From the IMG/VR virus record IMGVR_UViG_3300004213_000011, positions 1 to 46,914 of that record: a stretch of DNA of 46,914 nucleotides; one strand, 5' to 3'. The translations under genes and the position numbers were made by a program. Numbering within the stretch: the first letter of the stretch is position 1; each line of letters starts with the position of its first letter. The notes beneath the pieces were generated by a model. That model did no database searches, was not told where the DNA came from, and saw nothing but the letters and a program-made list of their open reading frames with translations. The stretch comes from a virus. Its lineage: Duplodnaviria; Caudoviricetes. Below are positions 1 to 46,914 of this stretch, in pieces.

Positions 1-20
1 TATACAAATATACGCAAATA
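1..20 (-). promoter_or_regulatory. Phage promoter repeat copy (TTTGCGTATATTTGTATA), truncated by the window edge
   Basis: Same core as the copies at 7531, 8406, 9956, 35745 and 44815; contains TATATTTG, the Bacteroidota -7 element. Confidence 0.8.
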
Positions 21-68
21 AAATAATACAGTTATTAACAATTTAAAAAAGTTATTAACATTTAAGTT

Positions 69-548
69 TTATTTTTCAATAATATTGATGTATAGTTCAT
101 CTGGAAGGGCTACTGCTGGGGGTATAGTAATAAAATGTTCTCCAGCCCACTTAATTATTTTTTCAATGTAGCTTGATAACTCTTCTTTAGTGTACAGACT
201 CAAACTTTTAATGCCTTCGTGTACTTCCCCGGCGAAATCTGTGGTGTATTGTACCCCGAATTTACCTTTCATAATTTCGTGTATTTCTTCCGGTTCGTAA
301 CCCGTTTCGTCGGAAATAACTTTGTACACCACCCCGAAAAGATAGCCCATTTGGTTGCTACTTTTAGAGGGCTTACCATCAGAAAAGTAAACCTTGTATG
401 GGCGGCCCTCCTTTAGTTTTTCCGGTATCTGCTGGAGTAGTCTTATTATCCATTGCGGGCCTTGTACGTTCTGTATCCCCTCTATTATCCGGGGCAATTT
501 GTCCAGCTTGTTCAGGTTCAGGATTTGGTTTCGAAGTTTTAACGCCAT
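69..548 (-). CDS. NinB/YbcN-like recombination-associated protein
   Basis: KSSNQMGYLFG..Y..I...TGY..EEIHE.MK...S...T..E.S.YIEKI..WA pattern typical of NinB-like phage proteins. Confidence 0.6.
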   Translation of the reverse strand: MALKLRNQILNLNKLDKLPRIIEGIQNVQGPQWIIRLLQQIPEKLKEGRPYKVYFSDGKPSKSSNQMGYLFGVVYKVISDETGYEPEEIHEIMKGKFGVQYTTDFAGEVHEGIKSLSLYTKEELSSYIEKIIKWAGEHFITIPPAVALPDELYINIIEK

Positions 549-807
549 AGTATTGTTTTTTAGGTGGGTATTTTGCTTTTAAATTATTGCAAATGGCTAC
601 TTGTAAGGCATTATAATAAGATGGGTTGCCCGCTTGTACCTCTAACAAACCGGGAAGCATTTGTAGGCGTGTTTCTGTGCTTGCTGTGGCCCATTGGTTT
701 TGTTTGTCTATCTTATCTAACCTAGCAGCTTCTACCAGGCTGGCTATGCGTTTTTTATCTTCGGCTTCTATTTCTTCAAAAGTTCTGCCTATAGTTTGCT
801 TAACCAT
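379..807 (-). CDS. Hypothetical protein
   Basis: 142-aa ORF coupled to the MTase stop; its 3' end overlaps the next gene. Confidence 0.6.
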   Translation of the reverse strand: MVKQTIGRTFEEIEAEDKKRIASLVEAARLDKIDKQNQWATASTETRLQMLPGLLEVQAGNPSYYNALQVAICNNLKAKYPPKKQYYGVKTSKPNPEPEQAGQIAPDNRGDTERTRPAMDNKTTPADTGKTKGGPPIQGLLF

Positions 808-1862
808 TGTTCGTATATTCTACTTGCTATTTGCGCTGTCATTACAGGAGGAACAGACATGCCGATTAAATAATGTGGTTGCAAAGAATTAAAATTATAA
901 TCTAATGGGTAGGATTGAATTTTAATTCTTTCTTCTTTGCTTAAATATTGTGGATAGTCAAATTTTACTATACAGTCTTCTTTTGATGTAAGTGTATTGC
1001 AAACTCCATCAGCATAAACATAATTTTGCCCAAAACCTGTATTCGGTTTGTTTCTATACCTTTCATTTGTACAGCTAAATTTTAGGTCGCCCTTTAGGCG
1101 CTGCGCCCATATTTCTTTGTAAAAAGGGCTAATCTCCCTTCCTTTATCGGTTTGGATTTCACCAAAAAAAACAGGCTTCTCATTAAATTTAAGTTTTAAA
1201 AATGGCTTATTAGTAAACATGTCAACATATTGCATAAAATCTATAGTTAAATCTTTTCTTAATGCCACAAAGAAAACACGCTCCCTTTTCTGTGGCACTC
1301 CCATTTTAGATGCATCTAACAAATAATGCTGTACTTCATAACCAGCCTTTTCAAAATCTTTATAGATTTGCCTTACATATTTTTTTGCACTACCTAAAAG
1401 CAAACCTTTTACGTTTTCTGCAATTACTACTTTGGGTTGTAATTTTTTAGCTAATTCGATAAAATCAAAAAACAAAGTGTCTAGCACCTGGTCGGCTTGA
1501 CCTTCCCTGAATTTCTTTTCTTTACCCCAATCTTCCTCCCGATTGCCAGCCATGCTAAAACTGCTGCAAGGTGGAGAACCGTCTAAAATATCTAAATTAT
1601 AAAGCTCTTCGGGTAAATCAGTTCTATTTTTAAAAGTTTGAATAGGTTCAATATAAGCGTACTTTGGTTTATGGTTCTCTATATAACATTCCATCATTTT
1701 TTTATCAATTTCATTGCACCCTATAACATCAAAACCAGCTAATTTATAACCCATTGTTGAACCTCCACCACACGCAAAGCAAGAAAATACTGTGCCTTTA
1801 TCTTTTGTAAAAACTGCATCTTTTAAAGTCCAATTATATGGGAACCTGTGTTCTTTATTCAT
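789..1862 (-). CDS. DNA (cytosine-5) methyltransferase
   Basis: Motif I FACGGG, catalytic GSPPC, ENVKG and QKRER motifs in canonical order. Confidence 0.93.
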   Translation of the reverse strand: MNKEHRFPYNWTLKDAVFTKDKGTVFSCFACGGGSTMGYKLAGFDVIGCNEIDKKMMECYIENHKPKYAYIEPIQTFKNRTDLPEELYNLDILDGSPPCSSFSMAGNREEDWGKEKKFREGQADQVLDTLFFDFIELAKKLQPKVVIAENVKGLLLGSAKKYVRQIYKDFEKAGYEVQHYLLDASKMGVPQKRERVFFVALRKDLTIDFMQYVDMFTNKPFLKLKFNEKPVFFGEIQTDKGREISPFYKEIWAQRLKGDLKFSCTNERYRNKPNTGFGQNYVYADGVCNTLTSKEDCIVKFDYPQYLSKEERIKIQSYPLDYNFNSLQPHYLIGMSVPPVMTAQIASRIYEQWLSKL

Positions 1863-1910
1863 ATTAACTTATTCTTCTGTCTTTACTGTTTTCGAATTAT
1901 TTTTTAAAGA

Positions 1911-2564
1911 TCACAATATAATCTTACCAGTTAATATACTGTTTCTATACTGCCGATACTTTTCCTCTTTGCTTAACTCCTCTTTTTCGCCTTCTGTAAA
2001 GTTTGTAGCCTTTTTAAGAACTTGTAAATATTCGTCGCTTATTTCAGAAAAATCGTTTTCAGATTCTTTGTGTTTTTGGGCGTCCTCGAATGCCTTTTGT
2101 TCTACTGCCGCCTCTCTTTCTTTTATATATTCAGAAAACCAAAGATGCACTGTCATAGCATCAAAGGAACCAAAAATTTTACCGAACCGGCCTGTAACGC
2201 CCTCCCGAAAACAAAAAACTATTTCATCGAACTTTAAATACCAGTACTTAGTTAAAATTTCGTTAGATAAATATAAAATCTGGTCTATATTTAATTTTTT
2301 TTCATTAGTCAGATTAAATTTATTATTGTAAAAAGTAATTATTCTAGAAATACTCATACCTACTTCCTGCGAGTTTTCCTTTCTAAGCTTACTTAACTGA
2401 TCGCTTTGCAAAGCTGTTGCAATAGTAACGCTACTTTGTGCGCTTTCAAATGCCATTAAAGCCTGGACATTATTATTAATGTCCTGAGAAGTTATAATTT
2501 CTTGCAGCCTCGGTAATTTCTTTGTCGCTAATCTGATTAGTTGGTTGTTTTTTTGCGAGTCCAT
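1911..2564 (-). CDS. Replication-associated protein (helicase loader-like position)
   Basis: Directly downstream of the initiator; Y.YLK.DEI..CF..G..G.FGK pattern recalled from Bacteroidota phage genes in this position. Confidence 0.45.
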   Translation of the reverse strand: MDSQKNNQLIRLATKKLPRLQEIITSQDINNNVQALMAFESAQSSVTIATALQSDQLSKLRKENSQEVGMSISRIITFYNNKFNLTNEKKLNIDQILYLSNEILTKYWYLKFDEIVFCFREGVTGRFGKIFGSFDAMTVHLWFSEYIKEREAAVEQKAFEDAQKHKESENDFSEISDEYLQVLKKATNFTEGEKEELSKEEKYRQYRNSILTGKIIL

Positions 2565-3405
2565 TTTTAATCTGGTTAAGAATATTGTTTATGTTTGAAT
2601 TTATTTGAGTAAGCTTTAATTGTTGCTGCAAAAAAGGCTCTAATTTTTTCCAGTTTTCAAAAATATATTTTAAGCCGTTTATTGCCCCTAATTCGTCTTT
2701 AGTATTGGATATTTTTACAAGGTATTTTTTTAATTTTGCAGCGGCCACCCCGTCCGCTGCTGTAAAGTCTGGTTCTACCCCTACTTCATTTTTGTAAAAC
2801 TCTACATAGGTATCAGTAAATTGTTTATGTAAATTTTCGCTCGCGCCCTTAGTTTGCGTAGCCTCTTTTGGCGGTTTAGGCTCATCAATATCATTTTTTA
2901 AGGGGGTTGCTTCAGCAACTGTTTCTCCCTCTTTTTTAGGGTTTAAAGGTTTAATAGGTTTTAAGGTTTTAAGGTTTATATATGACTGTAATGCTTCTGC
3001 AATAGCTTTTACCTCTGCTTCTGCATACGCTTCTGCAAGTGCTTCTGCAACTGCTTCTGCATCTGCTTTTACATTTAATGCAGAAGCATTTTTATACGCT
3101 TGCCCTATCTCGCTAGGTTCTTGAATTAGGGTAACCTTATTACAAGTGTACTGATTTTTGCTTTTTTCTACCCACATTATAAATCCATTATCAGACAAAA
3201 ATTGCAATGCAGACTTATAAGTTCTCCAGTCTGTAACACCTAAACACTCCATAGATTTTTCAGTTTGGATGTCAATTATTTTTTTCCAGCCGGATGCATT
3301 TCCACGCTCCAAAATCCAAAAGTATAAGGCAGTATGTACGGGTTTTACGCCAGCATTTTCATAAGCAAAAGAAAACCATATGCGCGATAAATTATAACTA
3401 TTCAT
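2476..3405 (-). CDS. Replication initiator protein (N-terminal winged HTH)
   Basis: HTALYFWILE..N..GW N-terminus, central low-complexity AEA repeat encoded by DNA iterons; lambda O-like layout. Confidence 0.75.
   Translation of the reverse strand: MNSYNLSRIWFSFAYENAGVKPVHTALYFWILERGNASGWKKIIDIQTEKSMECLGVTDWRTYKSALQFLSDNGFIMWVEKSKNQYTCNKVTLIQEPSEIGQAYKNASALNVKADAEAVAEALAEAYAEAEVKAIAEALQSYINLKTLKPIKPLNPKKEGETVAEATPLKNDIDEPKPPKEATQTKGASENLHKQFTDTYVEFYKNEVGVEPDFTAADGVAAAKLKKYLVKISNTKDELGAINGLKYIFENWKKLEPFLQQQLKLTQINSNINNILNQIKNGLAKKQPTNQISDKEITEAARNYNFSGH
2937..3087. repeat. Iteron array plus AT-rich repeats; probable replication origin
   Basis: GCTT(C/T)T(G/A)C units at 12-bp period (2993, 3005, 3017, 3029, 3041, 3053, 3065), an inverted copy at 3079-3087, and adjacent AGGTTT repeats at 2937-2978. 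Confidence 0.7.
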
Positions 3406-3445
3406 TTTTGCCTATCTACTATTGTCGAATTATTAAACAAAAAAA

Positions 3446-3622
3446 TTACCCAGGTAAAATAAAAACAGTACCGTCTATAGTAATTTTTTTTATTCCCTTT
3501 TGTCTCATCACTTCTTTGTCTTTAAGCCACAAATACACAGTACTTTTATCTAAACCTAACTTTTTGGCATAAGTACTGGGCTTAACAAGTTTTGTGTGGT
3601 CTATTTTTAAAGATTCTACCAT
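3446..3622 (-). CDS. Small HTH DNA-binding protein (Cro/excisionase-like), 58 aa, absent from the ORF track
   Basis: Translated by hand: MVESLKIDHTKLVKPSTYAKKLGLDKSTVYLWLKDKEVMRQKGIKKITIDGTVFILPG. Confidence 0.7.
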   Translation of the reverse strand: MVESLKIDHTKLVKPSTYAKKLGLDKSTVYLWLKDKEVMRQKGIKKITIDGTVFILPG

Positions 3623-3709
3623 TGTTGAAATGTTTTTGCAAATAATAGCGGTTATTACACCGCCCTTATTAATGATTAAAAATAATAAATAATTTTATTA
3701 AAACAAAGT

Positions 3710-4360
3710 TTATTCTTGATCTGAATAAATAAATTCTATTCTGGCAGGTTCAGAAAATAAGTTTTGCTGTCTTTGCCATTGTTGAATCCGTTTTTTAGCA
3801 TCTTCGTAATAATCTTTGTCTTTTTCTATACAGGTTATTTCAAAGCCCATATCTAAAGCGGCAATTACGCTACTCATACTACCCCCGTGGCTGTCTAATA
3901 TTTTATCTCCAGGTTGAGCGTAATTTTTAAGTAGCCATTTGTAAAGAGCAACGGGTTTTTGAGTTGGGTGTATCCTGTCTAGTTGGTTTGGTGTTTTCTT
4001 AAATATTTTTGCTGGCTTATCGGGTGTTACCCATGCAAACTCACATTCTGCAAAATCCCGTCCGTACATCGACTCCGCCTTATCCCAAATTACAAAACTC
4101 TTTGATGGGGGCAAATGAAAATAATTGCCACCCCAGATTATTTGATACTTTGAGACCCTAAATAATTCTTGAAAATATTCATCTTTAGGTATGGTATCAT
4201 CCCACTTTTTTTTATCTGGCTTTATAGTTTTCCTTGATCCCATATTCATGTTATTAACTCCAATTCCATAAGGAGGATCACAAATTGCAAGATCGTAACA
4301 CTTATCAGGTAAGGATCGCATATAATCCATACAATCCCCTAAAATTATTTTGTTGCCCAC
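3710..4360 (-). CDS. DNA amino-methyltransferase (N6-A/N4-C, beta class)
   Basis: DPPY catalytic motif, HPTQKP, then the D.H.GS.S SAM-binding motif. Confidence 0.92.
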   Translation of the reverse strand: MGNKIILGDCMDYMRSLPDKCYDLAICDPPYGIGVNNMNMGSRKTIKPDKKKWDDTIPKDEYFQELFRVSKYQIIWGGNYFHLPPSKSFVIWDKAESMYGRDFAECEFAWVTPDKPAKIFKKTPNQLDRIHPTQKPVALYKWLLKNYAQPGDKILDSHGGSMSSVIAALDMGFEITCIEKDKDYYEDAKKRIQQWQRQQNLFSEPARIEFIYSDQE

Positions 4361-4364
4361 CTGT

Positions 4365-4799
4365 TTACTTTTCTATATTTAAAGCTTTTAATAATACAGA
4401 TAAGTAGGGGGAGCGAACAATACGTTTATTTAGGATGTTATAAATAAATCGGTCGGGTAAGCTGTTTTCTCTTTCAATAGCTGCAAAAGTCTTTTTATCT
4501 TGTTTAAGTTTTTCCCGTATTTTATTCCGCAAATCATCACCTACAGCATCCGAGGTAATGGAATTTTTACGGGTTTTTTTAATGAGGGTAACAAGGTTTT
4601 TAATCCGCTCATCCGGGGCGGGCTTATCTTTGTGTACGTGCTTAAAACGCCCGTTAAAGAGACGATAATATTTATTAGGCGCCCAGTTAACCGCTTGCAA
4701 AAAACGGTTAAGGCTGCCGAATTTGGCACGTATTTCTTTCTCTATCCCCTCCCTTGTTAACTCTTCGGGCGGCCCGTCTAGGTATTTCTTTTCTTTCAT
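4365..4799 (-). CDS. Basic protein with two HTH-like segments; putative transcription regulator
   Basis: FGSLNRFLQAVNWAPNKYYRLFNG and KTFAAIERENSLPDRFIYNILNKR segments. Confidence 0.45.
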   Translation of the reverse strand: MKEKKYLDGPPEELTREGIEKEIRAKFGSLNRFLQAVNWAPNKYYRLFNGRFKHVHKDKPAPDERIKNLVTLIKKTRKNSITSDAVGDDLRNKIREKLKQDKKTFAAIERENSLPDRFIYNILNKRIVRSPYLSVLLKALNIEK

Positions 4800-4801
4800 T
4801 T

Positions 4802-5275
4802 TTATAAGGTAATTTTTAAGCTTGTGGTACTTTTTTTAATCGGGGGCCGTACTGTAAAAGCCTCACCGCTACTTTCTAAAACCTGGGGGTAAGGTGTTTT
4901 TACTGTTTTTAAGGTGGCCTCCCGTTCCTTTAACGCGGCCTGGGCTTCTAAGTATTTCTCGTTAAGTTCTTGCCATAACAAATCAGCACTATAATCATAG
5001 CTTACCCCGGTTTCTGCGCTTTCAACTTTGGCACCGTTTACCGGGTAATTTTTTTGGCCAGTTGCTTCTAATTCTTTTAAGGCCGCCGGGCGCAATCGGG
5101 CAGTAAAAGCATTAACATACTCTCCTACCCGCTGGGCGGCAACTACCAAAGCTAATAAATTTGTATCAGCCGCTTCTATAACCGCATCGGCTTCTGTTTG
5201 TGCTGTAGCAATTATAGCTTTTTTTGTAACAGGAGCACCCGGCCACGCTGTACCTATTTGTAATAAACTTTTCAT
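4802..5275 (-). CDS. Phage protein of the recombination module
   Basis: GVSYDYS and PP.KKST motifs; adjacent to the putative single-strand annealing gene. Confidence 0.55.
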   Translation of the reverse strand: MKSLLQIGTAWPGAPVTKKAIIATAQTEADAVIEAADTNLLALVVAAQRVGEYVNAFTARLRPAALKELEATGQKNYPVNGAKVESAETGVSYDYSADLLWQELNEKYLEAQAALKEREATLKTVKTPYPQVLESSGEAFTVRPPIKKSTTSLKITL

Positions 5276-5280
5276 ATATT

Positions 5281-6066
5281 TTAATTTGCTGCTGCGCTTT
5301 GTTCTTCGCGTTCTTCAATTATTTTTTTTATCTTTTCGGCTACCTTATCTGCTATTTCCTGATCTAATTTGTTTATATTAAGTAACATCTTAGTTTTTTC
5401 CTGGCGAGTTATCACAGGGTTGTTTAATAGCCTTATAAGAGTTTCTTTTTGTTTGGCTGTTGCATACTTAATACTACCATCGTTACCGGCTGGGCCGGTG
5501 ATAACAGGAACGTCTTTTGCGGGTTGTGTTAGGCCTGCCGGTGCATCTGCTTTAGGTGTAAGCCTTTGTCCCGGTACTGTGTCCGGTTTTATTTCCGGCA
5601 TATTGCCCCCGTAATCCATTTCTTCTGCCGGTGTGGCCTCGTAACCTGCTGCCCTTATTAAGTACGCTAGAACGTTACGAAAAGCCTTGCCCACGGCCCT
5701 TGTTTGGGCCATGCTTGCAATAGCAAACTCTTGGTAATACTTCTTTCCCTGCTCTTTATTGCTGCAAACTGCAAACCCGGCTCCGCAAATGATATTAGTA
5801 TCTAAGTTTAATAATTCTACTTTAGCCTGGTACTTTAATTCAGCTTCAGTACCTACATTAACCAGATCTTTTACAACCGGAATTATACCTGCACGGGCAC
5901 CCGCATACTGCCAACCTTCAATGTTTACATATTCTTTGCCCTGAATATTATGGTAAAGTTTGTTTTCTTTAATGAATTTAGCTAGCTCATTAGCTAATAA
6001 TTTCATATCACCTGAATCGGCGATATTATAATTTTGGAGCTTTGCGGGTTGTGTTTTTGCTGCCAT
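5281..6066 (-). CDS. Putative single-strand annealing recombinase
   Basis: KEYVNIEGWQ, SMAQTRAVGKAFR and TPAEEM motifs; C-terminal AT.KQ helix motif. Confidence 0.6.
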   Translation of the reverse strand: MAAKTQPAKLQNYNIADSGDMKLLANELAKFIKENKLYHNIQGKEYVNIEGWQYAGARAGIIPVVKDLVNVGTEAELKYQAKVELLNLDTNIICGAGFAVCSNKEQGKKYYQEFAIASMAQTRAVGKAFRNVLAYLIRAAGYEATPAEEMDYGGNMPEIKPDTVPGQRLTPKADAPAGLTQPAKDVPVITGPAGNDGSIKYATAKQKETLIRLLNNPVITRQEKTKMLLNINKLDQEIADKVAEKIKKIIEEREEQSAAAN

Positions 6067-6067
6067 G

Positions 6068-6889
6068 TTATTGATACATTAAGAAGTATTGTTCTATAAG
6101 TTCTTTGTGATCTCTTAAAAATTGATTGCGTATTTCAGGAGTTTTAAAAGCTAAAAACTGATTTATTAAAATAAAGCTAACCAACTCGATACCGTTTTTA
6201 TAACATCTAATACAATATTTTTCTTCTCCATCTAGCCCCCAATCCGGCACCCAACCCCCATTCACGTGCTTCATTAGCTGGCTTAATTGTGCCATTGCTA
6301 GTGCGCTTTTAGCTTGGTTTTCAGTAACAAATAAGTTCCGAAAGGCAGGAACACTATTAAGATGTGGTTCATATTCCAAACCAGAATACTTAGTTATGCA
6401 ATATCCGGAAATCATACCCAAATCTTCCCACTTTTTAACTCGTGGTTTTAATTCTTCTTCTGTAAAATTAGCGTGTATAAGTTTATCTATTGTGCTGTTC
6501 TGGCCTAATAGGTTTCTTGCTTCTTCTACACTTAATAATATTGGTTTTTTAGTTTCCATTGGCTTTGTTTTGCTTTTTATATAATCGTTTAATATTTTAT
6601 TTATACTCTCTACTGTTCCATTATAATGAGCAGCATGATACAGGATAACCTTAATTCGTTGGTTATCAAAAGAAAAAGCGCGTTTTACATAAGGTAATTT
6701 TAAAATTAGGTAGTATATATCCTCGGATATATAAAAGTTAGCGTTAATACAAAACTCATCCCCATTCAAAGCATATATAGGTTTTATTTCAAACTTGGGT
6801 TTTAACAAGAATATTCCACTTGCATATTCTTGTTCTTCATCATCGTGCATGCTAATTGCGGGCTCTAAAACTGAATGATGTTTACACAT
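6068..6889 (-). CDS. Hypothetical protein (possible two-part fusion; internal start METKK)
   Basis: C-terminal AQL..L....N.GW.PDW...FLAF domain recalled from Bacteroidota phage proteins. Confidence 0.6.
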   Translation of the reverse strand: MCKHHSVLEPAISMHDDEEQEYASGIFLLKPKFEIKPIYALNGDEFCINANFYISEDIYYLILKLPYVKRAFSFDNQRIKVILYHAAHYNGTVESINKILNDYIKSKTKPMETKKPILLSVEEARNLLGQNSTIDKLIHANFTEEELKPRVKKWEDLGMISGYCITKYSGLEYEPHLNSVPAFRNLFVTENQAKSALAMAQLSQLMKHVNGGWVPDWGLDGEEKYCIRCYKNGIELVSFILINQFLAFKTPEIRNQFLRDHKELIEQYFLMYQ

Positions 6890-6909
6890 AATTTTACTTT
6901 GTTTTAAGT

Positions 6910-7098
6910 TTAAAGTATTTCTATTTGATTTGAAGCACTAGGGAATATAGAAATTTTACTACTATCTATATCGCTAACTTTATTAATCATTAAAGAACCT
7001 TCTTGAGTTTCTAAAATATTATAGCGTATTTCATCTATAACAATAGTTATTCTTTTAGCCTTAACTGGCTCTTTTGATCTATCTATTAGTAAATCCAT
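6910..7098 (-). CDS. Hypothetical protein
   Basis: 62-aa ORF, ATG start in A-rich context. Confidence 0.55.
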   Translation of the reverse strand: MDLLIDRSKEPVKAKRITIVIDEIRYNILETQEGSLMINKVSDIDSSKISIFPSASNQIEIL

Positions 7099-7127
7099 TA
7101 TTGCTTTGTTTTAAGTTTATAATATAA

Positions 7128-7304
7128 TTATATTTTAAGGCTTATAGGGACTGCTACTATAAAATAACCTGGGTCATCATAATACTGTAGCTGCTCCGCT
7201 TTATACTTTTCAAATGATTTTGTATCAGCTACACGCTCCGTGAATGTATCCCGGTCATTAAACTTGTATAGTGTTTTTACACGTGTAACCAGAGGTGCTG
7301 CCAT
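7128..7304 (-). CDS. Hypothetical protein, 58 aa, absent from the ORF track
   Basis: MAAPLVTRVKTLYKFNDRDTFTERV...; fills the gap between neighbours. Confidence 0.5.
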   Translation of the reverse strand: MAAPLVTRVKTLYKFNDRDTFTERVADTKSFEKYKAEQLQYYDDPGYFIVAVPISLKI

Positions 7305-7312
7305 TGTTTTAA

Positions 7313-7513
7313 TTAATTGTTTAATTTATCAGCAGCCTCTGAAACTTTATAACCTTTTTTGATAAACCTTTGCGCGGCTTTTTGAACAGCAGATTTGTCC
7401 AAATAATCAGTAAATTGCACTGTATATCGCTTATCGGTTACCCATCTTTTGTAAGCAAAATAAATTCTATAAAACCCACTTTGATAAGTGTAAATAGTTA
7501 TAAACTTTTCCAT
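7313..7513 (-). CDS. Hypothetical early protein (start revised to MEKFIT)
   Basis: The track start at 7546 lies inside the promoter repeat. Confidence 0.6.
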   Translation of the reverse strand: MEKFITIYTYQSGFYRIYFAYKRWVTDKRYTVQFTDYLDKSAVQKAAQRFIKKGYKVSEAADKLNN

Positions 7514-7530
7514 TTGCTTTGTTTCTTCTT

Positions 7531-7557
7531 TGTTTGGTATATACAAATATACGCAAA
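7531..7557 (-). promoter_or_regulatory. Phage promoter repeat
   Basis: TTTGCGTATATTTGTATATACCAAACA. Confidence 0.85.
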
Positions 7558-7593
7558 ATATAGTATTATGTTACTACTATTTGGTATTTATTT

Positions 7594-7836
7594 TTAATGC
7601 TGTGGCCCCGCTTCATGTCCTGGTATTTGCCCGGTGCCTTGACAATAAGGGCAATCATGGGTAAAGAATTTATCTGTAGCTTGCAGGCATTCTGTACAAT
7701 TACCGTCTCCGTCTTTATCAAATATTATAGGCTGTCCACAGCAATCCGTTAAAATGCCGTCTCCTGTACAAGCCGGACATGTATTATCTGGGCGTAAAAG
7801 CTGGGTTATACCCGGTATATTATTTATATTAGGCAT
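7594..7836 (-). CDS. Cys-rich zinc-finger protein (DnaJ-type CxxCxGxG)
   Basis: CPACTGDG, CC, CTEC, CPYCQGTG. Confidence 0.7.
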   Translation of the reverse strand: MPNINNIPGITQLLRPDNTCPACTGDGILTDCCGQPIIFDKDGDGNCTECLQATDKFFTHDCPYCQGTGQIPGHEAGPQH

Positions 7837-8092
7837 GTTGTTTTCTATTATTAATATATCTTTTTACGGCGGCTCTAGCTTCTTCTTTTACTGCTTCAAT
7901 ATCAACTCCTTTAGATTTATAATAAGATTCATTGGAGGGCTTATTCAAAATATCATAAGCCAATTCTAGCGCTTGGCTTTCGGATTTAGTAAACCCGGAA
8001 GAAAAGTTTTTAAATATGGCCAGGTATTTCACCTCTTCTCCATTGGCGTAATAAGTTAATGCTTTATTTAAACTGGCTGAAAAAACTGTCAT
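7829..8092 (-). CDS. Hypothetical protein
   Basis: 87-aa ORF with AAAACTATG start. Confidence 0.6.
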   Translation of the reverse strand: MTVFSASLNKALTYYANGEEVKYLAIFKNFSSGFTKSESQALELAYDILNKPSNESYYKSKGVDIEAVKEEARAAVKRYINNRKQHA

Positions 8093-8121
8093 AGTTTTGT
8101 GTTATTGTTTCAATTAAACGA

Positions 8122-8391
8122 TTAATTAATATAAAATTTGCTTTCAAAATTTCTTGTTTTTTCTTCAATATTTGTTAGCCAAAATAATTTTTTAGGAGCT
8201 GTTGCTCTACCTTTTTGAGAAACCAACAATTCAACTAATAAACCTTTATCCAATGCACTTTGCGCATCATTTAGCATAAAATATTTGAAATCAAGCAAAT
8301 CTTCTTTGTTATTATCAGTTAAAGAACTTTTAGAAAGTAGCCTTTCTAATCTACTACATGTCATTTTAGGAATCCAAATATTTCTTTTCAT
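8122..8391 (-). CDS. Hypothetical early protein (start revised to MKRNIW)
   Basis: The longer track ORF runs through the promoter repeat. Confidence 0.6.
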   Translation of the reverse strand: MKRNIWIPKMTCSRLERLLSKSSLTDNNKEDLLDFKYFMLNDAQSALDKGLLVELLVSQKGRATAPKKLFWLTNIEEKTRNFESKFYIN

Positions 8392-8405
8392 GGCCTTTTT
8401 TGTTC

Positions 8406-8450
8406 TGTTTGGTATATACAAATATACGCAGAAAAATCGAATGTGCAAAT
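8406..8450 (-). promoter_or_regulatory. Phage promoter repeat with -33 TTTG element
   Basis: TATATTTG at 8419-8426 and TTTG at 8446-8449, 19-nt spacer. Confidence 0.85.
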
Positions 8451-8473
8451 TTGTTTTCAAAATATTTGTAAAT

Positions 8474-8499
8474 AAAAAACCCCAGCTTAGCCAGGGTTT
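8474..8499 (-). terminator. Intrinsic terminator
   Basis: AAACCCTGGC-TAA-GCTGGGG followed by a T6 tract. Confidence 0.7.
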
Positions 8500-8513
8500 A
8501 AAATTGTGTTTTG

Positions 8514-9617
8514 TTATTTTGCTTTTTCAGGATCAAGCGTATATTGTTCACTACAATATATATAACTTACATCGCATTGAACCAATTTTTTAATTTCTTC
8601 TATGGTTTTGCCCGCATCTAAATAACCGGCAATTCTGGCCCGGTTTGAATCTGGAGAGCCGGTGAACAAGGTTTTTTTACCTGTCTTTTTGTAAATATCT
8701 TTAGTATAAGTTACTTTAATATTTTTAACAGAGTTCATTGGCATATTAAATTCCTCCGCTATTTCTTTATCTGTTTTACCTTCGTCCCACATAGCAAACA
8801 TTTTAAATGTTCTTTCCCTGGCTGCGCTTAAAGGTAAAGCTTCTTTCGCGGGCTTAGGGGGCTTTTCTACTTTGGCCGGGGCACTATCAAGGGTTAAGTT
8901 TTTACCATACTCGGTTAAGCTATAAAAACCATCTTGCAAAGCCAATAACCCATCAGAAACAAGACTTTGTAAATTACCTTTAATGCTGGTTAATGCTTTC
9001 CCTATACTCGTCGCAATCATTATATCTGTATATCCAAAATCTATGGTTTTCAGCTTTTCAACTATAAGCCCTTTAGTAGCATTTAGTTTGATAGGGGTTA
9101 CCGTTACAACTGTTTCTTTTTGTTTTGAAGCGGCTGCTTCTTGTAATTCAAAACCATGCGTAATCTCATTCGCTACATCTTGCTCCATAGGACAAGTTGT
9201 AGATATGTGTTCTAGCGCTTCGGCTTTTACTAGCTCGTTATGGCTATCACTGGAGGAAAACTCCAGTATATCATCAAATGTGCCCTCTTTTACTTCTTCT
9301 TTAATTGGCTCCGCTTTTGGTTGCTCTGTTGCCTCCGCTGCTTTTTTCAGTTCTGCTTGTTCTTCTTGCCATGTTTTAGCTGGGCCAATATATTTATCCA
9401 GGGTAAAAGTGGCGAACTTCCCCTGTACCCTTACCTGCATTTTCTGGACGTTGTCAAGGAACTTTACAAAGGTGGCTTTTTTAGGGTTGGGCACCGTAGT
9501 AAAACGGTCGTCGTTTACCGTTATTAACGCGCCTGGCGTTAGTTTTTCTATTTCGGCTACGGTTGCCGGTGCTATTACTATTGCTGCTTCTGTGGGCGTG
9601 TTATTTGCTTTTTTCAT
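8514..9617 (-). CDS. Multi-HTH DNA-binding protein
   Basis: Winged-helix segment (IATSIGKALTSIKGNLQSLVSDGLL..Y.LTE.GK) and two GKT..EI HTH segments after a charged linker. Confidence 0.6.
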   Translation of the reverse strand: MKKANNTPTEAAIVIAPATVAEIEKLTPGALITVNDDRFTTVPNPKKATFVKFLDNVQKMQVRVQGKFATFTLDKYIGPAKTWQEEQAELKKAAEATEQPKAEPIKEEVKEGTFDDILEFSSSDSHNELVKAEALEHISTTCPMEQDVANEITHGFELQEAAASKQKETVVTVTPIKLNATKGLIVEKLKTIDFGYTDIMIATSIGKALTSIKGNLQSLVSDGLLALQDGFYSLTEYGKNLTLDSAPAKVEKPPKPAKEALPLSAARERTFKMFAMWDEGKTDKEIAEEFNMPMNSVKNIKVTYTKDIYKKTGKKTLFTGSPDSNRARIAGYLDAGKTIEEIKKLVQCDVSYIYCSEQYTLDPEKAK

Positions 9618-9679
9618 TTTTCTTTGTTTTTAAATTGTTTTGTTTAAATTTTTTAATAATAATTACTTAGTGTATACCT

Positions 9680-9946
9680 CTAATTCGTATCTATAAATGT
9701 TTCTTTATATTCTGAAAGAGTAAATCTTTCTATAAATTCTGAATCTATATCACTTTCACTATTGCCATCATATTGCTCAATACAAATACAAGTAAGCAAA
9801 AATGCACCGCTGGCATTATATGCCTTTTGTATATCATTTTCTAAATCTTTTTTATCAGTATAACTATGGCGAAAATATTGATTAAAAAATTTACGATTTT
9901 TTATGTTATCAAAATCATCATAGAGATTAGCAACGAAGTATAACAC
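9680..9946 (-). CDS. Hypothetical early protein
   Basis: 88-aa AT-rich ORF directly after the promoter repeat. Confidence 0.55.
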   Translation of the reverse strand: MLYFVANLYDDFDNIKNRKFFNQYFRHSYTDKKDLENDIQKAYNASGAFLLTCICIEQYDGNSESDIDSEFIERFTLSEYKETFIDTN

Positions 9947-9955
9947 GGCTCCTTT

Positions 9956-10002
9956 TGTTTGGTATATACAAATATACGCAAAAATATTAAATAGGGTGCA
10001 AA
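9956..10002 (-). promoter_or_regulatory. Phage promoter repeat with upstream TTTGCAC
   Basis: Core repeat at 9956-9982; extended similarity to 44815-44880. Confidence 0.85.
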
Positions 10003-10035
10003 TATTTTTGGAGTTTTTTTGAAAATAATGGAAAT

Positions 10036-10064
10036 AAAAAAGCGCACCCGGCCAAAGGTGCGCT
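10036..10064 (-). terminator. Intrinsic terminator ending the late/lysis operon
   Basis: AGCGCACC-TTTGGCCG-GGTGCGCT followed by a T tract. Confidence 0.85.
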
Positions 10065-10124
10065 TCCCAAACAAAGGATTATATTAACAAAGTGTTTATT
10101 TATACGTTATGTTTAAACCTTTGT

Positions 10125-13037
10125 TTAGTTGTTAATGGTAATTACAACGGGTAGCTCTGTTACTGTTAATTTATAAGAACCTTCGATTTGAATAACTTCT
10201 TTTTTCATTTCGTACGACCCCCAAACTACAGTATGCAAGGTGATTGATTTTACACCTGGTAATTGCAAGGTGTAATCTTCAACCCGGCCCACCATATCAG
10301 CAATCCAGGTAGTATAAGTAACATCTCCTACCGTATTTTTAGCAACCTGAACCTTCAAGTGTGTATCGCTTAAACGTTCAACCGGCTTGTGTTTGCCTAT
10401 TTCGGAAACCTGGCGCAGTACATAAGCTGCTGGGCGTATTTCACGCGGGTATTTACTGCCGCCCTTACCGTGGTGGCCCGAAGTCATGTACAGCGTGTCT
10501 GGCGTATCGTAAGCATCCCAAGGAGCGCCGCCCACATCTTCCAGGCTGTAGACATTCATCCGGTATACTCCTAACCACGCACAATGTAAATTAGCTCTCC
10601 ACGTCCACATCGCAATAACTTGCCCAATAGTCCAGGGCTTATTATCTGCTTTGTTAATAATTGATGGAGTTTGTGGGGTAAAAGGGCGTGGCCCGATTTT
10701 AGGAACGCTTTGTACCGATATGGCGGTATCGTAGCCGGTTTCTCCTATTACTACCTGTATAGGATAGCCCACTTCGCGGTGTAAAAAGTCTATCAACTCT
10801 TGCAGGTTCCAAGAGCTCTTTGCATCCATATCTGCCGGAACGCCATAACGGTTGTTGCCCGTGTGTTGTTCGATACCGTTACTGGTAAAGTACTGGTGCA
10901 CAGAAATCTGATGCCCTGGGAAATTAAGTGTCCCATCTGGATTATAGCCCCGATACTTTTTAACCCACTCGATAAACGGAATCCAGAATTTCGGCTGGCT
11001 GGAAGGTACACCCCCAACACAAAACTTCATATTCGGGTCAGCCGTAATGGCGCCCACTCCTGGCCCCATCGTTCCCATGTGTCCATCGAAACAGGCCGAA
11101 GCTTTAGCCGCTAACATTTCCCCATTTAAATATCGTAGCGGGCCATCCCAAGAAGCCGAGTCTTCGTTGCCATTCTCCTTTACATCAATTAAATTTAAAC
11201 CTATCAGCTTGTCGGTAGTCTTAATTATGTCAAGATTAATATTCTTGTTCGATCCATAACGCGCTACGCTTTGAAAATCCATTTCTCCGGCATCCCGATA
11301 AGTGGCTGCAATTTTTCGGTCAGCTATCAGGTATTCGTTAGCCAGCGTAATAAGCTTACCTGTAGAATCTACAGAGTAATAAACATTAGGGTCGTTTTTA
11401 GTACGCAATACATATTCTTTGCCGTCCCAATCATAACACAGTTGAGTACTATGATCTTGAAAGGTAGTAGGCAACTCTTTTGAATAAGGAAAATCTGCGG
11501 CATTTGTAGCGCCGTTGGCCGGGAATGAAGATTTGGTCGGATATACAGCAAAGTTCCCTTTATAAACATGACTGGCATGTTCAGAATCCCTATAGTTTAC
11601 TTTGTCTACATGGCTAACCGGATAACGCTGTAGCAAGTATTTTGGCAAGGCTTTAATAGTTTGCCGTATCTCTACATCTGGATTTGCTTCTTTTGTCTGC
11701 CGGTACGAATCATCTAATCGCCAAAACTCTTGAGTCGGATTAAATTTGTAAACACCGGGTTCAGGGTTTACCTGCGACCAATCTTGGTAATCACGTAAAT
11801 TTTTAGTTCCTAGTATTCGGTTGACATGTTCAGGAATCCTAGTGCCTTTTTTATCGGTAATATCCCAATTACCAAAAAAATCGTAACCATTTAAATCGGA
11901 TGTATTCTGGCGATCAACGGGTAAAAAATCAGGCTTCTGATATTCGTTAAAATCCCCGAAAAACTTCATTTTGCGCGGGAAATTTCCATTATGTATTAAC
12001 AGATCGCTTTTACCCTTACCTTCCGGTATTGCAAATTTCCACCATTGCTTATATTCTTTACCATCGTAATCCGGGCGTCCGGGCTTATCGCTTACTGGCT
12101 TAAAGTGGCTGCCGTCCGGTTGTACAAACACTGTGTAGCCACTGCCGCCGCCTTCGCCATCGTAGTATTCCATGCGCTTGAATACCACATTAGCTTCTTC
12201 AGGTATGGGCCAATAGCTTGCTTTGTCAGGATATGGATTCTGAATACCACTACCAGACGGACAAGCCTTTAACTGCCCGTCCATATTAGCATCAAATAAC
12301 TCGCCGTACTGATGTTGGGAATTACCCTTTTGATGAAACATGTGCATATACAAATGCATTGGTATTTCCTCGTCATAATGCCTTCTACCTGTAGGTTGTG
12401 GCGATGGTTTTGGATTTGGTTTTGTCTCTACTACTGGCACATCTACAACCGGTTCAGGCATTGGCTTCTCGGGTTGTATAACTTCAGGAACTTCTTCCTC
12501 TGGCTTAGTAACAATAGGCGCAGGAGTAGGTTCTGGTGCTTTCTCCTCTTCTACCGGTTTAGGTTGCTCAACTGGTTCAACCGGGGCTGGATTTGGTTCT
12601 TCTACAGGAACAGGAACTTCCGCCTGGGGAGGCGTTTCCGGTTCCGGGGCGGGTTGCTCCGCCGGTGGTGTAGGGTTTGTTGGCCGAGTCACCTCCGGGG
12701 TAGGTGCGGTGGTTTCCTCTTTATCTGGTTTCGGCTTTAGTTGGCCGGGCGCTGTATCTTTACCGGGCTTTGTTTTACCGGCTGTTACCGCCGTCTCTTT
12801 CGCTGGTTTATTCTGCCCCGGTGCATTACCTTTGCCTTTGCCATTGCCGGGATTGTTCTTTTTTGCCATTTCTGTTTTTATATAATTCACGATGTTTCGG
12901 TGAACGACCAAAGTCGGGCCACCTTCCATTATTTGCATTACGTCTCCCTCTGGCGACAAAAATAAGTCCCATAGTGCTGTTGCTTCATTCGCTGGCTTAA
13001 TCTGTTCAAGCCAGAATTCTAAGTTGGGTATTTCCAT
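10125..13037 (-). CDS. Large glycoside hydrolase, clan GH-A-like, with Pro/Glu-rich linker
   Basis: ENGNED acid/base, VHQY and VIGETGYD nucleophile motifs; W..V.PEPGVY.F; long PEP linker. Confidence 0.7.
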   Translation of the reverse strand: MEIPNLEFWLEQIKPANEATALWDLFLSPEGDVMQIMEGGPTLVVHRNIVNYIKTEMAKKNNPGNGKGKGNAPGQNKPAKETAVTAGKTKPGKDTAPGQLKPKPDKEETTAPTPEVTRPTNPTPPAEQPAPEPETPPQAEVPVPVEEPNPAPVEPVEQPKPVEEEKAPEPTPAPIVTKPEEEVPEVIQPEKPMPEPVVDVPVVETKPNPKPSPQPTGRRHYDEEIPMHLYMHMFHQKGNSQHQYGELFDANMDGQLKACPSGSGIQNPYPDKASYWPIPEEANVVFKRMEYYDGEGGGSGYTVFVQPDGSHFKPVSDKPGRPDYDGKEYKQWWKFAIPEGKGKSDLLIHNGNFPRKMKFFGDFNEYQKPDFLPVDRQNTSDLNGYDFFGNWDITDKKGTRIPEHVNRILGTKNLRDYQDWSQVNPEPGVYKFNPTQEFWRLDDSYRQTKEANPDVEIRQTIKALPKYLLQRYPVSHVDKVNYRDSEHASHVYKGNFAVYPTKSSFPANGATNAADFPYSKELPTTFQDHSTQLCYDWDGKEYVLRTKNDPNVYYSVDSTGKLITLANEYLIADRKIAATYRDAGEMDFQSVARYGSNKNINLDIIKTTDKLIGLNLIDVKENGNEDSASWDGPLRYLNGEMLAAKASACFDGHMGTMGPGVGAITADPNMKFCVGGVPSSQPKFWIPFIEWVKKYRGYNPDGTLNFPGHQISVHQYFTSNGIEQHTGNNRYGVPADMDAKSSWNLQELIDFLHREVGYPIQVVIGETGYDTAISVQSVPKIGPRPFTPQTPSIINKADNKPWTIGQVIAMWTWRANLHCAWLGVYRMNVYSLEDVGGAPWDAYDTPDTLYMTSGHHGKGGSKYPREIRPAAYVLRQVSEIGKHKPVERLSDTHLKVQVAKNTVGDVTYTTWIADMVGRVEDYTLQLPGVKSITLHTVVWGSYEMKKEVIQIEGSYKLTVTELPVVITINN

Positions 13038-13039
13038 AT

Positions 13040-13651
13040 TTAAAGCTGTATCATTGCGTTATAAAACTTTTTAGCGGTTACCGCTATTTCTTTAGCCTTA
13101 TTTAAGCCATTTACTACCCTTCTAGCATTAACAAAATCAGTTTTTTGCGTAGTAATAAAATCGCTTAAACTTACACTGGTATACCATCCTTCAACCATAC
13201 CACCAACCAGTAAAAGGGCTGCGTACGGCCTTTGTAAAACCAAGTCGGGGTTGCCGTGAAAATCAACCCCGTAAAGCCTACTAGCGGCCTTGTAGTTTCT
13301 TTCCCAGGTTAATTGTGGCCAACCCCTCCCGTAATAACTATTCCCATTTTTAGCGGGTTTTGCATAGTTGTCCGGTATTCTCCCAGCGTTATATTCTGCG
13401 GTTACTTTTCTTATCGCCTCTTCATTTGTCTTGGCAAAATGCTCTCTTACCGGGTTCCAGTCCGGGTTTTTAGTATAGTGGAAAGCTTCATGCCAGGCGG
13501 TAGCTAAAATATATGCCTGATACCGGTAATCGTATACTTTTCTATCTCTACACTCTTTTAGTATAGTTTGCATCGTGTCAAAAGCGCCAGGGCTTATGTG
13601 GCCCTTGAAAAAGCTCTCCCGAACACTAGCATAGAACAAATACTCGTTCAT
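13040..13651 (-). CDS. Endolysin, GH19 lysozyme-like
   Basis: AYILATAWHE, YYGRGWPQLTW..NY, ARRVVNG. Confidence 0.9.
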   Translation of the reverse strand: MNEYLFYASVRESFFKGHISPGAFDTMQTILKECRDRKVYDYRYQAYILATAWHEAFHYTKNPDWNPVREHFAKTNEEAIRKVTAEYNAGRIPDNYAKPAKNGNSYYGRGWPQLTWERNYKAASRLYGVDFHGNPDLVLQRPYAALLLVGGMVEGWYTSVSLSDFITTQKTDFVNARRVVNGLNKAKEIAVTAKKFYNAMIQL

Positions 13652-14223
13652 TCTGCAACGCCCCTATCAGGGTAGGCAACAAAAGGCGCTTTTTTACTTT
13701 TTTCTGCCTCTAATGCTGCCCTGGCCGCCGGGCACTCTGGCTGGTTTTCTTCTTCTTTATGTGTAATCACAGTCCCCGCTTGGGTTGTGCCGCCCGCTGC
13801 CGGGGCTTGTACCTGTACTGTGGTGTCCTGGCTATCAATATTTACCGGTGCCGGGGTTATAACGGTTGGTTGTTTAAGGCGCTGTTGTAAATAATAGATA
13901 CCGGCAACAAAGGCCAGTATAACTATTGTTTCCTCTACGTCAGGTGGATGAGGTGTTATGTGAAACGGGCTAAACATTACATCATATTTACTGGTAATCC
14001 AAACGAAAAACCATGCGGCAAACGCCCAAATCCTAGCCTGATTAGTTATAGATAATATCCCTGTTGCATTATCTTTGGCCATTTGCTGGTAATTCAAAAC
14101 CAACCAATCAAAAAAACCGGCCACCCATAATATTATAATTAGGGCCGAAATAAAACAAAGTAAAGCCAAAACAACGTATTTCGCTTCACCTAAAAAATCT
14201 ATAATGTCTTTTAATGTTTCCAT
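13648..14223 (-). CDS. Membrane protein, holin/antiholin candidate
   Basis: Three hydrophobic segments; adjacent to the endolysin. Confidence 0.5.
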   Translation of the reverse strand: METLKDIIDFLGEAKYVVLALLCFISALIIILWVAGFFDWLVLNYQQMAKDNATGILSITNQARIWAFAAWFFVWITSKYDVMFSPFHITPHPPDVEETIVILAFVAGIYYLQQRLKQPTVITPAPVNIDSQDTTVQVQAPAAGGTTQAGTVITHKEEENQPECPAARAALEAEKSKKAPFVAYPDRGVAE

Positions 14224-14225
14224 AT

Positions 14226-14807
14226 TTATTTTTTAATTTCAGTTTCTTCTTTTTTATTTTCTATTGCCTGCATTTCGTCTACTAACCCGGCTCCAAACTT
14301 AGTGCGTAATACATATTTTGCAACCGATAACAACACTCCCTTTAAACCTTCGCTTTGCAGCCTTAATTCTGCCATGTGCGACAATATCGCCCGGAACTTA
14401 TCGCCGAAAAGCCAACCAAACAACACATCTCTAATCCAGTGGTATTCTGGGTGTAACTTAACTGCATTGTGTAACAGCGCCATTATGAACACGTCCGATG
14501 CTATAATAGAATGTGTCTTTTTAAACTTAGCCCAGCTAAACGCCTCTCCCTTTGCTTTAGCCACCAAATAACCGTATCTGGCATTGCCAAAGTTCATTAC
14601 CACAAACAGACCAATAGCCAAAGGCTGAAACCAAATCCATTCCGCAAAAAACGCAATGCAAGCCGCAATAAAAGACCCGATTACTTTTAAGGTGAAAAAC
14701 TCTCCAATTTTTAATCCTAAGATAGTAGCAAAGTAATCTTTAATTCCTCCGAATCCCAAGTGCGTAAAAATGCCATTCCAAAAAGTACCGGATATTAATC
14801 TCTTCAT
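14226..14807 (-). CDS. Holin candidate
   Basis: 3-4 TM segments, G...AK.KGE.FS..K loop, charged C-terminus, lysis-cassette position. Confidence 0.65.
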   Translation of the reverse strand: MKRLISGTFWNGIFTHLGFGGIKDYFATILGLKIGEFFTLKVIGSFIAACIAFFAEWIWFQPLAIGLFVVMNFGNARYGYLVAKAKGEAFSWAKFKKTHSIIASDVFIMALLHNAVKLHPEYHWIRDVLFGWLFGDKFRAILSHMAELRLQSEGLKGVLLSVAKYVLRTKFGAGLVDEMQAIENKKEETEIKK

Positions 14808-14865
14808 TTTATGTAAACAACCTTGTCGCTAAATAAAATATTCATCTGCCCTCCGCCCTTGTTTA

Positions 14866-16329
14866 TTACCCGTTTTGTGTTGCTGATGCAATCAAACTAG
14901 TTTCCAGTTCGGCAATCAGAGCATCTATCTGAAACATCTCATAATGTGTTAGATAGCTAAATAGCCCAGCCATTCGTATTTTCCTGGTGCTACCATTAAT
15001 GCTCCCCCTGCCATTACCAATAGTGGCATAACCCAAACCCGTTGCTGTAGAATTAGGCATATAAAAGTTAGTGGGCATGCCATTCTTGGCACCAATGAAA
15101 TGATTAGTGTTTTGGGCGTAGAAATAACGTCCTGCCGCCTGTCCATCCCTATTAGTTGCTGGATAAGATTGAGCACCTAAAGCAAACAAAAATATTCTAG
15201 AATCGTTTTGACTTTTAGATACAAGATAGGCTTTATCATTGCCCATGTCGTATTGCATTCCGTTGTCAAGTCCTGAATCAAGATTATTCCCAGTAATTCT
15301 TACGAACTGAGTGAATTGATGATTAAGAGACTCTAATGCAGTATCAAATCGCAAAGAAACATAAGTGCCGCCAGTCCATCCATCAGGCACCCATGTACCA
15401 GTGTTGACTTCATATATGCAGGCTTGAGCATCCTTAACCGAGTATTTAGACTTAGCAAAAGAGCTGCCTAAAATCACAAAATCTATCAATTTATCCCACA
15501 ATCTTCTTTCTTTAAGTTTCTTAACAAAAGCAGCTATGGCCGCTTGATTTATAGTATCGCCCGTAGCTGTTGCCCAAGCTTCTGCTTCATCTGTTCCGGA
15601 TTGGGGTCCAATATCTGTTATTACCAGAGGCGTGGCTACTTTGGGTGTGCAATCTAGCTCGTTGATGTAGAAGTTAGCGATAAAATCATGGCCAATCTGG
15701 TTTGGGTGGGCACCATCAGTTAGTAGTTGTACTTCCTGTTGTTTTGCGGTCATGGGAGTATGGATGTCGGCTAGAATGGTGCCTTTTACATTAGCCACTT
15801 CAGTAATAGCATTTATGTAGTCTTGGATGTACCAGGGCGAATCCATAAAAACGGGATAATAACCAAAGTAAGGAGTTGCTAGAACTATTGCGCCAGCAGG
15901 CCATCCTTTAATTTGCGTACAATGATCGACAAACTCGTATAGCCGTTTTCTAAAGTTCCACCACGTTGAGGTTGTTTGAGAAGTATCGTTAGTAGATAGG
16001 TTAAAGAATATATATTTATGAGTAGAATCGTATACAGGAACTTCAGAAAACTTTAAGTAATTATCGCTACCGCCTACCGATTCCGGCAAGAAGCCTTTAC
16101 CACCATTGGCTCTGCTGACATATTGACCATTGGCAGCACGAAGTACCTGGAAAATCCATCCTTGATCTAATGTATTAGCATTCGCCCCCGCCATAATGGA
16201 ATCGCCAAATCCGACTAATTTCTTACCTTCTAGAGTTAGGGGTATCCTACTAGCGGATGGTGGCGGTTCGGGGGCAGTACTTATTGCGCTGTTATCACCT
16301 ATTATTGCAACTAACTTTAATAAGCTCAT
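14866..16329 (-). CDS. Tail-associated SGNH/GDSL esterase-domain protein (start revised to MSLLKL)
   Basis: FGDSI, ANGG, STND and DGAHPN blocks; C-terminal beta-rich domain. Confidence 0.8.
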   Translation of the reverse strand: MSLLKLVAIIGDNSAISTAPEPPPSASRIPLTLEGKKLVGFGDSIMAGANANTLDQGWIFQVLRAANGQYVSRANGGKGFLPESVGGSDNYLKFSEVPVYDSTHKYIFFNLSTNDTSQTTSTWWNFRKRLYEFVDHCTQIKGWPAGAIVLATPYFGYYPVFMDSPWYIQDYINAITEVANVKGTILADIHTPMTAKQQEVQLLTDGAHPNQIGHDFIANFYINELDCTPKVATPLVITDIGPQSGTDEAEAWATATGDTINQAAIAAFVKKLKERRLWDKLIDFVILGSSFAKSKYSVKDAQACIYEVNTGTWVPDGWTGGTYVSLRFDTALESLNHQFTQFVRITGNNLDSGLDNGMQYDMGNDKAYLVSKSQNDSRIFLFALGAQSYPATNRDGQAAGRYFYAQNTNHFIGAKNGMPTNFYMPNSTATGLGYATIGNGRGSINGSTRKIRMAGLFSYLTHYEMFQIDALIAELETSLIASATQNG

Positions 16330-16330
16330 G

Positions 16331-18019
16331 TTATACCACTCTTTTTTTAATGCTGAATGAAGATATTTTAACAGGCAAAGGATCTTTGGCCCATATCCAT
16401 ATAATAAAAGGTCCTGACGTAGGTGTTCTAAATACTCTTTTAGGATTTGCAGGGCGAATATTGTTTGAATCAACATTGGTTAGGGCATCATTAGAACTAA
16501 TCACGCCAGGGCTTGCAGCACCCAGTGTAATAAAACCAGTATTGCCTTCTGCATATACAACTTCTACATCATAATCAACATTGGGCTCTAGGGTGATCCT
16601 CTGGGTCATAATCACCGTTCCATTATTTGCGCCATTTGTAGAGGCAATACCAGTAGTATTGTCAATACGCCACGTATCTTGGTATTGGTATGTACCCCAT
16701 CCTGGTACACCACCTGCCACATCGACTATAATTCCATTATCAAAAGAGCTATTTACTATTATTTCCGGATTAGGATTGCCTGATGCTACAGTACTAACAT
16801 TAGTAGTAGCATAAGGACTATCTAGGTAAGTACTGCCGTTACCTACTGCTTTGGCTCGGTAGTAATAAGCGGTTGCAGGTGTTAACCCGGTATGGTTATA
16901 AGTTCCTGCTGTAGTAGCTAGCTGTAGCCAACCGTCCGTTCCGTTCAAAGAATATTCTAGCAGGTAAGAAACCGCATTGCTAACAGTTCCCACTACAATA
17001 TTATTTTGGGTGCTATTAGCATTTGTAGCTGCAATGGTAGGCGCTACTAAAGTGGTACTAGCTACTGCCCCGGTCTTGGCATTGGTTAAAGCAAAATCAC
17101 TATCGGGATAGGTAGTATTTCCTATTGCTTTTACTCGATAATAATAGATAGTTGCAGGAGTTAATCCAGTATGACTAAAACCCCCGGATGTTGTTGCCAG
17201 TGTTTGCCAATTAGTTGCACCATCTAGTGATGATTGAAGTAGATAAGCTGTTGCATTATCTATAGCTCCAATGGTTATATCAATTTGGCTACTATTTAAA
17301 GGCGCCGCCGTAATGGTGGGCATTGCCAATTTGTTAGGATTATTCGGCGCAACAACATCCCCTATCTTATCGGCATGAATCCGAACTGTAGTAGGTTCAA
17401 AGTTAAAGTAAAGGTCATAGTTCCCTGCTTGCAAAGGTTCCCCGCTGGTTAAGTCAGACCGGTAACCAAAATCAAAACTAACCGGGTTTATTCCGTCAGA
17501 AATAAACGGCTGAATGATAACCGATCCGGCTTTGTTGCCTGTTGCTGCTAGTGTAAAACTAACCGGGCTGCTTTGTGTATACACTTGTCGATAATGACCT
17601 AAAACATTGGAAAAAGTAAGAACCGTATCGAAAGCTTCGTCGTAGTTAGCTTCTTTATTGAACTCGTCGTCATTTGGCAGCTCAACACTTATATCATCTA
17701 ACCCCTCTTGTTCAATTACTAAATTATTATCAACATCTACATAAGCCCCGGTTACAAAATGATCTGTTCCGCTTGGGGTCGGTGTTGATTTTGTGTAAGC
17801 TTTTTCACTTGAAAATATTACTGTAGGATCGTTTATTAGCCCCCATTGTATATCTCCTGCGTTAATATTGTTATCGCCTACGTTAAACTGATAACGCTCT
17901 TTCCCATCAATAACTACAACCGTAGTATTTTCTAAAGTACAAGGAACCCACGGCTTATCTGTAATTAATCCTGGCTCTTCGGCTGTTTTATATCTATATT
18001 GCCAATCTGTTAAGGCCAT
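16331..18019 (-). CDS. Minor tail/fibre protein with two fibronectin type III repeats
   Basis: Duplicated Y.L..SL.G...W..LATT....HTGLTPAT.YYYR.KA.GN units; C-terminal N..F..G..W carbohydrate-binding-like domain. Confidence 0.8.
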   Translation of the reverse strand: MALTDWQYRYKTAEEPGLITDKPWVPCTLENTTVVVIDGKERYQFNVGDNNINAGDIQWGLINDPTVIFSSEKAYTKSTPTPSGTDHFVTGAYVDVDNNLVIEQEGLDDISVELPNDDEFNKEANYDEAFDTVLTFSNVLGHYRQVYTQSSPVSFTLAATGNKAGSVIIQPFISDGINPVSFDFGYRSDLTSGEPLQAGNYDLYFNFEPTTVRIHADKIGDVVAPNNPNKLAMPTITAAPLNSSQIDITIGAIDNATAYLLQSSLDGATNWQTLATTSGGFSHTGLTPATIYYYRVKAIGNTTYPDSDFALTNAKTGAVASTTLVAPTIAATNANSTQNNIVVGTVSNAVSYLLEYSLNGTDGWLQLATTAGTYNHTGLTPATAYYYRAKAVGNGSTYLDSPYATTNVSTVASGNPNPEIIVNSSFDNGIIVDVAGGVPGWGTYQYQDTWRIDNTTGIASTNGANNGTVIMTQRITLEPNVDYDVEVVYAEGNTGFITLGAASPGVISSNDALTNVDSNNIRPANPKRVFRTPTSGPFIIWIWAKDPLPVKISSFSIKKRVV

Positions 18020-18020
18020 A

Positions 18021-18620
18021 CTATTGCGGTAAAAATGTTAATGTATTTGTAGTATCGTTATAAATAGTGCCCGTTGGCGTATAGTTATTTAACAAATATA
18101 AGCCTAATCTATCAAACGCCTGTTTTATTGTTAATGGGCTGGCCCCGTAAATGTTTTGTACTGCTAGGGCTGGATTATAAAAATTAAGTGTGTTTTCGGT
18201 TATTGTTGCCCCCGGCATACCTGGGTCGCCTTTCGGGCCTGGTACTGTGCTTGCGGCCCCCGGTTGGCCGGGCACACCTTGTAAGCCCCTAAAGTACTCA
18301 ATAAACTGCTCATTTGTACCACCTGGGTTTTGGCTCAACCACCATTCAAATAAATCCAGTCCTCTCGGGCCTGGCGGGCCTTGTTCCCCCACTCCGGGCG
18401 CTCCCGGCAAGCCTTGATCTCCTGGCCGTCCCGGTTCGCCGGGCGGGCCTTGCTGCCCTTCAACACCGGGCGGGCCTTGCTGCCCTTGCTTAGAAACTAA
18501 AACAAAATCTACTTTATAAGTAACATCGGTTTGCGGGTCGTAAACAGCAAACTGCATTCCATCAGTTACTATGCCTTTAGCCGGTAAATCAGGTATCCTT
18601 AAATCCAATTCGTCTGCCAT
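18021..18620 (-). CDS. Collagen-like tail fibre protein
   Basis: Gly-X-Y runs interrupted by a ..WL..N.GGT.EQF motif. Confidence 0.85.
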
Positions 18621-18623
18621 TAT

Positions 18624-20426
18624 TTAGTATTTTAAGAAACCTCCGTTTGCTATTATTCTGCCCCCGGTTGCCGGTGCATCCACATTTATACTCGTGCCGT
18701 TATCGTGGCTGTTGTTTGTGTTTGCCATCCACCGTACTTGCTCAATTAATACGCTCCCGTTTGCTAAATTTAAACGGTTGCTATACTCTGGTTCGTATGC
18801 TTCTTCGGTTTGGTATTCTAAGCCGTTAATATATACATTATCGTAGTCAAAAACAACCGATAATTTTTCGTGTAGGTATGGGGGTAGTAAATAAGTGGCA
18901 AATTCAAACACCCTTGTTTTTTGCGCGTAAAGCTTTGTAATAGAACCGTTGCTGTTCCGGTGCAAACTCCGCTCCCCGCCTGGGTTCGGGTGCCATAAAT
19001 TAGCCTCTACTCTTAACTGGTGAACCAAGCCGGTAGAATAAACTAAATCATTCCACGGGTCAATATTTCGGTATTTTATTAAGTAAGTGCCCGGATGTTC
19101 TACTTCTACGCTTATAGGCTCGCTTATAGCTAAAAAAGTATTGCCGCCGCCGGTGCCTGTTATTTTAGCATGTACTATGCCATCGGGTACACCAGCAAAA
19201 TTAAAAGTTGCTTCGTAAACATCAAAGGGCTGTATATCATATTCGGCGTATACTGTTACGCCTGCAACTTGCCCCGGCCCGGTAAAGGCCCGGTTAATAA
19301 TAAAATATTGTTGGGTGGCCGGGCTGTCCTGGTTAATGCCCTGGGTTAAGTAGCGCCCATTATATTCCCCGGCGTTTCTTAATTCTATTACCTGGCCCGC
19401 CGGTATATTGTAATTAAATACCGTAGCATCAAAATAAACTTTAGTTTGGTTTGGCCCGTGCGCTTTAATAAAAGTATTGTAAAGTAAGGATTGCCCCGTA
19501 AGGGTTAAAGCTTTTCTTATACTGGCAGTTGCAAGCAACTCATTCTCCTTGCTATAAATGCCCGCTTCATGCCCGCTTAAAGTAGAAAGGAATTGTATCG
19601 TTAATACATCCGCTTTGTTTACTTTTTGCTCGTATTGTTTATTGAAAACGTTCCTTAATTTTTGTTCACACAACAAAGTATTATCCTGGTTAGAGAACAC
19701 AGTTATGTTATCCGGCTGTACGCCCTGTACAAAGCGGAGGCTATTCATCATCGGTATTTCAAAGAATACGCCCTTTTCTACAGGTGCATATTCACATGTG
19801 CCGTTGTCTTGTGTTGCCTCGGGGTCATAATTCAGGGCGCTTGGATCAGTACAACCACCGCGAACCGGAGCGGAAATGGTTAAGGGATAAATAGCCGTTA
19901 GGCACCCTTTAGCATCCCTGGCCTGAACGGTGTACCCGCCTACAGGTAAAGTATTAATTGTATAAGGTTGCCCGCTTGTTACACCATTACGCCAATCTGT
20001 TCCGGCTGAACCCTGGGGGGTAAACCTTATTTGTATACCGGGGGCCGAACTTGTAAGCGTAACGGTTACATTAGACCCGGCGGCAACATTTGCGGGCGGT
20101 GCCTGGGTAAATTGCAGGTCGCAAACCGGTGGCGGTGGGGTTACAACACAACTACCGGTTCTTTCAACAGTTGGGCTCCTTCTTCCTAAACTATCCTCTC
20201 CCCAAATTTCGTATATTCCGTTGTCAACATACTTAAAGGTGTGTGCGGGGTTTTGCGTATATGGGCCAACTAATAAGGTGCCGTTTACATTTAGGAAGTG
20301 GCTATAATAAACAGGTTCTCCCCCGCTATCAATTAAAGAGGATGCCGATAAGTTGCACGTTACCTCATTCCAACCATCTACGCATGATTGAATAACAATA
20401 AGTTTAAGGGCGCTTGCATCTGGCAT
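18624..20426 (-). CDS. Tail tip/minor tail protein with SprB-like and GCTD-repeat modules
   Basis: LPVGGYTVQARDAKGC and GCTDPSALNYDPEATQDNGTC motifs; second gene after the TMP. Confidence 0.65.
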   Translation of the reverse strand: MPDASALKLIVIQSCVDGWNEVTCNLSASSLIDSGGEPVYYSHFLNVNGTLLVGPYTQNPAHTFKYVDNGIYEIWGEDSLGRRSPTVERTGSCVVTPPPPVCDLQFTQAPPANVAAGSNVTVTLTSSAPGIQIRFTPQGSAGTDWRNGVTSGQPYTINTLPVGGYTVQARDAKGCLTAIYPLTISAPVRGGCTDPSALNYDPEATQDNGTCEYAPVEKGVFFEIPMMNSLRFVQGVQPDNITVFSNQDNTLLCEQKLRNVFNKQYEQKVNKADVLTIQFLSTLSGHEAGIYSKENELLATASIRKALTLTGQSLLYNTFIKAHGPNQTKVYFDATVFNYNIPAGQVIELRNAGEYNGRYLTQGINQDSPATQQYFIINRAFTGPGQVAGVTVYAEYDIQPFDVYEATFNFAGVPDGIVHAKITGTGGGNTFLAISEPISVEVEHPGTYLIKYRNIDPWNDLVYSTGLVHQLRVEANLWHPNPGGERSLHRNSNGSITKLYAQKTRVFEFATYLLPPYLHEKLSVVFDYDNVYINGLEYQTEEAYEPEYSNRLNLANGSVLIEQVRWMANTNNSHDNGTSINVDAPATGGRIIANGGFLKY

Positions 20427-22531
20427 TATTCAAATCTTCTTAATAGTTCAAAATTACTACTTTCCATGCTGGAGGCATCAAGTTCTAATAAATACCCCTG
20501 CTTGATATTGCCCAAAGAATCTTCAAACTGAACAAGGCCGTAAGGGTTGTTTTTTATTTGCTGTATCTCATGCGGTTGTAAACCATACGAAAAAGTGTAA
20601 ATTTCAGGGTAACCAATCGGGTCGGGTAATTCTGCAATTAAAAAATCCTGGTTTTCGGTTATAATCTTTGTTTCGTTTAACAACCGCGATGCCATGCGAT
20701 AATTACCCTCGCCCGTGGTAAATTTAATGTATTTATCTAATTGGTGCAACAAACCCGCTTTTAAATTACCGGCATGGTTTAACGCCATACGGGAGGGGCT
20801 TATGCGGGCATTATAAACTGTCTCGGGGCTTATCACATTGGCAATTTCGGCAAAGGCTGTATTCCTTTCCGTTACAAAGCTTGTCCCATCCCGTAAGACA
20901 CAAATTACATATAGGTCATCATCTTTGCTAGTGTCTTTGTCGGTTCCTAAATTATATTGTTGCCGCCTCGTAGTTTCTATACTGTACCCCCCTGCAATAA
21001 ATTCGCTTATTGCCGAATATTTCTTTTTTACTTTCGTTAAGGGTAAAGCATAAGCCCGGCGGCTGTTAAATTCATCTAACCCGTTATCGCTTTCCGTTTG
21101 CCATTTTGTATAGCCGAATTCAGCCTGGTTATAAGCATAGGCAGAAGCGGAAACCTTATGTAGATTTGTTACTTTGCCTAAAGTCAAAACAACCTCTGGT
21201 CGGTAAAAATAACTTCTAGGTTCTACCCGTATTCTTTCTTTACCTTCTACTATTTCAATGCCGGTGCCTAAACAATATGTAGCATCCATACCTGCATACC
21301 ATTTTTTATAAGTGGTTACCGGCGGGCGCTCACCCCAGGGGAAATTTCTTATCTGTGCGCCGTTGGTGAAAAATAATAAGCTGCCACGGCCATCTGCCGG
21401 GTATTGTCTTGGCTGACTATCAGTACGGCCCAGAAAATCACTCACAAAACTATCTGGTTGCCCGGTTATTGCTTCGGTTAGCCTGGCCCCTACTTCGTGC
21501 GCCAGCATGCCACGGCTCGGTGTTTCGGGTGTTTGCGTTAAGCTATCAATCTTAATAAAAGATACTACTTTGTCGGGCCGTATTCTAAACCGCCAACGAT
21601 AAGCGCCGGAAACATCATCACCGAAAACCCGACCCCAGAAATATATTTTATCTCCTATTTGAATATCTTCTTCAGTTTGAAAGTCAAAATCAACCGTACG
21701 TATATAATCTTCTTTCCCGTCTTTCTTATCAGAGAAGCCCGCTAACTTAACCGGTGCCCCTTCATTACGCCGGTAGAAGAATTCTATTGTGCCCCGGTCA
21801 AATTGGCCCTGAATCCAGTCAATTTCCACCAAGGCTTTAAAACGGATATGTATTGACATTGGCCCTTGTTCGGCGGAACGTTCTAATATTTCAAAAACAT
21901 TACCATCGAAGCTAAACCCGGTCGCGTAAGTAAAGGCTTTTAGCTCATTCCTGATTATATTGTCCCAACCTATTACTATAGTAGCATCACGGGCGTTGCT
22001 GTTGTCCACTACATCGCTTTCGTAATCCGTTGGTGCATCATCGCTGATGCGAGCCTCATAACCCCGGCGTATAACTTTACTGTGGAGCGTGATGCTTTGG
22101 GTTTCGTTGGTAAACGGGGTGATCGGCTCTCCTAACGGAGATGTTAATTTGTTCAAGTTTATTTCTAAGTCCTCTCCATTTATAAACCGCATAGCAAACC
22201 CGGTCTGCTCTATATTTGTTTTTATGCCGGTGTCGCTTATGTCGTATTTGTCGAGGTTTATAACACCCACAAAGTCAGTGTCCCAAAGTAAATTTAAATT
22301 CATCCGCTGAACATAGATGTTTATTTCGCCTTCTATACCCTCCGTTTCGTAAACGTCTTGTATATAATCCCGCCCATCTTTAATAAACTCTAGTTCGGTT
22401 GAGTATTCTACCGTGATGCCGTGATATTGTTCCGAACGCTTAAACTTATGGCTATTGGTATTCCAGCCTATAGGGTCGTGTTGTAAAACTAAACGCCCTT
22501 TCCGTTTATTTATAAGTATGTACCTAAACAT
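20426..22531 (-). CDS. Tail tip/baseplate hub protein
   Basis: 701 aa, directly after the TMP; P.GW N-terminus and NGLDEFN motif. Confidence 0.65.
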   Translation of the reverse strand: MFRYILINKRKGRLVLQHDPIGWNTNSHKFKRSEQYHGITVEYSTELEFIKDGRDYIQDVYETEGIEGEINIYVQRMNLNLLWDTDFVGVINLDKYDISDTGIKTNIEQTGFAMRFINGEDLEINLNKLTSPLGEPITPFTNETQSITLHSKVIRRGYEARISDDAPTDYESDVVDNSNARDATIVIGWDNIIRNELKAFTYATGFSFDGNVFEILERSAEQGPMSIHIRFKALVEIDWIQGQFDRGTIEFFYRRNEGAPVKLAGFSDKKDGKEDYIRTVDFDFQTEEDIQIGDKIYFWGRVFGDDVSGAYRWRFRIRPDKVVSFIKIDSLTQTPETPSRGMLAHEVGARLTEAITGQPDSFVSDFLGRTDSQPRQYPADGRGSLLFFTNGAQIRNFPWGERPPVTTYKKWYAGMDATYCLGTGIEIVEGKERIRVEPRSYFYRPEVVLTLGKVTNLHKVSASAYAYNQAEFGYTKWQTESDNGLDEFNSRRAYALPLTKVKKKYSAISEFIAGGYSIETTRRQQYNLGTDKDTSKDDDLYVICVLRDGTSFVTERNTAFAEIANVISPETVYNARISPSRMALNHAGNLKAGLLHQLDKYIKFTTGEGNYRMASRLLNETKIITENQDFLIAELPDPIGYPEIYTFSYGLQPHEIQQIKNNPYGLVQFEDSLGNIKQGYLLELDASSMESSNFELLRRFE

Positions 22532-25500
22532 TTTTATAGCGTCCGTTTTCGTAAGCTGTCCACTCTTTGTTTTCTTTTACCGTAATGTTTACCTCTTTTT
22601 TATTTTTTACGGCCCTTTCAAGCCGGTTAAAATAGTGGCCTAATTGGCGGGTAATACTTACTTCTACGGCGGCGGTATTTACCGGGGCAACGGCTTTGCT
22701 TAATTCTTCTTTGGTGTTGTCGAGCGAACTAATATATTTTGTTTGTTGGTTGCCCGCTAATATATCGTTTAGCATCCGCTCTGTTTCCAAATGCGTGTAA
22801 ACTTTTTCGCCTTTCTCCAGATACGTTAAGCTTGGGCCGGGGGTCGGGTTAATATAAAATTTGCCTTTGTGTTCCCGTAACTCTGGGCCTTTTTCGTTTA
22901 TTACTGCAAATTCAGCCTCTCCCCCTTTACGGCCTTTTGCATAAGTAGGCAAAGGCTTACTTAACACTACGGCGGCCTGTATAGCGCCCTGGGCCAGGGC
23001 AAAGGCGCTAAACGGTAAACCAAAAGTTATAGGGGAGGCGGCTACTGATTTAGCTACAGCAATACCAGTATTTAACGCTATTTGGAATAGAGCGGCCACC
23101 CTGTCTGCTTTGGCCTGCTTAACCCGTAAGGCGCCTATTTTCTTTTGGTACTCTTCTTCTATTTTAGCTTTAGCCGCTTCGTTATCCCCGGCCAGGGCCA
23201 CCTCTGCTTCTTTTTGTTGTTCCAGCTCTTGTATACGGCGCTCGTTTATATTAGCCCCTATTTCAAAACCGCCCTGCAAAGCGGCGTTTGCTAATTCTAT
23301 ACCGGCTTCTTGTATTGCTTTGCGGCGTTCCTCTTCTAATTTTAGGGCTTCCGTTCTGGCTTCCTGGTCGGCTTTATATTTGGCGGTAAAGTCTTCCATA
23401 CGCTTAACGCTGGCTTTTACTGCCTCATCTTCTATTTTTTGCGCCTCATCAAAATCAAGGGTCGGCTGGGTAGCAAACAATTCAGGCATTTCTAAATCCT
23501 TTGCTAATTGCTTTTGGATTTTAGAAACCTTTGCCCCGTACTCTTCTATTATTTTTGTGCGCTCTTCACCTATTAATTCCTCGTTGGCGAGTAATTGGTT
23601 TTTCTCAATACCGGCGATACGGATGCGCAAAATAGATGCTTCGCGCTGGGCGTTTAGTATTTCTATGCCCGTGTCCCCTATCTTCTCGCGGAATTGTTCG
23701 GCGGTTAACTTACCATCCTCAAAAGCTTTCTTCCATACTTCATTCTGCTTTTGCGTATCGGCAATAAATTCATCCAATGCCCCGGCCTGTTGTTCCAGTC
23801 TGAACTTTTGCAACTCGGCCAGGGCTTGTTCTTGTTTCTTTCTGTTATCTAAATCCTTTGCGGCTTGTTCGGCTGCTTTGGCGGCGGCGGCCTCCGCATC
23901 TTCGGCAACTTTGGTGTTTATAGTTTTTGTCTGTTCATCAAAGCCTTTAATGCTGGCTCTTAATTTTTCTATTTCTATTTTACTTTTACCGGCGGCATCG
24001 GCCATGCGTTCGGCTTGGGCTTTTACCATTTCCATAGCCGGGCCACTAACTCGCCCGAACCCTAAAACAGCGGCTTTTGCCTTATCGTAATAATTTATCT
24101 CCGCTGCCTGTTTAATGGCCGCTATCCTTTGCACCTCCAGGCGTTGCAGAGTTGCCAGGGCTAGTTTTTTCTGGTTTTCAATTTCGGCCCGTACGCCCTC
24201 CTGTTGTTTAGGGCTTAACTTATTAAAGTTTTCGATCTGTTTATTTATGGCACCCTGGGCCAGGCCGACTTTCACCATTGCGAACTCGGCGGCGCCATGT
24301 AATTTATTCAGCTTATCTTGTACCCCGATATTCCGGGCGCTGTTTTCGGATAACTTATTAAAACCTACTACTAAGGCGGTTAAGCCTACCAGCACTAAGC
24401 CTATCGGGTTGGCTAACATAGTAGCAAACCAAGCCCGCATGGTTACAATATTCCTTAGTATAGCAACACGGGTAATGCCCATTGTGGCGGCCCACCCTTT
24501 CTCGGCTACGTTGTTAGCAATAATAGAACCACGATAACCCAACATAGCGGGCACCGTTGCAGCAAGCCCGGCTATACGCTGTAAAATACCCAGGCGGCTT
24601 AACCCTATGCTGATGGCCCAACCTTTCTCGGCTAAGGCCGTGGCTAGTAGTTGCACCCGGTATGCTACAAAAATAGCAAGTAAGGTGCCTATTACTTCTT
24701 TGTTTTCCCGGATAGCCTGCACTACGGTTTTTATTACGGCCATAAAATCCAGCATGCCCTTAACAACCGTTTTCAAAAACGTTTGCACCTCTCCACTGTT
24801 GAAAGTGTTAATAAACCCATTTTTTAGCTTTTCTAAACCGGCGGCCAGGTTTTCGTTCTTAATATTAAATTCTTCTGTTAAGCTAGTACCTTCTTTTAAT
24901 TGCTGGGCGGCTACTTTTTGGCGTTCAGAAACTAGGTCAGTGTTTTTAGCTAATAAAGTTAAAACGGAAGAAGCTCCTTGTCCATCAAGTTTTAACTCTT
25001 TTACTAATTTACTAAAAGCCACGGTGTCTTGCCCCCCGGCGCGAAGCCCTTTTAAAAACACTTGAAAGGCTTTATTTACATCAGTATTAATTAATCTTTC
25101 AAACTCTTTGAGGTTTAAATTAGCATCGCCCATTTTGGCTACTTCAAAAAATGCTTCTGATGCACCGGCCATTCCACTTATTAATTTGGAAAATGCTGTA
25201 CCCCCTACCTCTGCACTAATACCGAGCTCTTCTAAGGCCGCCCCGTACCCTAATACTTTATCTAATCCTAATCCTGCATTTTTACTCACGGCGCCCACGC
25301 GTAAAGCAAAATCAGTAATATACGGCCCGGTGGCGGCCCCGGCAGACCCTAAAGAGTTAACAGCGGAGCCGATATTGGTTAAGCCTTTCTCAAGGCCTAC
25401 GCTTTTACTTATGCCGTACACATTGTTTATCTTAGCCAGGGCGGTGCTAATTTCTTCGGCCCCGCCTGCAAACTCATCTCCCAAGGCCACGTTTGCTTTG

Positions 25501-26720
25501 TCCATTGCGTTGGTAAAACCTTCAATGTCTTTGCCGGTTACCCCTAGTTGGCCGCCGACTTTTGCAATATCAAGTAATTCGTTTAAGGCTGTACGGGTGT
25601 CAAGCTTAGCAAAGCTTTCGGTTAAATCATCTACCGCTTCTTTTGTTAGTCCCGTGGTTTTTTGTACATCTGACTGGCTGTCGCTTATTTCAGAGTTGGC
25701 GCTTATCAAGCCACTTACTCCGTTCATTAACGCTTGGAAACCTACGTAAGCCCCCACAGCCTCAATGCCCATCCGTTTTATACCTCCGGTTATTTTAGAG
25801 CTTATCTGGTCGGCGGTTGCTGCGCTGTCTCCGTACTTTCTTAGCTGTCCGTTTACATCATCAAGAGCGGCGTTGGTTTGTTTTAATTCGGCCTGTATTT
25901 TATCCTGGGTGGCGGCACTGTCGCGGGTGGCCGCCGCCTGTTGCCGGAGGGCTTGCACCTGGGCGGTTAAAGCAGAACGTTGTTCGTTTAATTTGTTCTT
26001 TGCCTCTATTATACTGGCAGCATAATTACCTACATTACGGAAATTTTGGTTTAACTCCTTATCAAAATCTTTAAGCTTTTGGGTGTTGGCAAATATCTGG
26101 GCCTGTAGTTCTCTTACTTTCGGGTTTGTTGTATCAAGCCCGTTACCCATAGCCTTTAAGGCTTTGTTTAGCTCATTATTTTTTTGGACAAGTTCGTTAT
26201 AACTACCGGCGGCGGCGCTTACGGTTTGGGCTACACCTTTGGCCGCATTGGACATCATCTGGGCCTCGGCCCGTGTCTCCTGTATTGCCGTTGCCAGTTG
26301 CCGCCAGCGGTCGGGCTGTTGGGATTTACTTACCCCGTCGAACTCTTGTTTTAAAACTTTAAGCCGGTCTTTCAGGCCGTTTACGCTATCATTAAAAAGC
26401 TCCTGGGTTTTAATGATGCCCTTTTGGCTCGTCTCCAGTTCGCGCCAACGGGCCACCTCCTTGTCAACCGAACCGGCCAGTTTTACAGCTTGGTCTTGTG
26501 TTGCTTTAGAGGTAACGTTTAATCTTTTTAGGGTGGCTTCGCTTTTTGTTAAGTCAGTAACAATAGCGGCCATAGCCTGGGCATTCCGGTCGCTGAATAC
26601 CTGTAAAGCAGCCGCGAGCCGTTGCAGTTGAGATTCAAAACCATCAATCGCTTTTGTTGCCTTGTTTAACTCTGTTTCGTTGCCAAAGTCGAATATTTCG
26701 CCAAACCCTATTTTATCCAT
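22524..26720 (-). CDS. Tape measure protein
   Basis: 1398 aa, Ala-rich coiled coil, TP901-type core (DVQKTTGL...GGQLG), central TM segments, C-terminal AKG...E.GPE motif. Confidence 0.95.
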   Translation of the reverse strand: MDKIGFGEIFDFGNETELNKATKAIDGFESQLQRLAAALQVFSDRNAQAMAAIVTDLTKSEATLKRLNVTSKATQDQAVKLAGSVDKEVARWRELETSQKGIIKTQELFNDSVNGLKDRLKVLKQEFDGVSKSQQPDRWRQLATAIQETRAEAQMMSNAAKGVAQTVSAAAGSYNELVQKNNELNKALKAMGNGLDTTNPKVRELQAQIFANTQKLKDFDKELNQNFRNVGNYAASIIEAKNKLNEQRSALTAQVQALRQQAAATRDSAATQDKIQAELKQTNAALDDVNGQLRKYGDSAATADQISSKITGGIKRMGIEAVGAYVGFQALMNGVSGLISANSEISDSQSDVQKTTGLTKEAVDDLTESFAKLDTRTALNELLDIAKVGGQLGVTGKDIEGFTNAMDKANVALGDEFAGGAEEISTALAKINNVYGISKSVGLEKGLTNIGSAVNSLGSAGAATGPYITDFALRVGAVSKNAGLGLDKVLGYGAALEELGISAEVGGTAFSKLISGMAGASEAFFEVAKMGDANLNLKEFERLINTDVNKAFQVFLKGLRAGGQDTVAFSKLVKELKLDGQGASSVLTLLAKNTDLVSERQKVAAQQLKEGTSLTEEFNIKNENLAAGLEKLKNGFINTFNSGEVQTFLKTVVKGMLDFMAVIKTVVQAIRENKEVIGTLLAIFVAYRVQLLATALAEKGWAISIGLSRLGILQRIAGLAATVPAMLGYRGSIIANNVAEKGWAATMGITRVAILRNIVTMRAWFATMLANPIGLVLVGLTALVVGFNKLSENSARNIGVQDKLNKLHGAAEFAMVKVGLAQGAINKQIENFNKLSPKQQEGVRAEIENQKKLALATLQRLEVQRIAAIKQAAEINYYDKAKAAVLGFGRVSGPAMEMVKAQAERMADAAGKSKIEIEKLRASIKGFDEQTKTINTKVAEDAEAAAAKAAEQAAKDLDNRKKQEQALAELQKFRLEQQAGALDEFIADTQKQNEVWKKAFEDGKLTAEQFREKIGDTGIEILNAQREASILRIRIAGIEKNQLLANEELIGEERTKIIEEYGAKVSKIQKQLAKDLEMPELFATQPTLDFDEAQKIEDEAVKASVKRMEDFTAKYKADQEARTEALKLEEERRKAIQEAGIELANAALQGGFEIGANINERRIQELEQQKEAEVALAGDNEAAKAKIEEEYQKKIGALRVKQAKADRVAALFQIALNTGIAVAKSVAASPITFGLPFSAFALAQGAIQAAVVLSKPLPTYAKGRKGGEAEFAVINEKGPELREHKGKFYINPTPGPSLTYLEKGEKVYTHLETERMLNDILAGNQQTKYISSLDNTKEELSKAVAPVNTAAVEVSITRQLGHYFNRLERAVKNKKEVNITVKENKEWTAYENGRYKNV

Positions 26721-26726
26721 TTGAGA

Positions 26727-26894
26727 TTATTTTACAGCAATAGCTTTATTAAATTCAAGTATCTTACTATAATTCGCTTTAATTTGCAAACGAAGTTCTT
26801 TCCTTTTTTCTGATGCGTTTTCGGCCCCAAGTAAAGAAGTATATTCTTTTACTAAGCCCTTTGTTTCAGTAGATAAACTTTGATAGCTATGCAT
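26727..26894 (-). CDS. 55-aa protein similar to TMP residues ~172-223, absent from the ORF track
   Basis: MHSYQSLSTETKGLVKEYTSLLGAENASEKRKELRLQIKANYSKILEFNKAIAVK; 15/52 identities to the TMP segment by hand alignment. Confidence 0.7.
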   Translation of the reverse strand: MHSYQSLSTETKGLVKEYTSLLGAENASEKRKELRLQIKANYSKILEFNKAIAVK

Positions 26895-26899
26895 AATGT

Positions 26900-27115
26900 T
26901 TATTTTTTTACGCTGAGATAAGCGGCTGTTAAAATTGTAGATACTAAAAGAACCGCCCCAGCCAAAGTTTTCCGTTTTTGTTTGGCCTTAACTTCTGCAA
27001 TGCTCTTTGATGCTTCGGCAACCGCGTTGCCAAATCTAGCCATTGCATACGTTGCTCTTTCTATTTCTCTGGTGTTGCTGAAATCAAAAATATCATTAAA
27101 AGTTATCTTATCCAT
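26900..27115 (-). CDS. Mini-TMP: copy of the TMP N-terminus with a C-terminal TM helix
   Basis: 15/28 identities to TMP residues 1-28; hydrophobic LAGAVLLVSTILTAAYLSV tail. Confidence 0.8.
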   Translation of the reverse strand: MDKITFNDIFDFSNTREIERATYAMARFGNAVAEASKSIAEVKAKQKRKTLAGAVLLVSTILTAAYLSVKK

Positions 27116-27129
27116 AGTTTTATATTGAG

Positions 27130-27609
27130 TTAATTTATTAAATCCTTTATTGTATCACAAAGCACATAACCGGCCACAGCCCCTACTGGCCCCCAAAACA
27201 AAGGGGAGCCGAATAACCCCGGCCCCCTGTTAGCTGTTTTTTGTAACTTTTCAAATCGCCTTCGTAAATCTTCTTTTGTTTTAGCATCAGCCGAAATTTG
27301 CTCATTTAAGGCTATGTTTATTTTTTGGCCTGTATTAGCTTGATCTAAAAGCAAAGTATTAGTTCTTTCTAATTTAGTTATAGAGGCTTTTTGATCGTTA
27401 ATGGTTTTATCGGCAATATCAAACTTTAGACTTTCTTGTCTGTAGGTTTTTACGTCCATAGCAACGGCGGTATCGTATGGCACTGGCTCACCTTTAAAAA
27501 GTAACGTGTAATCTTTCGGCGGGGCCGCACCCTGGGCGTGTAGGTCAGTAACGGGGCCGCCGAGGCATAAGACGAACAAGAGAATCATATTTGCGATAAT
27601 TGTTTTCAT
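27130..27609 (-). CDS. Exported coiled-coil protein, spanin-like candidate
   Basis: Signal peptide, coiled coil, hydrophobic C-terminus; overlaps the upstream TM coiled-coil gene. Confidence 0.45.
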   Translation of the reverse strand: MKTIIANMILLFVLCLGGPVTDLHAQGAAPPKDYTLLFKGEPVPYDTAVAMDVKTYRQESLKFDIADKTINDQKASITKLERTNTLLLDQANTGQKINIALNEQISADAKTKEDLRRRFEKLQKTANRGPGLFGSPLFWGPVGAVAGYVLCDTIKDLIN

Positions 27610-27904
27610 TTTGTTTTTTTAATTTAAGGTTTAACATATTTAACTCCCCGTTCTCACGGGTTAACGCTTCGACCTTGGCGTAAGTAATCTCCAGTTCGTC
27701 GATATATTTTTTCCGGGTTGCCGTGTTTATACTATCCCGTAATTTACTTAGCTCAAATTCTTTATCTTGCTTTACCAGCGTGGCCTCTTTACTACAGCTA
27801 CGCATAGATAATATAGAACCAAATATAAAAACTATTATCAATAAAGCAGCTAAAATACTTGCCTTATTGCCCTGTTTGAAGAAATTAATTAGCTTGTTCA
27901 TCAT
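27545..27904 (-). CDS. Membrane-anchored coiled-coil protein, i-spanin-like candidate
   Basis: N-terminal TM helix followed by coiled coil. Confidence 0.45.
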   Translation of the reverse strand: MMNKLINFFKQGNKASILAALLIIVFIFGSILSMRSCSKEATLVKQDKEFELSKLRDSINTATRKKYIDELEITYAKVEALTRENGELNMLNLKLKKQNENNYRKYDSLVRLMPRRPRY

Positions 27905-28268
27905 GCTGCAATTTAAAGTTTAATTTAATTTTGAATAAGTCCGTTACAAGGTTTTGGATTTCGTGTACGTAATCCACTTTAACTTTAAATCCATAACTAT
28001 CATCATCCCCCAGGCCACTATGTATAAAAGCAAAGCCATCTTTGTAATTTAAAACACCCTTGTCGGATGTTACGGTTAATGTTCCGTTACTCATTGGGTC
28101 TATTTTATCTGTCCATTCTTTGGTTAAAGGGATACCTCTTATTTCTTTTATTGATATTAATCCAACTTGAAAATCTGTCCATACATAGGAAGGTTGGATA
28201 CCTTCTATTTTGGTATCAGTAATTCCGTAGGTAACTAAATTACCTATTCTTAATTCATTTGCTTTCAT
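27885..28268 (-). CDS. Accessory phage protein (MKANELRIGN type)
   Basis: ELRIGN, IPLT.EW and YVHEIQNL motifs recurrent in Bacteroidota phages. Confidence 0.65.
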   Translation of the reverse strand: MKANELRIGNLVTYGITDTKIEGIQPSYVWTDFQVGLISIKEIRGIPLTKEWTDKIDPMSNGTLTVTSDKGVLNYKDGFAFIHSGLGDDDSYGFKVKVDYVHEIQNLVTDLFKIKLNFKLQHDEQAN

Positions 28269-28639
28269 AGTTGTTCGTTTTTGGGTTTGTGCTTTTCTTT
28301 TAAATATTTAATCCAGTTGTAAAATTCATATACTGTTAAGCTACGGGGGTTACTTACCCCTAAATCTTCTAAAACCACGCATGTCTGCGCAAAAGAGTTT
28401 TCCATTTCTAACATTACGTTTTTACTATCCTCTCCGTTAAAGTTTTTAGGCTTCATTTGGCTTAGTAACCAATCGTTAACTGTTTTTATTTGCTCTTCCA
28501 GTTCGGGGAATTCCGGCTCCGTTATGGTTTTTATTTTAAGCAACGCCCGCCGTACTACCTGGGTATGGAACTCTATTGTTTTATCGTCCTCAATTAATTC
28601 GGGGAAATATAATTCAATTTCACTATTAATTTTTTTTTT
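28265..28639 (-). CDS. Tail assembly chaperone frameshift extension (gpGT-like)
   Basis: The -1 frame is open from the A10 run (INSEIELYFPELIEDD...) into the 92-aa track ORF. Confidence 0.75.
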   Translation of the reverse strand, partial: KKKINSEIELYFPELIEDDKTIEFHTQVVRRALLKIKTITEPEFPELEEQIKTVNDWLLSQMKPKNFNGEDSKNVMLEMENSFAQTCVVLEDLGVSNPRSLTVYEFYNWIKYLKEKHKPKNEQL

Positions 28640-29043
28640 ATTTCCTCCTTTAGTTCGTGGATTTGGTTATAAGTTATGTCTCCGCTCTCTAACTGTTTGG
28701 CTATTGCTAATATATCCGTTTCCGTTACGTCTTGTACCCGCTCTCCGTTTATGCTGTGTACTAAGTGCGCCAGGCATAAACTACCGGTATCAATTCCCTC
28801 CAGCATAAAAAACATTCCCAAACGGAGGTTATGGCGTTCCTGTAAAGCTTCACGTACCCGCCCGGCGGCGTAGAAGGTATCATATTTAGCCAGGCGTACA
28901 TCAATGTCCTCTATTTTGGAACCCATGCCCGCGTCCTGTACTATTGCTATTTGGAAAGCATTAAGTTTCCGTTGTGGCATTTCGTGTATATCGTCGTAGA
29001 AGCTTACGGTTAGGTTATTACGCTGTAGTATTATTTGCCTCAT
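28594..29043 (-). CDS. Tail assembly chaperone (gpG-like)
   Basis: Ends IKKK over an A10 slippery run; upstream of the TMP. Confidence 0.7.
   Translation of the reverse strand: MRQIILQRNNLTVSFYDDIHEMPQRKLNAFQIAIVQDAGMGSKIEDIDVRLAKYDTFYAAGRVREALQERHNLRLGMFFMLEGIDTGSLCLAHLVHSINGERVQDVTETDILAIAKQLESGDITYNQIHELKEEIKKKLIVKLNYISPN
28630..28639 (-). other. Programmed -1 ribosomal frameshift site (A10)
   Basis: ATA AAA AAA AAA TTA; a -1 slip joins the two ORFs. Confidence 0.75.
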
Positions 29044-29275
29044 TTTCTCTGTGTTTTCCTAATGCACCTCCGCAACTTTGTTTTGGGTGTCTTTTATCAT
29101 TTAACTCCCCACTGTAAACAGTTATTACATTGCCACACGTACAACTACAAACATAATAAGTGCCTAATCTTTTACCATTATTTGGAGCTCTTTTTAATAC
29201 GGTTAAATTGCCAAATATTTTACCCCTTAAATCAGTGAAACCAGTTTTTCTAGAGTTTAAAGTTGGTTGTTTCAT
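29018..29275 (-). CDS. Stand-alone Zn-ribbon domain of the type found N-terminal to HNH/AP2 homing endonucleases
   Basis: DLRGKIFGNLTV...YVCSCTCGN...SCG; no nuclease domain follows. Confidence 0.65.
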   Translation of the reverse strand: MKQPTLNSRKTGFTDLRGKIFGNLTVLKRAPNNGKRLGTYYVCSCTCGNVITVYSGELNDKRHPKQSCGGALGKHRENEANNTTA

Positions 29276-29276
29276 G

Positions 29277-29567
29277 TTATCTTAAAATATATAAAGTATA
29301 AGCAGCCGTAGCCGGTGCCGTAAGTAATAAGTAATACCAAATAAACAGGCCAGGGAACAATACAAGCGTAAGCAGGGCCGCTATAACAGCCAACCAGAAA
29401 CAAGCGCACGGGTCGCACCATTCAGGCATCCAGCGGCGCCGGTGTAGGTTGTAGGTGTCTGCTATATTGTACTTATGTGCAATAAGCAATATAAAAGCAT
29501 TTGCCCCGGAGGCAAAAACTAAAAACATTAAGTAGTATTCTACTATTATAATATCATTTAACTCCAT
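29277..29567 (-). CDS. Small membrane protein with CxxCxxFW motif
   Basis: Three TM segments; WCDPCACFW. Confidence 0.65.
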   Translation of the reverse strand: MELNDIIIVEYYLMFLVFASGANAFILLIAHKYNIADTYNLHRRRWMPEWCDPCACFWLAVIAALLTLVLFPGLFIWYYLLLTAPATAAYTLYILR

Positions 29568-29573
29568 TGTTTA

Positions 29574-29711
29574 CTATATTTTTAAATGGTTATAAACAAA
29601 TTGATTGTAAAAAATAGCTACAAATGTGACAGGTTGAAAATTCATTTGGGATTGCATCCAGTATTTTTTATATCTTTTCTTTCCCTTTCGTGGCAACCTG
29701 AATTTATTCAT
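29574..29711 (-). CDS. 45-aa basic protein, absent from the ORF track
   Basis: MNKFRLPRKGKKRYKK...; ATGA coupling to the upstream ORF. Confidence 0.5.
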   Translation of the reverse strand: MNKFRLPRKGKKRYKKYWMQSQMNFQPVTFVAIFYNQFVYNHLKI

Positions 29712-29857
29712 GGTTTTTCTTCTATGTAATCTTCAACTACGTTAACTGCCTTTTCCTCTGGGTATTCCTTTTTTAATACATCTTTTGGGGATGCTATAAA
29801 AATAAGCACTGGTATAATAAATACTAAAAGCGATACTATTACAATAAATGTTATCAT
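29708..29857 (-). CDS. 49-aa single-TM protein, absent from the ORF track
   Basis: MITFIVIVSLLVFIIPVLIFIASPKD... Confidence 0.5.
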   Translation of the reverse strand: MITFIVIVSLLVFIIPVLIFIASPKDVLKKEYPEEKAVNVVEDYIEEKP

Positions 29858-29866
29858 AATTTTAAA

Positions 29867-30442
29867 TTAACAAAATTCATCAAACGTAAGTAATCCTTCT
29901 ATTCTAAACCCGTACTCAGGGTGTTTAAAAGTTTGGTTGTCTACATGGTTTAAACTGTAACCTGCAAATACATCTCCCGGCTCTTCATAAATCTTAGTTA
30001 TCCTAAAAGCGGTTTGGCCTTCTAACTTTCTGTTTACCGCATCCATTAGCTCTTCTTTAAACCGGTGTTGGTAGTTTAATGTTGTATCCCTTGTTTTTAC
30101 CCGGTCTAAGTTAGCCCAGACAATTAAAGATAGCTTTACCCGGTAACTGTTCTTTTTAAATGGTGTCCAATCAACTGCCTCCCTAGACCCGTCCACTTTA
30201 AAAAATGCGTGGGCACTTAAATAATTATTCGGCTCTAATATTAAATAATCCCCTTTTCCCGCATATACCTCCGGGTACTTGTACTCTTTGCCTGTTGCTG
30301 TTTTACGTATGCCGGTTGTTGCCCTACCATACACAACTTCTAACCAAGGCACGGTGCCTAGTAAAGTTTGGAGCTTTTGTATGGCTGCATCTAAGTTTAC
30401 CGGGTTAGGTATTAAAGGTACATTAGGTTTTATATAGTTCAT
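29867..30442 (-). CDS. Putative tail terminator/completion protein
   Basis: 191 aa, structural-module position, C-terminal P.YGFRIEG.L. Confidence 0.5.
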   Translation of the reverse strand: MNYIKPNVPLIPNPVNLDAAIQKLQTLLGTVPWLEVVYGRATTGIRKTATGKEYKYPEVYAGKGDYLILEPNNYLSAHAFFKVDGSREAVDWTPFKKNSYRVKLSLIVWANLDRVKTRDTTLNYQHRFKEELMDAVNRKLEGQTAFRITKIYEEPGDVFAGYSLNHVDNQTFKHPEYGFRIEGLLTFDEFC

Positions 30443-30487
30443 TTATTTTGGAGTTACATTAGGTAGCGATTCCACTATATTTGGTTT

Positions 30488-30724
30488 TTAACTTAGCTTT
30501 ATCTGTGATAGCGAGCTATACTCTTGGCGGTATCCGTTAGTAAAATATACAATGTAAGTTGTCCAATCCCTTGAGGCCGGCCACCAGTCATTTTCACGGG
30601 TGGCCGGTTCTAAATCTTGTGAGTTACTTTTTTCTTCAACCCGTTTAATTTCTAATTCTACTTCGATGCCTACATTTGTTTTTACAAGCATCTTTTTACC
30701 AATCATTAATTCTAATACATTCAT
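30488..30724 (-). CDS. Hypothetical protein
   Basis: 78-aa ORF with DLEPATRENDWWP motif. Confidence 0.6.
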   Translation of the reverse strand: MNVLELMIGKKMLVKTNVGIEVELEIKRVEEKSNSQDLEPATRENDWWPASRDWTTYIVYFTNGYRQEYSSLSQIKLS

Positions 30725-30739
30725 ATTAAGTGGAGCTTT

Positions 30740-31114
30740 TTAGGTTGCCTTCGTTTCATTAGATATTTTATTTAACTGTTCTTCTACAATACGAAGCCCT
30801 TCATTAATAGCAGATATTAAGGCGGTATCATGGTCATCGCAAACCTTATCGAATTGAACGAAATCACTTTCTGCATTATAAAATTCAGTTATTGCCCAAT
30901 ATTTCTTATCTGCTACTGGTAAGGCGTACGCTTCTATTCCTTTACTTCTTAAATAAGCAGTATAACCACCTTGTTGCATATCAAAGGGCAATTCATAAAA
31001 CCGATAATATGCTTCGTAACGAATAAAATCATATTTCTTTTCTAAAAAATTGTGAAAACCTGCTTTTACTTTTTCCTGCGTTACAACAGCAAGATTATCT
31101 TTTGTTTCATTCAT
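30740..31114 (-). CDS. Hypothetical accessory protein (start revised to MNETKD)
   Basis: AAAACTATG context; FY.LPF.MQ.G motif. Confidence 0.6.
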   Translation of the reverse strand: MNETKDNLAVVTQEKVKAGFHNFLEKKYDFIRYEAYYRFYELPFDMQQGGYTAYLRSKGIEAYALPVADKKYWAITEFYNAESDFVQFDKVCDDHDTALISAINEGLRIVEEQLNKISNETKAT

Positions 31115-31124
31115 AGTTTTAGTT

Positions 31125-31907
31125 TTAAGGTTTGCAAGTTTTACAAGGGTACAATCCGGTAGCATCTGTAATAAGTTTACCTGGCTTGTTTTCATAATGG
31201 GTGAGGCGGTGATAGGTTTTAGAAGTGCCTATCCGCTTATAAGTAGTTACTGCTTGGGCCGGGGCTAAGTCTGTGCGCTCTATGCCTATTATTTTGCGTA
31301 CCTCCGGCGCCTGGGCTTTGGTTATACCGTGGCTGAAACCGCTATTATCAAAATCCATATCGCTATATGCAAAAGTAAAAGCTTGCATGAACGCCTCACC
31401 TGCTAAATTATAGTACTCCGTTTCGTAGCTTACCTTTTCCCACCAGAACGCCTCACCCGTAGGTATCACGCCGCCGGGGTGCATAAGGCCGTGTATGGCT
31501 TTGCGCTGTTCATCAGTAAGGGGTAGGAAGTAGTCTACTAAGTGGGCTAGTTCGGCGCTTACTGTTGCTTGTGCTACTTCCGGGTATTTTGTTAAGGCTG
31601 TATCTACATAAATATTGCCGGAACCGGGATAAAATACGCCTAAAATGTATTTCCGTCCGTTTACTTCCCCTTCTATTAATTGGGGGCTATCATCGCCGGG
31701 GGCGTGTGGGCCAGCATGCAACTTAGGCGCACTCTTCCATTTAGCTTTAAAAAAGGTGGGGCTATTTAAATCATCCCAACCAATAGCAAAAATGCCAGAA
31801 GGAGCATTTAACTTATCCCAGGGAAACATTATTTTATCGAGACCGGTTTTTATAATGTTTACTTGCTCGGTAGTACCCCGTAAATCGAATTTGTTTTTAT
31901 AAATCAT
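31125..31907 (-). CDS. Zincin-like protein with C-terminal Ada-type metal-binding remnant
   Basis: AELAH (HExxH variant) and E.F..AF downstream motif; SKTYH...GLYPCKTCKP C-terminus. Confidence 0.45.
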   Translation of the reverse strand: MIYKNKFDLRGTTEQVNIIKTGLDKIMFPWDKLNAPSGIFAIGWDDLNSPTFFKAKWKSAPKLHAGPHAPGDDSPQLIEGEVNGRKYILGVFYPGSGNIYVDTALTKYPEVAQATVSAELAHLVDYFLPLTDEQRKAIHGLMHPGGVIPTGEAFWWEKVSYETEYYNLAGEAFMQAFTFAYSDMDFDNSGFSHGITKAQAPEVRKIIGIERTDLAPAQAVTTYKRIGTSKTYHRLTHYENKPGKLITDATGLYPCKTCKP

Positions 31908-32188
31908 TGGTTTGAAAATATATTGTTGTGGTTGTTTTGCTTACGGTACTTCAACCATTTATCTTTAAATATTTCATAAGGGCAAATAATACAGGTTTCA
32001 CTATAATTCCCCTTCCAGATAATAAATGTTTTGGGCCTGGGGTCGTTTTGCTGTGTTTGCCTTTCTTGGCAATCCTCAATGCTTCTTATATCGCTAAGTA
32101 AAAACATTTTACGCTGTTCATAATACTCCCCCGTATCTTCATTCTTGTAAAAGGCTACATACTCCTGTTCGTTTTTTATTGCCTCCAT
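31904..32188 (-). CDS. Hypothetical protein
   Basis: 94-aa ORF, ATGA-coupled to the next gene. Confidence 0.6.
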   Translation of the reverse strand: MEAIKNEQEYVAFYKNEDTGEYYEQRKMFLLSDIRSIEDCQERQTQQNDPRPKTFIIWKGNYSETCIICPYEIFKDKWLKYRKQNNHNNIFSNQ

Positions 32189-32193
32189 AATAT

Positions 32194-32367
32194 TTATTTA
32201 TAACCTAACCCGGTAAATACATTTATACATTCTTCCAACTGGCTTTCATCCATTAAAGGAATTAAATCCAGGTGTTTGTTATAAAGTTTTGTGCCAATTA
32301 TTTTTTTTGCATAAGCTTTATTTACTTGTTTTCTTAATTTAGTTCTTAACTTTACTATTGCCTCCAC
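32194..32367 (-). CDS. 57-aa hypothetical protein (GTG start), absent from the ORF track
   Basis: VEAIVKLRTKLRKQVNKAYAKK...; fills the intergenic gap. Confidence 0.4.
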   Translation of the reverse strand: MEAIVKLRTKLRKQVNKAYAKKIIGTKLYNKHLDLIPLMDESQLEECINVFTGLGYK

Positions 32368-32804
32368 CCTGCTAAATATTTAAGTACTTGTTCAACTAAA
32401 CTTGGTTTTAAATAATCATGGGCCAGTGTTTCACGTGAAGCATCACTTAACCCTATTAATTCATCTCCGTATTTTGCTTCTAAATCCTGGGCCTTTGCAT
32501 CGGTTGCCTCCATGCTTATACCTTCAGTGTCTACTCTCGCTTCAATACTTTCGTGGTAAGCGCCGGTTGCCTTTAAATCGGGCACCCCTGGCCGGGGGCG
32601 ACTGTTCATAAACTGTTTAGCCTGGGCGTATACCGGGTTCCTATAACCGGGTGTTATCTCGCGGCCTGTTGTATAAGTACCTTGTAATAATTGCTCTGCG
32701 TTCAAGTCTTCGATAACCGGGGTGTATTCCCGTGCCGCTTCCTCTAACATATCCTTTATAGGTATGTTTTGTAAGCGGGCCTTTATCATTTGCAGAGCAT
32801 TCAT
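32355..32804 (-). CDS. Neck/tail completion protein (HK97 gp10-like position)
   Basis: DLN.EQL..G, PDLK.TG.Y..SI and L..KYG...IGL motifs. Confidence 0.65.
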   Translation of the reverse strand: MNALQMIKARLQNIPIKDMLEEAAREYTPVIEDLNAEQLLQGTYTTGREITPGYRNPVYAQAKQFMNSRPRPGVPDLKATGAYHESIEARVDTEGISMEATDAKAQDLEAKYGDELIGLSDASRETLAHDYLKPSLVEQVLKYLAGWRQ

Positions 32805-33307
32805 TAAAAATCTGGTTTAAATATATTGCGGTTTATTTGTGCCTTTTTAAAGTCTTCTATTTCTCTTTGCGCTTGAGCTTCTTGTAACAAATCAAACTGC
32901 CGCTGATTTTCTTGAACTGGGTCAGGTTTTTGAAGGTATTCTTTTTCAAAATCTTTACTGCCACGCACTTTGCCGTAAAGATGTTTGATTTTATTATTTA
33001 CTATATAAGCGGCTTTATTATGTGCTTCTGTATCTAATCTTTCCTCTGTACCGCCTTTTGGAAAATTTGGTATAGGTCGTTGCAAGTACTCATCTTCGTG
33101 CCGCTTTGGATCTCTTAGCTTTGAAGTATAATACACGGCCAGACCCTGGTTTATTCGCTCTGTTCCAATTACACTAGTAGCATTTATACTCCTGTCATCA
33201 TCACAAAGCAGACCCACTAATTTAATATACGGTATACCTGTACGCTGTGCTATCTCTGGTAATAAAGCGGCTAGTTTTGCTTTTTGAAATATTGTTAACA
33301 TTGTCAT
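32804..33307 (-). CDS. Hypothetical protein with two terminase-like EYLQxP repeats
   Basis: KLRDPKRHEDEYLQRPIP and KVRGSKDFEKEYLQKPDP. Confidence 0.6.
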   Translation of the reverse strand: MTMLTIFQKAKLAALLPEIAQRTGIPYIKLVGLLCDDDRSINATSVIGTERINQGLAVYYTSKLRDPKRHEDEYLQRPIPNFPKGGTEERLDTEAHNKAAYIVNNKIKHLYGKVRGSKDFEKEYLQKPDPVQENQRQFDLLQEAQAQREIEDFKKAQINRNIFKPDF

Positions 33308-33314
33308 AGTTTTT

Positions 33315-33608
33315 TTAGGCTACTTCTATTGCCCGTATTGGGGCTTTCCTTAAAACTTTTGATACTAAATCCAGCTCATGCAAATGAGTTATTCTGGCTA
33401 TGAATTGAATATCATCTTTATTGCACTCGCTCCGGTTAAACACTGAAAAGAAAGAATTATTTTTATCAGTTCGGATAATTATACATTTTGATGACTGTTT
33501 ATTTTCTAATTCAAAATGAATAAAATTTCCGAAATTAACCACTCCAGTATTTTCTTTAAAACCTAAGTTAATTAAAATATTATTGGTTAAGACTGTTTTT
33601 GCATCCAT
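33315..33608 (-). CDS. Hypothetical accessory protein
   Basis: LT..IL..LGFK and I.HLHEL motifs, related in style to 27885-28268. Confidence 0.6.
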   Translation of the reverse strand: MDAKTVLTNNILINLGFKENTGVVNFGNFIHFELENKQSSKCIIIRTDKNNSFFSVFNRSECNKDDIQFIARITHLHELDLVSKVLRKAPIRAIEVA

Positions 33609-33617
33609 AGTTTTATA

Positions 33618-33836
33618 TTAATATTTAAGGTCAAAAAAAGCTATAATTTTCTTAAATCCCGGAATGTTATAGCTAATAAAATCATGTCTAAAACAGGTAA
33701 ATATTTTATGCTTGTACATTAAAGATATTTCTTCAAAAATATCGTCCTCTATAGGGAGTATAAATACTGCTCTTTCGCGGTTAAGGTCAGCTAAATAATT
33801 ACCTAACTTGCCAAACATAGATACATCTATATCCAT
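33618..33836 (-). CDS. Hypothetical protein
   Basis: 72-aa AT-rich ORF. Confidence 0.5.
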   Translation of the reverse strand: MDIDVSMFGKLGNYLADLNRERAVFILPIEDDIFEEISLMYKHKIFTCFRHDFISYNIPGFKKIIAFFDLKY

Positions 33837-33846
33837 AGCTTTATTT

Positions 33847-35199
33847 TTAAGGTGCCCCTACAGTACCGTGCTTAATACGGCGTTTAGGGGCACACGGTAA
33901 ACATCTGCTATTTAAGCCAGACATATCAAACTGTATACCCTTTAATAGTTTTTCATACTCTGCGCGGAGCCCCAGGGTATGTTCTGGTTTGTTGTCCAGA
34001 TCATAACGGGCCAGGTCTTTTATTTTAATTAGTTCCCCTTTGTTTTGGGTACTATAAGCGATCCCGTTTAGCAAACTAATAGCGGCGGCCTTTTGTATGG
34101 CAGTAGAAAATATACGTTGGTTACGTATTATAAAATCTGTTACATCGCACTCCGCCGTAAAAGCTAAGTTTATCCCAAAGTTGGTGTTATAGTGGTAGCC
34201 CTGCATGCCATACTCAATTTCTAAACCGTCGTAATGGTAAGCGTTTACGCTAAAGGGGTGGACGTCTACAAATTCACTATAAGCCTTGTAAGCTTCTTTA
34301 TCGTAGTTGCTACAGGATAGGCACGGGCCTTTTAGCAGGTCGCGTTCTACAGCAATGGCCTGGCCTACAAAATCATTTTCAAAGTATCCGAATAAAAAGC
34401 TACCCTCCGTACCATCTAGCATATAATTTAAAGGCAAATCATCAATAAAAAACCATTGAAAGTACCCCGGCTTATCTATTATAAATTCCCATTTCATAAG
34501 GAATTGCATTTTCTGTCCTGGTATGCCTCCACGAAAAAGATATAAAGTAAAATCTGGATTAGCCCGATCTATTTGTAAACCTATTTTACTTACCCGTAAA
34601 GTAATATCCTGTGTTTGCTTCAAACCCAACTCTACGCCCACAAAGCGCCCGGCTTTTATTACTTTATTGTACATGCTCCCGGTGACCTGGAAAAGCTGGG
34701 TGTTTTGAAAAATAGCTTTGCTTTCGTGCTGGAGCTTATTATCGGTAAATACCCGGTTTAACACCTCTGCTATGGCCGTTTGCATTGTTTCCCGTAAGTA
34801 AATACCCATTACGCTTTCCGCTCGCCACGCGGCGCCCGTGCCCGGTTCTTCGGTGTTACCCTCATCGCCGAAAGTAAACGATAATGTATTGTTATCATTA
34901 TCGTAAATCTCCGCATGGCTTACCCCGGTTAAGCTTTCGTATATTTGGCCTTTGTGGGTTACTTTCTCCCCTGTATTATATACTATACCGTTTACCCAGG
35001 CAGGATAATATTCGTACTCATCTAAATTAATAGAGGCGTGAATATTTTCTTTTGTTAAAAGACGGTGGGCATCATCTACAAAAATACCAGTTCTGCTCTC
35101 TGTTAAATCAGGAGGCAATATGCCGAATATTGGGTTTCTGGTTTGTTTAATCCCGACCGACCCAAAAAGTTTTTTTTGTAAAGCGGTTAAGTTGTACAT
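33847..35199 (-). CDS. Structural protein, probable head-tail adaptor, with CBM5/12-like insertion
   Basis: First large gene after the capsid; W..G..Y..G..V.HKG..Y motif; C-terminal CLPC. Confidence 0.55.
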   Translation of the reverse strand: MYNLTALQKKLFGSVGIKQTRNPIFGILPPDLTESRTGIFVDDAHRLLTKENIHASINLDEYEYYPAWVNGIVYNTGEKVTHKGQIYESLTGVSHAEIYDNDNNTLSFTFGDEGNTEEPGTGAAWRAESVMGIYLRETMQTAIAEVLNRVFTDNKLQHESKAIFQNTQLFQVTGSMYNKVIKAGRFVGVELGLKQTQDITLRVSKIGLQIDRANPDFTLYLFRGGIPGQKMQFLMKWEFIIDKPGYFQWFFIDDLPLNYMLDGTEGSFLFGYFENDFVGQAIAVERDLLKGPCLSCSNYDKEAYKAYSEFVDVHPFSVNAYHYDGLEIEYGMQGYHYNTNFGINLAFTAECDVTDFIIRNQRIFSTAIQKAAAISLLNGIAYSTQNKGELIKIKDLARYDLDNKPEHTLGLRAEYEKLLKGIQFDMSGLNSRCLPCAPKRRIKHGTVGAP

Positions 35200-35205
35200 A
35201 ACATT

Positions 35206-35403
35206 TTACTTTATTATAAGTATTTTTTTCTGATCTTTAAGCACATCTTTATCAGTATATACTTCAAAATAAGCATTCTCGATTTTAGCAACATCAAAAT
35301 ATGATATTAAAAGATACCCAACCTCACCTTCAACACCCGCATATAAGTCTCCATGTTCGGATTTAACCTTTTCTAGGTTTTCTATTATCTCGCTTATTAA
35401 CAT
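35206..35403 (-). CDS. Hypothetical protein
   Basis: M.ISE.IE.LE....EHGDL motif common in small phage proteins. Confidence 0.6.
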   Translation of the reverse strand: MLISEIIENLEKVKSEHGDLYAGVEGEVGYLLISYFDVAKIENAYFEVYTDKDVLKDQKKILIIK

Positions 35404-35406
35404 AGC

Positions 35407-35739
35407 TTATTGCTTTGACTTTAAAACAGATTCTAATCTAAGTATTTTTGATTCTAACCTCTTAATAACCTTTTTCCCATAAACCTGATTGTATTTATCA
35501 GGGTTGGCTCGTAAGTTTTCGATAGAAATTTCTTGTACTTTGCACGTCTCTCTTAAGTTTCTAAAAGCTGCATCCAACTCTTTTAAGTCGTGTTTTAATT
35601 CATCGTTTTCACTTTTTAAAACACCATTATTAAATTCGCTGATTTTTAAAGCGTTCTTTAATATTTGACACCTAGTGAACCATTTTGTAGCTTCTATATT
35701 CTCATTAAAAGGCTCTGTTTCAGCTTTAATATTCCCCAT
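35407..35739 (-). CDS. Coiled-coil hypothetical protein (start revised to MGNIKA)
   Basis: Follows the promoter repeat; heptad pattern. Confidence 0.6.
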   Translation of the reverse strand: MGNIKAETEPFNENIEATKWFTRCQILKNALKISEFNNGVLKSENDELKHDLKELDAAFRNLRETCKVQEISIENLRANPDKYNQVYGKKVIKRLESKILRLESVLKSKQ

Positions 35740-35744
35740 TTCTT

Positions 35745-35771
35745 TGTTTGGTATATACAAATATACGCAAA
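35745..35771 (-). promoter_or_regulatory. Phage promoter repeat inside the structural region
   Basis: TTTGCGTATATTTGTATATACCAAACA. Confidence 0.85.
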
Positions 35772-35811
35772 TAAATCGAATAAGTTGCTAATGTTGATAA
35801 GTAAATATAAT

Positions 35812-35837
35812 AAAAAAAGCCGCCTTATCAAAGCGGC
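35812..35837 (-). terminator. Intrinsic terminator after the major capsid gene
   Basis: GCCGC-TTTGATAAG-GCGGC followed by T7. Confidence 0.85.
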
Positions 35838-35868
35838 CCTTTCCTAATAAAACTATGAATGCAAAAAG

Positions 35869-36915
35869 TTATGAAGCTGAAAATTCAGCTTTAATGATAG
35901 GCCCGAAACGGTTGGCCGGATCGCTGTTAAATGCCGATGCAAAACAAATATCCGTAGACCACTCGAAAGATTCTATTTTAGTACGGGTTAAACCTTCCAT
36001 GCCTGGTTGTACACCGCTGGCATCGGTACAGTCATCAGTATAATACGTACCCATTGTAAGGTCTACGCCTGGCACGTATTCCTGGCCCCAAACTTTAGAA
36101 CCCCCACCGGCGGTATGGCCCATTAAGGCATCACGGTCGTTCCGGTTCTCCATTGCTACGGAACCTTTTTGTACTAAGAAGGCAGTAGAAGCAATACCGG
36201 GGCTGTTTAAGATATGGTTGGAATAACCAAAATCATATTCACCGAATTGAAATGAATCGTTTACATCATTTTGGCGGCCTTGGTTTACTAAGCGCCGTAC
36301 TACAGGGCGGTGCATAGTTGAGGCGGCTACGTCAATTCTATCGTAAAAATCCATCTGCTCGAAAATAGCGGAGGCGTTGTTATAAAAGTCCTCTGTTCCG
36401 GCTTTGCTTACTTGTAAGGCGTTAGCCACTTGAGGGTAAACGGCCAAAATTTCCGGTGTCCAATGGATGTTTCGGTTAATGTTTAAGAACGAAACGCCCA
36501 GAGTATCCAGGTGAGTATTAAGTTTATTAACATAGCCCCGGAGGCGGTTGGCCCAGTCTTGCTGGTAGCCAAATTCGTTATTCGCGTACATGGCCGGGTA
36601 CATGCTGAACCCAAACGCAATAGTAGCAAAAGTAAGGGTAACAAAAGCGGAAGTGCTCTCCCCTGTACGGATGGCGCACGTTCTAACATTGCCTATACTT
36701 ACGTCCTGGTTCAGCATAACCGGGATTTTAATGGTTTTACCGAACGAATCTTTAATTAAATCGCGGGTATTTTGGCTTAGGATGCCGCCGGGGGCATTGG
36801 TTTGGTTTCGGAATAAGTCGTAAACTCTATAGCGGGAAGCACGGTTTTCATTTTTGTCCATGTTCTCCGTATAGCCCGTCCGAAACTCTTGCATTAAGGT
36901 CGCAACTAGAGACAT
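35869..36915 (-). CDS. Major capsid protein
   Basis: 348 aa after the scaffold, own promoter and terminator, G.TIKIPV motif typical of HK97-fold capsids. Confidence 0.8.
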   Translation of the reverse strand: MSLVATLMQEFRTGYTENMDKNENRASRYRVYDLFRNQTNAPGGILSQNTRDLIKDSFGKTIKIPVMLNQDVSIGNVRTCAIRTGESTSAFVTLTFATIAFGFSMYPAMYANNEFGYQQDWANRLRGYVNKLNTHLDTLGVSFLNINRNIHWTPEILAVYPQVANALQVSKAGTEDFYNNASAIFEQMDFYDRIDVAASTMHRPVVRRLVNQGRQNDVNDSFQFGEYDFGYSNHILNSPGIASTAFLVQKGSVAMENRNDRDALMGHTAGGGSKVWGQEYVPGVDLTMGTYYTDDCTDASGVQPGMEGLTRTKIESFEWSTDICFASAFNSDPANRFGPIIKAEFSAS

Positions 36916-36971
36916 TTTTTTAGGTTTTAAAAGTTAAAAATAAATTTAAGATTCCGGCTTCCCTCGCCGTT

Positions 36972-36985
36972 ATTGCAAATATAAT
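36972..36985 (-). promoter_or_regulatory. Capsid promoter, -7 element TATATTTG
   Basis: TATATTTGCA about 60 nt upstream of the capsid ATG. Confidence 0.6.
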
Positions 36986-37008
36986 ATAAATTCTAATATA
37001 AAAAACTT

Positions 37009-37932
37009 TTAACGTAGGCTTAACCCTTCGCTATGTTTTTTATAAAAGTCGTCGTAATCTTTCTCTCCTGATTTAAGGCCGTATTCTTTCATGTAAGTTG
37101 TTAACTGAACACGGGTTTTTATGTTTGCGCCAGGGGCCGGTATCGGGTCGCCCGCCTTCCATTCTGCGCGGCCTCCGGTGCCACCACTGCCTGCCCCTTG
37201 CTGTTGGTGTCCTCCTTTTTCTTCGGTGAGGTCTTTAAAAAAATCGGTTACAATTTCTTTCGGAGTTAAGGCCAAAGCGGTTTTAGGATTAATTTGCAAA
37301 GTACCTGCCGCATCTTCAAAAACGGTTTTACCATCCTGCGCTTTTTTAGGCGTATAGGTTTTGTAGAACTTATTTAACCTAGCCTCCAGTACATCATCAG
37401 CAATATTGGTATATTCTTTTTTGATGTTAGCCCGGATAGTACCCAAAGCAGATTCTACTTGTCCTTCGACTTTGGCAGTGAAAATTGCCTGTTCTTTTTG
37501 GCTAAGCTCTTGGGTGTGGGTTTCTTGGGTGGTTTTGATAAGATCTTCAAGTTGTTTTATTCTTTTGGCCGCGTCTTTGTCTCCAAAACCTTCTTCCTGC
37601 TTTTTTTTCAGGTCGTCTAATTCTGTTTGCATGGTAGTAATACCTTGCTTATAAGTATTCATAGCCCGTACAAAGTATTCCGATGCTTTTTCCGTAGGAG
37701 ATGCTTTTTTAATACCGGTTAACTCTTCTACGGATTTTTCAACATTAGAATAAGCTGTAGGTTCCCGTTTGGTGAACTCCATTTCAACAAAATTCTTTTG
37801 GTACGTTTCGTCTTGTTTTGGAGTGCGTACTACAAACCCTTTATCAATTAAGGGTTTTAATAATTCATGCTCGGCGGCATCCCCGGCCAAAACTGGTTCT
37901 AATGCTGCTAATTCTTCTGGTGTAATTGGCAT
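37009..37932 (-). CDS. Capsid scaffolding protein
   Basis: Charged coiled coil, Gly-rich linker near the C-terminus, directly upstream of the capsid gene. Confidence 0.75.
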   Translation of the reverse strand: MPITPEELAALEPVLAGDAAEHELLKPLIDKGFVVRTPKQDETYQKNFVEMEFTKREPTAYSNVEKSVEELTGIKKASPTEKASEYFVRAMNTYKQGITTMQTELDDLKKKQEEGFGDKDAAKRIKQLEDLIKTTQETHTQELSQKEQAIFTAKVEGQVESALGTIRANIKKEYTNIADDVLEARLNKFYKTYTPKKAQDGKTVFEDAAGTLQINPKTALALTPKEIVTDFFKDLTEEKGGHQQQGAGSGGTGGRAEWKAGDPIPAPGANIKTRVQLTTYMKEYGLKSGEKDYDDFYKKHSEGLSLR

Positions 37933-37964
37933 AATCTTCCCTCGATTACGAGTTTTTAAATTGT

Positions 37965-38258
37965 TTATTTTAAAGGTTGTGTAACAAAAATTGTAATGTT
38001 TTCAGAGCGTTCTATTATTACCGGTGGGCTACCTTGCATAAACCCGGTGTTTACCTTATCCATTGCGCTCTGGTAATCGTTCTTTTTAAAACCCCTATGC
38101 AACTCTAAAGTATTAAATAAACTAACTAAAGCTCTTTTATCTATATCTTTCTTGTCTAGCACGGCTTTAATAGCATCAATTAACCCCTGCCCCTGGGTTT
38201 GCTCTTTTTCAAACGCTTCTATTGACTTTGGGCCTATATTATTAATAACGTTATCCAT
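37965..38258 (-). CDS. Hypothetical protein
   Basis: 97-aa ORF. Confidence 0.6.
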   Translation of the reverse strand: MDNVINNIGPKSIEAFEKEQTQGQGLIDAIKAVLDKKDIDKRALVSLFNTLELHRGFKKNDYQSAMDKVNTGFMQGSPPVIIERSENITIFVTQPLK

Positions 38259-38288
38259 AGTTGTGTATAAAATTGTTAATATGTTAAT

Positions 38289-38344
38289 AACCTAAGACGG
38301 GCCGGTCAACTTCTTAATGGTTCGCTCCGGCCCTATTCAGGGTT
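38289..38344 (-). other. Intergenic RNA stem-loop
   Basis: GGGCCGG/CCGGCCC 7-bp stem with outer AACC/GGTT and inner AAC/GTT pairing; no U tract. Confidence 0.5.
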
Positions 38345-38346
38345 TG

Positions 38347-39156
38347 TTATTGTTGAGGTTGAATCTTTTCTATTTCCTCGCTCAATTTTTTGGAGCTAAA
38401 GTCCTCTGGTGCTGGATGGCCTACAACTTTTTCATATTGTTCACGGAGTTTTTCTTTTGGCGTTTGCCCTTTAGCAACACCAGCAGGAGGGGTAACATTG
38501 TTAAGGTCTGCCCCGGTTACGTTTAACTGGTTGGGTTCATCGGTTCCGGTTTCAGTATTAGCCGTGCCGGAAACTTCTTCTGGTGTGCCGTTGGTTTGTT
38601 GGCCTGCATTTACACCTGAAACAGCCGTCATGCCCACAACCGGGCCGGTTCTTTCTTTGCTCGGCTCGTGGAAAACATTGTCTTTTGTTTGCACGTGGCG
38701 CCCTTCTACCATTAGGGAGCCGCGAGTTTGAGCCAGAGTTGAGGCAGCACTAGTGGCAATACTTCCGGTTGGGCCTGGGTCTAATACTTTGTTACCCAAT
38801 AGCGGGCCGGTATTTAATAGCTGTTTTGCACCGCCGCCTTCTAAATCATATCCCTCTGGAGAACTTATAACTTCTACCTCGTAAGCAGATAAAGAGCCGT
38901 TTTTACGGGCTTGTTCCCAATCTTGGGTAGTAAAGCTTTGCGGATAAGCTTTGTAAAGCGGGGCGGCGGTATTAGTATCATATCCCTTCATTCGCATATT
39001 GACGTGGATTAGATGCCGTTCGTGTTCCGGCACTACTGCCCCCGGATTGTTCTCCCCGGACGTTGCCATTACCGTTCCCATTTGCTGGTTCTGGAGTTTG
39101 TTTAGCTCTTCGGATGTCAAGTTGTGCGCTTGTTTTTTCTCGGTCTGTGTTGACAT
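38347..39156 (-). CDS. Head-module protein with low-complexity linker and C-terminal helix-extension-helix motif
   Basis: LREQYEKVVGHPAPEDFSSKKLSEEI C-terminus; lies between portal and scaffold. Confidence 0.6.
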   Translation of the reverse strand: MSTQTEKKQAHNLTSEELNKLQNQQMGTVMATSGENNPGAVVPEHERHLIHVNMRMKGYDTNTAAPLYKAYPQSFTTQDWEQARKNGSLSAYEVEVISSPEGYDLEGGGAKQLLNTGPLLGNKVLDPGPTGSIATSAASTLAQTRGSLMVEGRHVQTKDNVFHEPSKERTGPVVGMTAVSGVNAGQQTNGTPEEVSGTANTETGTDEPNQLNVTGADLNNVTPPAGVAKGQTPKEKLREQYEKVVGHPAPEDFSSKKLSEEIEKIQPQQ

Positions 39157-40900
39157 AACTTAATAAAGTTTTAGTGATTAAATCTATTTTAGTGTTAAAT
39201 TCCATTTTTATGCCAAACCGCAAAACATCTAACTGTTCAGCTTCAAAACGTTTAATATACGTATCAAAGTTTAATTTAAGTACGTAAAGTTCATGATTTA
39301 TTGTGCCAGGCATTGCCGCCTCTATTTCGGATAATTCTTTAAGGCTTTGATCTGGGTACGGCTCCAAGTGCGCTAGTATGTTTAACCGTTGCACCATTTC
39401 AGGATTATTTTTATATTTAGTGTGGTAAAGCGTTTTTAAAGATTCGGCTAAATGATAAGCAGGCATTCCGGCCTCTTTATCTTTTTGGTAACGTTCACTT
39501 AGTTCTTGTTCATCTATTAAATAGAATTCGTCCCCCATTATTACGGTGCTATCCACAAAACTAGCTCCGTAACGTAAAATAGCAACTGTTTCAAGACCCC
39601 ATTTTCTTGCACGTTCCACACATCCTTTTATCAATAAAAAAACGTTTTCTTTGCTAGTCAGGCCACTTTCTATCTGCTTTTCGTTTTTGGCCTGGTCGTT
39701 TACCGGCTCGCCTCCTTTGCCTACTACGCTAACAAAGAGCTTATCATATTTTTGCTCAAGGCGTTCCTGTGCATTTTTTAGGGCTGCAATATCTATTGTT
39801 ATTAACCCGGCTGGCTCCCTTAAATCAGCATCCGTATTGTCAACCGGGGCTTCTATTTGCTTAACACTACCAGGGCCGATATAATTATTTTTAGAACATT
39901 TAGGGCAAGGTTTTTTGTCTAACAATGCAGCCTTTTGGCCGGTTACTGATTCACTGTAGCCGGCAATATATCCTTTTTCGCATTTTGCGCCCTGGCCATC
40001 AGTATAATCACAGGCTTCATCATTCATGTACTCCCAATAAATAGGGTACGATCCGAAACTTTCAAAATATTCAGTACTTAAATCCCAAAAGAAAAGGTCG
40101 TCAAGTTTTCCAAGTTTGGCAGTTAACGGCCCTTTACGCTGTAGCAATTCTGGGCGACTCTGGGGTATATCCCAAAATACGCGGGCCGGGCAATAACCTA
40201 AACCAGATATTTTTTCGCCTGTTTCGGCGTAAAAAGAGTGTCGGGTTTCCACTGGAACGACTAACCGCCAATCATCCTCGCGGCGGTTACGAGTGTATTT
40301 TCTGTAATACGTATCATCAAATACGTATCTTACTAAATCGCCTTCATTAAAAATAACATAATCTATTTTACCTTCATAAGTTAATTCTACATCCCAAAGC
40401 AATTCAGGCTCCAGAAAATACATATACGGTTCCGGCAAATCGTTTTTTTGTTGGGCGGGCAGGTCTATGATTAATAGATTATTGATAGCGGTTTTGATAA
40501 CCTCAAACCCGGCGTTTTTAAAGAAGTTTTCTTCTTTTAAAACATCCGTTCTGTAAATATTAAAATCTTCATCGTAAGCATCATTAAGAAACTCAAATCT
40601 AGTAAATCCGTTTTCCCCCTCTAGTGCACGGCTCAACTCATTAAAAATACTTTCTGTTAAGTCTACAGTAGGGAGGGGAAACGTGATTAGTTTTGTTACT
40701 TGGTCATACTTTTCTTTAGGTAAAAAACCAGCAATCCACTTTAGCAAATCAGTGTAAGCCGGGCTTACCTCCGTTGCATCTAAAGCGGGTTCTACGTGCA
40801 ATCTAATCCTCTGATGCTGCTTGATGCACCTCTGGATCATTGCCTGATTTTTTGGTTTTTCGAACAGTTGTTGTATCTGCTCCCTTGACAAGTTTGCCAT
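38978..40900 (-). CDS. Portal protein (start revised to MANLSR)
   Basis: 640 aa, helical, between terminase and scaffold; HGLGYCP-like SGLGYCPA motif; Cys4 insertion. Confidence 0.75.
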   Translation of the reverse strand: MANLSREQIQQLFEKPKNQAMIQRCIKQHQRIRLHVEPALDATEVSPAYTDLLKWIAGFLPKEKYDQVTKLITFPLPTVDLTESIFNELSRALEGENGFTRFEFLNDAYDEDFNIYRTDVLKEENFFKNAGFEVIKTAINNLLIIDLPAQQKNDLPEPYMYFLEPELLWDVELTYEGKIDYVIFNEGDLVRYVFDDTYYRKYTRNRREDDWRLVVPVETRHSFYAETGEKISGLGYCPARVFWDIPQSRPELLQRKGPLTAKLGKLDDLFFWDLSTEYFESFGSYPIYWEYMNDEACDYTDGQGAKCEKGYIAGYSESVTGQKAALLDKKPCPKCSKNNYIGPGSVKQIEAPVDNTDADLREPAGLITIDIAALKNAQERLEQKYDKLFVSVVGKGGEPVNDQAKNEKQIESGLTSKENVFLLIKGCVERARKWGLETVAILRYGASFVDSTVIMGDEFYLIDEQELSERYQKDKEAGMPAYHLAESLKTLYHTKYKNNPEMVQRLNILAHLEPYPDQSLKELSEIEAAMPGTINHELYVLKLNFDTYIKRFEAEQLDVLRFGIKMEFNTKIDLITKTLLSYVNTDREKTSAQLDIRRAKQTPEPANGNGNGNVRGEQSGGSSAGTRTASNPRQYANEGI

Positions 40901-41066
40901 TAACAAATTGGTATTTAGATTTTGCGGGTAAACTCCAGTTTTTCTGGCCTCTGTCTTTTTCAAATTGCAAGAGGGCTTCGGCATGCTCCAGGGAAAATTC
41001 CCTTTTATTTGCTTCGTCCCCTCTTACAATAAGATCAACTGCTGGCCCGGTTTTCCGGTCTGCCAT
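40803..41066 (-). CDS. Small structural-module protein
   Basis: EFSLEHAEALL...W.LP..S.YQF motif; codon context fits the operon. Confidence 0.6.
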   Translation of the reverse strand: MADRKTGPAVDLIVRGDEANKREFSLEHAEALLQFEKDRGQKNWSLPAKSKYQFVNGKLVKGADTTTVRKTKKSGNDPEVHQAASED

Positions 41067-41068
41067 AA

Positions 41069-41701
41069 CTATACTAATTCAGCAAAGCTATAATCAGGGA
41101 TAGTCTGGGCAATATCAGAATCCCAGTCAGGCTGGAAGTTAAAACCAAAAGGAATTTTATCATCTTGGTTCAAACCTTCGGTTCCACGGGTGGAGTTACG
41201 GTAATTCAGGATAGGAATACCTACTGGTAAACCATCTGCATTAACGTTGTGAATCCAAACACCGTTTTTGTTCAGCAAAAAGGCGCCAATGCGTGGGAAC
41301 CCACCGCCCGCTTGAGAAACGCACCGGATTTGATCCAGGGCTTTTTTAACAGCAGGAGCCAGGTTACGGTAAAAACCAGAAGGCGAAACCGGGCCTTCTC
41401 CTAAATCAATCGGTAGACCGAAAGGCGTAGTATTATCTCCACCCGCTTCGGTTTGCGCCTCAGAAGAAGGAATAACAAAGTTGCTAATTGCCGGGGTTAA
41501 GGTTAACCGGGTTGCACCGGCGGCTGCTCTTAACGCATTAACGGCAGCAATGTCATTCAAACCGGCATCAGCGGTAAAGGTAGACGCGCCTCCTGGCTGC
41601 AATAGCTGAAACCCGATACGTACGATCTGGTCAATCTTAAAACCGCAATCCTCCGCGGGGACTAACGGTAGCTCCTCGGGAGCTGGACATGGACATCTCA
41701 T
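41069..41701 (-). CDS. Putative major tail (tube) protein
   Basis: 210 aa, Gly/Pro/beta-rich, N-terminal CPCP...C...QI..I.FQ motif; no other tube candidate in the genome. Confidence 0.5.
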   Translation of the reverse strand: MRCPCPAPEELPLVPAEDCGFKIDQIVRIGFQLLQPGGASTFTADAGLNDIAAVNALRAAAGATRLTLTPAISNFVIPSSEAQTEAGGDNTTPFGLPIDLGEGPVSPSGFYRNLAPAVKKALDQIRCVSQAGGGFPRIGAFLLNKNGVWIHNVNADGLPVGIPILNYRNSTRGTEGLNQDDKIPFGFNFQPDWDSDIAQTIPDYSFAELV

Positions 41702-41736
41702 TTTTTCATTTTTTTGGTGAAATTAATTTTACACGC

Positions 41737-41746
41737 CTAATATACG
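41737..41746 (-). promoter_or_regulatory. Variant promoter core CGTATATTAG
   Basis: One mismatch from the repeat core; same 10-mer upstream of terL. Confidence 0.5.
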
Positions 41747-41758
41747 GGGTTGAATGAA

Positions 41759-43249
41759 TTAATTGCGATTAATTATTTTTTTCTTATCTTTCCCGAAATA
41801 AAATTCAAGAAGCTGCATTACAAATATATCTACTTCGTCATCATGCGTACTGTTCGGGAATGCTGAACATTGATTTTTAAACGTTGTCGTCCAGCCGGAG
41901 CCATCTTCAATAAGTACTACCCGGCCTACCTGGATAATATCCGTTATTGCGTGGGCGCGTACTATTTTATCTTTATCGTCCATCCTTACACCCCGTACCC
42001 GTGGAAACTTGTATTGCTCGACGTTTACCGTTGTAGCCTTTTTTATAGATTGCACTACACTAAGGCCCGAGGCCTTTGGTTCAATTCTAATGTAACTTTT
42101 TAGGCCGTACCCGTTGGCCTGGGCAAATTCATCTATATATTCGCAAAGTGCTGGCAGTTCTTTTCGTACAGATTGCACCCGGCGTATATAGGTTATGTTA
42201 TCAACTAAGCAAGCCGACAATATTGCGGAGGGATCGTTTTGCGTTTTCTCTGTATAAGCTGTATCCACTTTGAACTGCCATATTACCTCCCGGTTTTTTG
42301 TTCTATCTAAAAACTCTGGCCAGGTGATTAAACCGAATTTTTCAGTTTTTATAATATTACCCTCTAATGGGCGCGGGTTTTGTTGGTATAAGCTGTTATA
42401 AGTCCGGGGGCTGCTTTCCTTTTGTTCTAATATTGTTTCTTTGCTGTGTTGCTCTTCCCATAGTGCTTCCCCTATTTGCCTGGGGTCGTTAGGGTTATTG
42501 TTATTTTCTTTTATTGCAGGTAAGCTTATAACCGTCCATTTCCTGGGCAAACCTTTTAACGCACGGGCATCGTCCTCTTTTAACAAGCGGCCCGCTAAAT
42601 CGTCTTCGTGCCAACGGGTTTGGAGGAGTAATTGTTGAGAGCCGTTATGGAGTCGGGTTTTGAATACGTCCGTATACCAAGCCCAGACATTCCGGCGTAT
42701 AATTTCGCTTTCTGCCTCTATCCTATCCTTAAAGGGGTCATCAATTATCCCTAAGTCTACAGACGTTCCAGTAAGCGGCCCCCGAACGTAAGCGGCTTTG
42801 AAAAAACCCCGGTGCCCGACAATTTCAAATACTTCACTATTCCGTAAAGTTGCCCCCTTTGCATCAGAGGCGACGTTTTTCCCGTTTAGTTTTGTATCCG
42901 GGAAAACAGAAGCGTAAGTACTAGTGTCTATTATTCTTTGTGCATCGCGGTTGAATCCGAAACTTAAATCCCCGCTATAACTACAAACAGCGATTCTGCA
43001 ATTGGGGTCTAAGCCTAGCTTGTAGGCCGGGAACTGGCGGCTACTTAATTCACTTTTCCCGTGCTGTGGAGGCACGAATATCATTAAATTGGTTATCTCC
43101 CTACGTGCAAACTTATCCAGTACCTCGCATATATATCTATGGTGCCAGTTAACACGGTAATCCGGTTTGTTGTGCAAAACAAAACGCAAAAATTTACGCT
43201 TAGCTAAGTTGTTTTGTACAGAAGAAAGGCGGGGTGCTTCTAAAACCAT
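41759..43249 (-). CDS. terL: Terminase large subunit (start revised to MVLEAP)
   Basis: Walker A PPQHGKS, Walker B GIIDDP, QTRWHEDDLAG, LYQQNP, VDTA, IEPKASG, FPN..HDDEVD. Confidence 0.95.
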   Translation of the reverse strand: MVLEAPRLSSVQNNLAKRKFLRFVLHNKPDYRVNWHHRYICEVLDKFARREITNLMIFVPPQHGKSELSSRQFPAYKLGLDPNCRIAVCSYSGDLSFGFNRDAQRIIDTSTYASVFPDTKLNGKNVASDAKGATLRNSEVFEIVGHRGFFKAAYVRGPLTGTSVDLGIIDDPFKDRIEAESEIIRRNVWAWYTDVFKTRLHNGSQQLLLQTRWHEDDLAGRLLKEDDARALKGLPRKWTVISLPAIKENNNNPNDPRQIGEALWEEQHSKETILEQKESSPRTYNSLYQQNPRPLEGNIIKTEKFGLITWPEFLDRTKNREVIWQFKVDTAYTEKTQNDPSAILSACLVDNITYIRRVQSVRKELPALCEYIDEFAQANGYGLKSYIRIEPKASGLSVVQSIKKATTVNVEQYKFPRVRGVRMDDKDKIVRAHAITDIIQVGRVVLIEDGSGWTTTFKNQCSAFPNSTHDDEVDIFVMQLLEFYFGKDKKKIINRN

Positions 43250-43253
43250 GCTG

Positions 43254-43263
43254 CTAATATACG
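43254..43263 (-). promoter_or_regulatory. Variant promoter core CGTATATTAG just upstream of terL
   Basis: Identical to 41737-41746; 4 nt from the ATG. Confidence 0.5.
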
Positions 43264-43274
43264 AAATAAAACGC

Positions 43275-43301
43275 AAAAAGGCCACCCGGTTAAAGGTGGC
43301 C
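43275..43301 (-). terminator. Intrinsic terminator closing the ncRNA unit
   Basis: GGCCACC-TTTAACCG-GGTGGCC followed by T5. Confidence 0.85.
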
Positions 43302-43652
43302 TTACTCATTTGAGAAACCGGGCAACTCATTTATATATCTTATATCACCGGTTTTAACACCAATTCGGGGTGTCGCCTGTCTTTTTAGCTTTAGTAGCTA
43401 TCTCTAAAACTAAAAAGCTTTTTCAGCGGGGAGACAGCTTTGCAGCTTACACATTTAACTTAACGTTAGCTATTCGTCAAATTAAATGCTTCTGTTTTCA
43501 CGCCTCCCCTATCGGGGTTTGTTGTGGAGTGTTTGGATCGAACCCAGGCGCCTTTTACACAGCCCACCCCATTTAACTTGTAAGTCCTATAATTAACGAC
43601 CTTTAGGTATTAGTAGCACGGAACGGTCATGCGGCCTACTTACAAGCTTGTT
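43275..43652 (-). ncRNA. Putative ~375-nt structured non-coding RNA
   Basis: No credible minus-strand ORF; own promoter and terminator; 9-, 15- and 14-bp stems with G-U pairs valid only on the minus strand; T-loop-like GGTTCGAT. Confidence 0.7.
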
Positions 43653-43656
43653 TTAA

Positions 43657-43670
43657 CAAATATACGTAAA
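43657..43670 (-). promoter_or_regulatory. Promoter of the ncRNA (TTTACGTATATTTG)
   Basis: Variant of the repeat core containing TATATTTG. Confidence 0.7.
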
Positions 43671-43697
43671 TAAAATAAAAAGTATACTTGTTTTGGT

Positions 43698-43724
43698 AAA
43701 AAAGCCACCTGGTTAAAAGTGGCC
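43698..43724 (-). terminator. Intrinsic terminator upstream of the ncRNA promoter
   Basis: GGCCACTT-TTAACC-AGGTGGCT followed by a T tract. Confidence 0.8.
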
Positions 43725-43749
43725 CTGGAGTATGCGAAACGCCAGTATT

Positions 43750-44037
43750 TTAATTTTTACTAAAGCTGTTTTTAACATTTTCTTCTCGTATCTTTTCAGA
43801 AGCAAAAGTAAGTAATTCTTCTTTCAAGCCATCCAGCGCTATCATACCCAAAAAATCTGGTAACCCTGGAATAAAGATAGTCATTGTTAAAAACATTTCA
43901 GTAGCTCCGCTATAAAAACAAGTTTTAATTTCTTCTTGCTTATCAGCTGGCATGTTTTTATAATCTTCATAATTTGCATCAATGAATTTTTGGAACATTG
44001 ATTGCATAAATAAAACTTCTTTGTTGTTGTCGTCCAT
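43750..44037 (-). CDS. Hypothetical phage protein
   Basis: Q.EE....FYSGA motif. Confidence 0.6.
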   Translation of the reverse strand: MDDNNKEVLFMQSMFQKFIDANYEDYKNMPADKQEEIKTCFYSGATEMFLTMTIFIPGLPDFLGMIALDGLKEELLTFASEKIREENVKNSFSKN

Positions 44038-44053
44038 AGTTTTAGGTTTTAAG

Positions 44054-44482
44054 TTAGCTTTTCATTTTTTCTACAAAGGCCCGAATATTAGCAGCTGCTT
44101 GTTCTTTTGTCGCGTTTTCATGTAAGCGATTGCCGCCGAATAATTTAGTGTCTTGTTTTCTTGGAAAAAATAAGTGATCGACCATCAGAGGATCTAATCC
44201 GAAAAACTCTACTAAAGACATATAAGGATTATAATCGTCTAAAGTGGGGTTTTTTAATACGGGGCCAGATAAATAATTAAACTCCCATAAATCTGGCCAT
44301 ATTATCGGACATTCTCCGGCTGCGCATCCATTAGTGCCGCATTCATTTGGGGGATATGAAACGATGTTGTCTAAAACATTTGTATTATAAGTGCTAAAAT
44401 CAAATACTTTATGGCCAAGTACTCCTATTTCTAAATGCTGGGCAAGCTGCAAAAGCTTATCAAATTGTATTTCTGTATTCAT
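44054..44482 (-). CDS. Hypothetical phage protein with CGTxxCxAG motif
   Basis: CGTNGCAAG, FFGL and LF.P motifs. Confidence 0.65.
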   Translation of the reverse strand: MNTEIQFDKLLQLAQHLEIGVLGHKVFDFSTYNTNVLDNIVSYPPNECGTNGCAAGECPIIWPDLWEFNYLSGPVLKNPTLDDYNPYMSLVEFFGLDPLMVDHLFFPRKQDTKLFGGNRLHENATKEQAAANIRAFVEKMKS

Positions 44483-44484
44483 AG

Positions 44485-44700
44485 TTATATAGATTCAATA
44501 AATTCAATAAATTCTTTTATTTGGTCTAAAGTGAAATAGTAATTATTATACCCCACAGTATCACAAAAATACTCGCCTTCGTTTAAGTGTTCAACTAAAA
44601 AAGGTCTCCCGTTTATTATCTTAACAAACACCCCGGAATCGGTAGCTTGGAAGCCTTGGGATACTAAGTACTTTACTATTTCTTGATGTTGCTTTGTCAT
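44485..44700 (-). CDS. Hypothetical protein
   Basis: 71-aa ORF. Confidence 0.55.
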   Translation of the reverse strand: MTKQHQEIVKYLVSQGFQATDSGVFVKIINGRPFLVEHLNEGEYFCDTVGYNNYYFTLDQIKEFIEFIESI

Positions 44701-44704
44701 GGCC

Positions 44705-44803
44705 TTAAAAGTTATTAGAAGCGTAAATGGCTATACCTGTATTTACTGCAAAAATAGCGGCGGTAATAGCCCAGTATTTTAATTGTTGTAGTTGTGGCTT
44801 CAT
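44705..44803 (-). CDS. 32-aa hydrophobic peptide, first gene after the promoter, absent from the ORF track
   Basis: MKPQLQQLKYWAITAAIFAVNTGIAIYASNNF. Confidence 0.55.
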   Translation of the reverse strand: MKPQLQQLKYWAITAAIFAVNTGIAIYASNNF

Positions 44804-44814
44804 ATCCTTTGTTT

Positions 44815-44861
44815 TGTTTGGTATATACAAATATACGCAAATAAAATAATAAGGTGCAAAT
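44815..44861 (-). promoter_or_regulatory. Phage promoter repeat with upstream TTTGCAC
   Basis: Core at 44815-44841; extended similarity to 9956-10020. Confidence 0.85.
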
Positions 44862-44877
44862 ATTTATGGAGTTTTTT

Positions 44878-45627
44878 TTAAGTTAATCGGGTTCCCCTCT
44901 TTTTATAACTTATAATAAATTCATCAAGCTTTTTAATCCACCTAACATCTGATATTGCGCTGTGTTCGTTTTCTTGGACTGGGTAATCGCTATCCTCTTG
45001 TATGCTGTAATCTATTGTGAAGCAAGCATTAAGTTCGTCTACGCTTTGTTTTAAGTCACGGCAATACATTGGAAAACCATTAGGTAGATCAATCATACGC
45101 CCAAATAAAGAGCAGAATAACACCCAGTCATAATCACCGTAGTAGGCGTAGAATTCAATATTTTCGTATTTATTCGGAAAAGCTTTACCTAATATGATTT
45201 GTCCGCCGTTTTTATTTAAGCTATCAGCGTACGCAAAGGCTTTAATTTCCTCTGCGATTTGCTTTTCTGTTTTGCCGTACCAAGATATTAAGGTTTTTAA
45301 GGCTGCGTAAGAAAAGGGCTGAATAAGGTGTGGATGGTGTGTTTTTGCGTGGATATTTACTTTTACATACAATTCTTCGTAAATAGGTTTTAGTACATTA
45401 TCCCGTAACCAAAATTCAGGGGCTGGAATACCTGTTTTTTCATCTGGCATACCTGGCTCACATTTATTCCAAACCTGTTTTAAGTCGAAATCTTTGCTTA
45501 TCGCATAATATTCGCGTCCATCTTCGCAAATAATAGCGATGCTAATTAAATCTATAAAGTGGCGTTTTTTGCCTAAAAATGGTTTGCGGAAGTCTTCTAT
45601 GAATTCCGTGTCTATGTAATACTTCAT
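44878..45627 (-). CDS. DEDDh 3'-5' exo(ribo)nuclease, Rv2179c-like
   Basis: YIDTEF, LISIAI..EDG, YDWV.F..LFG, H.A..D. Confidence 0.8.
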   Translation of the reverse strand: MKYYIDTEFIEDFRKPFLGKKRHFIDLISIAIICEDGREYYAISKDFDLKQVWNKCEPGMPDEKTGIPAPEFWLRDNVLKPIYEELYVKVNIHAKTHHPHLIQPFSYAALKTLISWYGKTEKQIAEEIKAFAYADSLNKNGGQIILGKAFPNKYENIEFYAYYGDYDWVLFCSLFGRMIDLPNGFPMYCRDLKQSVDELNACFTIDYSIQEDSDYPVQENEHSAISDVRWIKKLDEFIISYKKRGTRLT

Positions 45628-45956
45628 TTGTTTTCTGGTTTTTCTAGCGGGGAAAATAAAATATCTGCAAGTTGTTCAGTAAAGCCGCAACGGGAACATG
45701 CGGTAACGTTTTTCCCGAACATATTTATTGTATCCATGCGGTGGCCTAATAATTCACATTGTGCTAGGTGCTTTTCAAAGTCTTCGTAATTATCAAGTGC
45801 CCTGGCTACATAATCACGTTCGCTGGTTATTTTCTTTAATCCCTCTTGTTTAGCAAGGGGTAAATAAATATCGTTGTACTGTTGGATAGCAAGCTGTATG
45901 TATAAACGCTTACGATTGCTTAACTCTTCTTTTGGAGGTGTTCCGTTGCTTTGCAT
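45624..45956 (-). CDS. Hypothetical protein with C..GH...CxxC zinc site
   Basis: CELLGH...CSRCG. Confidence 0.6.
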   Translation of the reverse strand: MQSNGTPPKEELSNRKRLYIQLAIQQYNDIYLPLAKQEGLKKITSERDYVARALDNYEDFEKHLAQCELLGHRMDTINMFGKNVTACSRCGFTEQLADILFSPLEKPENK

Positions 45957-45959
45957 GAA

Positions 45960-46391
45960 TCATTTTTCTATATTTTCTAATGATTTTATAACGCCAGTAA
46001 TAGTTGTAGTTATATAGTGAAACATCTTATACATCAATTCTGGCTCCTGATAATCATCAGTCAATACTATAACCGGTTTATTTGAACCAGCAAACCAGCC
46101 AGCTTCTGAGTGAGCAGAACGCCCGGAAGGTAAAACCAAAACACAAACATCAGCCCAAACCATAGCATTAAAATCAGAAGCAAACCCGTCCTTAGCAGCT
46201 TTATGTTCAAGAGCTTTTATAAAATCGTTAGCAGTCCATTTTAACCAGTTAGTGTCGATTTCTGACCATGCAAACCCCGTTCTATTGGGTGGATTTTTAA
46301 AATCATAAACCTCATGCCCTACAGCCCGTAAGGCTTGCACTACTTCTGGCTGAGTATTATTGCGCCAACTACTTGCTACATAAATTTTCAT
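45960..46391 (-). CDS. Nucleoside 2-deoxyribosyltransferase-like protein
   Basis: KIYVASSW, D.....WAD..V, G.SAH.E.G motifs of the NDT/RCL fold. Confidence 0.7.
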   Translation of the reverse strand: MKIYVASSWRNNTQPEVVQALRAVGHEVYDFKNPPNRTGFAWSEIDTNWLKWTANDFIKALEHKAAKDGFASDFNAMVWADVCVLVLPSGRSAHSEAGWFAGSNKPVIVLTDDYQEPELMYKMFHYITTTITGVIKSLENIEK

Positions 46392-46395
46392 AGTT

Positions 46396-46749
46396 TTATA
46401 GATTTAATGTTTCGGTTTCACCTTTTAGGTAGGAAAACAAATTATCAACTTTTGCCCCTTTTGTATAAACATAACATTCTAAGGCACTAAAAGAACGTTC
46501 TGTAGGTAGCTGAAATCCGTAAATAGGCTCCTTAAATTCACAAAGACGTTCCGAGTAAGGCTCTCCGCATTTACGCACCAGCTTCTGGGCTATCAACCCG
46601 TACATATACCCGGTTAATATACCGTACAAAGTATCTTCTATTAAGGCTTCCTTGCTAAGTTTAGCAAGTGCTTTTTTAGGTGCAAACTGTTTTAACTTTT
46701 CAGCTTCTTTTTTAGCTTTGTCTTTAAGCTCCTGGGTTAGTTCTATCAT
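46396..46749 (-). CDS. Hypothetical protein
   Basis: 117 aa; YG..TG and FSALE.Y motifs. Confidence 0.6.
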   Translation of the reverse strand: MIELTQELKDKAKKEAEKLKQFAPKKALAKLSKEALIEDTLYGILTGYMYGLIAQKLVRKCGEPYSERLCEFKEPIYGFQLPTERSFSALECYVYTKGAKVDNLFSYLKGETETLNL

Positions 46750-46765
46750 TATAGAGTTTTATTTG

Positions 46766-46853
46766 CGGCAAGGCCGGGACTCGAACCCGAATATTTAGAG
46801 TGGTAGTTTAATTCCCAGTAGCCCTTTGCGTCTGCCAGTTCCGCCACCTTGCC
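46766..46853 (-). tRNA. Atypical tRNA (Leu-type D arm, possible UAA anticodon, non-canonical anticodon arm)
   Basis: GGCAAGG/CCTTGCC acceptor stem, TGGCGGAACTGGCAGACGC D arm, GGGTTCGAGTCCC T arm; no encoded CCA. Confidence 0.75.
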
Positions 46854-46914
46854 TGTTTAAGGCACTAACGCGGCCTTAATTTACGTCTCATTATACCGAC
46901 TTGGGCCGGGTATT

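What the first reader, a model, noticed from the sequence alone, without database searches (positions are those of the whole stretch)
26727..44803. Candidate new system: self-mimic miniproteins copied from the phage's own morphogenesis proteins
Seen: separate small intact ORFs resemble TMP 1-28 (26900-27115, strong), TMP ~172-223 (26727-26894, good), TMP ~1209-1225 (44705-44803, short), the TerL LYQQNP motif twice plus a TMP PxPxxxKG motif (32804-33307, moderate), and a portal segment (37965-38258, weak). Established: portal, terminase and tail proteins are triggers or targets of anti-phage defences and exclusion proteins. Inference: the phage keeps fragments of its own conserved proteins as decoys that soak up sensors or assembly blockers, or as dominant-negative inhibitors of related phages.
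Basis: inference. Interest (0 to 1): 0.8.

Follow-up and report, generated by a model that had tools for sequence, protein, structure and literature searches.

The report
Phage miniproteins copying tape-measure motifs
Two small genes just upstream of this phage's tail tape-measure gene carry diverged copies of two conserved pieces of that protein, and four related phages carry such copies too, likely as decoys that would soak up host proteins that recognise or block the tape measure; the proposed terminase and portal copies did not hold up.

Summary
Partly confirmed. Two of the five claimed mimics are real. ORF71 (26900-27115) copies tape-measure (TMP) residues 1-28 and adds a hydrophobic C-terminal helix; ORF55 (26727-26894) copies TMP 173-223. 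Profiles built only from TMPs rank them top among about 9,000-10,000 ORFs. ORF71 has a syntenic ortholog in G001, conserved mainly at residues 1-12 (8/12 vs 6/34), and a model docks these residues on the predicted tail completion protein (0.63 vs best control 0.06). Three further relatives carry copies of a third segment, TMP 385-414, as a 51-aa ORF or as tags on unrelated proteins: 5 of 21 relatives in all. The portal and TMP 1209-1225 matches are at chance level; ORF167 is borderline. Copies follow the clade, not each genome's own allele. Best reading: late-expressed decoys against TMP-binding defences (0.4); rivals are a tail-completion-protein sink and recombination debris (G007 holds a broken TMP fragment). 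Nothing is shown experimentally. This scan noted TMP-end copies before on other DNA; my literature searches found no paper on them.

The parts
26900..27115 (-). ORF71: TMP 1-28-like head, helical linker, C-terminal hydrophobic helix and KK end
   Evidence: ortholog in G001 (L003 18363-18869, C-terminal 79 aa)
27080..27115 (-). ORF71 residues 1-12, the conserved core; predicted to contact the tail completion protein
   Evidence: 8/12 identical to the G001 ortholog vs 6/34 downstream, Fisher p 0.003; interface residues 1-10, 12
26909..26965 (-). ORF71 residues 51-69, predicted membrane helix absent from TMP
   Evidence: Kyte-Doolittle 19-mer mean 2.03; G001 ortholog 1.79
26727..26894 (-). ORF55: copy of TMP 173-223 from the invariant SY to just before the NFRNVGNY motif; GC 0.30, GC3 0.20
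   Evidence: no counterpart in G001
22524..26720 (-). Tape measure protein, 1398 aa
   Evidence: PF10145 at 373-553; PHROG TMP families
26637..26720 (-). TMP residues 1-28, the segment copied in ORF71
26052..26204 (-). TMP residues 173-223, the segment copied in ORF55; holds family-invariant S173 Y174 L177 K217 D220
25479..25568 (-). TMP residues 385-414 (inside PF10145); not copied in the window but copied in G007, G009, G011
32355..32804 (-). Predicted tail completion protein (149 aa); modelled partner of the TMP/ORF71 N-terminus
   Evidence: phrog_6195 'tail protein'; position and model; no solved relative by sequence, so the name is inferred
32804..33307 (-). ORF167: accessory gene with an internal EYLQxPxP repeat; borderline likeness to TerL and TMP C-terminal motifs; same slot (just before the tail completion gene) as the 51-aa TMP copy of G011
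37965..38258 (-). ORF97: orphan accessory ORF; portal likeness not supported
44705..44803 (-). 32-aa hydrophobic peptide, first gene behind a repeated Bacteroidota-type promoter, ortholog in G001; TMP likeness not supported
28265..29043 (-). Likely tail assembly chaperone pair (two halves of phrog_8914, conserved KKK at the junction), so ORF71/ORF55 are not the chaperones
   Evidence: frameshift reading inferred from the known G/GT arrangement

Best explanation
ORF71 and ORF55 are small genes carrying diverged copies of two conserved tape-measure segments, and they likely act as late-expressed decoys that would occupy host or prophage proteins that bind the tape measure, without triggering or being blocked by them. 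Shown: the homology to TMP 1-28 and 173-223; the position in the late operon directly before TMP; an ortholog of ORF71 kept over saturated synonymous divergence; independent copies of TMP 385-414 in three relatives, lineage-specific and on unrelated carriers. Predicted: ORF71 residues 1-12 form the surface with which the TMP N-terminus docks on the tail completion protein, and its C-terminal helix anchors it in the membrane. Inferred: a short piece presents the recognised epitope but not the whole extended surface needed for activation or for tail building, so it titrates a sensor (Avs18-like) or an assembly blocker (Tab-like) while full TMP goes into tails.
For: Homology beyond chance with TMP-only profiles and reversed-ORF controls: PSSM scores 36.1 and 27.5 vs next 3.7 (TMP 1-28), 14.5 vs 8.9 (195-223), 28.6, 21.1, 19.8 vs 5.0 (385-414), 0 reversed ORFs as high, n 8,816. 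Selection on the ORF71 family: pS 0.84 between the two orthologs, conservation concentrated at residues 1-12 (p 0.003), shared T5 found in neither TMP, shared hydrophobic tail. Patchy, repeated origin typical of conflict genes: 5 of 21 long-TMP relatives, three segments, five layouts; homologs of the G009 head gene (7 others) and of the G007 TerS lack the tag. Only TMP, among 13 other structural families scanned, gave such copies. Model of 3 x ORF71(1-45) on the predicted tail completion protein: 0.63 vs best control 0.06 (mark reached by 116 of 157 solved and 2 of 215 mismatched pairs; runs agree in at least 90% of contacts; partner pLDDT at least 79). TMP is a published trigger or target: Avs18 binds a central conserved ~130-residue helical segment (PMC12803255, passages), Tab blocks assembly through TMP and its antidote is encoded in the late operon (PMC10884400, passages).
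Against: No cognate sensor or blocker was identified; the host is unknown. No expression data. The model pass shows likeness to a solved complex (80alpha TCP-TMP, PMC11661146) and 16 of 18 rows of the partner alignment were TMP N-termini, so it does not show ORF71 binds, and it points to a phage partner, not a host one. Copies do not track their own allele. pN below pS against TMP does not discriminate: the broken TMP fragment of G007 shows the same pattern (pS 0.74, pN 0.31). ORF55 has no ortholog anywhere searched, and ORF71-ORF55-TMP are collinear with TMP, as a decayed 5' remnant would be. Whether TMP 385-414 lies in the Avs18 segment could not be checked (supplement unreadable); Tab sensitivity maps to the TMP C-terminus, not to the segments copied here.
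Confidence: 0.4

Rival explanations
1. Assembly modulator: ORF71 binds the phage's own tail completion protein and holds surplus or premature copies at the membrane until tails are finished; ORF55 and the 385-414 copies similarly tune TMP-chaperone or TMP-TMP contacts.
For: The conserved residues are the predicted contact residues on the tail completion protein; in 80alpha one TCP binds three TMP N-termini (PMC11661146, passages); co-transcription with TMP.
Against: 16 of 21 relatives with the same tail module show no such copy; three different segments on five different carriers is hard to fit to one assembly step.
Confidence: 0.22
2. Recombination debris: remnants of an older or foreign TMP 5' end left when the TMP gene was replaced, partly still open by chance and fused to neighbours.
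For: Collinear order ORF71 (1-28), ORF55 (173-223), TMP; ORF55 matches foreign TMPs better than its own (71 vs 54, rank 13 of 121); G007 holds a real broken TMP fragment (266-358, internal stop); ORF55 is an orphan.
Against: ORF71 and its ortholog persist over saturated pS with motif-focused conservation and a shared non-TMP helix; ORF55 scores 25.6 bits vs at least 85.5 for 29 real TMP segments yet is open, whereas neutral decay leaves only 6-25% of simulated copies stop-free, indels not counted; the same 30-residue segment recurs with like borders in three genomes far from the TMP gene. Plausible for ORF55 alone (about 0.3), unlikely for ORF71 (about 0.1).
Confidence: 0.2
3. Interference with related phages: the pieces poison tail assembly or DNA entry of co-infecting relatives (dominant-negative or HK97 gp15-like exclusion).
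For: Membrane helix on ORF71; copies fit clade relatives as well as or better than self.
Against: No Bacteroidota-type promoter upstream, so expression is likely late; no tyrosine integrase in G000 (88% complete) or G001 (99%); a poison made beside its own TMP should hit self.
Confidence: 0.12

Closest known systems
DSAD1 (SPbeta anti-DSR2)
   Same: Phage protein that competes with a tail-protein trigger (tail tube protein) for the sensor's binding cavity (PMC11263360, passages).
   Different: The passages read do not describe DSAD1 as a fragment of its trigger; here the pieces are sequence paralogs of TMP, and no sensor is known.
Anti-Tab of JBD26 and AtiEcA of phi80
   Same: Small late-operon genes that protect tail assembly from a blocker; Tab targets TMP (PMC10884400, PMC11364771; passages).
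   Different: They pair with a tab/tai gene in the same prophage; no such partner was recognised here (PADLOC 0 of 30 ORFs, a library that may predate them); they were not described as TMP copies in the passages read.
TMP N-terminus docked on tail completion protein (80alpha gp56 1-37 on gp51)
   Same: ORF71 copies the equivalent end; the model uses three copies on one partner (PMC11661146).
   Different: ORF71 is a separate 71-aa product with a hydrophobic tail and cannot serve as a tape.
Avs18 trigger segment of TMP
   Same: Conserved central helical TMP region; the 385-414 copies lie in the conserved PF10145 domain (PMC12803255).
   Different: That ~130-residue segment activates; the copies are ~25-32 residues. 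Overlap not verifiable.
HK97 gp15 exclusion moron
   Same: Small membrane protein encoded among tail genes (recalled; only reference titles seen).
   Different: gp15 is a moron with its own expression signals and is not a TMP paralog (recalled).

Membership tests
TMP-segment paralog | Homology to a TMP segment beyond chance | tested here: met
   ORF71, ORF55:
TMP-segment paralog | Maintained by protein-level selection | tested here: inconclusive
   Met for ORF71 family; not discriminated for ORF55 (orphan; 6-25% neutral survival)
TMP-segment paralog | Tracks its own genome's TMP allele | tested here: not met
   Own allele best in 1 of 7; ranks 1-13 of 121; clade-level only
Terminase/portal mimic | Homology to TerL or portal beyond chance | tested here: not met
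   ORF167 borderline on one post hoc PSSM
DSAD1-like competitive anti-defence | Binds the sensor and blocks activation | not testable with these tools
   sensor and host unknown
Anti-Tab / Ati counter-defence | Late-operon location | tested here: met
Anti-Tab / Ati counter-defence | Cognate blocker in the same genome | tested here: inconclusive
   PADLOC 0 of 30; record 88% complete; tab/tai sequences not searched directly
Anti-Tab / Ati counter-defence | Sequence homology to Atab or Ati | not tested
   no Pfam/PHROG family for ORF71 or ORF55; direct comparison not made
Tail assembly chaperone G/GT | Frameshift-linked pair upstream of TMP | tested here: not met
   that role fits 28265-29043, not ORF71/ORF55
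Superinfection-exclusion moron | Own promoter for lysogen or early expression | tested here: not met
   no -33/-7 motif in 26500-28600; sigma-70 scan at shuffle level

The most novel reading that the evidence does not exclude
Bacteroidota siphoviruses repeatedly cut the conserved epitopes out of their own tape measure and express them as free peptides, membrane-anchored baits or tags on other late proteins, as a self-derived class of anti-defence decoys; ORF167 may extend this to a composite terminase-plus-TMP bait. The copied segments would then map which TMP epitopes host sensors read.
Probability: 0.35. Interest if true: 0.85.

Novelty: new variant of a known kind. Interest (0 to 1): 0.62.

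Why it matters
TMP is a newly recognised defence trigger (Avs18) and blocker target (Tab), and phages could not mutate away from Tab in the published attempts. A counter-measure built from the trigger itself would be a cheap, predictable route to anti-defence, findable by self-alignment in any genome, and each copy would name an epitope to test. Even if the role is in assembly, it marks three functional sites on a poorly understood protein.

Tried and rejected
Stand-alone relatives of ORF71: only itself in the 5.8-billion search and itself plus one HEAT-repeat chance hit in the 1.84-billion search; tblastn of ORF71, ORF55, ORF167 against annotated phages gave nothing under E 2. Short proteins with the 385-414 profile: none at E 0.5 of 174 candidates; copies score 18-28 bits, too low for that database size, so no inference. 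ESM Atlas: no usable hit for ORF167, best 0.84 unnamed for ORF55. AlphaFold2 of ORF71: one long helix, pLDDT 68, pTM 0.29, uninformative. Sequencing runs: no RNA holder listed. Pairwise self-BLAST alone is weak: 12 forward vs 5 reversed hits at E 1e-3 of 9,167 ORFs (the overlap filters dropped the G001 copy, which and the profiles found). 14-mer PSSM sweep: window ORFs 9 forward vs 4 reversed for TMP, 0 vs 1 for TerL. G008 166-aa hit (E 0.002) rejected as coiled-coil-like, motif absent. G035 59-aa and G003 76-aa candidates left unresolved. pN/pS against TMP rejected as proof of selection because G007 debris shows the same. TerL profile had only 2 sequences and was replaced by 52. Literature: searches found no paper on TMP-fragment paralogs or self-derived decoys (listings only; open-access library, so subscription papers are missed).
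Full report
Setting. The window is a 46.9-kb virus record, 88% complete, with all genes on the minus strand. Its capsid protein matches Bacteroides B40-8, Croceibacter P2559S and Flavobacterium FpV-type phages at about 33%, so it is a Bacteroidota siphovirus. PHROG/Pfam identify TerL (41759-43330), portal (38978-40984), capsid (35869-36915), a split phrog_8914 pair that fits the tail chaperones (28265-29043) and TMP (22524-26720). AT-rich orphan ORFs are interspersed between the structural genes.

Observation. All five ORFs exist. ORF71 matches TMP 1-28 at 15/28 (E 9e-5, top non-self pair of 165 ORFs). ORF55 matches TMP 173-223; 0 of 400 shuffles reach either score. Profiles built only from TMPs found ORF71 and its G001 counterpart as the only hits for TMP 1-65 among 10,367 ORFs (E 1.3e-7, 4.6e-8) and ORF55 as the only included hit for 165-235 (E 8e-5). 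The 32-aa ORF and ORF97 fail family-level tests, and the G001 ortholog of the 32-aa ORF lacks the matching residues. ORF167 is borderline: chance by whole-protein score and TerL profile, rank 1 and rank 4 of 8,816 on two post hoc PSSMs with 2 and 1 reversed ORFs as high, rank 139 on the core TerL motif; the pattern P[ILV]Px[FY]x[KE]G occurs 23 times in 915,269 residues, 22 in TMPs and once in ORF167, but the pattern was written with ORF167 in view. I put a real mimic there at about 0.25.

Relatives. G001 (TMP 65% identical) has, 9 bases before its TMP, a 168-aa ORF whose last 79 residues are a TMP 1-28 copy, a helix and a hydrophobic tail. Between ORF71 and this ortholog pS is 0.84; residues 1-12 are 8/12 identical against 6/34 for 13-46 (p 0.003), while the two TMPs are 8/12 and 20/34. 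I then examined 63 sets: 33 whole or partial records or prophage regions (21 with long TMPs of this family, 12 with shorter Flavobacterium-phage-like TMPs) and 30 single loci; of the 36 handles, G021 and G028 were left out and G023, G026 entered only as loci. Window profiles gave 8 forward against 1 reversed hit at E below 0.01 among 9,101 ORFs. A third segment, TMP 385-414, is copied in G007 (C-terminal tag on the small terminase), G009 (extension of a small head gene) and G011 (a 51-aa ORF directly before the tail completion gene, in Hymenobacter sediminis); a whole-record search gave E 2e-8, 1e-6 and 0.04 (the last for a 5.5-Mb genome), plus one unexamined weak match in G003. Homologs of the two carriers lack the tag. 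So 5 of 21 long-TMP relatives carry a copy; 1 of 12 in the second group (G022, 104 aa, TMP 1-28, E 8e-4) is a moderate case; none of the 30 single loci gave a clear one. Thirteen other structural families gave only truncated true homologs or background.

Against a simple story. Own-allele tracking fails: own TMP ranks 2 (ORF71), 2 (G001), 13 (ORF55), 1, 4, 6 and 2 of 121. G007 also carries a broken TMP 266-358 piece with pS 0.74 and pN 0.31, showing that TMP debris exists and imitates the selection signature. ORF55 has no ortholog; its openness at 25.6 bits (real segments 85.5 or more, n 29) is only moderately unlikely under neutral decay (6-25% stop-free).

What the copied end does. In 80alpha three TMP N-termini (1-37) dock on one tail completion protein (PMC11661146, passages); I took this lead from earlier scan notes. 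A model of three ORF71(1-45) with the window's 149-aa gene 32355-32804 scored 0.63 against a best control of 0.06 (mark reached by 116 of 157 solved and 2 of 215 mismatched pairs; contacts agree at 90% or more; partner pLDDT 79 or more), with residues 1-10 and 12 at the interface. The job was unlike the calibration, used my alignments (16 of 18 partner rows were TMPs), and a like complex is solved: it shows likeness, not binding. ORF71's tail is hydrophobic enough to span a membrane (2.03).

Expression context. ORF71 starts 14 bases after the preceding gene, ORF55 5 bases after ORF71, TMP 6 bases after ORF55. The repeated promoter-like motif (core at 7 places; TTTG...TAnnTTTG, Bacteroidota consensus recalled) lies elsewhere. 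Both ORFs have A-rich leaders with A at -3 (significance recalled). Late co-expression with TMP is inferred. No tyrosine integrase was found in 0 of 5 records searched.

Mechanism. Short, patchy, repeatedly invented copies of conserved epitopes of one protein, on arbitrary carriers, fit conflict better than core assembly. TMP is bound by Avs18 (PMC12803255, passages; supplement not readable, which leaves open whether 385-414 is in its segment), targeted by Tab (PMC10884400, passages) and associated with SNIPE (review PMC13434031, passages). Competitive inhibition of a tail-protein sensor is known from DSAD1 (PMC11263360, passages), late-operon antidotes from anti-Tab and Ati (PMC11364771, passages). 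I therefore favour decoys (0.4) over a tail-completion sink (0.22), debris (0.2) and exclusion (0.12). Every functional step is inferred.

Novelty. Seven searches (listings, plus passages of review PMC13728456) found no paper on TMP-fragment paralogs. Earlier notes of this scan report TMP N- and C-terminal copies in other genomes; they are unchecked and not support, and none shares sequence with this locus. New here are three segments within one clade, the ortholog pair, the membrane tail and the tags. It would work like DSAD1 or anti-Tab but is a member of neither: a new variant of a known kind, interest 0.62.

Noticed in passing
L061 1198-2385, L033 1669-2856, L044 379-1566, L023 1169-2353: In Flavobacterium-phage-like records, residues ~22-85 of a ~395-aa probable major capsid protein resemble the same genome's TMP N-terminus (z 6.7-10.9 vs shuffles); the group profile did not list them. 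Shared docking or protease motif, or helical convergence.
   Followed up: partly
L085 14833-14988 (-), G011: 51-aa ORF, GC 0.46 among 0.57-0.59 neighbours, ending in a TMP 393-414 copy and starting with a weak TMP-N-like MADKINFED (9.9 bits); in a cultured Hymenobacter, so the most testable case.
   Followed up: partly
L015 5386-6063 (G007); L022 803-1123 (G009): TMP 385-414 copies appended to a small terminase and to a small head gene; homologs lack the tag.
   Followed up: yes
L154 10049-10522 (-), G007: Broken TMP fragment (residues 266-358, internal stop, two frames) away from the TMP gene.
   Followed up: partly
L070 5094-5408 (G022): 104-aa AT-rich ORF after the tail completion gene begins with a TMP 1-28-like stretch; its G029 homolog lacks that start.
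   Followed up: partly
window 14, 7553, 8428, 9978, 35767, 43666, 44837 (minus strand): Seven copies of a ~30-nt promoter-like repeat in front of accessory gene clusters, one (35767) inside the structural module.
   Followed up: partly
window 27130-27904: Two overlapping ORFs with N-terminal hydrophobic segments (spanin-like, unverified) sit between the chaperones and TMP, far from the endolysin (13040-13651); conserved in G001.
   Followed up: no
window 27885-37965: One to three AT-rich orphan ORFs fill nearly every gap between structural genes, and differ from those in the same slots of G001.
   Followed up: no
window 10125-13037: 970-aa protein with no Pfam or PHROG match and a low-complexity Pro/Lys/Glu region; only its ends match the G001 counterpart.
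   Followed up: no
L003 18363-18629: The G001 copy is fused behind an 89-aa unrelated domain with no family match.
   Followed up: no
G004 (L143): Two full TMP genes within 14 kb in one provirus record.
   Followed up: no

Follow-up and report, generated by a model that had tools for sequence, protein, structure and literature searches.

What is a gene that begins like a tape measure protein (TMP) and ends like a membrane protein doing just ahead of the TMP gene itself? The question is raised by a small open reading frame (ORF) of 71 aa (26900..27115, minus strand) in a 46,914-nucleotide stretch of phage DNA, called the window here, which combines a TMP-like N-terminus, a helix, a basic patch and a predicted C-terminal membrane anchor. 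The window is one virus record, 88% complete, with nearly all of its genes on the minus strand and with PHROG matches for terminase, portal, capsid, chaperone and tape measure genes. Its proteins match phages of Bacteroides, Parabacteroides, Flavobacterium, Croceibacter and Elizabethkingia (44 matching records for its 191-aa gene and 76 for its capsid), and by sequence comparison we place it among the B40-8-like Bacteroidota siphophages. A tyrosine integrase (PF00589) was found in none of three records, the window and its relatives G001 and G002, with the control positive in 14 of 14; the search covers PF00589 only, serine recombinases lying outside it, and the other two records are 99-100% complete where the window record (G000) is not. 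These phages thus look lytic, a lifestyle that we infer from gene content. Between 26727 and 35760 of the window, small low-GC ORFs (0.28-0.37) interleave the structural genes (0.39-0.46), and these mostly differ between the window and G001. Within the tail module a 260-aa gene without a known family (31125-31907) is 58% identical in G001 and was not found in G002. Further along, a 210-aa gene (41069-41701) is a ‘major head protein’ according to PHROG; the gene at the same position, in the interval between terminase and portal, is annotated as the major tail protein in B40-8, TCUEAP2 and P2559S.

Downstream of the small ORF is the TMP gene (22524..26720, minus strand; 1398 aa), which matches PHROG TMP families (E 5.5e-70) and PF10145. 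Between the two lies a 55-aa low-GC ORF (26727..26894, minus strand; GC 0.30) with no PHROG match and no counterpart in G001. Upstream is a 159-aa gene (27130..27609, minus strand), homologues of which adjoin the TMP in G002 and in a short contig, L008. A 119-aa gene with an N-terminal hydrophobic helix overlaps it (27130-27904 for the two together), and the 159-aa protein itself has a signal-like start and a C-terminal hydrophobic helix. This pair, for which no family matches were found, sits between chaperone and TMP in the window, G001, G002 and L008, and in G002 (L004:4366-5987) it comes after genes for a membrane protein and for a possible cell-wall hydrolase of 187 aa; the two overlapping genes are possibly a spanin-like lysis pair. 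Beyond them, two ORFs corresponding to the two halves of phrog_8914 form a tail assembly chaperone pair (28265..29043, minus strand). They are likely linked by a programmed frameshift; a run of ten A lies near 28630-28639, inside the split region, and in phage 1/32 the chaperone is encoded by one joined CDS at the position matching the split pair.

The first 28 residues of the small ORF and of the TMP (TMP residues 1-28, the source motif, 26637-26720, minus strand) share 15 identities, eight of which use a different codon (K3, I9, F10, D11, F12, E17, T22 and A24), exactly as a sequence-only reading of this DNA had stated. DNA identity over these codons is 53/84, distributed as 20/22/11 of 28 by codon position. 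The match is well beyond chance, with a tblastn E of 1.2e-6 within the window and a local score of 80 compared to a maximum of 63 in 2000 shuffles, so the proposed relation to the TMP N-terminus holds. Of the 347 window ORFs that are at least 30 aa long, no other two form a paralogue pair at the protein level; the four remaining blastp pairs were rejected as read-throughs of a repeated DNA element. The likeness ends at residue 28, with no identities to the phage's own TMP in residues 29-44 (0/16). The small ORF carries a clade-specific N-terminal motif that scores within the range of 12 TMPs, has only 28 of the TMP's 1398 residues in common with it and matches neither PHROG families nor PF10145. 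It is not itself a TMP, and the name ‘mini tape measure’ first given to it went too far.

After the conserved tip motif (D-K-x-x-F-x-D-x-F-D-F, codons 2-14; 27074..27112, minus strand) comes a drifted TMP-derived helix (codons 15-28; 27032..27073, minus strand). The basic patch noticed earlier is there, with five of seven residues basic (K43-K49; 26969..26989, minus strand); the transmembrane segment is a prediction by hydropathy alone (residues 51-69, Kyte-Doolittle mean 2.03 over 19 residues, then two lysines; 26909..26965, minus strand). We also considered whether the hydrophobic tail is a frameshift of TMP codons 29 onward, and rejected this because the other frames are non-hydrophobic and stop early.

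The same reading had taken the synonymous differences as a sign that the small gene is functional and not a decaying duplication. Synonymous change does exceed non-synonymous change between the small ORF and the TMP (pS 0.75, pN 0.29; Fisher p 0.001), but over the same codons the values for the window TMP and its orthologue in G001 are pS 0.96 and pN 0.23, and every TMP pair tested shows a similar pattern. As orthologous TMPs differ equally, the excess does not prove selection on the small gene, and the 5′ end of a foreign TMP, if captured recently, would give the same picture. This opens the way to a recombination relic, in which a TMP 5′ end, taken from a related phage or left behind by an insertion at the junction, came to lie in frame with unrelated DNA and is now functionless, its synonymous signal having been earned earlier while the sequence was still a TMP. 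We think this unlikely, though the likenesses of the copy are of the kind it predicts: the first 36 nt of the window copy are 86% identical to the G001 TMP compared to 24/36 for the phage's own. The conclusion of function is now the better reading, and what backs it instead is a second carrier, conservation restricted to the motif and a plausible start context.

The second carrier is G001, a 99% complete genome whose TMP is 65% identical to that of the window, with aligned DNA about 65-72% identical. Here an ORF of 168 aa (L001:5725-6231) ends 8 bp before the TMP, and its last 79 aa have the same layout of motif, helix, basic patch and hydrophobic tail (Kyte-Doolittle 1.79) with a terminal lysine; this copy and the TMP are that genome's only convincing protein paralogue pair. 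Ahead of it an 89-aa domain is fused in frame (L001:5725-5991), for which no PHROG, Pfam or Atlas family was found. The fused ORF starts in a good initiation context, and the internal methionine is without one. The 55-aa ORF of the window was tried as a homologue of this fused domain and ruled out (p 0.63). The two carriers are too divergent from each other to be one assembly error, though both record names belong to one dataset, so that they are not independent habitat samples.

What is conserved in the two copies is the motif. By mean BLOSUM score against 12 TMP N-termini, residues 2-14 score 45.8 in the window copy and 44.8 in the G001 copy, compared to 32.1-50.2 for the TMPs themselves, and F10, D11 and F12 are invariant in 10/10 TMPs. 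Residues 15-28 score 11.8 and 18.8 (TMP range 15.9-30.0), and residues 29-45 score 4.2 and -2.2 (TMP range 10.2-28.3). In the window copy residues 15-28 are thus below all 12 TMPs, yet still above shuffles (p 0.0003), while residues 2-14 have not drifted in this way, which argues against a relic. When only the first ten TMPs are used both copies fall below the range at 15-28, and it is the addition of L059 and L060 that brings the G001 copy inside, so the drift argument is weaker for that copy. Over these residues the G001 copy matches the L060 TMP at 7/14, and over residues 2-14 the window copy is most like the L059 TMP (10/13), as a relic captured from outside would predict. Neither copy resembles the TMP of its own phage more than it does foreign TMPs. 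Simulated neutral change of 0.5 per site leaves the six motif residues in 0.12% of cases and an open frame in 9%; at 0.3 changes per site 14 or more identities are still seen half the time, and the test thus depends on the age of the copy. Across B40-8-like and other phages of Bacteroidota, TMPs with N-terminal regions that are dissimilar in all else share a related tip motif (hydrophobic-x-aromatic-x-D-hydrophobic, followed by a helix), and judging from these sequences it is likely to be a conserved docking element.

To explain both copies as relics, two captures at the same site would be required; in each the frame must have remained open over another 43-49 codons (probability 0.04 and 0.02 in random DNA of this composition), and each must end in a basic patch and a hydrophobic tail, for which the base rate is about 3%. 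Such C-terminal tails occur in 1/52, 2/75 and 3/95 gene-strand ORFs of 50-200 aa in three genomes, a total of 6/222 that includes both copies, of which the G001 copy alone is unaffected by the way in which the finding was selected. Set against this, homology between the two tails is undetectable (p 0.22-0.24), the junction evidently takes insertions (the 55-aa ORF here, the N-terminal domain in G001) and the genomes are rich in small low-GC inserts. The two copies group together in trees built on 44 columns (70/88 and 67/82, with long branches) but not in those on 27, and no history is rejected by AU tests over 27-44 columns, so that one or two origins are both compatible, as a relic view also allows. 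On sequence grounds one old origin followed by separate insertions would be the simplest history. The shared layout at the same locus and the motif-restricted conservation favour function, and we consider it probable that the small ORF is a selected, functional gene.

The unit is present in two of six close-subgroup records (window, G001, G002, L008, G003 and G004). The six are those in which both the TMP motif and the DNA ahead of the gene can be seen; among them, the L008 contig measures 1.3 kb and G003 has a completeness of 48%. The homologue of the 159-aa gene lies 7 bp from the TMP in G002 and 5 bp in L008, and since it adjoins the TMP there, the small unit is an insertion at this junction. 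At L008:646-1264 the TMP ORF breaks off after 158 aa and gives way to high-GC sequence unrelated to it, so that this is probably an assembly chimera. Six cultured distant relatives, two of them read in part, have a related TMP tip and none has a second copy.

Wider searches yielded no further carriers. With the small protein as query only itself was recovered (1/8 candidates), and a profile built from both copies and nine TMP tips recovered, from 881 candidates of 27-139 aa, no more than itself and a single TMP fragment; longer fused forms such as that of G001 fall outside this length range. No homologues were found in viral contigs, plasmids or GTDB scans; cultured phages gave only five matches, at E 2, the PDB nothing below E 0.1 and the Atlas nothing above 0.83, with no usable feature match for the G001 protein. 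Two motif scans of viral contigs returned two loci and ten loci, which are G001, G002, two TMPs without a copy (G003 and G004) and six chance matches. In a further 18 loci found by whole-TMP alignment, many of them only distant relatives, the TMP N-terminus is not repeated; a single weak match among them (E 0.019) lies outside the motif. One protein, P0002, is 78% identical to the window's TMP over residues 1-120. Among the papers turned up by full-text search, none describes a TMP-derived, membrane-anchored paralogue in its title or abstract opening, though supplements might hold one.

The small ORF appears well placed to be expressed with the tail genes. It lies on their strand among short intergenic gaps, 14 bp from the upstream gene, and A stands at -3 and -6 of its start, around which no fold is predicted. 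In Bacteroidota, initiation is reported to be favoured by A at -3 together with low structure (PMC6847099). No promoter of its own was seen, there being no sigma-70-like site just upstream and site counts being at chance level, and a terminator-like hairpin (27204-27227) was rejected since it is inside the 159-aa gene and such hairpins occur near chance counts. The nearest promoter-like repeat is at 35767, 8.6 kb upstream. This AT-rich repeat element of 30-75 bp stands ahead of gene blocks at 14, 7553, 8428, 9978, 35767, 43666 and 44837 (minus strand); there are seven in the window and 14 copies in G001, and G002 carries a different repeat. Its core holds what we take to be the Bacteroidota -7 promoter box, and from its sequence and placement the element is likely a strong phage promoter. 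Co-transcription with the late-operon tail genes would follow from this arrangement. A single DNA run, possibly the window's own source, contains the small-ORF region in one contig without differences, and no RNA dataset is listed as containing it.

If the gene is functional, the obvious question is what its motif binds. In phage 80alpha a single tail completion protein (TCP), which bridges to the DNA end, is bound by residues 1-37 from three TMP chains (10.1101/2024.12.10.627806), and in T5 the TCP is reported not to be located at the TMP N-terminus (10.1101/2024.10.16.618446). The candidate partner of the TMP tip in the window is a 149-aa protein (32355..32804, minus strand) that matches phrog_6195 ‘tail protein’ and is homologous to PDS1 gp53, annotated as ‘virion morphogenesis protein’. 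Its model (pLDDT 65.7) has the order of elements described for 80alpha gp51, its fold matches to named completion proteins are weak, at about E 0.2-1 (0.23-0.95), and it has no Pfam match and nothing in the PDB by Foldseek or by sequence. We regard it as a likely, if weakly assigned, TCP, for which a fold like that of HK97 gp10 or lambda gpZ and a gene upstream of the terminator gene would be expected. By analogy with 80alpha, the copied TMP segment is probably a docking epitope lacking the coiled coil needed for tail entry.

One use of such an epitope would be interference with related phages by capturing their TCP. The copy keeps the length of the 80alpha TCP-binding segment (10.1101/2024.12.10.627806), the motif is common across the family, a likely TCP gene is present, and HK97 gp15, a small inner-membrane protein, has the same genomic address (PMC3594210). 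However, since the motif scores like a normal TMP tip it would trap the phage's own TCP as well, the gene has no promoter of its own and is 8.6 kb from the nearest promoter-like repeat, and with integrase found in 0/3 records there would be no lysogen to protect. Together with the T5 result (10.1101/2024.10.16.618446) and the weak TCP assignment, this makes the idea rather doubtful. The phage might instead use the protein on itself, the anchor holding TCP or finished tail tops at the membrane and so buffering TCP or timing head-tail joining. The place beside the TMP in the late operon, on the same strand and with short gaps, suits such an aid, and so does the retention of a segment that binds TCP in 80alpha (10.1101/2024.12.10.627806). 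It is absent, however, from G002, L008, G003 and G004, which have the same tail genes, and from the six cultured relatives, so the unit is not needed for assembly, and an aid of this kind would not be expected to resemble foreign TMPs as closely as its own; we consider this explanation improbable.

The explanation we prefer, and only tentatively, is that the small gene is an intact accessory gene encoding a decoy for a host or rival-element factor aimed at the TMP tip. Its patchy presence and in-frame fusion in G001 point to an accessory gene, and a sponge for an outside factor is favoured because a decoy for the phage's own TCP would be self-harming and no lysogen needs protection. Its gene would share a transcript with the tail genes, and its translation would come immediately before that of the TMP. 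Under the positive-inside rule, basic residues before a hydrophobic helix place the N-terminus in the cytoplasm, and the motif would thus face the cytoplasm with the C-terminal tail as anchor. Without the long coiled coil the small protein would be unable to enter the tail, and its anchor would park the bound factor at the membrane, this factor being a tail blocker or sensor that recognises TMPs, comparable to Tab, Rta, Avs18 or SNIPE. Defences that target TMPs do exist (PMC10884400, PMC12987554, PMC13581612, PMC13190303), and anti-Tab is a late-operon counter-defence (PMC10884400). The targets reported in these sources are the C-terminal region for Tab (PMC10884400), residues 314-387 for Rta (PMC12987554), a central 130-residue segment for Avs18 (PMC13581612) and residues 100-150 for SNIPE escapers (PMC13190303), so that none of these systems is known to read the N-terminus, which speaks against a decoy. 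Further points against it are that a decoy could trigger a sensor instead of blocking one, that there are only two carriers, from one dataset and with C-terminal halves not detectably homologous, and that the likenesses to L059 and L060 are what capture from foreign TMPs would predict.

It may be, and we put this just as cautiously, that phages can spin off the invariant docking tip of the TMP as a membrane-tethered decoy, a counter-defence or anti-competitor strategy made out of one of their own structural genes, which would imply an undescribed system that recognises the TMP N-terminus. It is only lately that tail assembly has come to be seen as an arena of conflict for phages and bacteria, with the TMP as a repeated target. 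If the decoy reading is right, the gene, which keeps just 13-28 residues of the TMP tip, marks that tip as an epitope under outside pressure and provides bait for its binder, and it would clearly exemplify how a piece of an essential structural gene can give rise to a new phage gene. If the gene is a relic, it still cautions against reading selection on a copy from synonymous differences between phage paralogues.

Several known systems resemble parts of this picture. In 80alpha the first ~37 TMP residues form a docking element of a strand and a helix, the length copied here, though that phage belongs to another family with no sequence link and the element acts within a full TMP trimer in the neck (10.1101/2024.12.10.627806). 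Avs18, SNIPE and Rta show why a decoy might pay, as they take TMPs as targets (PMC13581612, PMC13190303, PMC12987554), with SNIPE acting at the inner membrane (PMC13190303); their mapped targets are internal, and the available text of these papers describes no phage TMP decoy (PMC13581612, PMC13190303, PMC12987554). Prophage mimics of FimU are likewise phage-encoded look-alikes of a structural component used to interfere, but they copy a host pilus protein and not the phage's own tail protein (PMC12952977). Closer is HK97 gp15, a small predicted inner-membrane protein encoded between the chaperone and TMP genes, whose exclusion depends on the tail region of the target phage and which differs in not being TMP-derived (PMC3594210). 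The small ORF has the position of a gp15-type moron, and the membrane anchor by hydropathy alone, but neither a promoter and terminator of its own nor, with PF00589 in 0/3 records, a temperate carrier. Anti-Tab of Pseudomonas phage JBD26 is a late-operon accessory gene that neutralises a TMP-targeting tail blocker and acts when tails are built (PMC10884400); the small ORF, too, is a co-oriented gene inside a late operon. Anti-Tab differs in being paired with its own tab gene, whose product reads the TMP's C-terminal region, and the available text describes it neither as a TMP copy nor as membrane-anchored (PMC10884400). By analogy, the small ORF belongs with the accessory decoy or moron genes of phages, and its nearest cases are HK97 gp15 and anti-Tab.

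Follow-up and report, generated by a model that had tools for sequence, protein, structure and literature searches.

A phage genome recovered from metagenome data carries, directly upstream of the gene for the large terminase subunit (terL), some 375 bases in which a first-pass annotation had found no credible ORF and which it had read as a stand-alone structured RNA in the place normally held by the small subunit gene, terS. This raises two questions, namely whether the stretch forms an RNA unit of its own and whether such an RNA would have anything to do with the terminase.

Organization of the region upstream of terL

The window (the whole stretch of DNA analysed, 46,914 bases) is a tailed-phage genome with almost every gene on the minus strand. 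Among named phages, its TerL is closest to those of Flavobacterium phages 1/32 (44%) and tant8-1 (38%), and a more distant TerL relative is Bacteroides phage B40-8, with which it has in common the order terL, small structural gene, portal. The record is of the linear class with a CheckV completeness of 88%, and a 54,612-bp metagenome contig (L361), identical to the window across the 6,046 bases compared, extends by its coordinates approximately 7.0 kb past the high end of the window and 0.7 kb past the low end. The window covers 46.9 of these 54.6 kb, and approximately 7.7 kb of the contig are absent from it. Since the cassette region lies inside one contig of metagenome run X1, possibly the run of origin, it is not an assembly join. 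Ahead of several gene clusters of the phage there is a repeated TTATTTGCGTATATTTG motif, which we take to fit the -7 element of Bacteroidota promoters. The features of the locus, in the order in which the minus strand is read, are as follows:

43698..43724, minus: intrinsic-terminator-like hairpin that closes the preceding gene cluster
43657..43673, minus: promoter motif of Bacteroidota type, TTATTTACG-TATATTTG
43275..43652, minus: predicted stand-alone non-coding RNA, approximately 375 nt including its terminator, proposed from the folding z-score, with the 5' end placed by the promoter motif
43275..43303, minus: intrinsic-terminator-like hairpin at the end of the cassette
43254..43261, minus: promoter-like TATATTAG, four bases upstream of the ATG of terL
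41759..43249, minus: terL, the neighbouring gene outside the RNA (phrog_38, E 3e-92; Pfam Terminase_6N and Terminase_6C)

A total of 500 bases separate a 95-aa ORF (ending at 43750) from the terL ATG (43249), and along them the order is terminator, promoter motif, approximately 350 non-coding bases, second terminator, TATATTAG and terL. The succession of terminator, promoter, ORF-free stretch, terminator and terL had been described in the first-pass annotation, and it was confirmed by a terminator scan, by reading of the sequence and by the ORF list; the scan itself reported only the hairpin at 43303-43275, that at 43724-43698 having been read from the sequence. The only cassette ORF of at least 45 aa is a 68-aa frame on the plus strand, for which no Pfam match was obtained. 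The TATATTTG half of the promoter motif (43664-43657) is a variant of the TTATTTGCGTATATTTG motif of the phage and presumably a -7 element by the Bacteroidota consensus; the cassette copy is without the TTTG found upstream of the other copies. Terminator and promoter block are repeated on either side of the cassette, the upstream terminator being identical to 43301-43275 in 24 of 27 bases and the promoter block in 17 of 23 (74% over 23 nt).

The promoter-like TATATTAG is found in the same arrangement in the closest readable relative, G001 (L007:3985-4001), and its proximity to the ATG in both phages, at a distance of four to five bases, suggests that the terL mRNA may be leaderless. An N-terminal extension of TerL from an ATG at 43330 was rejected, given that it would cross the terminator and that TerL of G001 starts at the equivalent of 43249.

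Some features elsewhere in the window were also noted. Two DNA methyltransferases, of the C5-cytosine and N6/N4 types, are encoded at 789-1862 and 3710-4360 (both minus). GATC, CTAG and CGCG are depleted in the genome and AGCT is not (O/E 0.96), on which ground AGCT was rejected as a restriction-site decoy. At 28265-29043 (minus) two adjoining ORFs correspond to the two halves of PHROG 8914, as they do in G001; this pair may presumably undergo the programmed frameshift typical of tail assembly chaperones.

A relative without the RNA and the location of terS

G001 (CheckV 99%) is colinear with the window, and its TerL is 70% identical. In this genome homologues of both ORFs upstream of the cassette are followed by a terminator, orthologous to the one at the end of the cassette, a promoter motif and terL, all within 105 bases, and the terminator-promoter block before terL is present in a single copy. 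The RNA was detected nowhere in the G001 genome, either by BLAST or by a single-sequence covariance model, and because terminator, promoter and terL follow one another directly in this phage, the RNA is accessory. The blocks on either side of the cassette have the anatomy of a unit that may have been gained or lost by recombination, one relative giving no direction.

Importantly for the terminase, G001 encodes a TerS (L233:5313-5867; phrog_309, E 5e-32, and five weaker TerS families) located 5.5 kb upstream of terL (L233 11349-12839), with small genes and an RNA cluster in between. This gene lies inside approximately 8 kb that are almost without counterpart in the window and that correspond to the 7.7 kb missing from it. 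In addition, a TerS (P0122, 66% identical to that of G001) and a TerL (P0008, 69% identical to that of the phage) are both found on 41,554-bp contigs, and on this basis we regard them as one second member of the clade. The clade members P0002-P0006, P0008 and P0009 have TerL identities of 65-72%. In this clade terS and terL are several kilobases apart. This differs from most relatives, in which a TerS-like ORF abuts terL: of 211 fetched TerL loci, 167 were distinct and reached 700 bases or more upstream, and 98 of their upstream ORFs grouped into a single cluster, to which the annotated TerS of phage 1/32 belongs. Given the G001 layout, with the same flanking genes, neither RNA nor terS between them and terS elsewhere, the position of the cassette is not a vacated terS slot, and the earlier proposal that the RNA sits in the place of terS is not supported. 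As a separate observation, the distant TerL loci L018, L020, L023, L025, L034, L039, L042, L044, L048 and L049 and related ones have at least 600 bases upstream of terL without a plus-strand ORF of 50 aa.

The first-pass annotation had also stated that no TerS is recognisable anywhere. This holds in the window, where none of the 62 ORFs matches a TerS family in PHROGs and the best match of a TerS profile to the six window frames has an E value of 0.21, but part of the genome lies outside the window. Two protein searches did not show a TerS of this phage among the matches listed (38 in one, the best 120 in the other), and contigs of runs X1 and X2 did not cover the G001 terS at 80% likeness, a gap in coverage that is no evidence in either direction; since this terS was not seen directly, we infer its presence from the relatives. 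Terminase biology is not overturned by this locus, and the separation of terS from terL cautions against calling TerS missing in partial genomes.

The idea that the RNA acts in packaging, replacing TerS or ringing the portal as the pRNA of phi29 does, drew on its position next to terL and on the lack of a visible TerS. The comparison with G001, which has the same TerL family and a TerS and does without the RNA, speaks against it, as do the second clade member, with its own TerS, and the match between the region holding terS in G001 and the one absent from the window. Moreover, TerL of the phage has both the ATPase and the nuclease domain of a terminase, in which it differs from the phi29 motor. 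For phi29 pRNA there was no Rfam match at the gathering score or at E<=10, and the RNA is not kept in the relative. What the two do have in common is that each is a phage non-coding RNA with two complementary loops by which protomers could be linked, so that molecules could join hand in hand (PMC7357161, in the part covered), but in the cassette the loops are identical palindromes and not a left/right pair, and packaging is of the terminase type. A packaging role is accordingly very improbable.

Folding of the cassette and its tRNA-like piece

Folding of the cassette is strand-specific. The minus strand gave a z-score of -4.29, with none of 100 shuffles equally stable, against -2.68 for the plus strand (3 of 100 shuffles), and the minus-strand value was -3.45 when the terminator was left out. 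Among 52 tiled windows along the genome, with 15 shuffles each, one other, a coding window at 40501, tied with the cassette. The signal is carried by the D3-D4 stretch (43378-43512; z -6.34 on the minus strand, -2.02 on the plus strand). Treated as single-stranded DNA, the minus strand of this stretch likewise folds well (z -4.62). The predicted domains, all on the minus strand, are the following:

43577..43646, minus: D1, a 70-nt stem-loop with a perfect 9-bp closing helix (z -1.69 alone)
43524..43571, minus: D2, a degenerate tRNA-like minidomain, from the fold and pair listing (z -0.82 alone)
43428..43509, minus: D3, a three-way junction of P1, H3 and a 4-bp hairpin (z -5.69 minus, -2.02 plus)
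within 43428..43509, minus: P1, the 8-bp closing helix of D3, GGGGAGGC/GUCUCCCC, from the pair listing
43451..43489, minus: H3, a 15-bp hairpin with 3 G-U pairs and a 9-nt loop, AA-UAGCUA-A (43474-43466) = AAUAGCUAA, from the pair listing
43447-43436, minus: 4-bp hairpin with a GCAA tetraloop in D3, from the pair listing
43381..43417, minus: H4 (D4), a 14-bp hairpin with 1 U-G pair and a 9-nt loop, AGA-UAGCUA (43403-43395) = AGAUAGCUA (z -4.04)
43305..43377, minus: D5, small hairpins GACACC/GGUGUU and ACCGG/CCGGU, of chance-level stability (z -0.90)

Three of these five domains (D1, D2 and D5) are not significantly structured alone, and the inner fold of D1 is ambiguous, with several near-equal alternatives. 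The earlier reading as a stand-alone structured non-coding unit draws support from the anatomy and the strand-specific folding, with the folding signal confined to 43378-43512. The helices proposed at that time can all be formed, although the ATGACC/GGTCGT helix and the CCCC-GATA-GGGG hairpin are absent from the minimum-energy fold. Consistent with the statement that the G-U pairs work only on the transcribed strand, P1, H3 and H4 together comprise 37 pairs without a mismatch, and all five positions that are not Watson-Crick are G-U on the minus strand, a count that is supportive and not decisive because the helices were chosen with G-U allowed.

What had escaped the first-pass annotation is that two long hairpins carry the same self-complementary loop. 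UAGCUA, present in both loops, is its own reverse complement, and of the three minus-strand occurrences in the window of the longer AUAGCUA, common to both, two are in the loops of H3 and H4. When the stems are aligned from the outside, 8 of 14 pairs are identical, including the U-G at the same place, and the other six are changed on both sides, none on one side only (permutation P ~0.01, post hoc). As plain sequence the two are identical at 15 of 20 positions, a likeness matched by 166 of 1000 shuffles and therefore unremarkable, so that the paralogy of H3 and H4 rests on the post hoc pair-level test together with the loop. On this evidence H4 is likely to be a paralogue of H3. In 3.6 million bases of fetched loci, searched on both strands, there was no other adjacent pair of hairpins of at least 12 bp with complementary loops; the scan counted seven adjacent pairings, four of which were H3/H4 in alternative registers.

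D2 consists of an acceptor-like stem (7 bp, one of them G-U), a short arm and a T-loop-like GGTTCGATCC / GGUUCGAUCC, with the T stem broken and one base missing; it encodes no CCA. ARAGORN found no tRNA or tmRNA at default settings, and none in 43275-43652 at a relaxed threshold. A tRNA or tmRNA in one or two pieces was rejected on this result and on the broken T stem, and a permuted tmRNA because GGGGAG does not pair with the CACUCC strand and there is no tag ORF. An alanine identity (G3-U70) was also rejected, the wobble of D2 being at 4-69 in the standard 7-bp register. A loose pattern of the 3' half of D2 was found at 118 viral loci, 83 of them distinct, and 18 of the 83 had a matching 5' acceptor strand within 60 bases where 3.7 were expected; these 18 loci are not independent and at least one resembles an ordinary tRNA. 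Rfam searches of 20 of the 118 loci gave matches to neighbouring tRNAs and none to the element.

Its acceptor-like stem, short arm, T-loop and 3' end give D2 the look of a degenerate representative of a wider group of phage minidomains, most of which have a 5-bp T stem where that of D2 is broken. D1, D3 and D4 were not found in members of this class (BLAST best E 0.046 over 26 nt), and alignments of the class are poor at the 5' end. The class itself (GGRGUG, short arms, T arm, CACYCC-AC) is found between genes or near tRNAs, often with a small G+C hairpin on its 5' side, and includes the loci L242, L248, L249, L255, L258, L261, L268, L300, L310, L329 and L340. We know of no name for these GGRGUG...CACYCC-AC minidomains.

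Homologues of the cassette were searched for at several levels. Rfam, which the first-pass annotation had named as a check on novelty, returned no match at the gathering score and, at E<=10, nothing beyond noise of the terminator or miRNA type, so that no known family is represented. By this search RNase P, group I and II introns, ribozymes and riboswitches were set aside, as were the skipping-rope and DUF3800 motifs (PMC5737381, in part). With blastn the best match to phages had an E value of 2 and plasmids gave none; blastn and nhmmer gave no homologue in 163 TerL loci, nor did a DNA search of 5 genomes. Five motif scans of viral contigs (69, 6, 118, 5 and 76 matches or loci) also gave none: the 69 were mostly ordinary tRNAs, the 6 arose by chance, and in the 76-locus scan none of 60 distinct loci had both loops closed by stems of more than 4 bp. 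The covariance model built from the D3-D4 sequence alone found nothing in 100 of the 211 TerL loci, 84 pattern loci and 151 Bacteroidota genomes, and the hairpin pattern was found in none of 401 Bacteroidota genomes. A strict scan of metagenome contigs gave two matches, one by chance and one an identical copy (L361); the only copies found are identical ones, on L361 and on a 159-nt contig in run X2. Because searches of this kind depend on nearly exact word matches or on a single sequence, distant homologues can be missed.

The element is not described in the literature searched, as far as the parts covered extend. A survey of viral RNAs lists 10,006 candidates and reports structured RNAs upstream of terminase genes (PMC10690425, in part); these candidates may include the cassette or the tRNA-like minidomains.

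Possible roles of the RNA and neighbouring RNA features

Taken together, the cassette is a real, bounded, orphan structured unit with one unusual feature, likely an accessory phage small RNA and not a substitute for terS. That this stand-alone RNA is a real transcript under selection we consider probable. If transcribed, it would be a short, cleanly bounded and dispensable RNA with two long hairpins bearing the same palindromic loop, which makes it directly testable; to our knowledge few phage non-coding RNAs have a known job.

As to its function, we tentatively favour, at clearly less than an even chance, a decoy with two sites for a host protein. We postulate that the cassette was gained by recombination at the duplicated terminator-promoter blocks and is transcribed on its own into a small RNA that would act in trans, with H3 and H4 each occupied by a single molecule of a host protein, for which a defence nuclease or a toxin is the likely candidate; D2 could serve in processing or as a stability handle, or be a remnant, and the RNA may in addition self-pair through its palindromic loops. 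We read the two similar stems, with their fixed wobble and shared loop, as having the look of a protein-binding repeat. There are precedents for such an arrangement: a structural model of the abiF antitoxin RCd22 (RF03085) assigns its two stem-loop motifs, 33 and 35 nt long, to the two monomers of a dimeric toxin (PMC12373285, in part), and phage phiTE carries repeated antitoxin mimics, pseudo-ToxI, against a host toxin (PMC3594212, in part). The cassette resembles the former as a predicted small RNA, bounded by promoter motif and terminator, with two stem-loops of approximately 35 nt that may be repeats of one unit, and the latter as a phage-borne RNA with such possible repeats. It differs from abiF and type III antitoxins in matching no Rfam family and in having terL downstream and not a toxin gene, and its units are 72 nt apart, forming neither a tandem array nor a pseudoknot repeat. 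The absence of a toxin gene downstream does not exclude an antitoxin mimic. We count in favour of the decoy the ORF-free stretch bounded by a promoter motif and two terminators, the absence from G001, the duplicated flanks, the strand-specific folding of D3-D4 and the likeness of H3 and H4; against it we count the lack of homologues beyond identical copies and of matches to Rfam antitoxin or decoy families, the hairpin pattern in none of 401 Bacteroidota genomes, the three unstructured domains, the folding of the same stretch as single-stranded DNA and the promoter motif without TTTG.

The same loops give the scaffold and anti-defence ideas of the first-pass annotation a concrete basis. UAGCUA palindromes could pair between molecules, or with each other, and build dimers, chains, rings or a small scaffold without protein. 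The H3 loop, an exposed six-base palindrome flanked by two purines and one A, is like the dimerisation site of HIV-1, with its six-base palindrome and conserved flanking purines (PMC7357161, in part), although the palindrome of the cassette is A/U-rich (duplex -5.1 kcal/mol). AGCU, which alternates with GGCC and GAUC in the symmetric kissing loop L9.3 of OLE RNA, is an attested core there and present in the cassette loops (PMC12286853, in part). Two independent 9-nt loops would have one palindromic hexamer in common with P ~8e-5, but if H3 and H4 are duplicates there is only one palindrome to explain (P ~0.06), and kissing alone needs no similar stem sequences. Similarly, AGCU is present seven times in 351 nt, a number reached by none of 5000 shuffles, yet a coding stretch near 6000-6330 of the same genome has eight AGCT in 351 nt. 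The H4 version is less clean, its palindrome abutting the stem and the minimum-energy fold closing two further pairs in the loop. We give self-assembly a low probability, and it is equally unlikely that an RNA of approximately 350 nt polymerises via these loops into rings or chains as a miniature counterpart of the ROOL and GOLLD cages, swapped as a cassette and trapping a defence protein of the host in a multivalent manner. ROOL and GOLLD are likewise phage-borne and located near tRNAs (PMC5737381, PMC12286853, both in part); membership of the ROOL, GOLLD or OLE families was rejected on size (350-375 nt against 600 to >800 nt) and for want of an Rfam match. A decaying relic is given a similarly low probability; in this view the stretch would have no present function and combine a tRNA-like element in decay with old hairpins, the remains of a gene or mobile cassette since lost. 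It would account for the broken T stem of D2, for the three unstructured domains, for the empty homologue searches and for another odd tRNA-like gene of the phage (46853-46766), but it fits poorly with an intact promoter motif and terminator and with 37 mismatch-free pairs whose five G-U all fall on one strand, the chance of which we estimate at approximately 1 in 32 if transitions are random. Quite unlikely, finally, is an element acting in cis or as DNA, either an insulator or attenuator tuning terL or a hairpin pair read as single-stranded DNA or as protein-binding sites. The location directly upstream of terL, the folding of the same strand as DNA and the structured RNAs upstream of terminase genes in the viral survey (PMC10690425, in part) are compatible with it, whereas terL has a promoter-like motif of its own after the terminator, as in the cassette-free G001, and wobble pairs suit a folded strand better than a double-stranded dyad.

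Two further systems invite comparison with the accessory RNA. The cabRNA of staphylococcal phages, a structured RNA of approximately 400 nt that triggers host defence, is similar in size, structure and terminase locus, but it lies inside the terS-terL coding sequence, whereas the cassette is located between genes and has a promoter motif and a terminator of its own (PMC10686824, in part). YrlA Y RNA has a GNCGAAN0-1G motif near the 5' end, T and D arms and a Ro60 gene within 4 kb (PMC4201824, in part); it was rejected, as there was no Rfam match, no Ro60-like match in the 62 ORFs (PHROGs) and no such 5' motif seen on reading the sequence.

The odd tRNA-like gene mentioned above (46766-46853, minus) is of class II, scores 38 bits against the Rfam tRNA model, is without a clean anticodon arm or encoded CCA, and was not called by ARAGORN at default settings. 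Just 5' of it, at 46855-46914 (minus), there is by eye a pseudoknot-like leader, GACGT/GCGTT with TTAAGGC/GCCTTAA, and a contig of run X2 has 46856-46914 without a difference followed by a different tRNA-like sequence, which suggests a conserved element acting as a tRNA leader or in processing. The G001 counterpart of this end of the window is a 460-nt non-coding stretch (L233:6545-7005) without an Rfam match and with a z-score of -1.48. It combines a leader motif like the one above with a long closed domain on the 5' side and a 3' end bearing a T-loop and an acceptor-like sequence. The clade seems to have a second RNA cluster, cut off by the window.

What the first reader, a model, noticed from the sequence alone, without database searches (positions are those of the whole stretch)
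43381..43489. Twin hairpins with the same self-complementary loop (UAGCUA): kissing-loop oligomerisation module
Seen: hairpin A (43451-43489) GCATTTAATTTGACG-AATAGCTAA-CGTTAAGTTAAATGT, 15 bp with 3 G-U pairs. Hairpin B (43381-43417) CTTTTTAGTTTTAG-AGATAGCTA-CTAAAGCTAAAAAG, 14 bp with 1 G-U pair. The stems are unrelated, but both 9-nt loops hold a 6-nt palindrome preceded by purines. Established: this matches the HIV-1 DIS kissing-loop layout (9-nt loop, 6-nt palindrome). Inference: A-B, A-A or B-B kissing could close the RNA on itself or build dimers and rings, like pRNA hand-in-hand contacts.
Basis: partly seen in the sequence, partly recalled or inferred. Interest (0 to 1): 0.85.

Follow-up and report, generated by a model that had tools for sequence, protein, structure and literature searches.

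The report
Orphan phage RNA with twin palindromic loops
An uncultured bacterial virus has a 378-base gene-free stretch that its closest relative lacks, likely transcribed as a folded RNA, in which two long hairpins show the same self-pairing six-letter loop and would let copies of the RNA stick to each other, although no relative or experiment yet confirms this.

Summary
Both hairpins are real, on the minus strand (z -4.8 and -4.0), and both loops hold UAGCUA. None of 4,814 control hairpin pairs shares a 6-nt palindrome. Two corrections: the stems are probably related (8 identical pairs in register, p 0.013-0.04), which suggests an old duplication; and loop B is predicted to close on itself, hiding half its palindrome. 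The hairpins lie in a ~378-nt non-coding unit with a Bacteroidota-type promoter and its own terminator, just upstream of terL in a Bacteroidota-type siphovirus. The closest relative (TerL 70%, capsid 80%) has the same flanking genes but no such unit, so it is accessory cargo, not a core packaging RNA. It matches no Rfam family, and I found no homologue, so covariation could not be tested. Loop A copies the HIV-1 DIS layout exactly, but its helix has four A-U pairs and is weak (-5.1 versus -7.9 and -10.9 kcal/mol). Best reading (0.40): a standalone phage RNA that dimerises through two weak, cooperative kisses, like MuLV SL-C/SL-D. Main rival (0.27): duplicated protein-binding hairpins. Verdict: a real orphan RNA candidate; kissing is plausible but untested.

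The parts
43698..43725 (-). Terminator-like hairpin plus U run closing the upstream operon; near copy of the terminator at 43275-43303
   Evidence: Read from the sequence and aligned with the other copy and with L005. Not listed by the scan, whose loop limit is 8 nt.
43657..43664 (-). Bacteroidota-type -7 promoter element TATATTTG; predicted start of transcription about 43652
   Evidence: One of 7 copies of a repeated promoter-like motif in the window (family D2). Consensus TANNTTTG with last G at -5 from PMC6847099 passages. The start site is inferred.
43275..43652 (-). Predicted standalone ~378-nt non-coding RNA
   Evidence: -119.5 kcal/mol, z -4.53, 0 of 100 shuffles as stable. Without the terminator, z -4.16 on minus against -1.66 on plus. 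No ORF of 50 aa or more lies inside it on this strand; the longest minus-strand ORF is 33 aa. No Rfam match.
43575..43648 (-). 5' domain closed by an 11-bp helix (43648-43638 with 43585-43575); interior ambiguous, with competing short helices
   Evidence: Mean pair probability 0.94. The 5' part alone (43513-43650) is not more stable than shuffles, z -0.47.
43513..43571 (-). Domain with a UUCGA T-loop-like hairpin (43546-43534). An alternative fold resembles a mini tRNA (acceptor-like helix with a G-U pair at position 3, no anticodon arm).
   Evidence: Hairpin probability 0.89. The tRNA-like fold is the minimum only in isolation, z -0.04. Not found by ARAGORN or Rfam. The motif labels are recalled.
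43428..43509 (-). 9-bp helix (43509-43501 with 43436-43428) closing the junction that carries hairpin A and a small GCAA-loop hairpin (43447-43436)
   Evidence: Mean pair probability 0.91; small hairpin 0.41
43451..43489 (-). Hairpin A: 15 bp, loop AA-UAGCUA-A (43474-43466), palindrome 43472-43467 fully exposed
   Evidence: pair probability 0.99. Palindrome unpaired at 0.99 or more for 4 of 4 start sites tried.
43381..43417 (-). Hairpin B: 14 bp, loop AGA-UAGCUA (43403-43395), palindrome 43400-43395, predicted half-closed in the monomer
43315..43374 (-). 3' domain: 6-bp hairpin (43374-43356) and a stem (43354-43348 with 43321-43315) with a large AU-rich loop
   Evidence: Probabilities 0.94 and 0.85; alone z -0.93
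43275..43303 (-). Intrinsic terminator ending the RNA (10-bp stem, U run)
   Evidence: -16.9 kcal/mol; homologous in position and loop to the single terminator of L005
43254..43261 (-). Second promoter-like element (TATATTAG) directly before the terL start codon, so terL likely has its own, possibly leaderless, transcript
   Evidence: Sequence; a similar element lies before terL in L005. Function inferred.
41759..43249 (-). Terminase large subunit (neighbour, not part of the RNA)
   Evidence: phrog_38, E 3e-92; PF03237 and PF17289; 44% identical to Flavobacterium phage 1/32 TerL. Start at 43249 supported by the alignment.

Best explanation
The two hairpins are arms of a 378-base stretch, bounded by promoter-like and terminator-like signals, that is likely a standalone phage non-coding RNA, and their shared UAGCUA loops are predicted to pair between molecules so that the RNA would form a dimer held by two weak kisses. 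Shown: the hairpins, the shared palindrome, the flanking signals, the strand bias, and the absence of the unit from the closest relative. Inferred: transcription by host polymerase from about 43652 to 43275; origin of A and B by an old duplication, with the loop heptamer AUAGCUA kept while the stems drifted with pairing intact; and Mg2+-dependent kissing, A-B'/B-A' or A-A'/B-B', in which avidity pays for opening loop B. Different stems would stop A and B from mis-pairing with each other. The likely role is accessory cargo: an abundant compact RNA particle, as proposed for ROOL and GOLLD, probably a decoy or scaffold for host factors. My split: about 0.75 that it is an RNA gene, and about 0.5 that the loops kiss between molecules if it is.
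For: Hairpin stability and minus-strand bias: all 4 non-Watson-Crick stem positions are G-U on this strand. Unit z -4.5, and -4.2 without the terminator. Promoter copy and terminator. In L005/G001 the homologous upstream genes (34% and 41%) run to one terminator and then terL; the window has two near-copies of that terminator with the unit between them. Shared palindrome p about 1e-4, and 0 of 4,814 control pairs. Even after a duplication, only about 6% of 9-nt loops would hold a 6-nt palindrome. Loop A equals the DIS layout with central G-C pairs. Both palindromes sit at the 3' side of the loop behind purine linkers, the geometry expected of kissing loops (recalled). Precedent for twin identical self-complementary loops that cross-kiss: MuLV SL-C/SL-D (PMC7357161 section 2.2). 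No A-B extended duplex is predicted, while A-A and B-B are.
Against: No homologue, so no covariation (95/99/100, 109, 111). The kissing helix is AU-rich and weak, -5.1 kcal/mol, and DIS variants with more than one A-U pair replicate poorly. Loop B is predicted closed, 0.92. Duplication alone explains why the loops are identical. The folding signal comes mostly from the A/B core: the 5' and 3' parts alone give z -0.47 and -0.93 on the minus strand, and the 5' part folds better on the plus strand, z -2.15. Nothing tested bears on the biological role.
Confidence: 0.4

Rival explanations
1. It is the same RNA gene, but A and B are duplicated protein-binding hairpins (a sponge or decoy). The conserved AUAGCUA loop and the U-G wobble are read by a protein, and the palindrome is incidental.
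For: Stems related in register, including the wobble, which lies 8 nt 5' of the palindrome in both. Shared heptamer longer than the palindrome. Weak duplex and closed loop B.
Against: A chance palindrome is only about 6% likely, and loop A also has the exact DIS flanks. The two loops are predicted to fold differently (open 9 nt against 4 nt plus a bulge), which fits one protein site poorly. No candidate RNA-binding partner among 40 window ORFs scanned with Pfam, although about 7.7 kb of the full contig was not seen.
Confidence: 0.27
2. A and B kiss within one molecule, as a tertiary strut that compacts a monomer.
For: The loops are mutually complementary and 72 nt apart, so local concentration is high. 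This is the only such pair in the window.
Against: An internal kiss needs complementarity, not two palindromes. A near-coaxial kiss would put the two stem bases roughly 95 A apart, yet only 33 nt join them, about 20 of them in helices (my estimate from recalled A-form dimensions, not modelled).
Confidence: 0.12
3. The hairpins are not a functional RNA module: DNA inverted repeats or decayed foreign DNA that happens to fold.
For: Orphan in every collection searched. Flanking domains alone fold no better than shuffles. Other intergenic gaps in related phages also reach z below -4, 5 of 25 gaps (only 8 shuffles each).
Against: All stem imperfections are G-U on one strand, a promoter and a terminator bound the unit on that same strand, and compensatory differences between A and B keep every pair.
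Confidence: 0.08
4. The unit is a cis-acting leader (attenuator or antiterminator) that controls read-through into terL and the late genes.
For: It lies directly upstream of terL on the same strand. 43570-43561 can pair with the terminator's 5' strand (-13.8 kcal/mol), and that strand is predicted paired in the nascent fold.
Against: That pairing is not beyond chance (7.6% of 500 shuffles do as well) and is weaker than the terminator (-16.9). terL has its own promoter-like element, also present in L005, which lacks the unit.
Confidence: 0.07
5. It is a pRNA-like ring on the packaging motor, possibly standing in for the small terminase subunit.
For: Adjacent to terL. A TerS-like gene of G001 (phrog_309, E 5e-32) has no homologue in the window, and none of its 38 hits lists the 54,626-bp contig length of this phage.
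Against: Two of three other near-complete relatives tested (G406, G421) also lack that TerS match and show no match to the RNA, so the two traits are not linked. About 7.7 kb of this phage was not seen. Palindromic loops give no head-to-tail direction. TerL is of the ordinary two-domain type.
Confidence: 0.04

Closest known systems
MuLV/MuSV SL-C and SL-D (SL1/SL2) twin hairpins (PMC7357161 section 2.2 read; PMC5874298 passages)
   Same: Two neighbouring hairpins with the same self-complementary loop, able to form two kisses per dimer
   Different: There: GACG tetraloops with 2-bp kisses, inside a retroviral genome leader. Here: 9-nt loops with a possible 6-bp kiss, in a predicted standalone RNA of a DNA phage. 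No sequence relationship is claimed.
HIV-1 dimerisation initiation site, SL1 (PMC7357161, PMC5874298, PMC10483063 passages)
   Same: Loop A: two 5' purines, 6-nt palindrome with central G-C, one 3' purine; a homo-extended duplex is predicted
   Different: DIS is a single hairpin with a GC-rich palindrome. Here there are two, with four A-U pairs, about half the duplex energy, and loop B is 3+6+0 and predicted half-closed.
ROOL and GOLLD RNAs (PMC12286853 passages; PMC12990946 part 1 of 5 and passages)
   Same: Large non-coding RNAs of phages and prophages, function unknown; ROOL is non-essential in one strain; protein-free oligomers built with kissing loops
   Different: 550-830 nt, with many covarying pseudoknots, often near tRNA islands. 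This RNA is ~378 nt, has no Rfam match even at E 10, and lies 3.1 kb from a single tRNA-like gene.
phi29 prohead RNA (PMC7357161 passage)
   Same: Phage RNA with two interacting loops per molecule
   Different: pRNA loops are complementary but not palindromic, which gives head-to-tail rings in the motor. Here the loops are palindromic and the RNA is missing from a close relative.

Membership tests
HIV-1 DIS-type kissing loop | 9-nt loop: two 5' purines, 6-nt palindrome, one 3' purine | tested here: met
   Loop A only; loop B is 3+6+0
HIV-1 DIS-type kissing loop | Central two G-C pairs in the palindrome | tested here: met
   UAGCUA; requirement from PMC5874298 passage
HIV-1 DIS-type kissing loop | GC-rich palindrome, at most one A-U pair | tested here: not met
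   Four A-U pairs; -5.1 against -7.9 and -10.9 kcal/mol
HIV-1 DIS-type kissing loop | Palindrome exposed in the monomer | tested here: inconclusive
   A exposed (0.99); B predicted half-paired (unpaired 0.07-0.08 at two positions), 1.7 kcal/mol from open
HIV-1 DIS-type kissing loop | Mg2+-dependent dimer, rescued by compensatory loop changes; covariation in homologues | not testable with these tools
   Needs bench work; no homologue found
ROOL / GOLLD / OLE / ARRPOF / other Rfam families | Match to the family covariance model | tested here: not met
   Only a tRNA at 46766-46853 reaches a gathering score. In 43100-43900 the 7 matches at E<=10 have E 0.42-6.5 and lie far below their cut-offs.
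ROOL / GOLLD | Protein-free symmetric oligomer | not testable with these tools
   Needs mass photometry or cryo-EM
phi29 pRNA | Two complementary, non-palindromic loops | tested here: not met
   Both loops carry the same palindrome; definition
phi29 pRNA | Required motor part, present in related phages | tested here: not met
   No match in G001, 99% complete, TerL 70%; 0 of 32 capsid-related records with the model. A very divergent analogue would be missed.
tRNA / tmRNA | Cloverleaf, or tRNA-like domain plus tag frame | tested here: not met
   ARAGORN finds 0 genes (it also missed the weak tRNA that Rfam found); no Rfam tRNA or tmRNA match in the unit
Riboswitch / attenuator leader | Antiterminator pairing that competes with the terminator | tested here: inconclusive
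   -13.8 against -16.9 kcal/mol; 7.6% of shuffles do as well

The most novel reading that the evidence does not exclude
The RNA is the first member of an undescribed phage RNA family that self-assembles without protein through two identical DIS-type loops into rings or chains and acts at the DNA-packaging motor: it sits at terL's doorstep in a phage where the relative's small-terminase gene was not found. The milder form, a higher-order RNA-only assembly with an accessory role, I put at about 0.15.
Probability: 0.04. Interest if true: 0.9.

Novelty: new variant of a known kind. Interest (0 to 1): 0.5.

Why it matters
Natural RNA-only oligomers are few (PMC12990946, part 1 read), and their roles in phages are unknown. 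A short, self-contained RNA gene with two identical palindromic loops is a cheap, direct test of whether DNA phages use the retroviral dimerisation trick, and of how two weak AU-rich kisses set valency (dimer, ring or chain). It would also be a clear case of an RNA gene gained or lost as a promoter-to-terminator cassette. If the loops do not kiss, it remains an uncatalogued phage RNA of modest interest.

Tried and rejected
Homologue searches, none successful. BLASTN against phages: 20 records, all 23-33-nt chance pieces. Plasmids: 1 terminator-sized piece. BLASTN and nhmmer over 244 loci gave only self hits and a 19-nt piece. Viral pattern scans: 0 hits. The twin-loop pattern gave 119 loci from 27 of 64 parts of the collection, so it was incomplete; none had both stems above 7 pairs. 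Other patterns gave 9 loci, none homologous, and 64 loci, none homologous, several of them tRNAs. Single-sequence covariance model R1: no homologous hit in G001, 97 of the terL loci, 36 capsid loci, 32 whole viral records or 151 genomes of the order of G005. Such a model is insensitive to distant relatives. DNA search: 9 of 401 genomes of that order at E<=0.01, all 20-41-nt pieces; 0 of 401 of the phylum (pattern 0 of 401); 1 of 49 viral records, a 22-nt piece. Eight close TerL relatives exist as proteins (65-72%), but DNA was reachable only for L005. Sequencing runs: no RNA holder listed. Two DNA runs hold the stretch; one may be its source, the other covers 43238-43396 with no difference. 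Earlier-findings look-ups by place and sequence were empty. Literature searches showed no description of this RNA. In the supplements of PMC10690425, 4 of 6 listed files were searched for the loop sequences with 0 hits; two zip files and three over-large files could not be searched and may hold candidate alignments. Rejected ideas: tmRNA or tRNA; a small protein; a repeat relation between the two GGGG-started domains (p 0.38); CRISPR repeat-spacer and attC readings (judged from the sequence only: hairpin A sits inside a closing helix, and the GTTRRRY-like box is at the stem top). Structured gaps in relatives L397, L403 and L410 do not resemble this RNA. A full-length model was too long to calibrate. 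A profile search of the TerS-like protein was still queued and was not collected.

Full report
Observation. Hairpin A (43451-43489) folds as 15 pairs with 3 G-U and a 9-nt loop (z -4.79). Hairpin B (43381-43417) has a 14-pair stem with 1 G-U (z -4.02). The plus-strand forms are far weaker. UAGCUA lies at 43472-43467 and 43400-43395. Two random 9-nt loops share a 6-nt palindrome about once in 10,000. In 279 control loci not selected by loop pattern, 0 of 4,814 neighbouring hairpin pairs did, while 37 of 4,814 had 6-bp complementary loops. It is the only such pair in the window, and G001 has none.

Two corrections. First, the stems look related. The hairpins align at 25 of 47 columns, and 8 stem pairs are identical in register, including the U-G wobble, which lies 8 nt before the palindrome in both. 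Shuffling pair order gives p 0.013-0.019 for identical pairs and 0.037-0.05 for letters. That is modest evidence for an old duplication, and it removes much of the surprise that the loops are the same; it does not explain why the loop is a palindrome (about 6% by chance). Second, loop B is predicted to close two extra pairs that use the C and U of its palindrome (probability 0.92, 1.7 kcal/mol at 37 C). Loop A stays open.

Setting. The window is a linear virus record, 88% complete, with terminase, portal, capsid-like and tape-measure genes. Its best named TerL relative is Flavobacterium phage 1/32, 44%. The hairpins lie in the gap between a small ORF (43750-44037) and terL (41759-43249). A TATATTTG element at 43664-43657 is one of 7 copies of a repeated promoter-like motif and fits the Bacteroidota -7 consensus (PMC6847099, passages), which places the start near 43652. 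An intrinsic terminator lies at 43303-43275. The 378-nt unit folds at z -4.53; without the terminator z is -4.16 on the minus strand and -1.66 on the plus strand. Most of this signal comes from the A/B core (z -5.78); the 5' and 3' parts alone are unremarkable. No minus-strand ORF exceeds 33 codons, and no Rfam family or ARAGORN gene matches.

The closest relative. L005/G001 (TerL 70%, capsid 80%, 99% complete) has homologues of the two upstream genes, then one terminator, a promoter-like element and terL. The window has two near-copies of this terminator with the unit between them. G001 has no match to the unit by DNA search or model. The unit is therefore a promoter-to-terminator cassette gained here or lost there. 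No other relative with terL inside its fetched locus (L383, L391, L394, L395) shows a gap of 220 nt or more directly before terL.

Homologues. None was found: annotated phages and plasmids, 244 loci, mostly terL-related, five viral pattern scans, one of them truncated at 27 of 64 parts (checked in 37, 74, 75, 99, 100), model searches, and samples of 401 genomes from the order and 401 from the phylum of G005. These searches miss distant relatives, and DNA for seven of eight close TerL relatives was out of reach. No RNA run was listed, which says nothing about expression.

Mechanism. I favour a standalone RNA whose two loops pair between molecules. Loop A has the DIS layout of two purines, palindrome and one purine (PMC10483063, passages) and the central G-C pairs found necessary in selections (PMC5874298, passages). 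Both palindromes sit at the 3' side of the loop behind purine linkers, as kissing geometry wants (recalled). Against this, the helix has four A-U pairs, -5.1 kcal/mol against -7.9 and -10.9 for the HIV palindromes, and the same review says variants with more than one A-U pair replicate poorly. Two kisses per dimer could compensate, as in MuLV SL-C/SL-D, where twin identical loops cross-pair (PMC7357161, section 2.2 read). The differing stems allow A-A and B-B extended duplexes but not A-B. Palindromic loops give no direction, so a closed dimer is likelier than a pRNA-type ring (PMC7357161 passages). The biological role is inferred only by analogy with ROOL and GOLLD, phage RNAs that form protein-free cages and have no described function (PMC12286853, passages): an accessory decoy or scaffold. 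Confidence 0.40.

Rivals. Duplicated protein-binding hairpins (0.27) fit the related stems and the weak helix. An internal A-B kiss (0.12) is geometrically strained by my rough estimate. A functionless insert (0.08) does not explain the one-strand G-U pairs and the flanking signals. An attenuator (0.07) has a possible antiterminator pairing, but 7.6% of shuffles do as well, and terL has its own promoter-like element. A packaging RNA (0.04) has one lead: G001 carries a TerS-like gene in a 3.3-kb block absent from the window, with no homologue in the window and no hit listing this phage's contig length. However, 2 of 3 other near-complete relatives lack that match too without having the RNA, and about 7.7 kb of this phage (contig of L085, 54,612 bp) was not seen.

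Comparison and novelty. It may work like DIS or SL-C/SL-D but is a member of neither; it fails the GC-rich criterion, the pRNA criteria and every Rfam model. Eight literature searches showed no description. For PMC10690425 I saw the listing and searched 4 of 6 held supplements without a hit; the unread files may bear on novelty. I read part 1 of 5 of PMC12990946 plus passages and part 1 of 5 of bioRxiv 10.64898/2026.07.01.735769 for context. Earlier AI notes describe other phage RNAs with twin palindromic loops. They share no sequence words with this one and I did not test them, so they are leads, not support. Motif names such as T-loop and GNRA are recalled.

Verdict. A real, non-random feature in a probable orphan phage RNA gene: a new variant of a known kind, interest 0.5. 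It is easy to test at the bench, but it rests on one sequence.

Noticed in passing
L366:5313-5867 (G001); corresponding window junction near 45956-45960: The closest relative has a TerS-like HTH gene 6 kb upstream of terL, in a 3.3-kb block missing from the window; no TerS was recognised in the window.
   Followed up: partly
window 46766-46853, minus: A weak tRNA (Rfam 38.4 bits, long variable arm, Leu-like by recall, no CCA), missed by ARAGORN; no tRNA in G001.
   Followed up: no
window 4-47, 7543, 8418, 9968, 35757, 43656, 44827, minus: Seven copies of a promoter-like motif. Five continue with the same 12 letters downstream, but the copy before the RNA does not. The motif is also repeated in G001.
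   Followed up: partly
window 43254-43261 and L005:3990-4003: terL seems to start at the predicted transcription start, which suggests a leaderless message in both phages.
   Followed up: no
window 43546-43534, 43500-43496, 43425-43421, minus: Three T-loop-like motifs (UUCGA, UGAAA, UGAAA) and a GCAA tetraloop hint at tertiary packing; labels recalled, not tested.
   Followed up: no
window 43520-43571, minus: Alternative mini-tRNA-like fold with a G-U pair at acceptor position 3 (alanine-type mark, recalled), two bases short of a canonical T arm.
   Followed up: partly
L410:4123-4444, L403:562-1113, L397:3354-4163: Strongly folded intergenic stretches in capsid-related phages (z -6.0, -4.7, -5.5), unlike this RNA; L397 had no Rfam match, and the other two were not scanned.
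   Followed up: partly
L433:18-103 and L452:301-386: A perfect 86-base palindrome at both ends of one viral contig, like the hairpin telomere of a linear phage plasmid (interpretation recalled).
   Followed up: no
window 2992-3086: Short 12-base tandem repeats inside the ORF 2476-3405 (D4).
   Followed up: no
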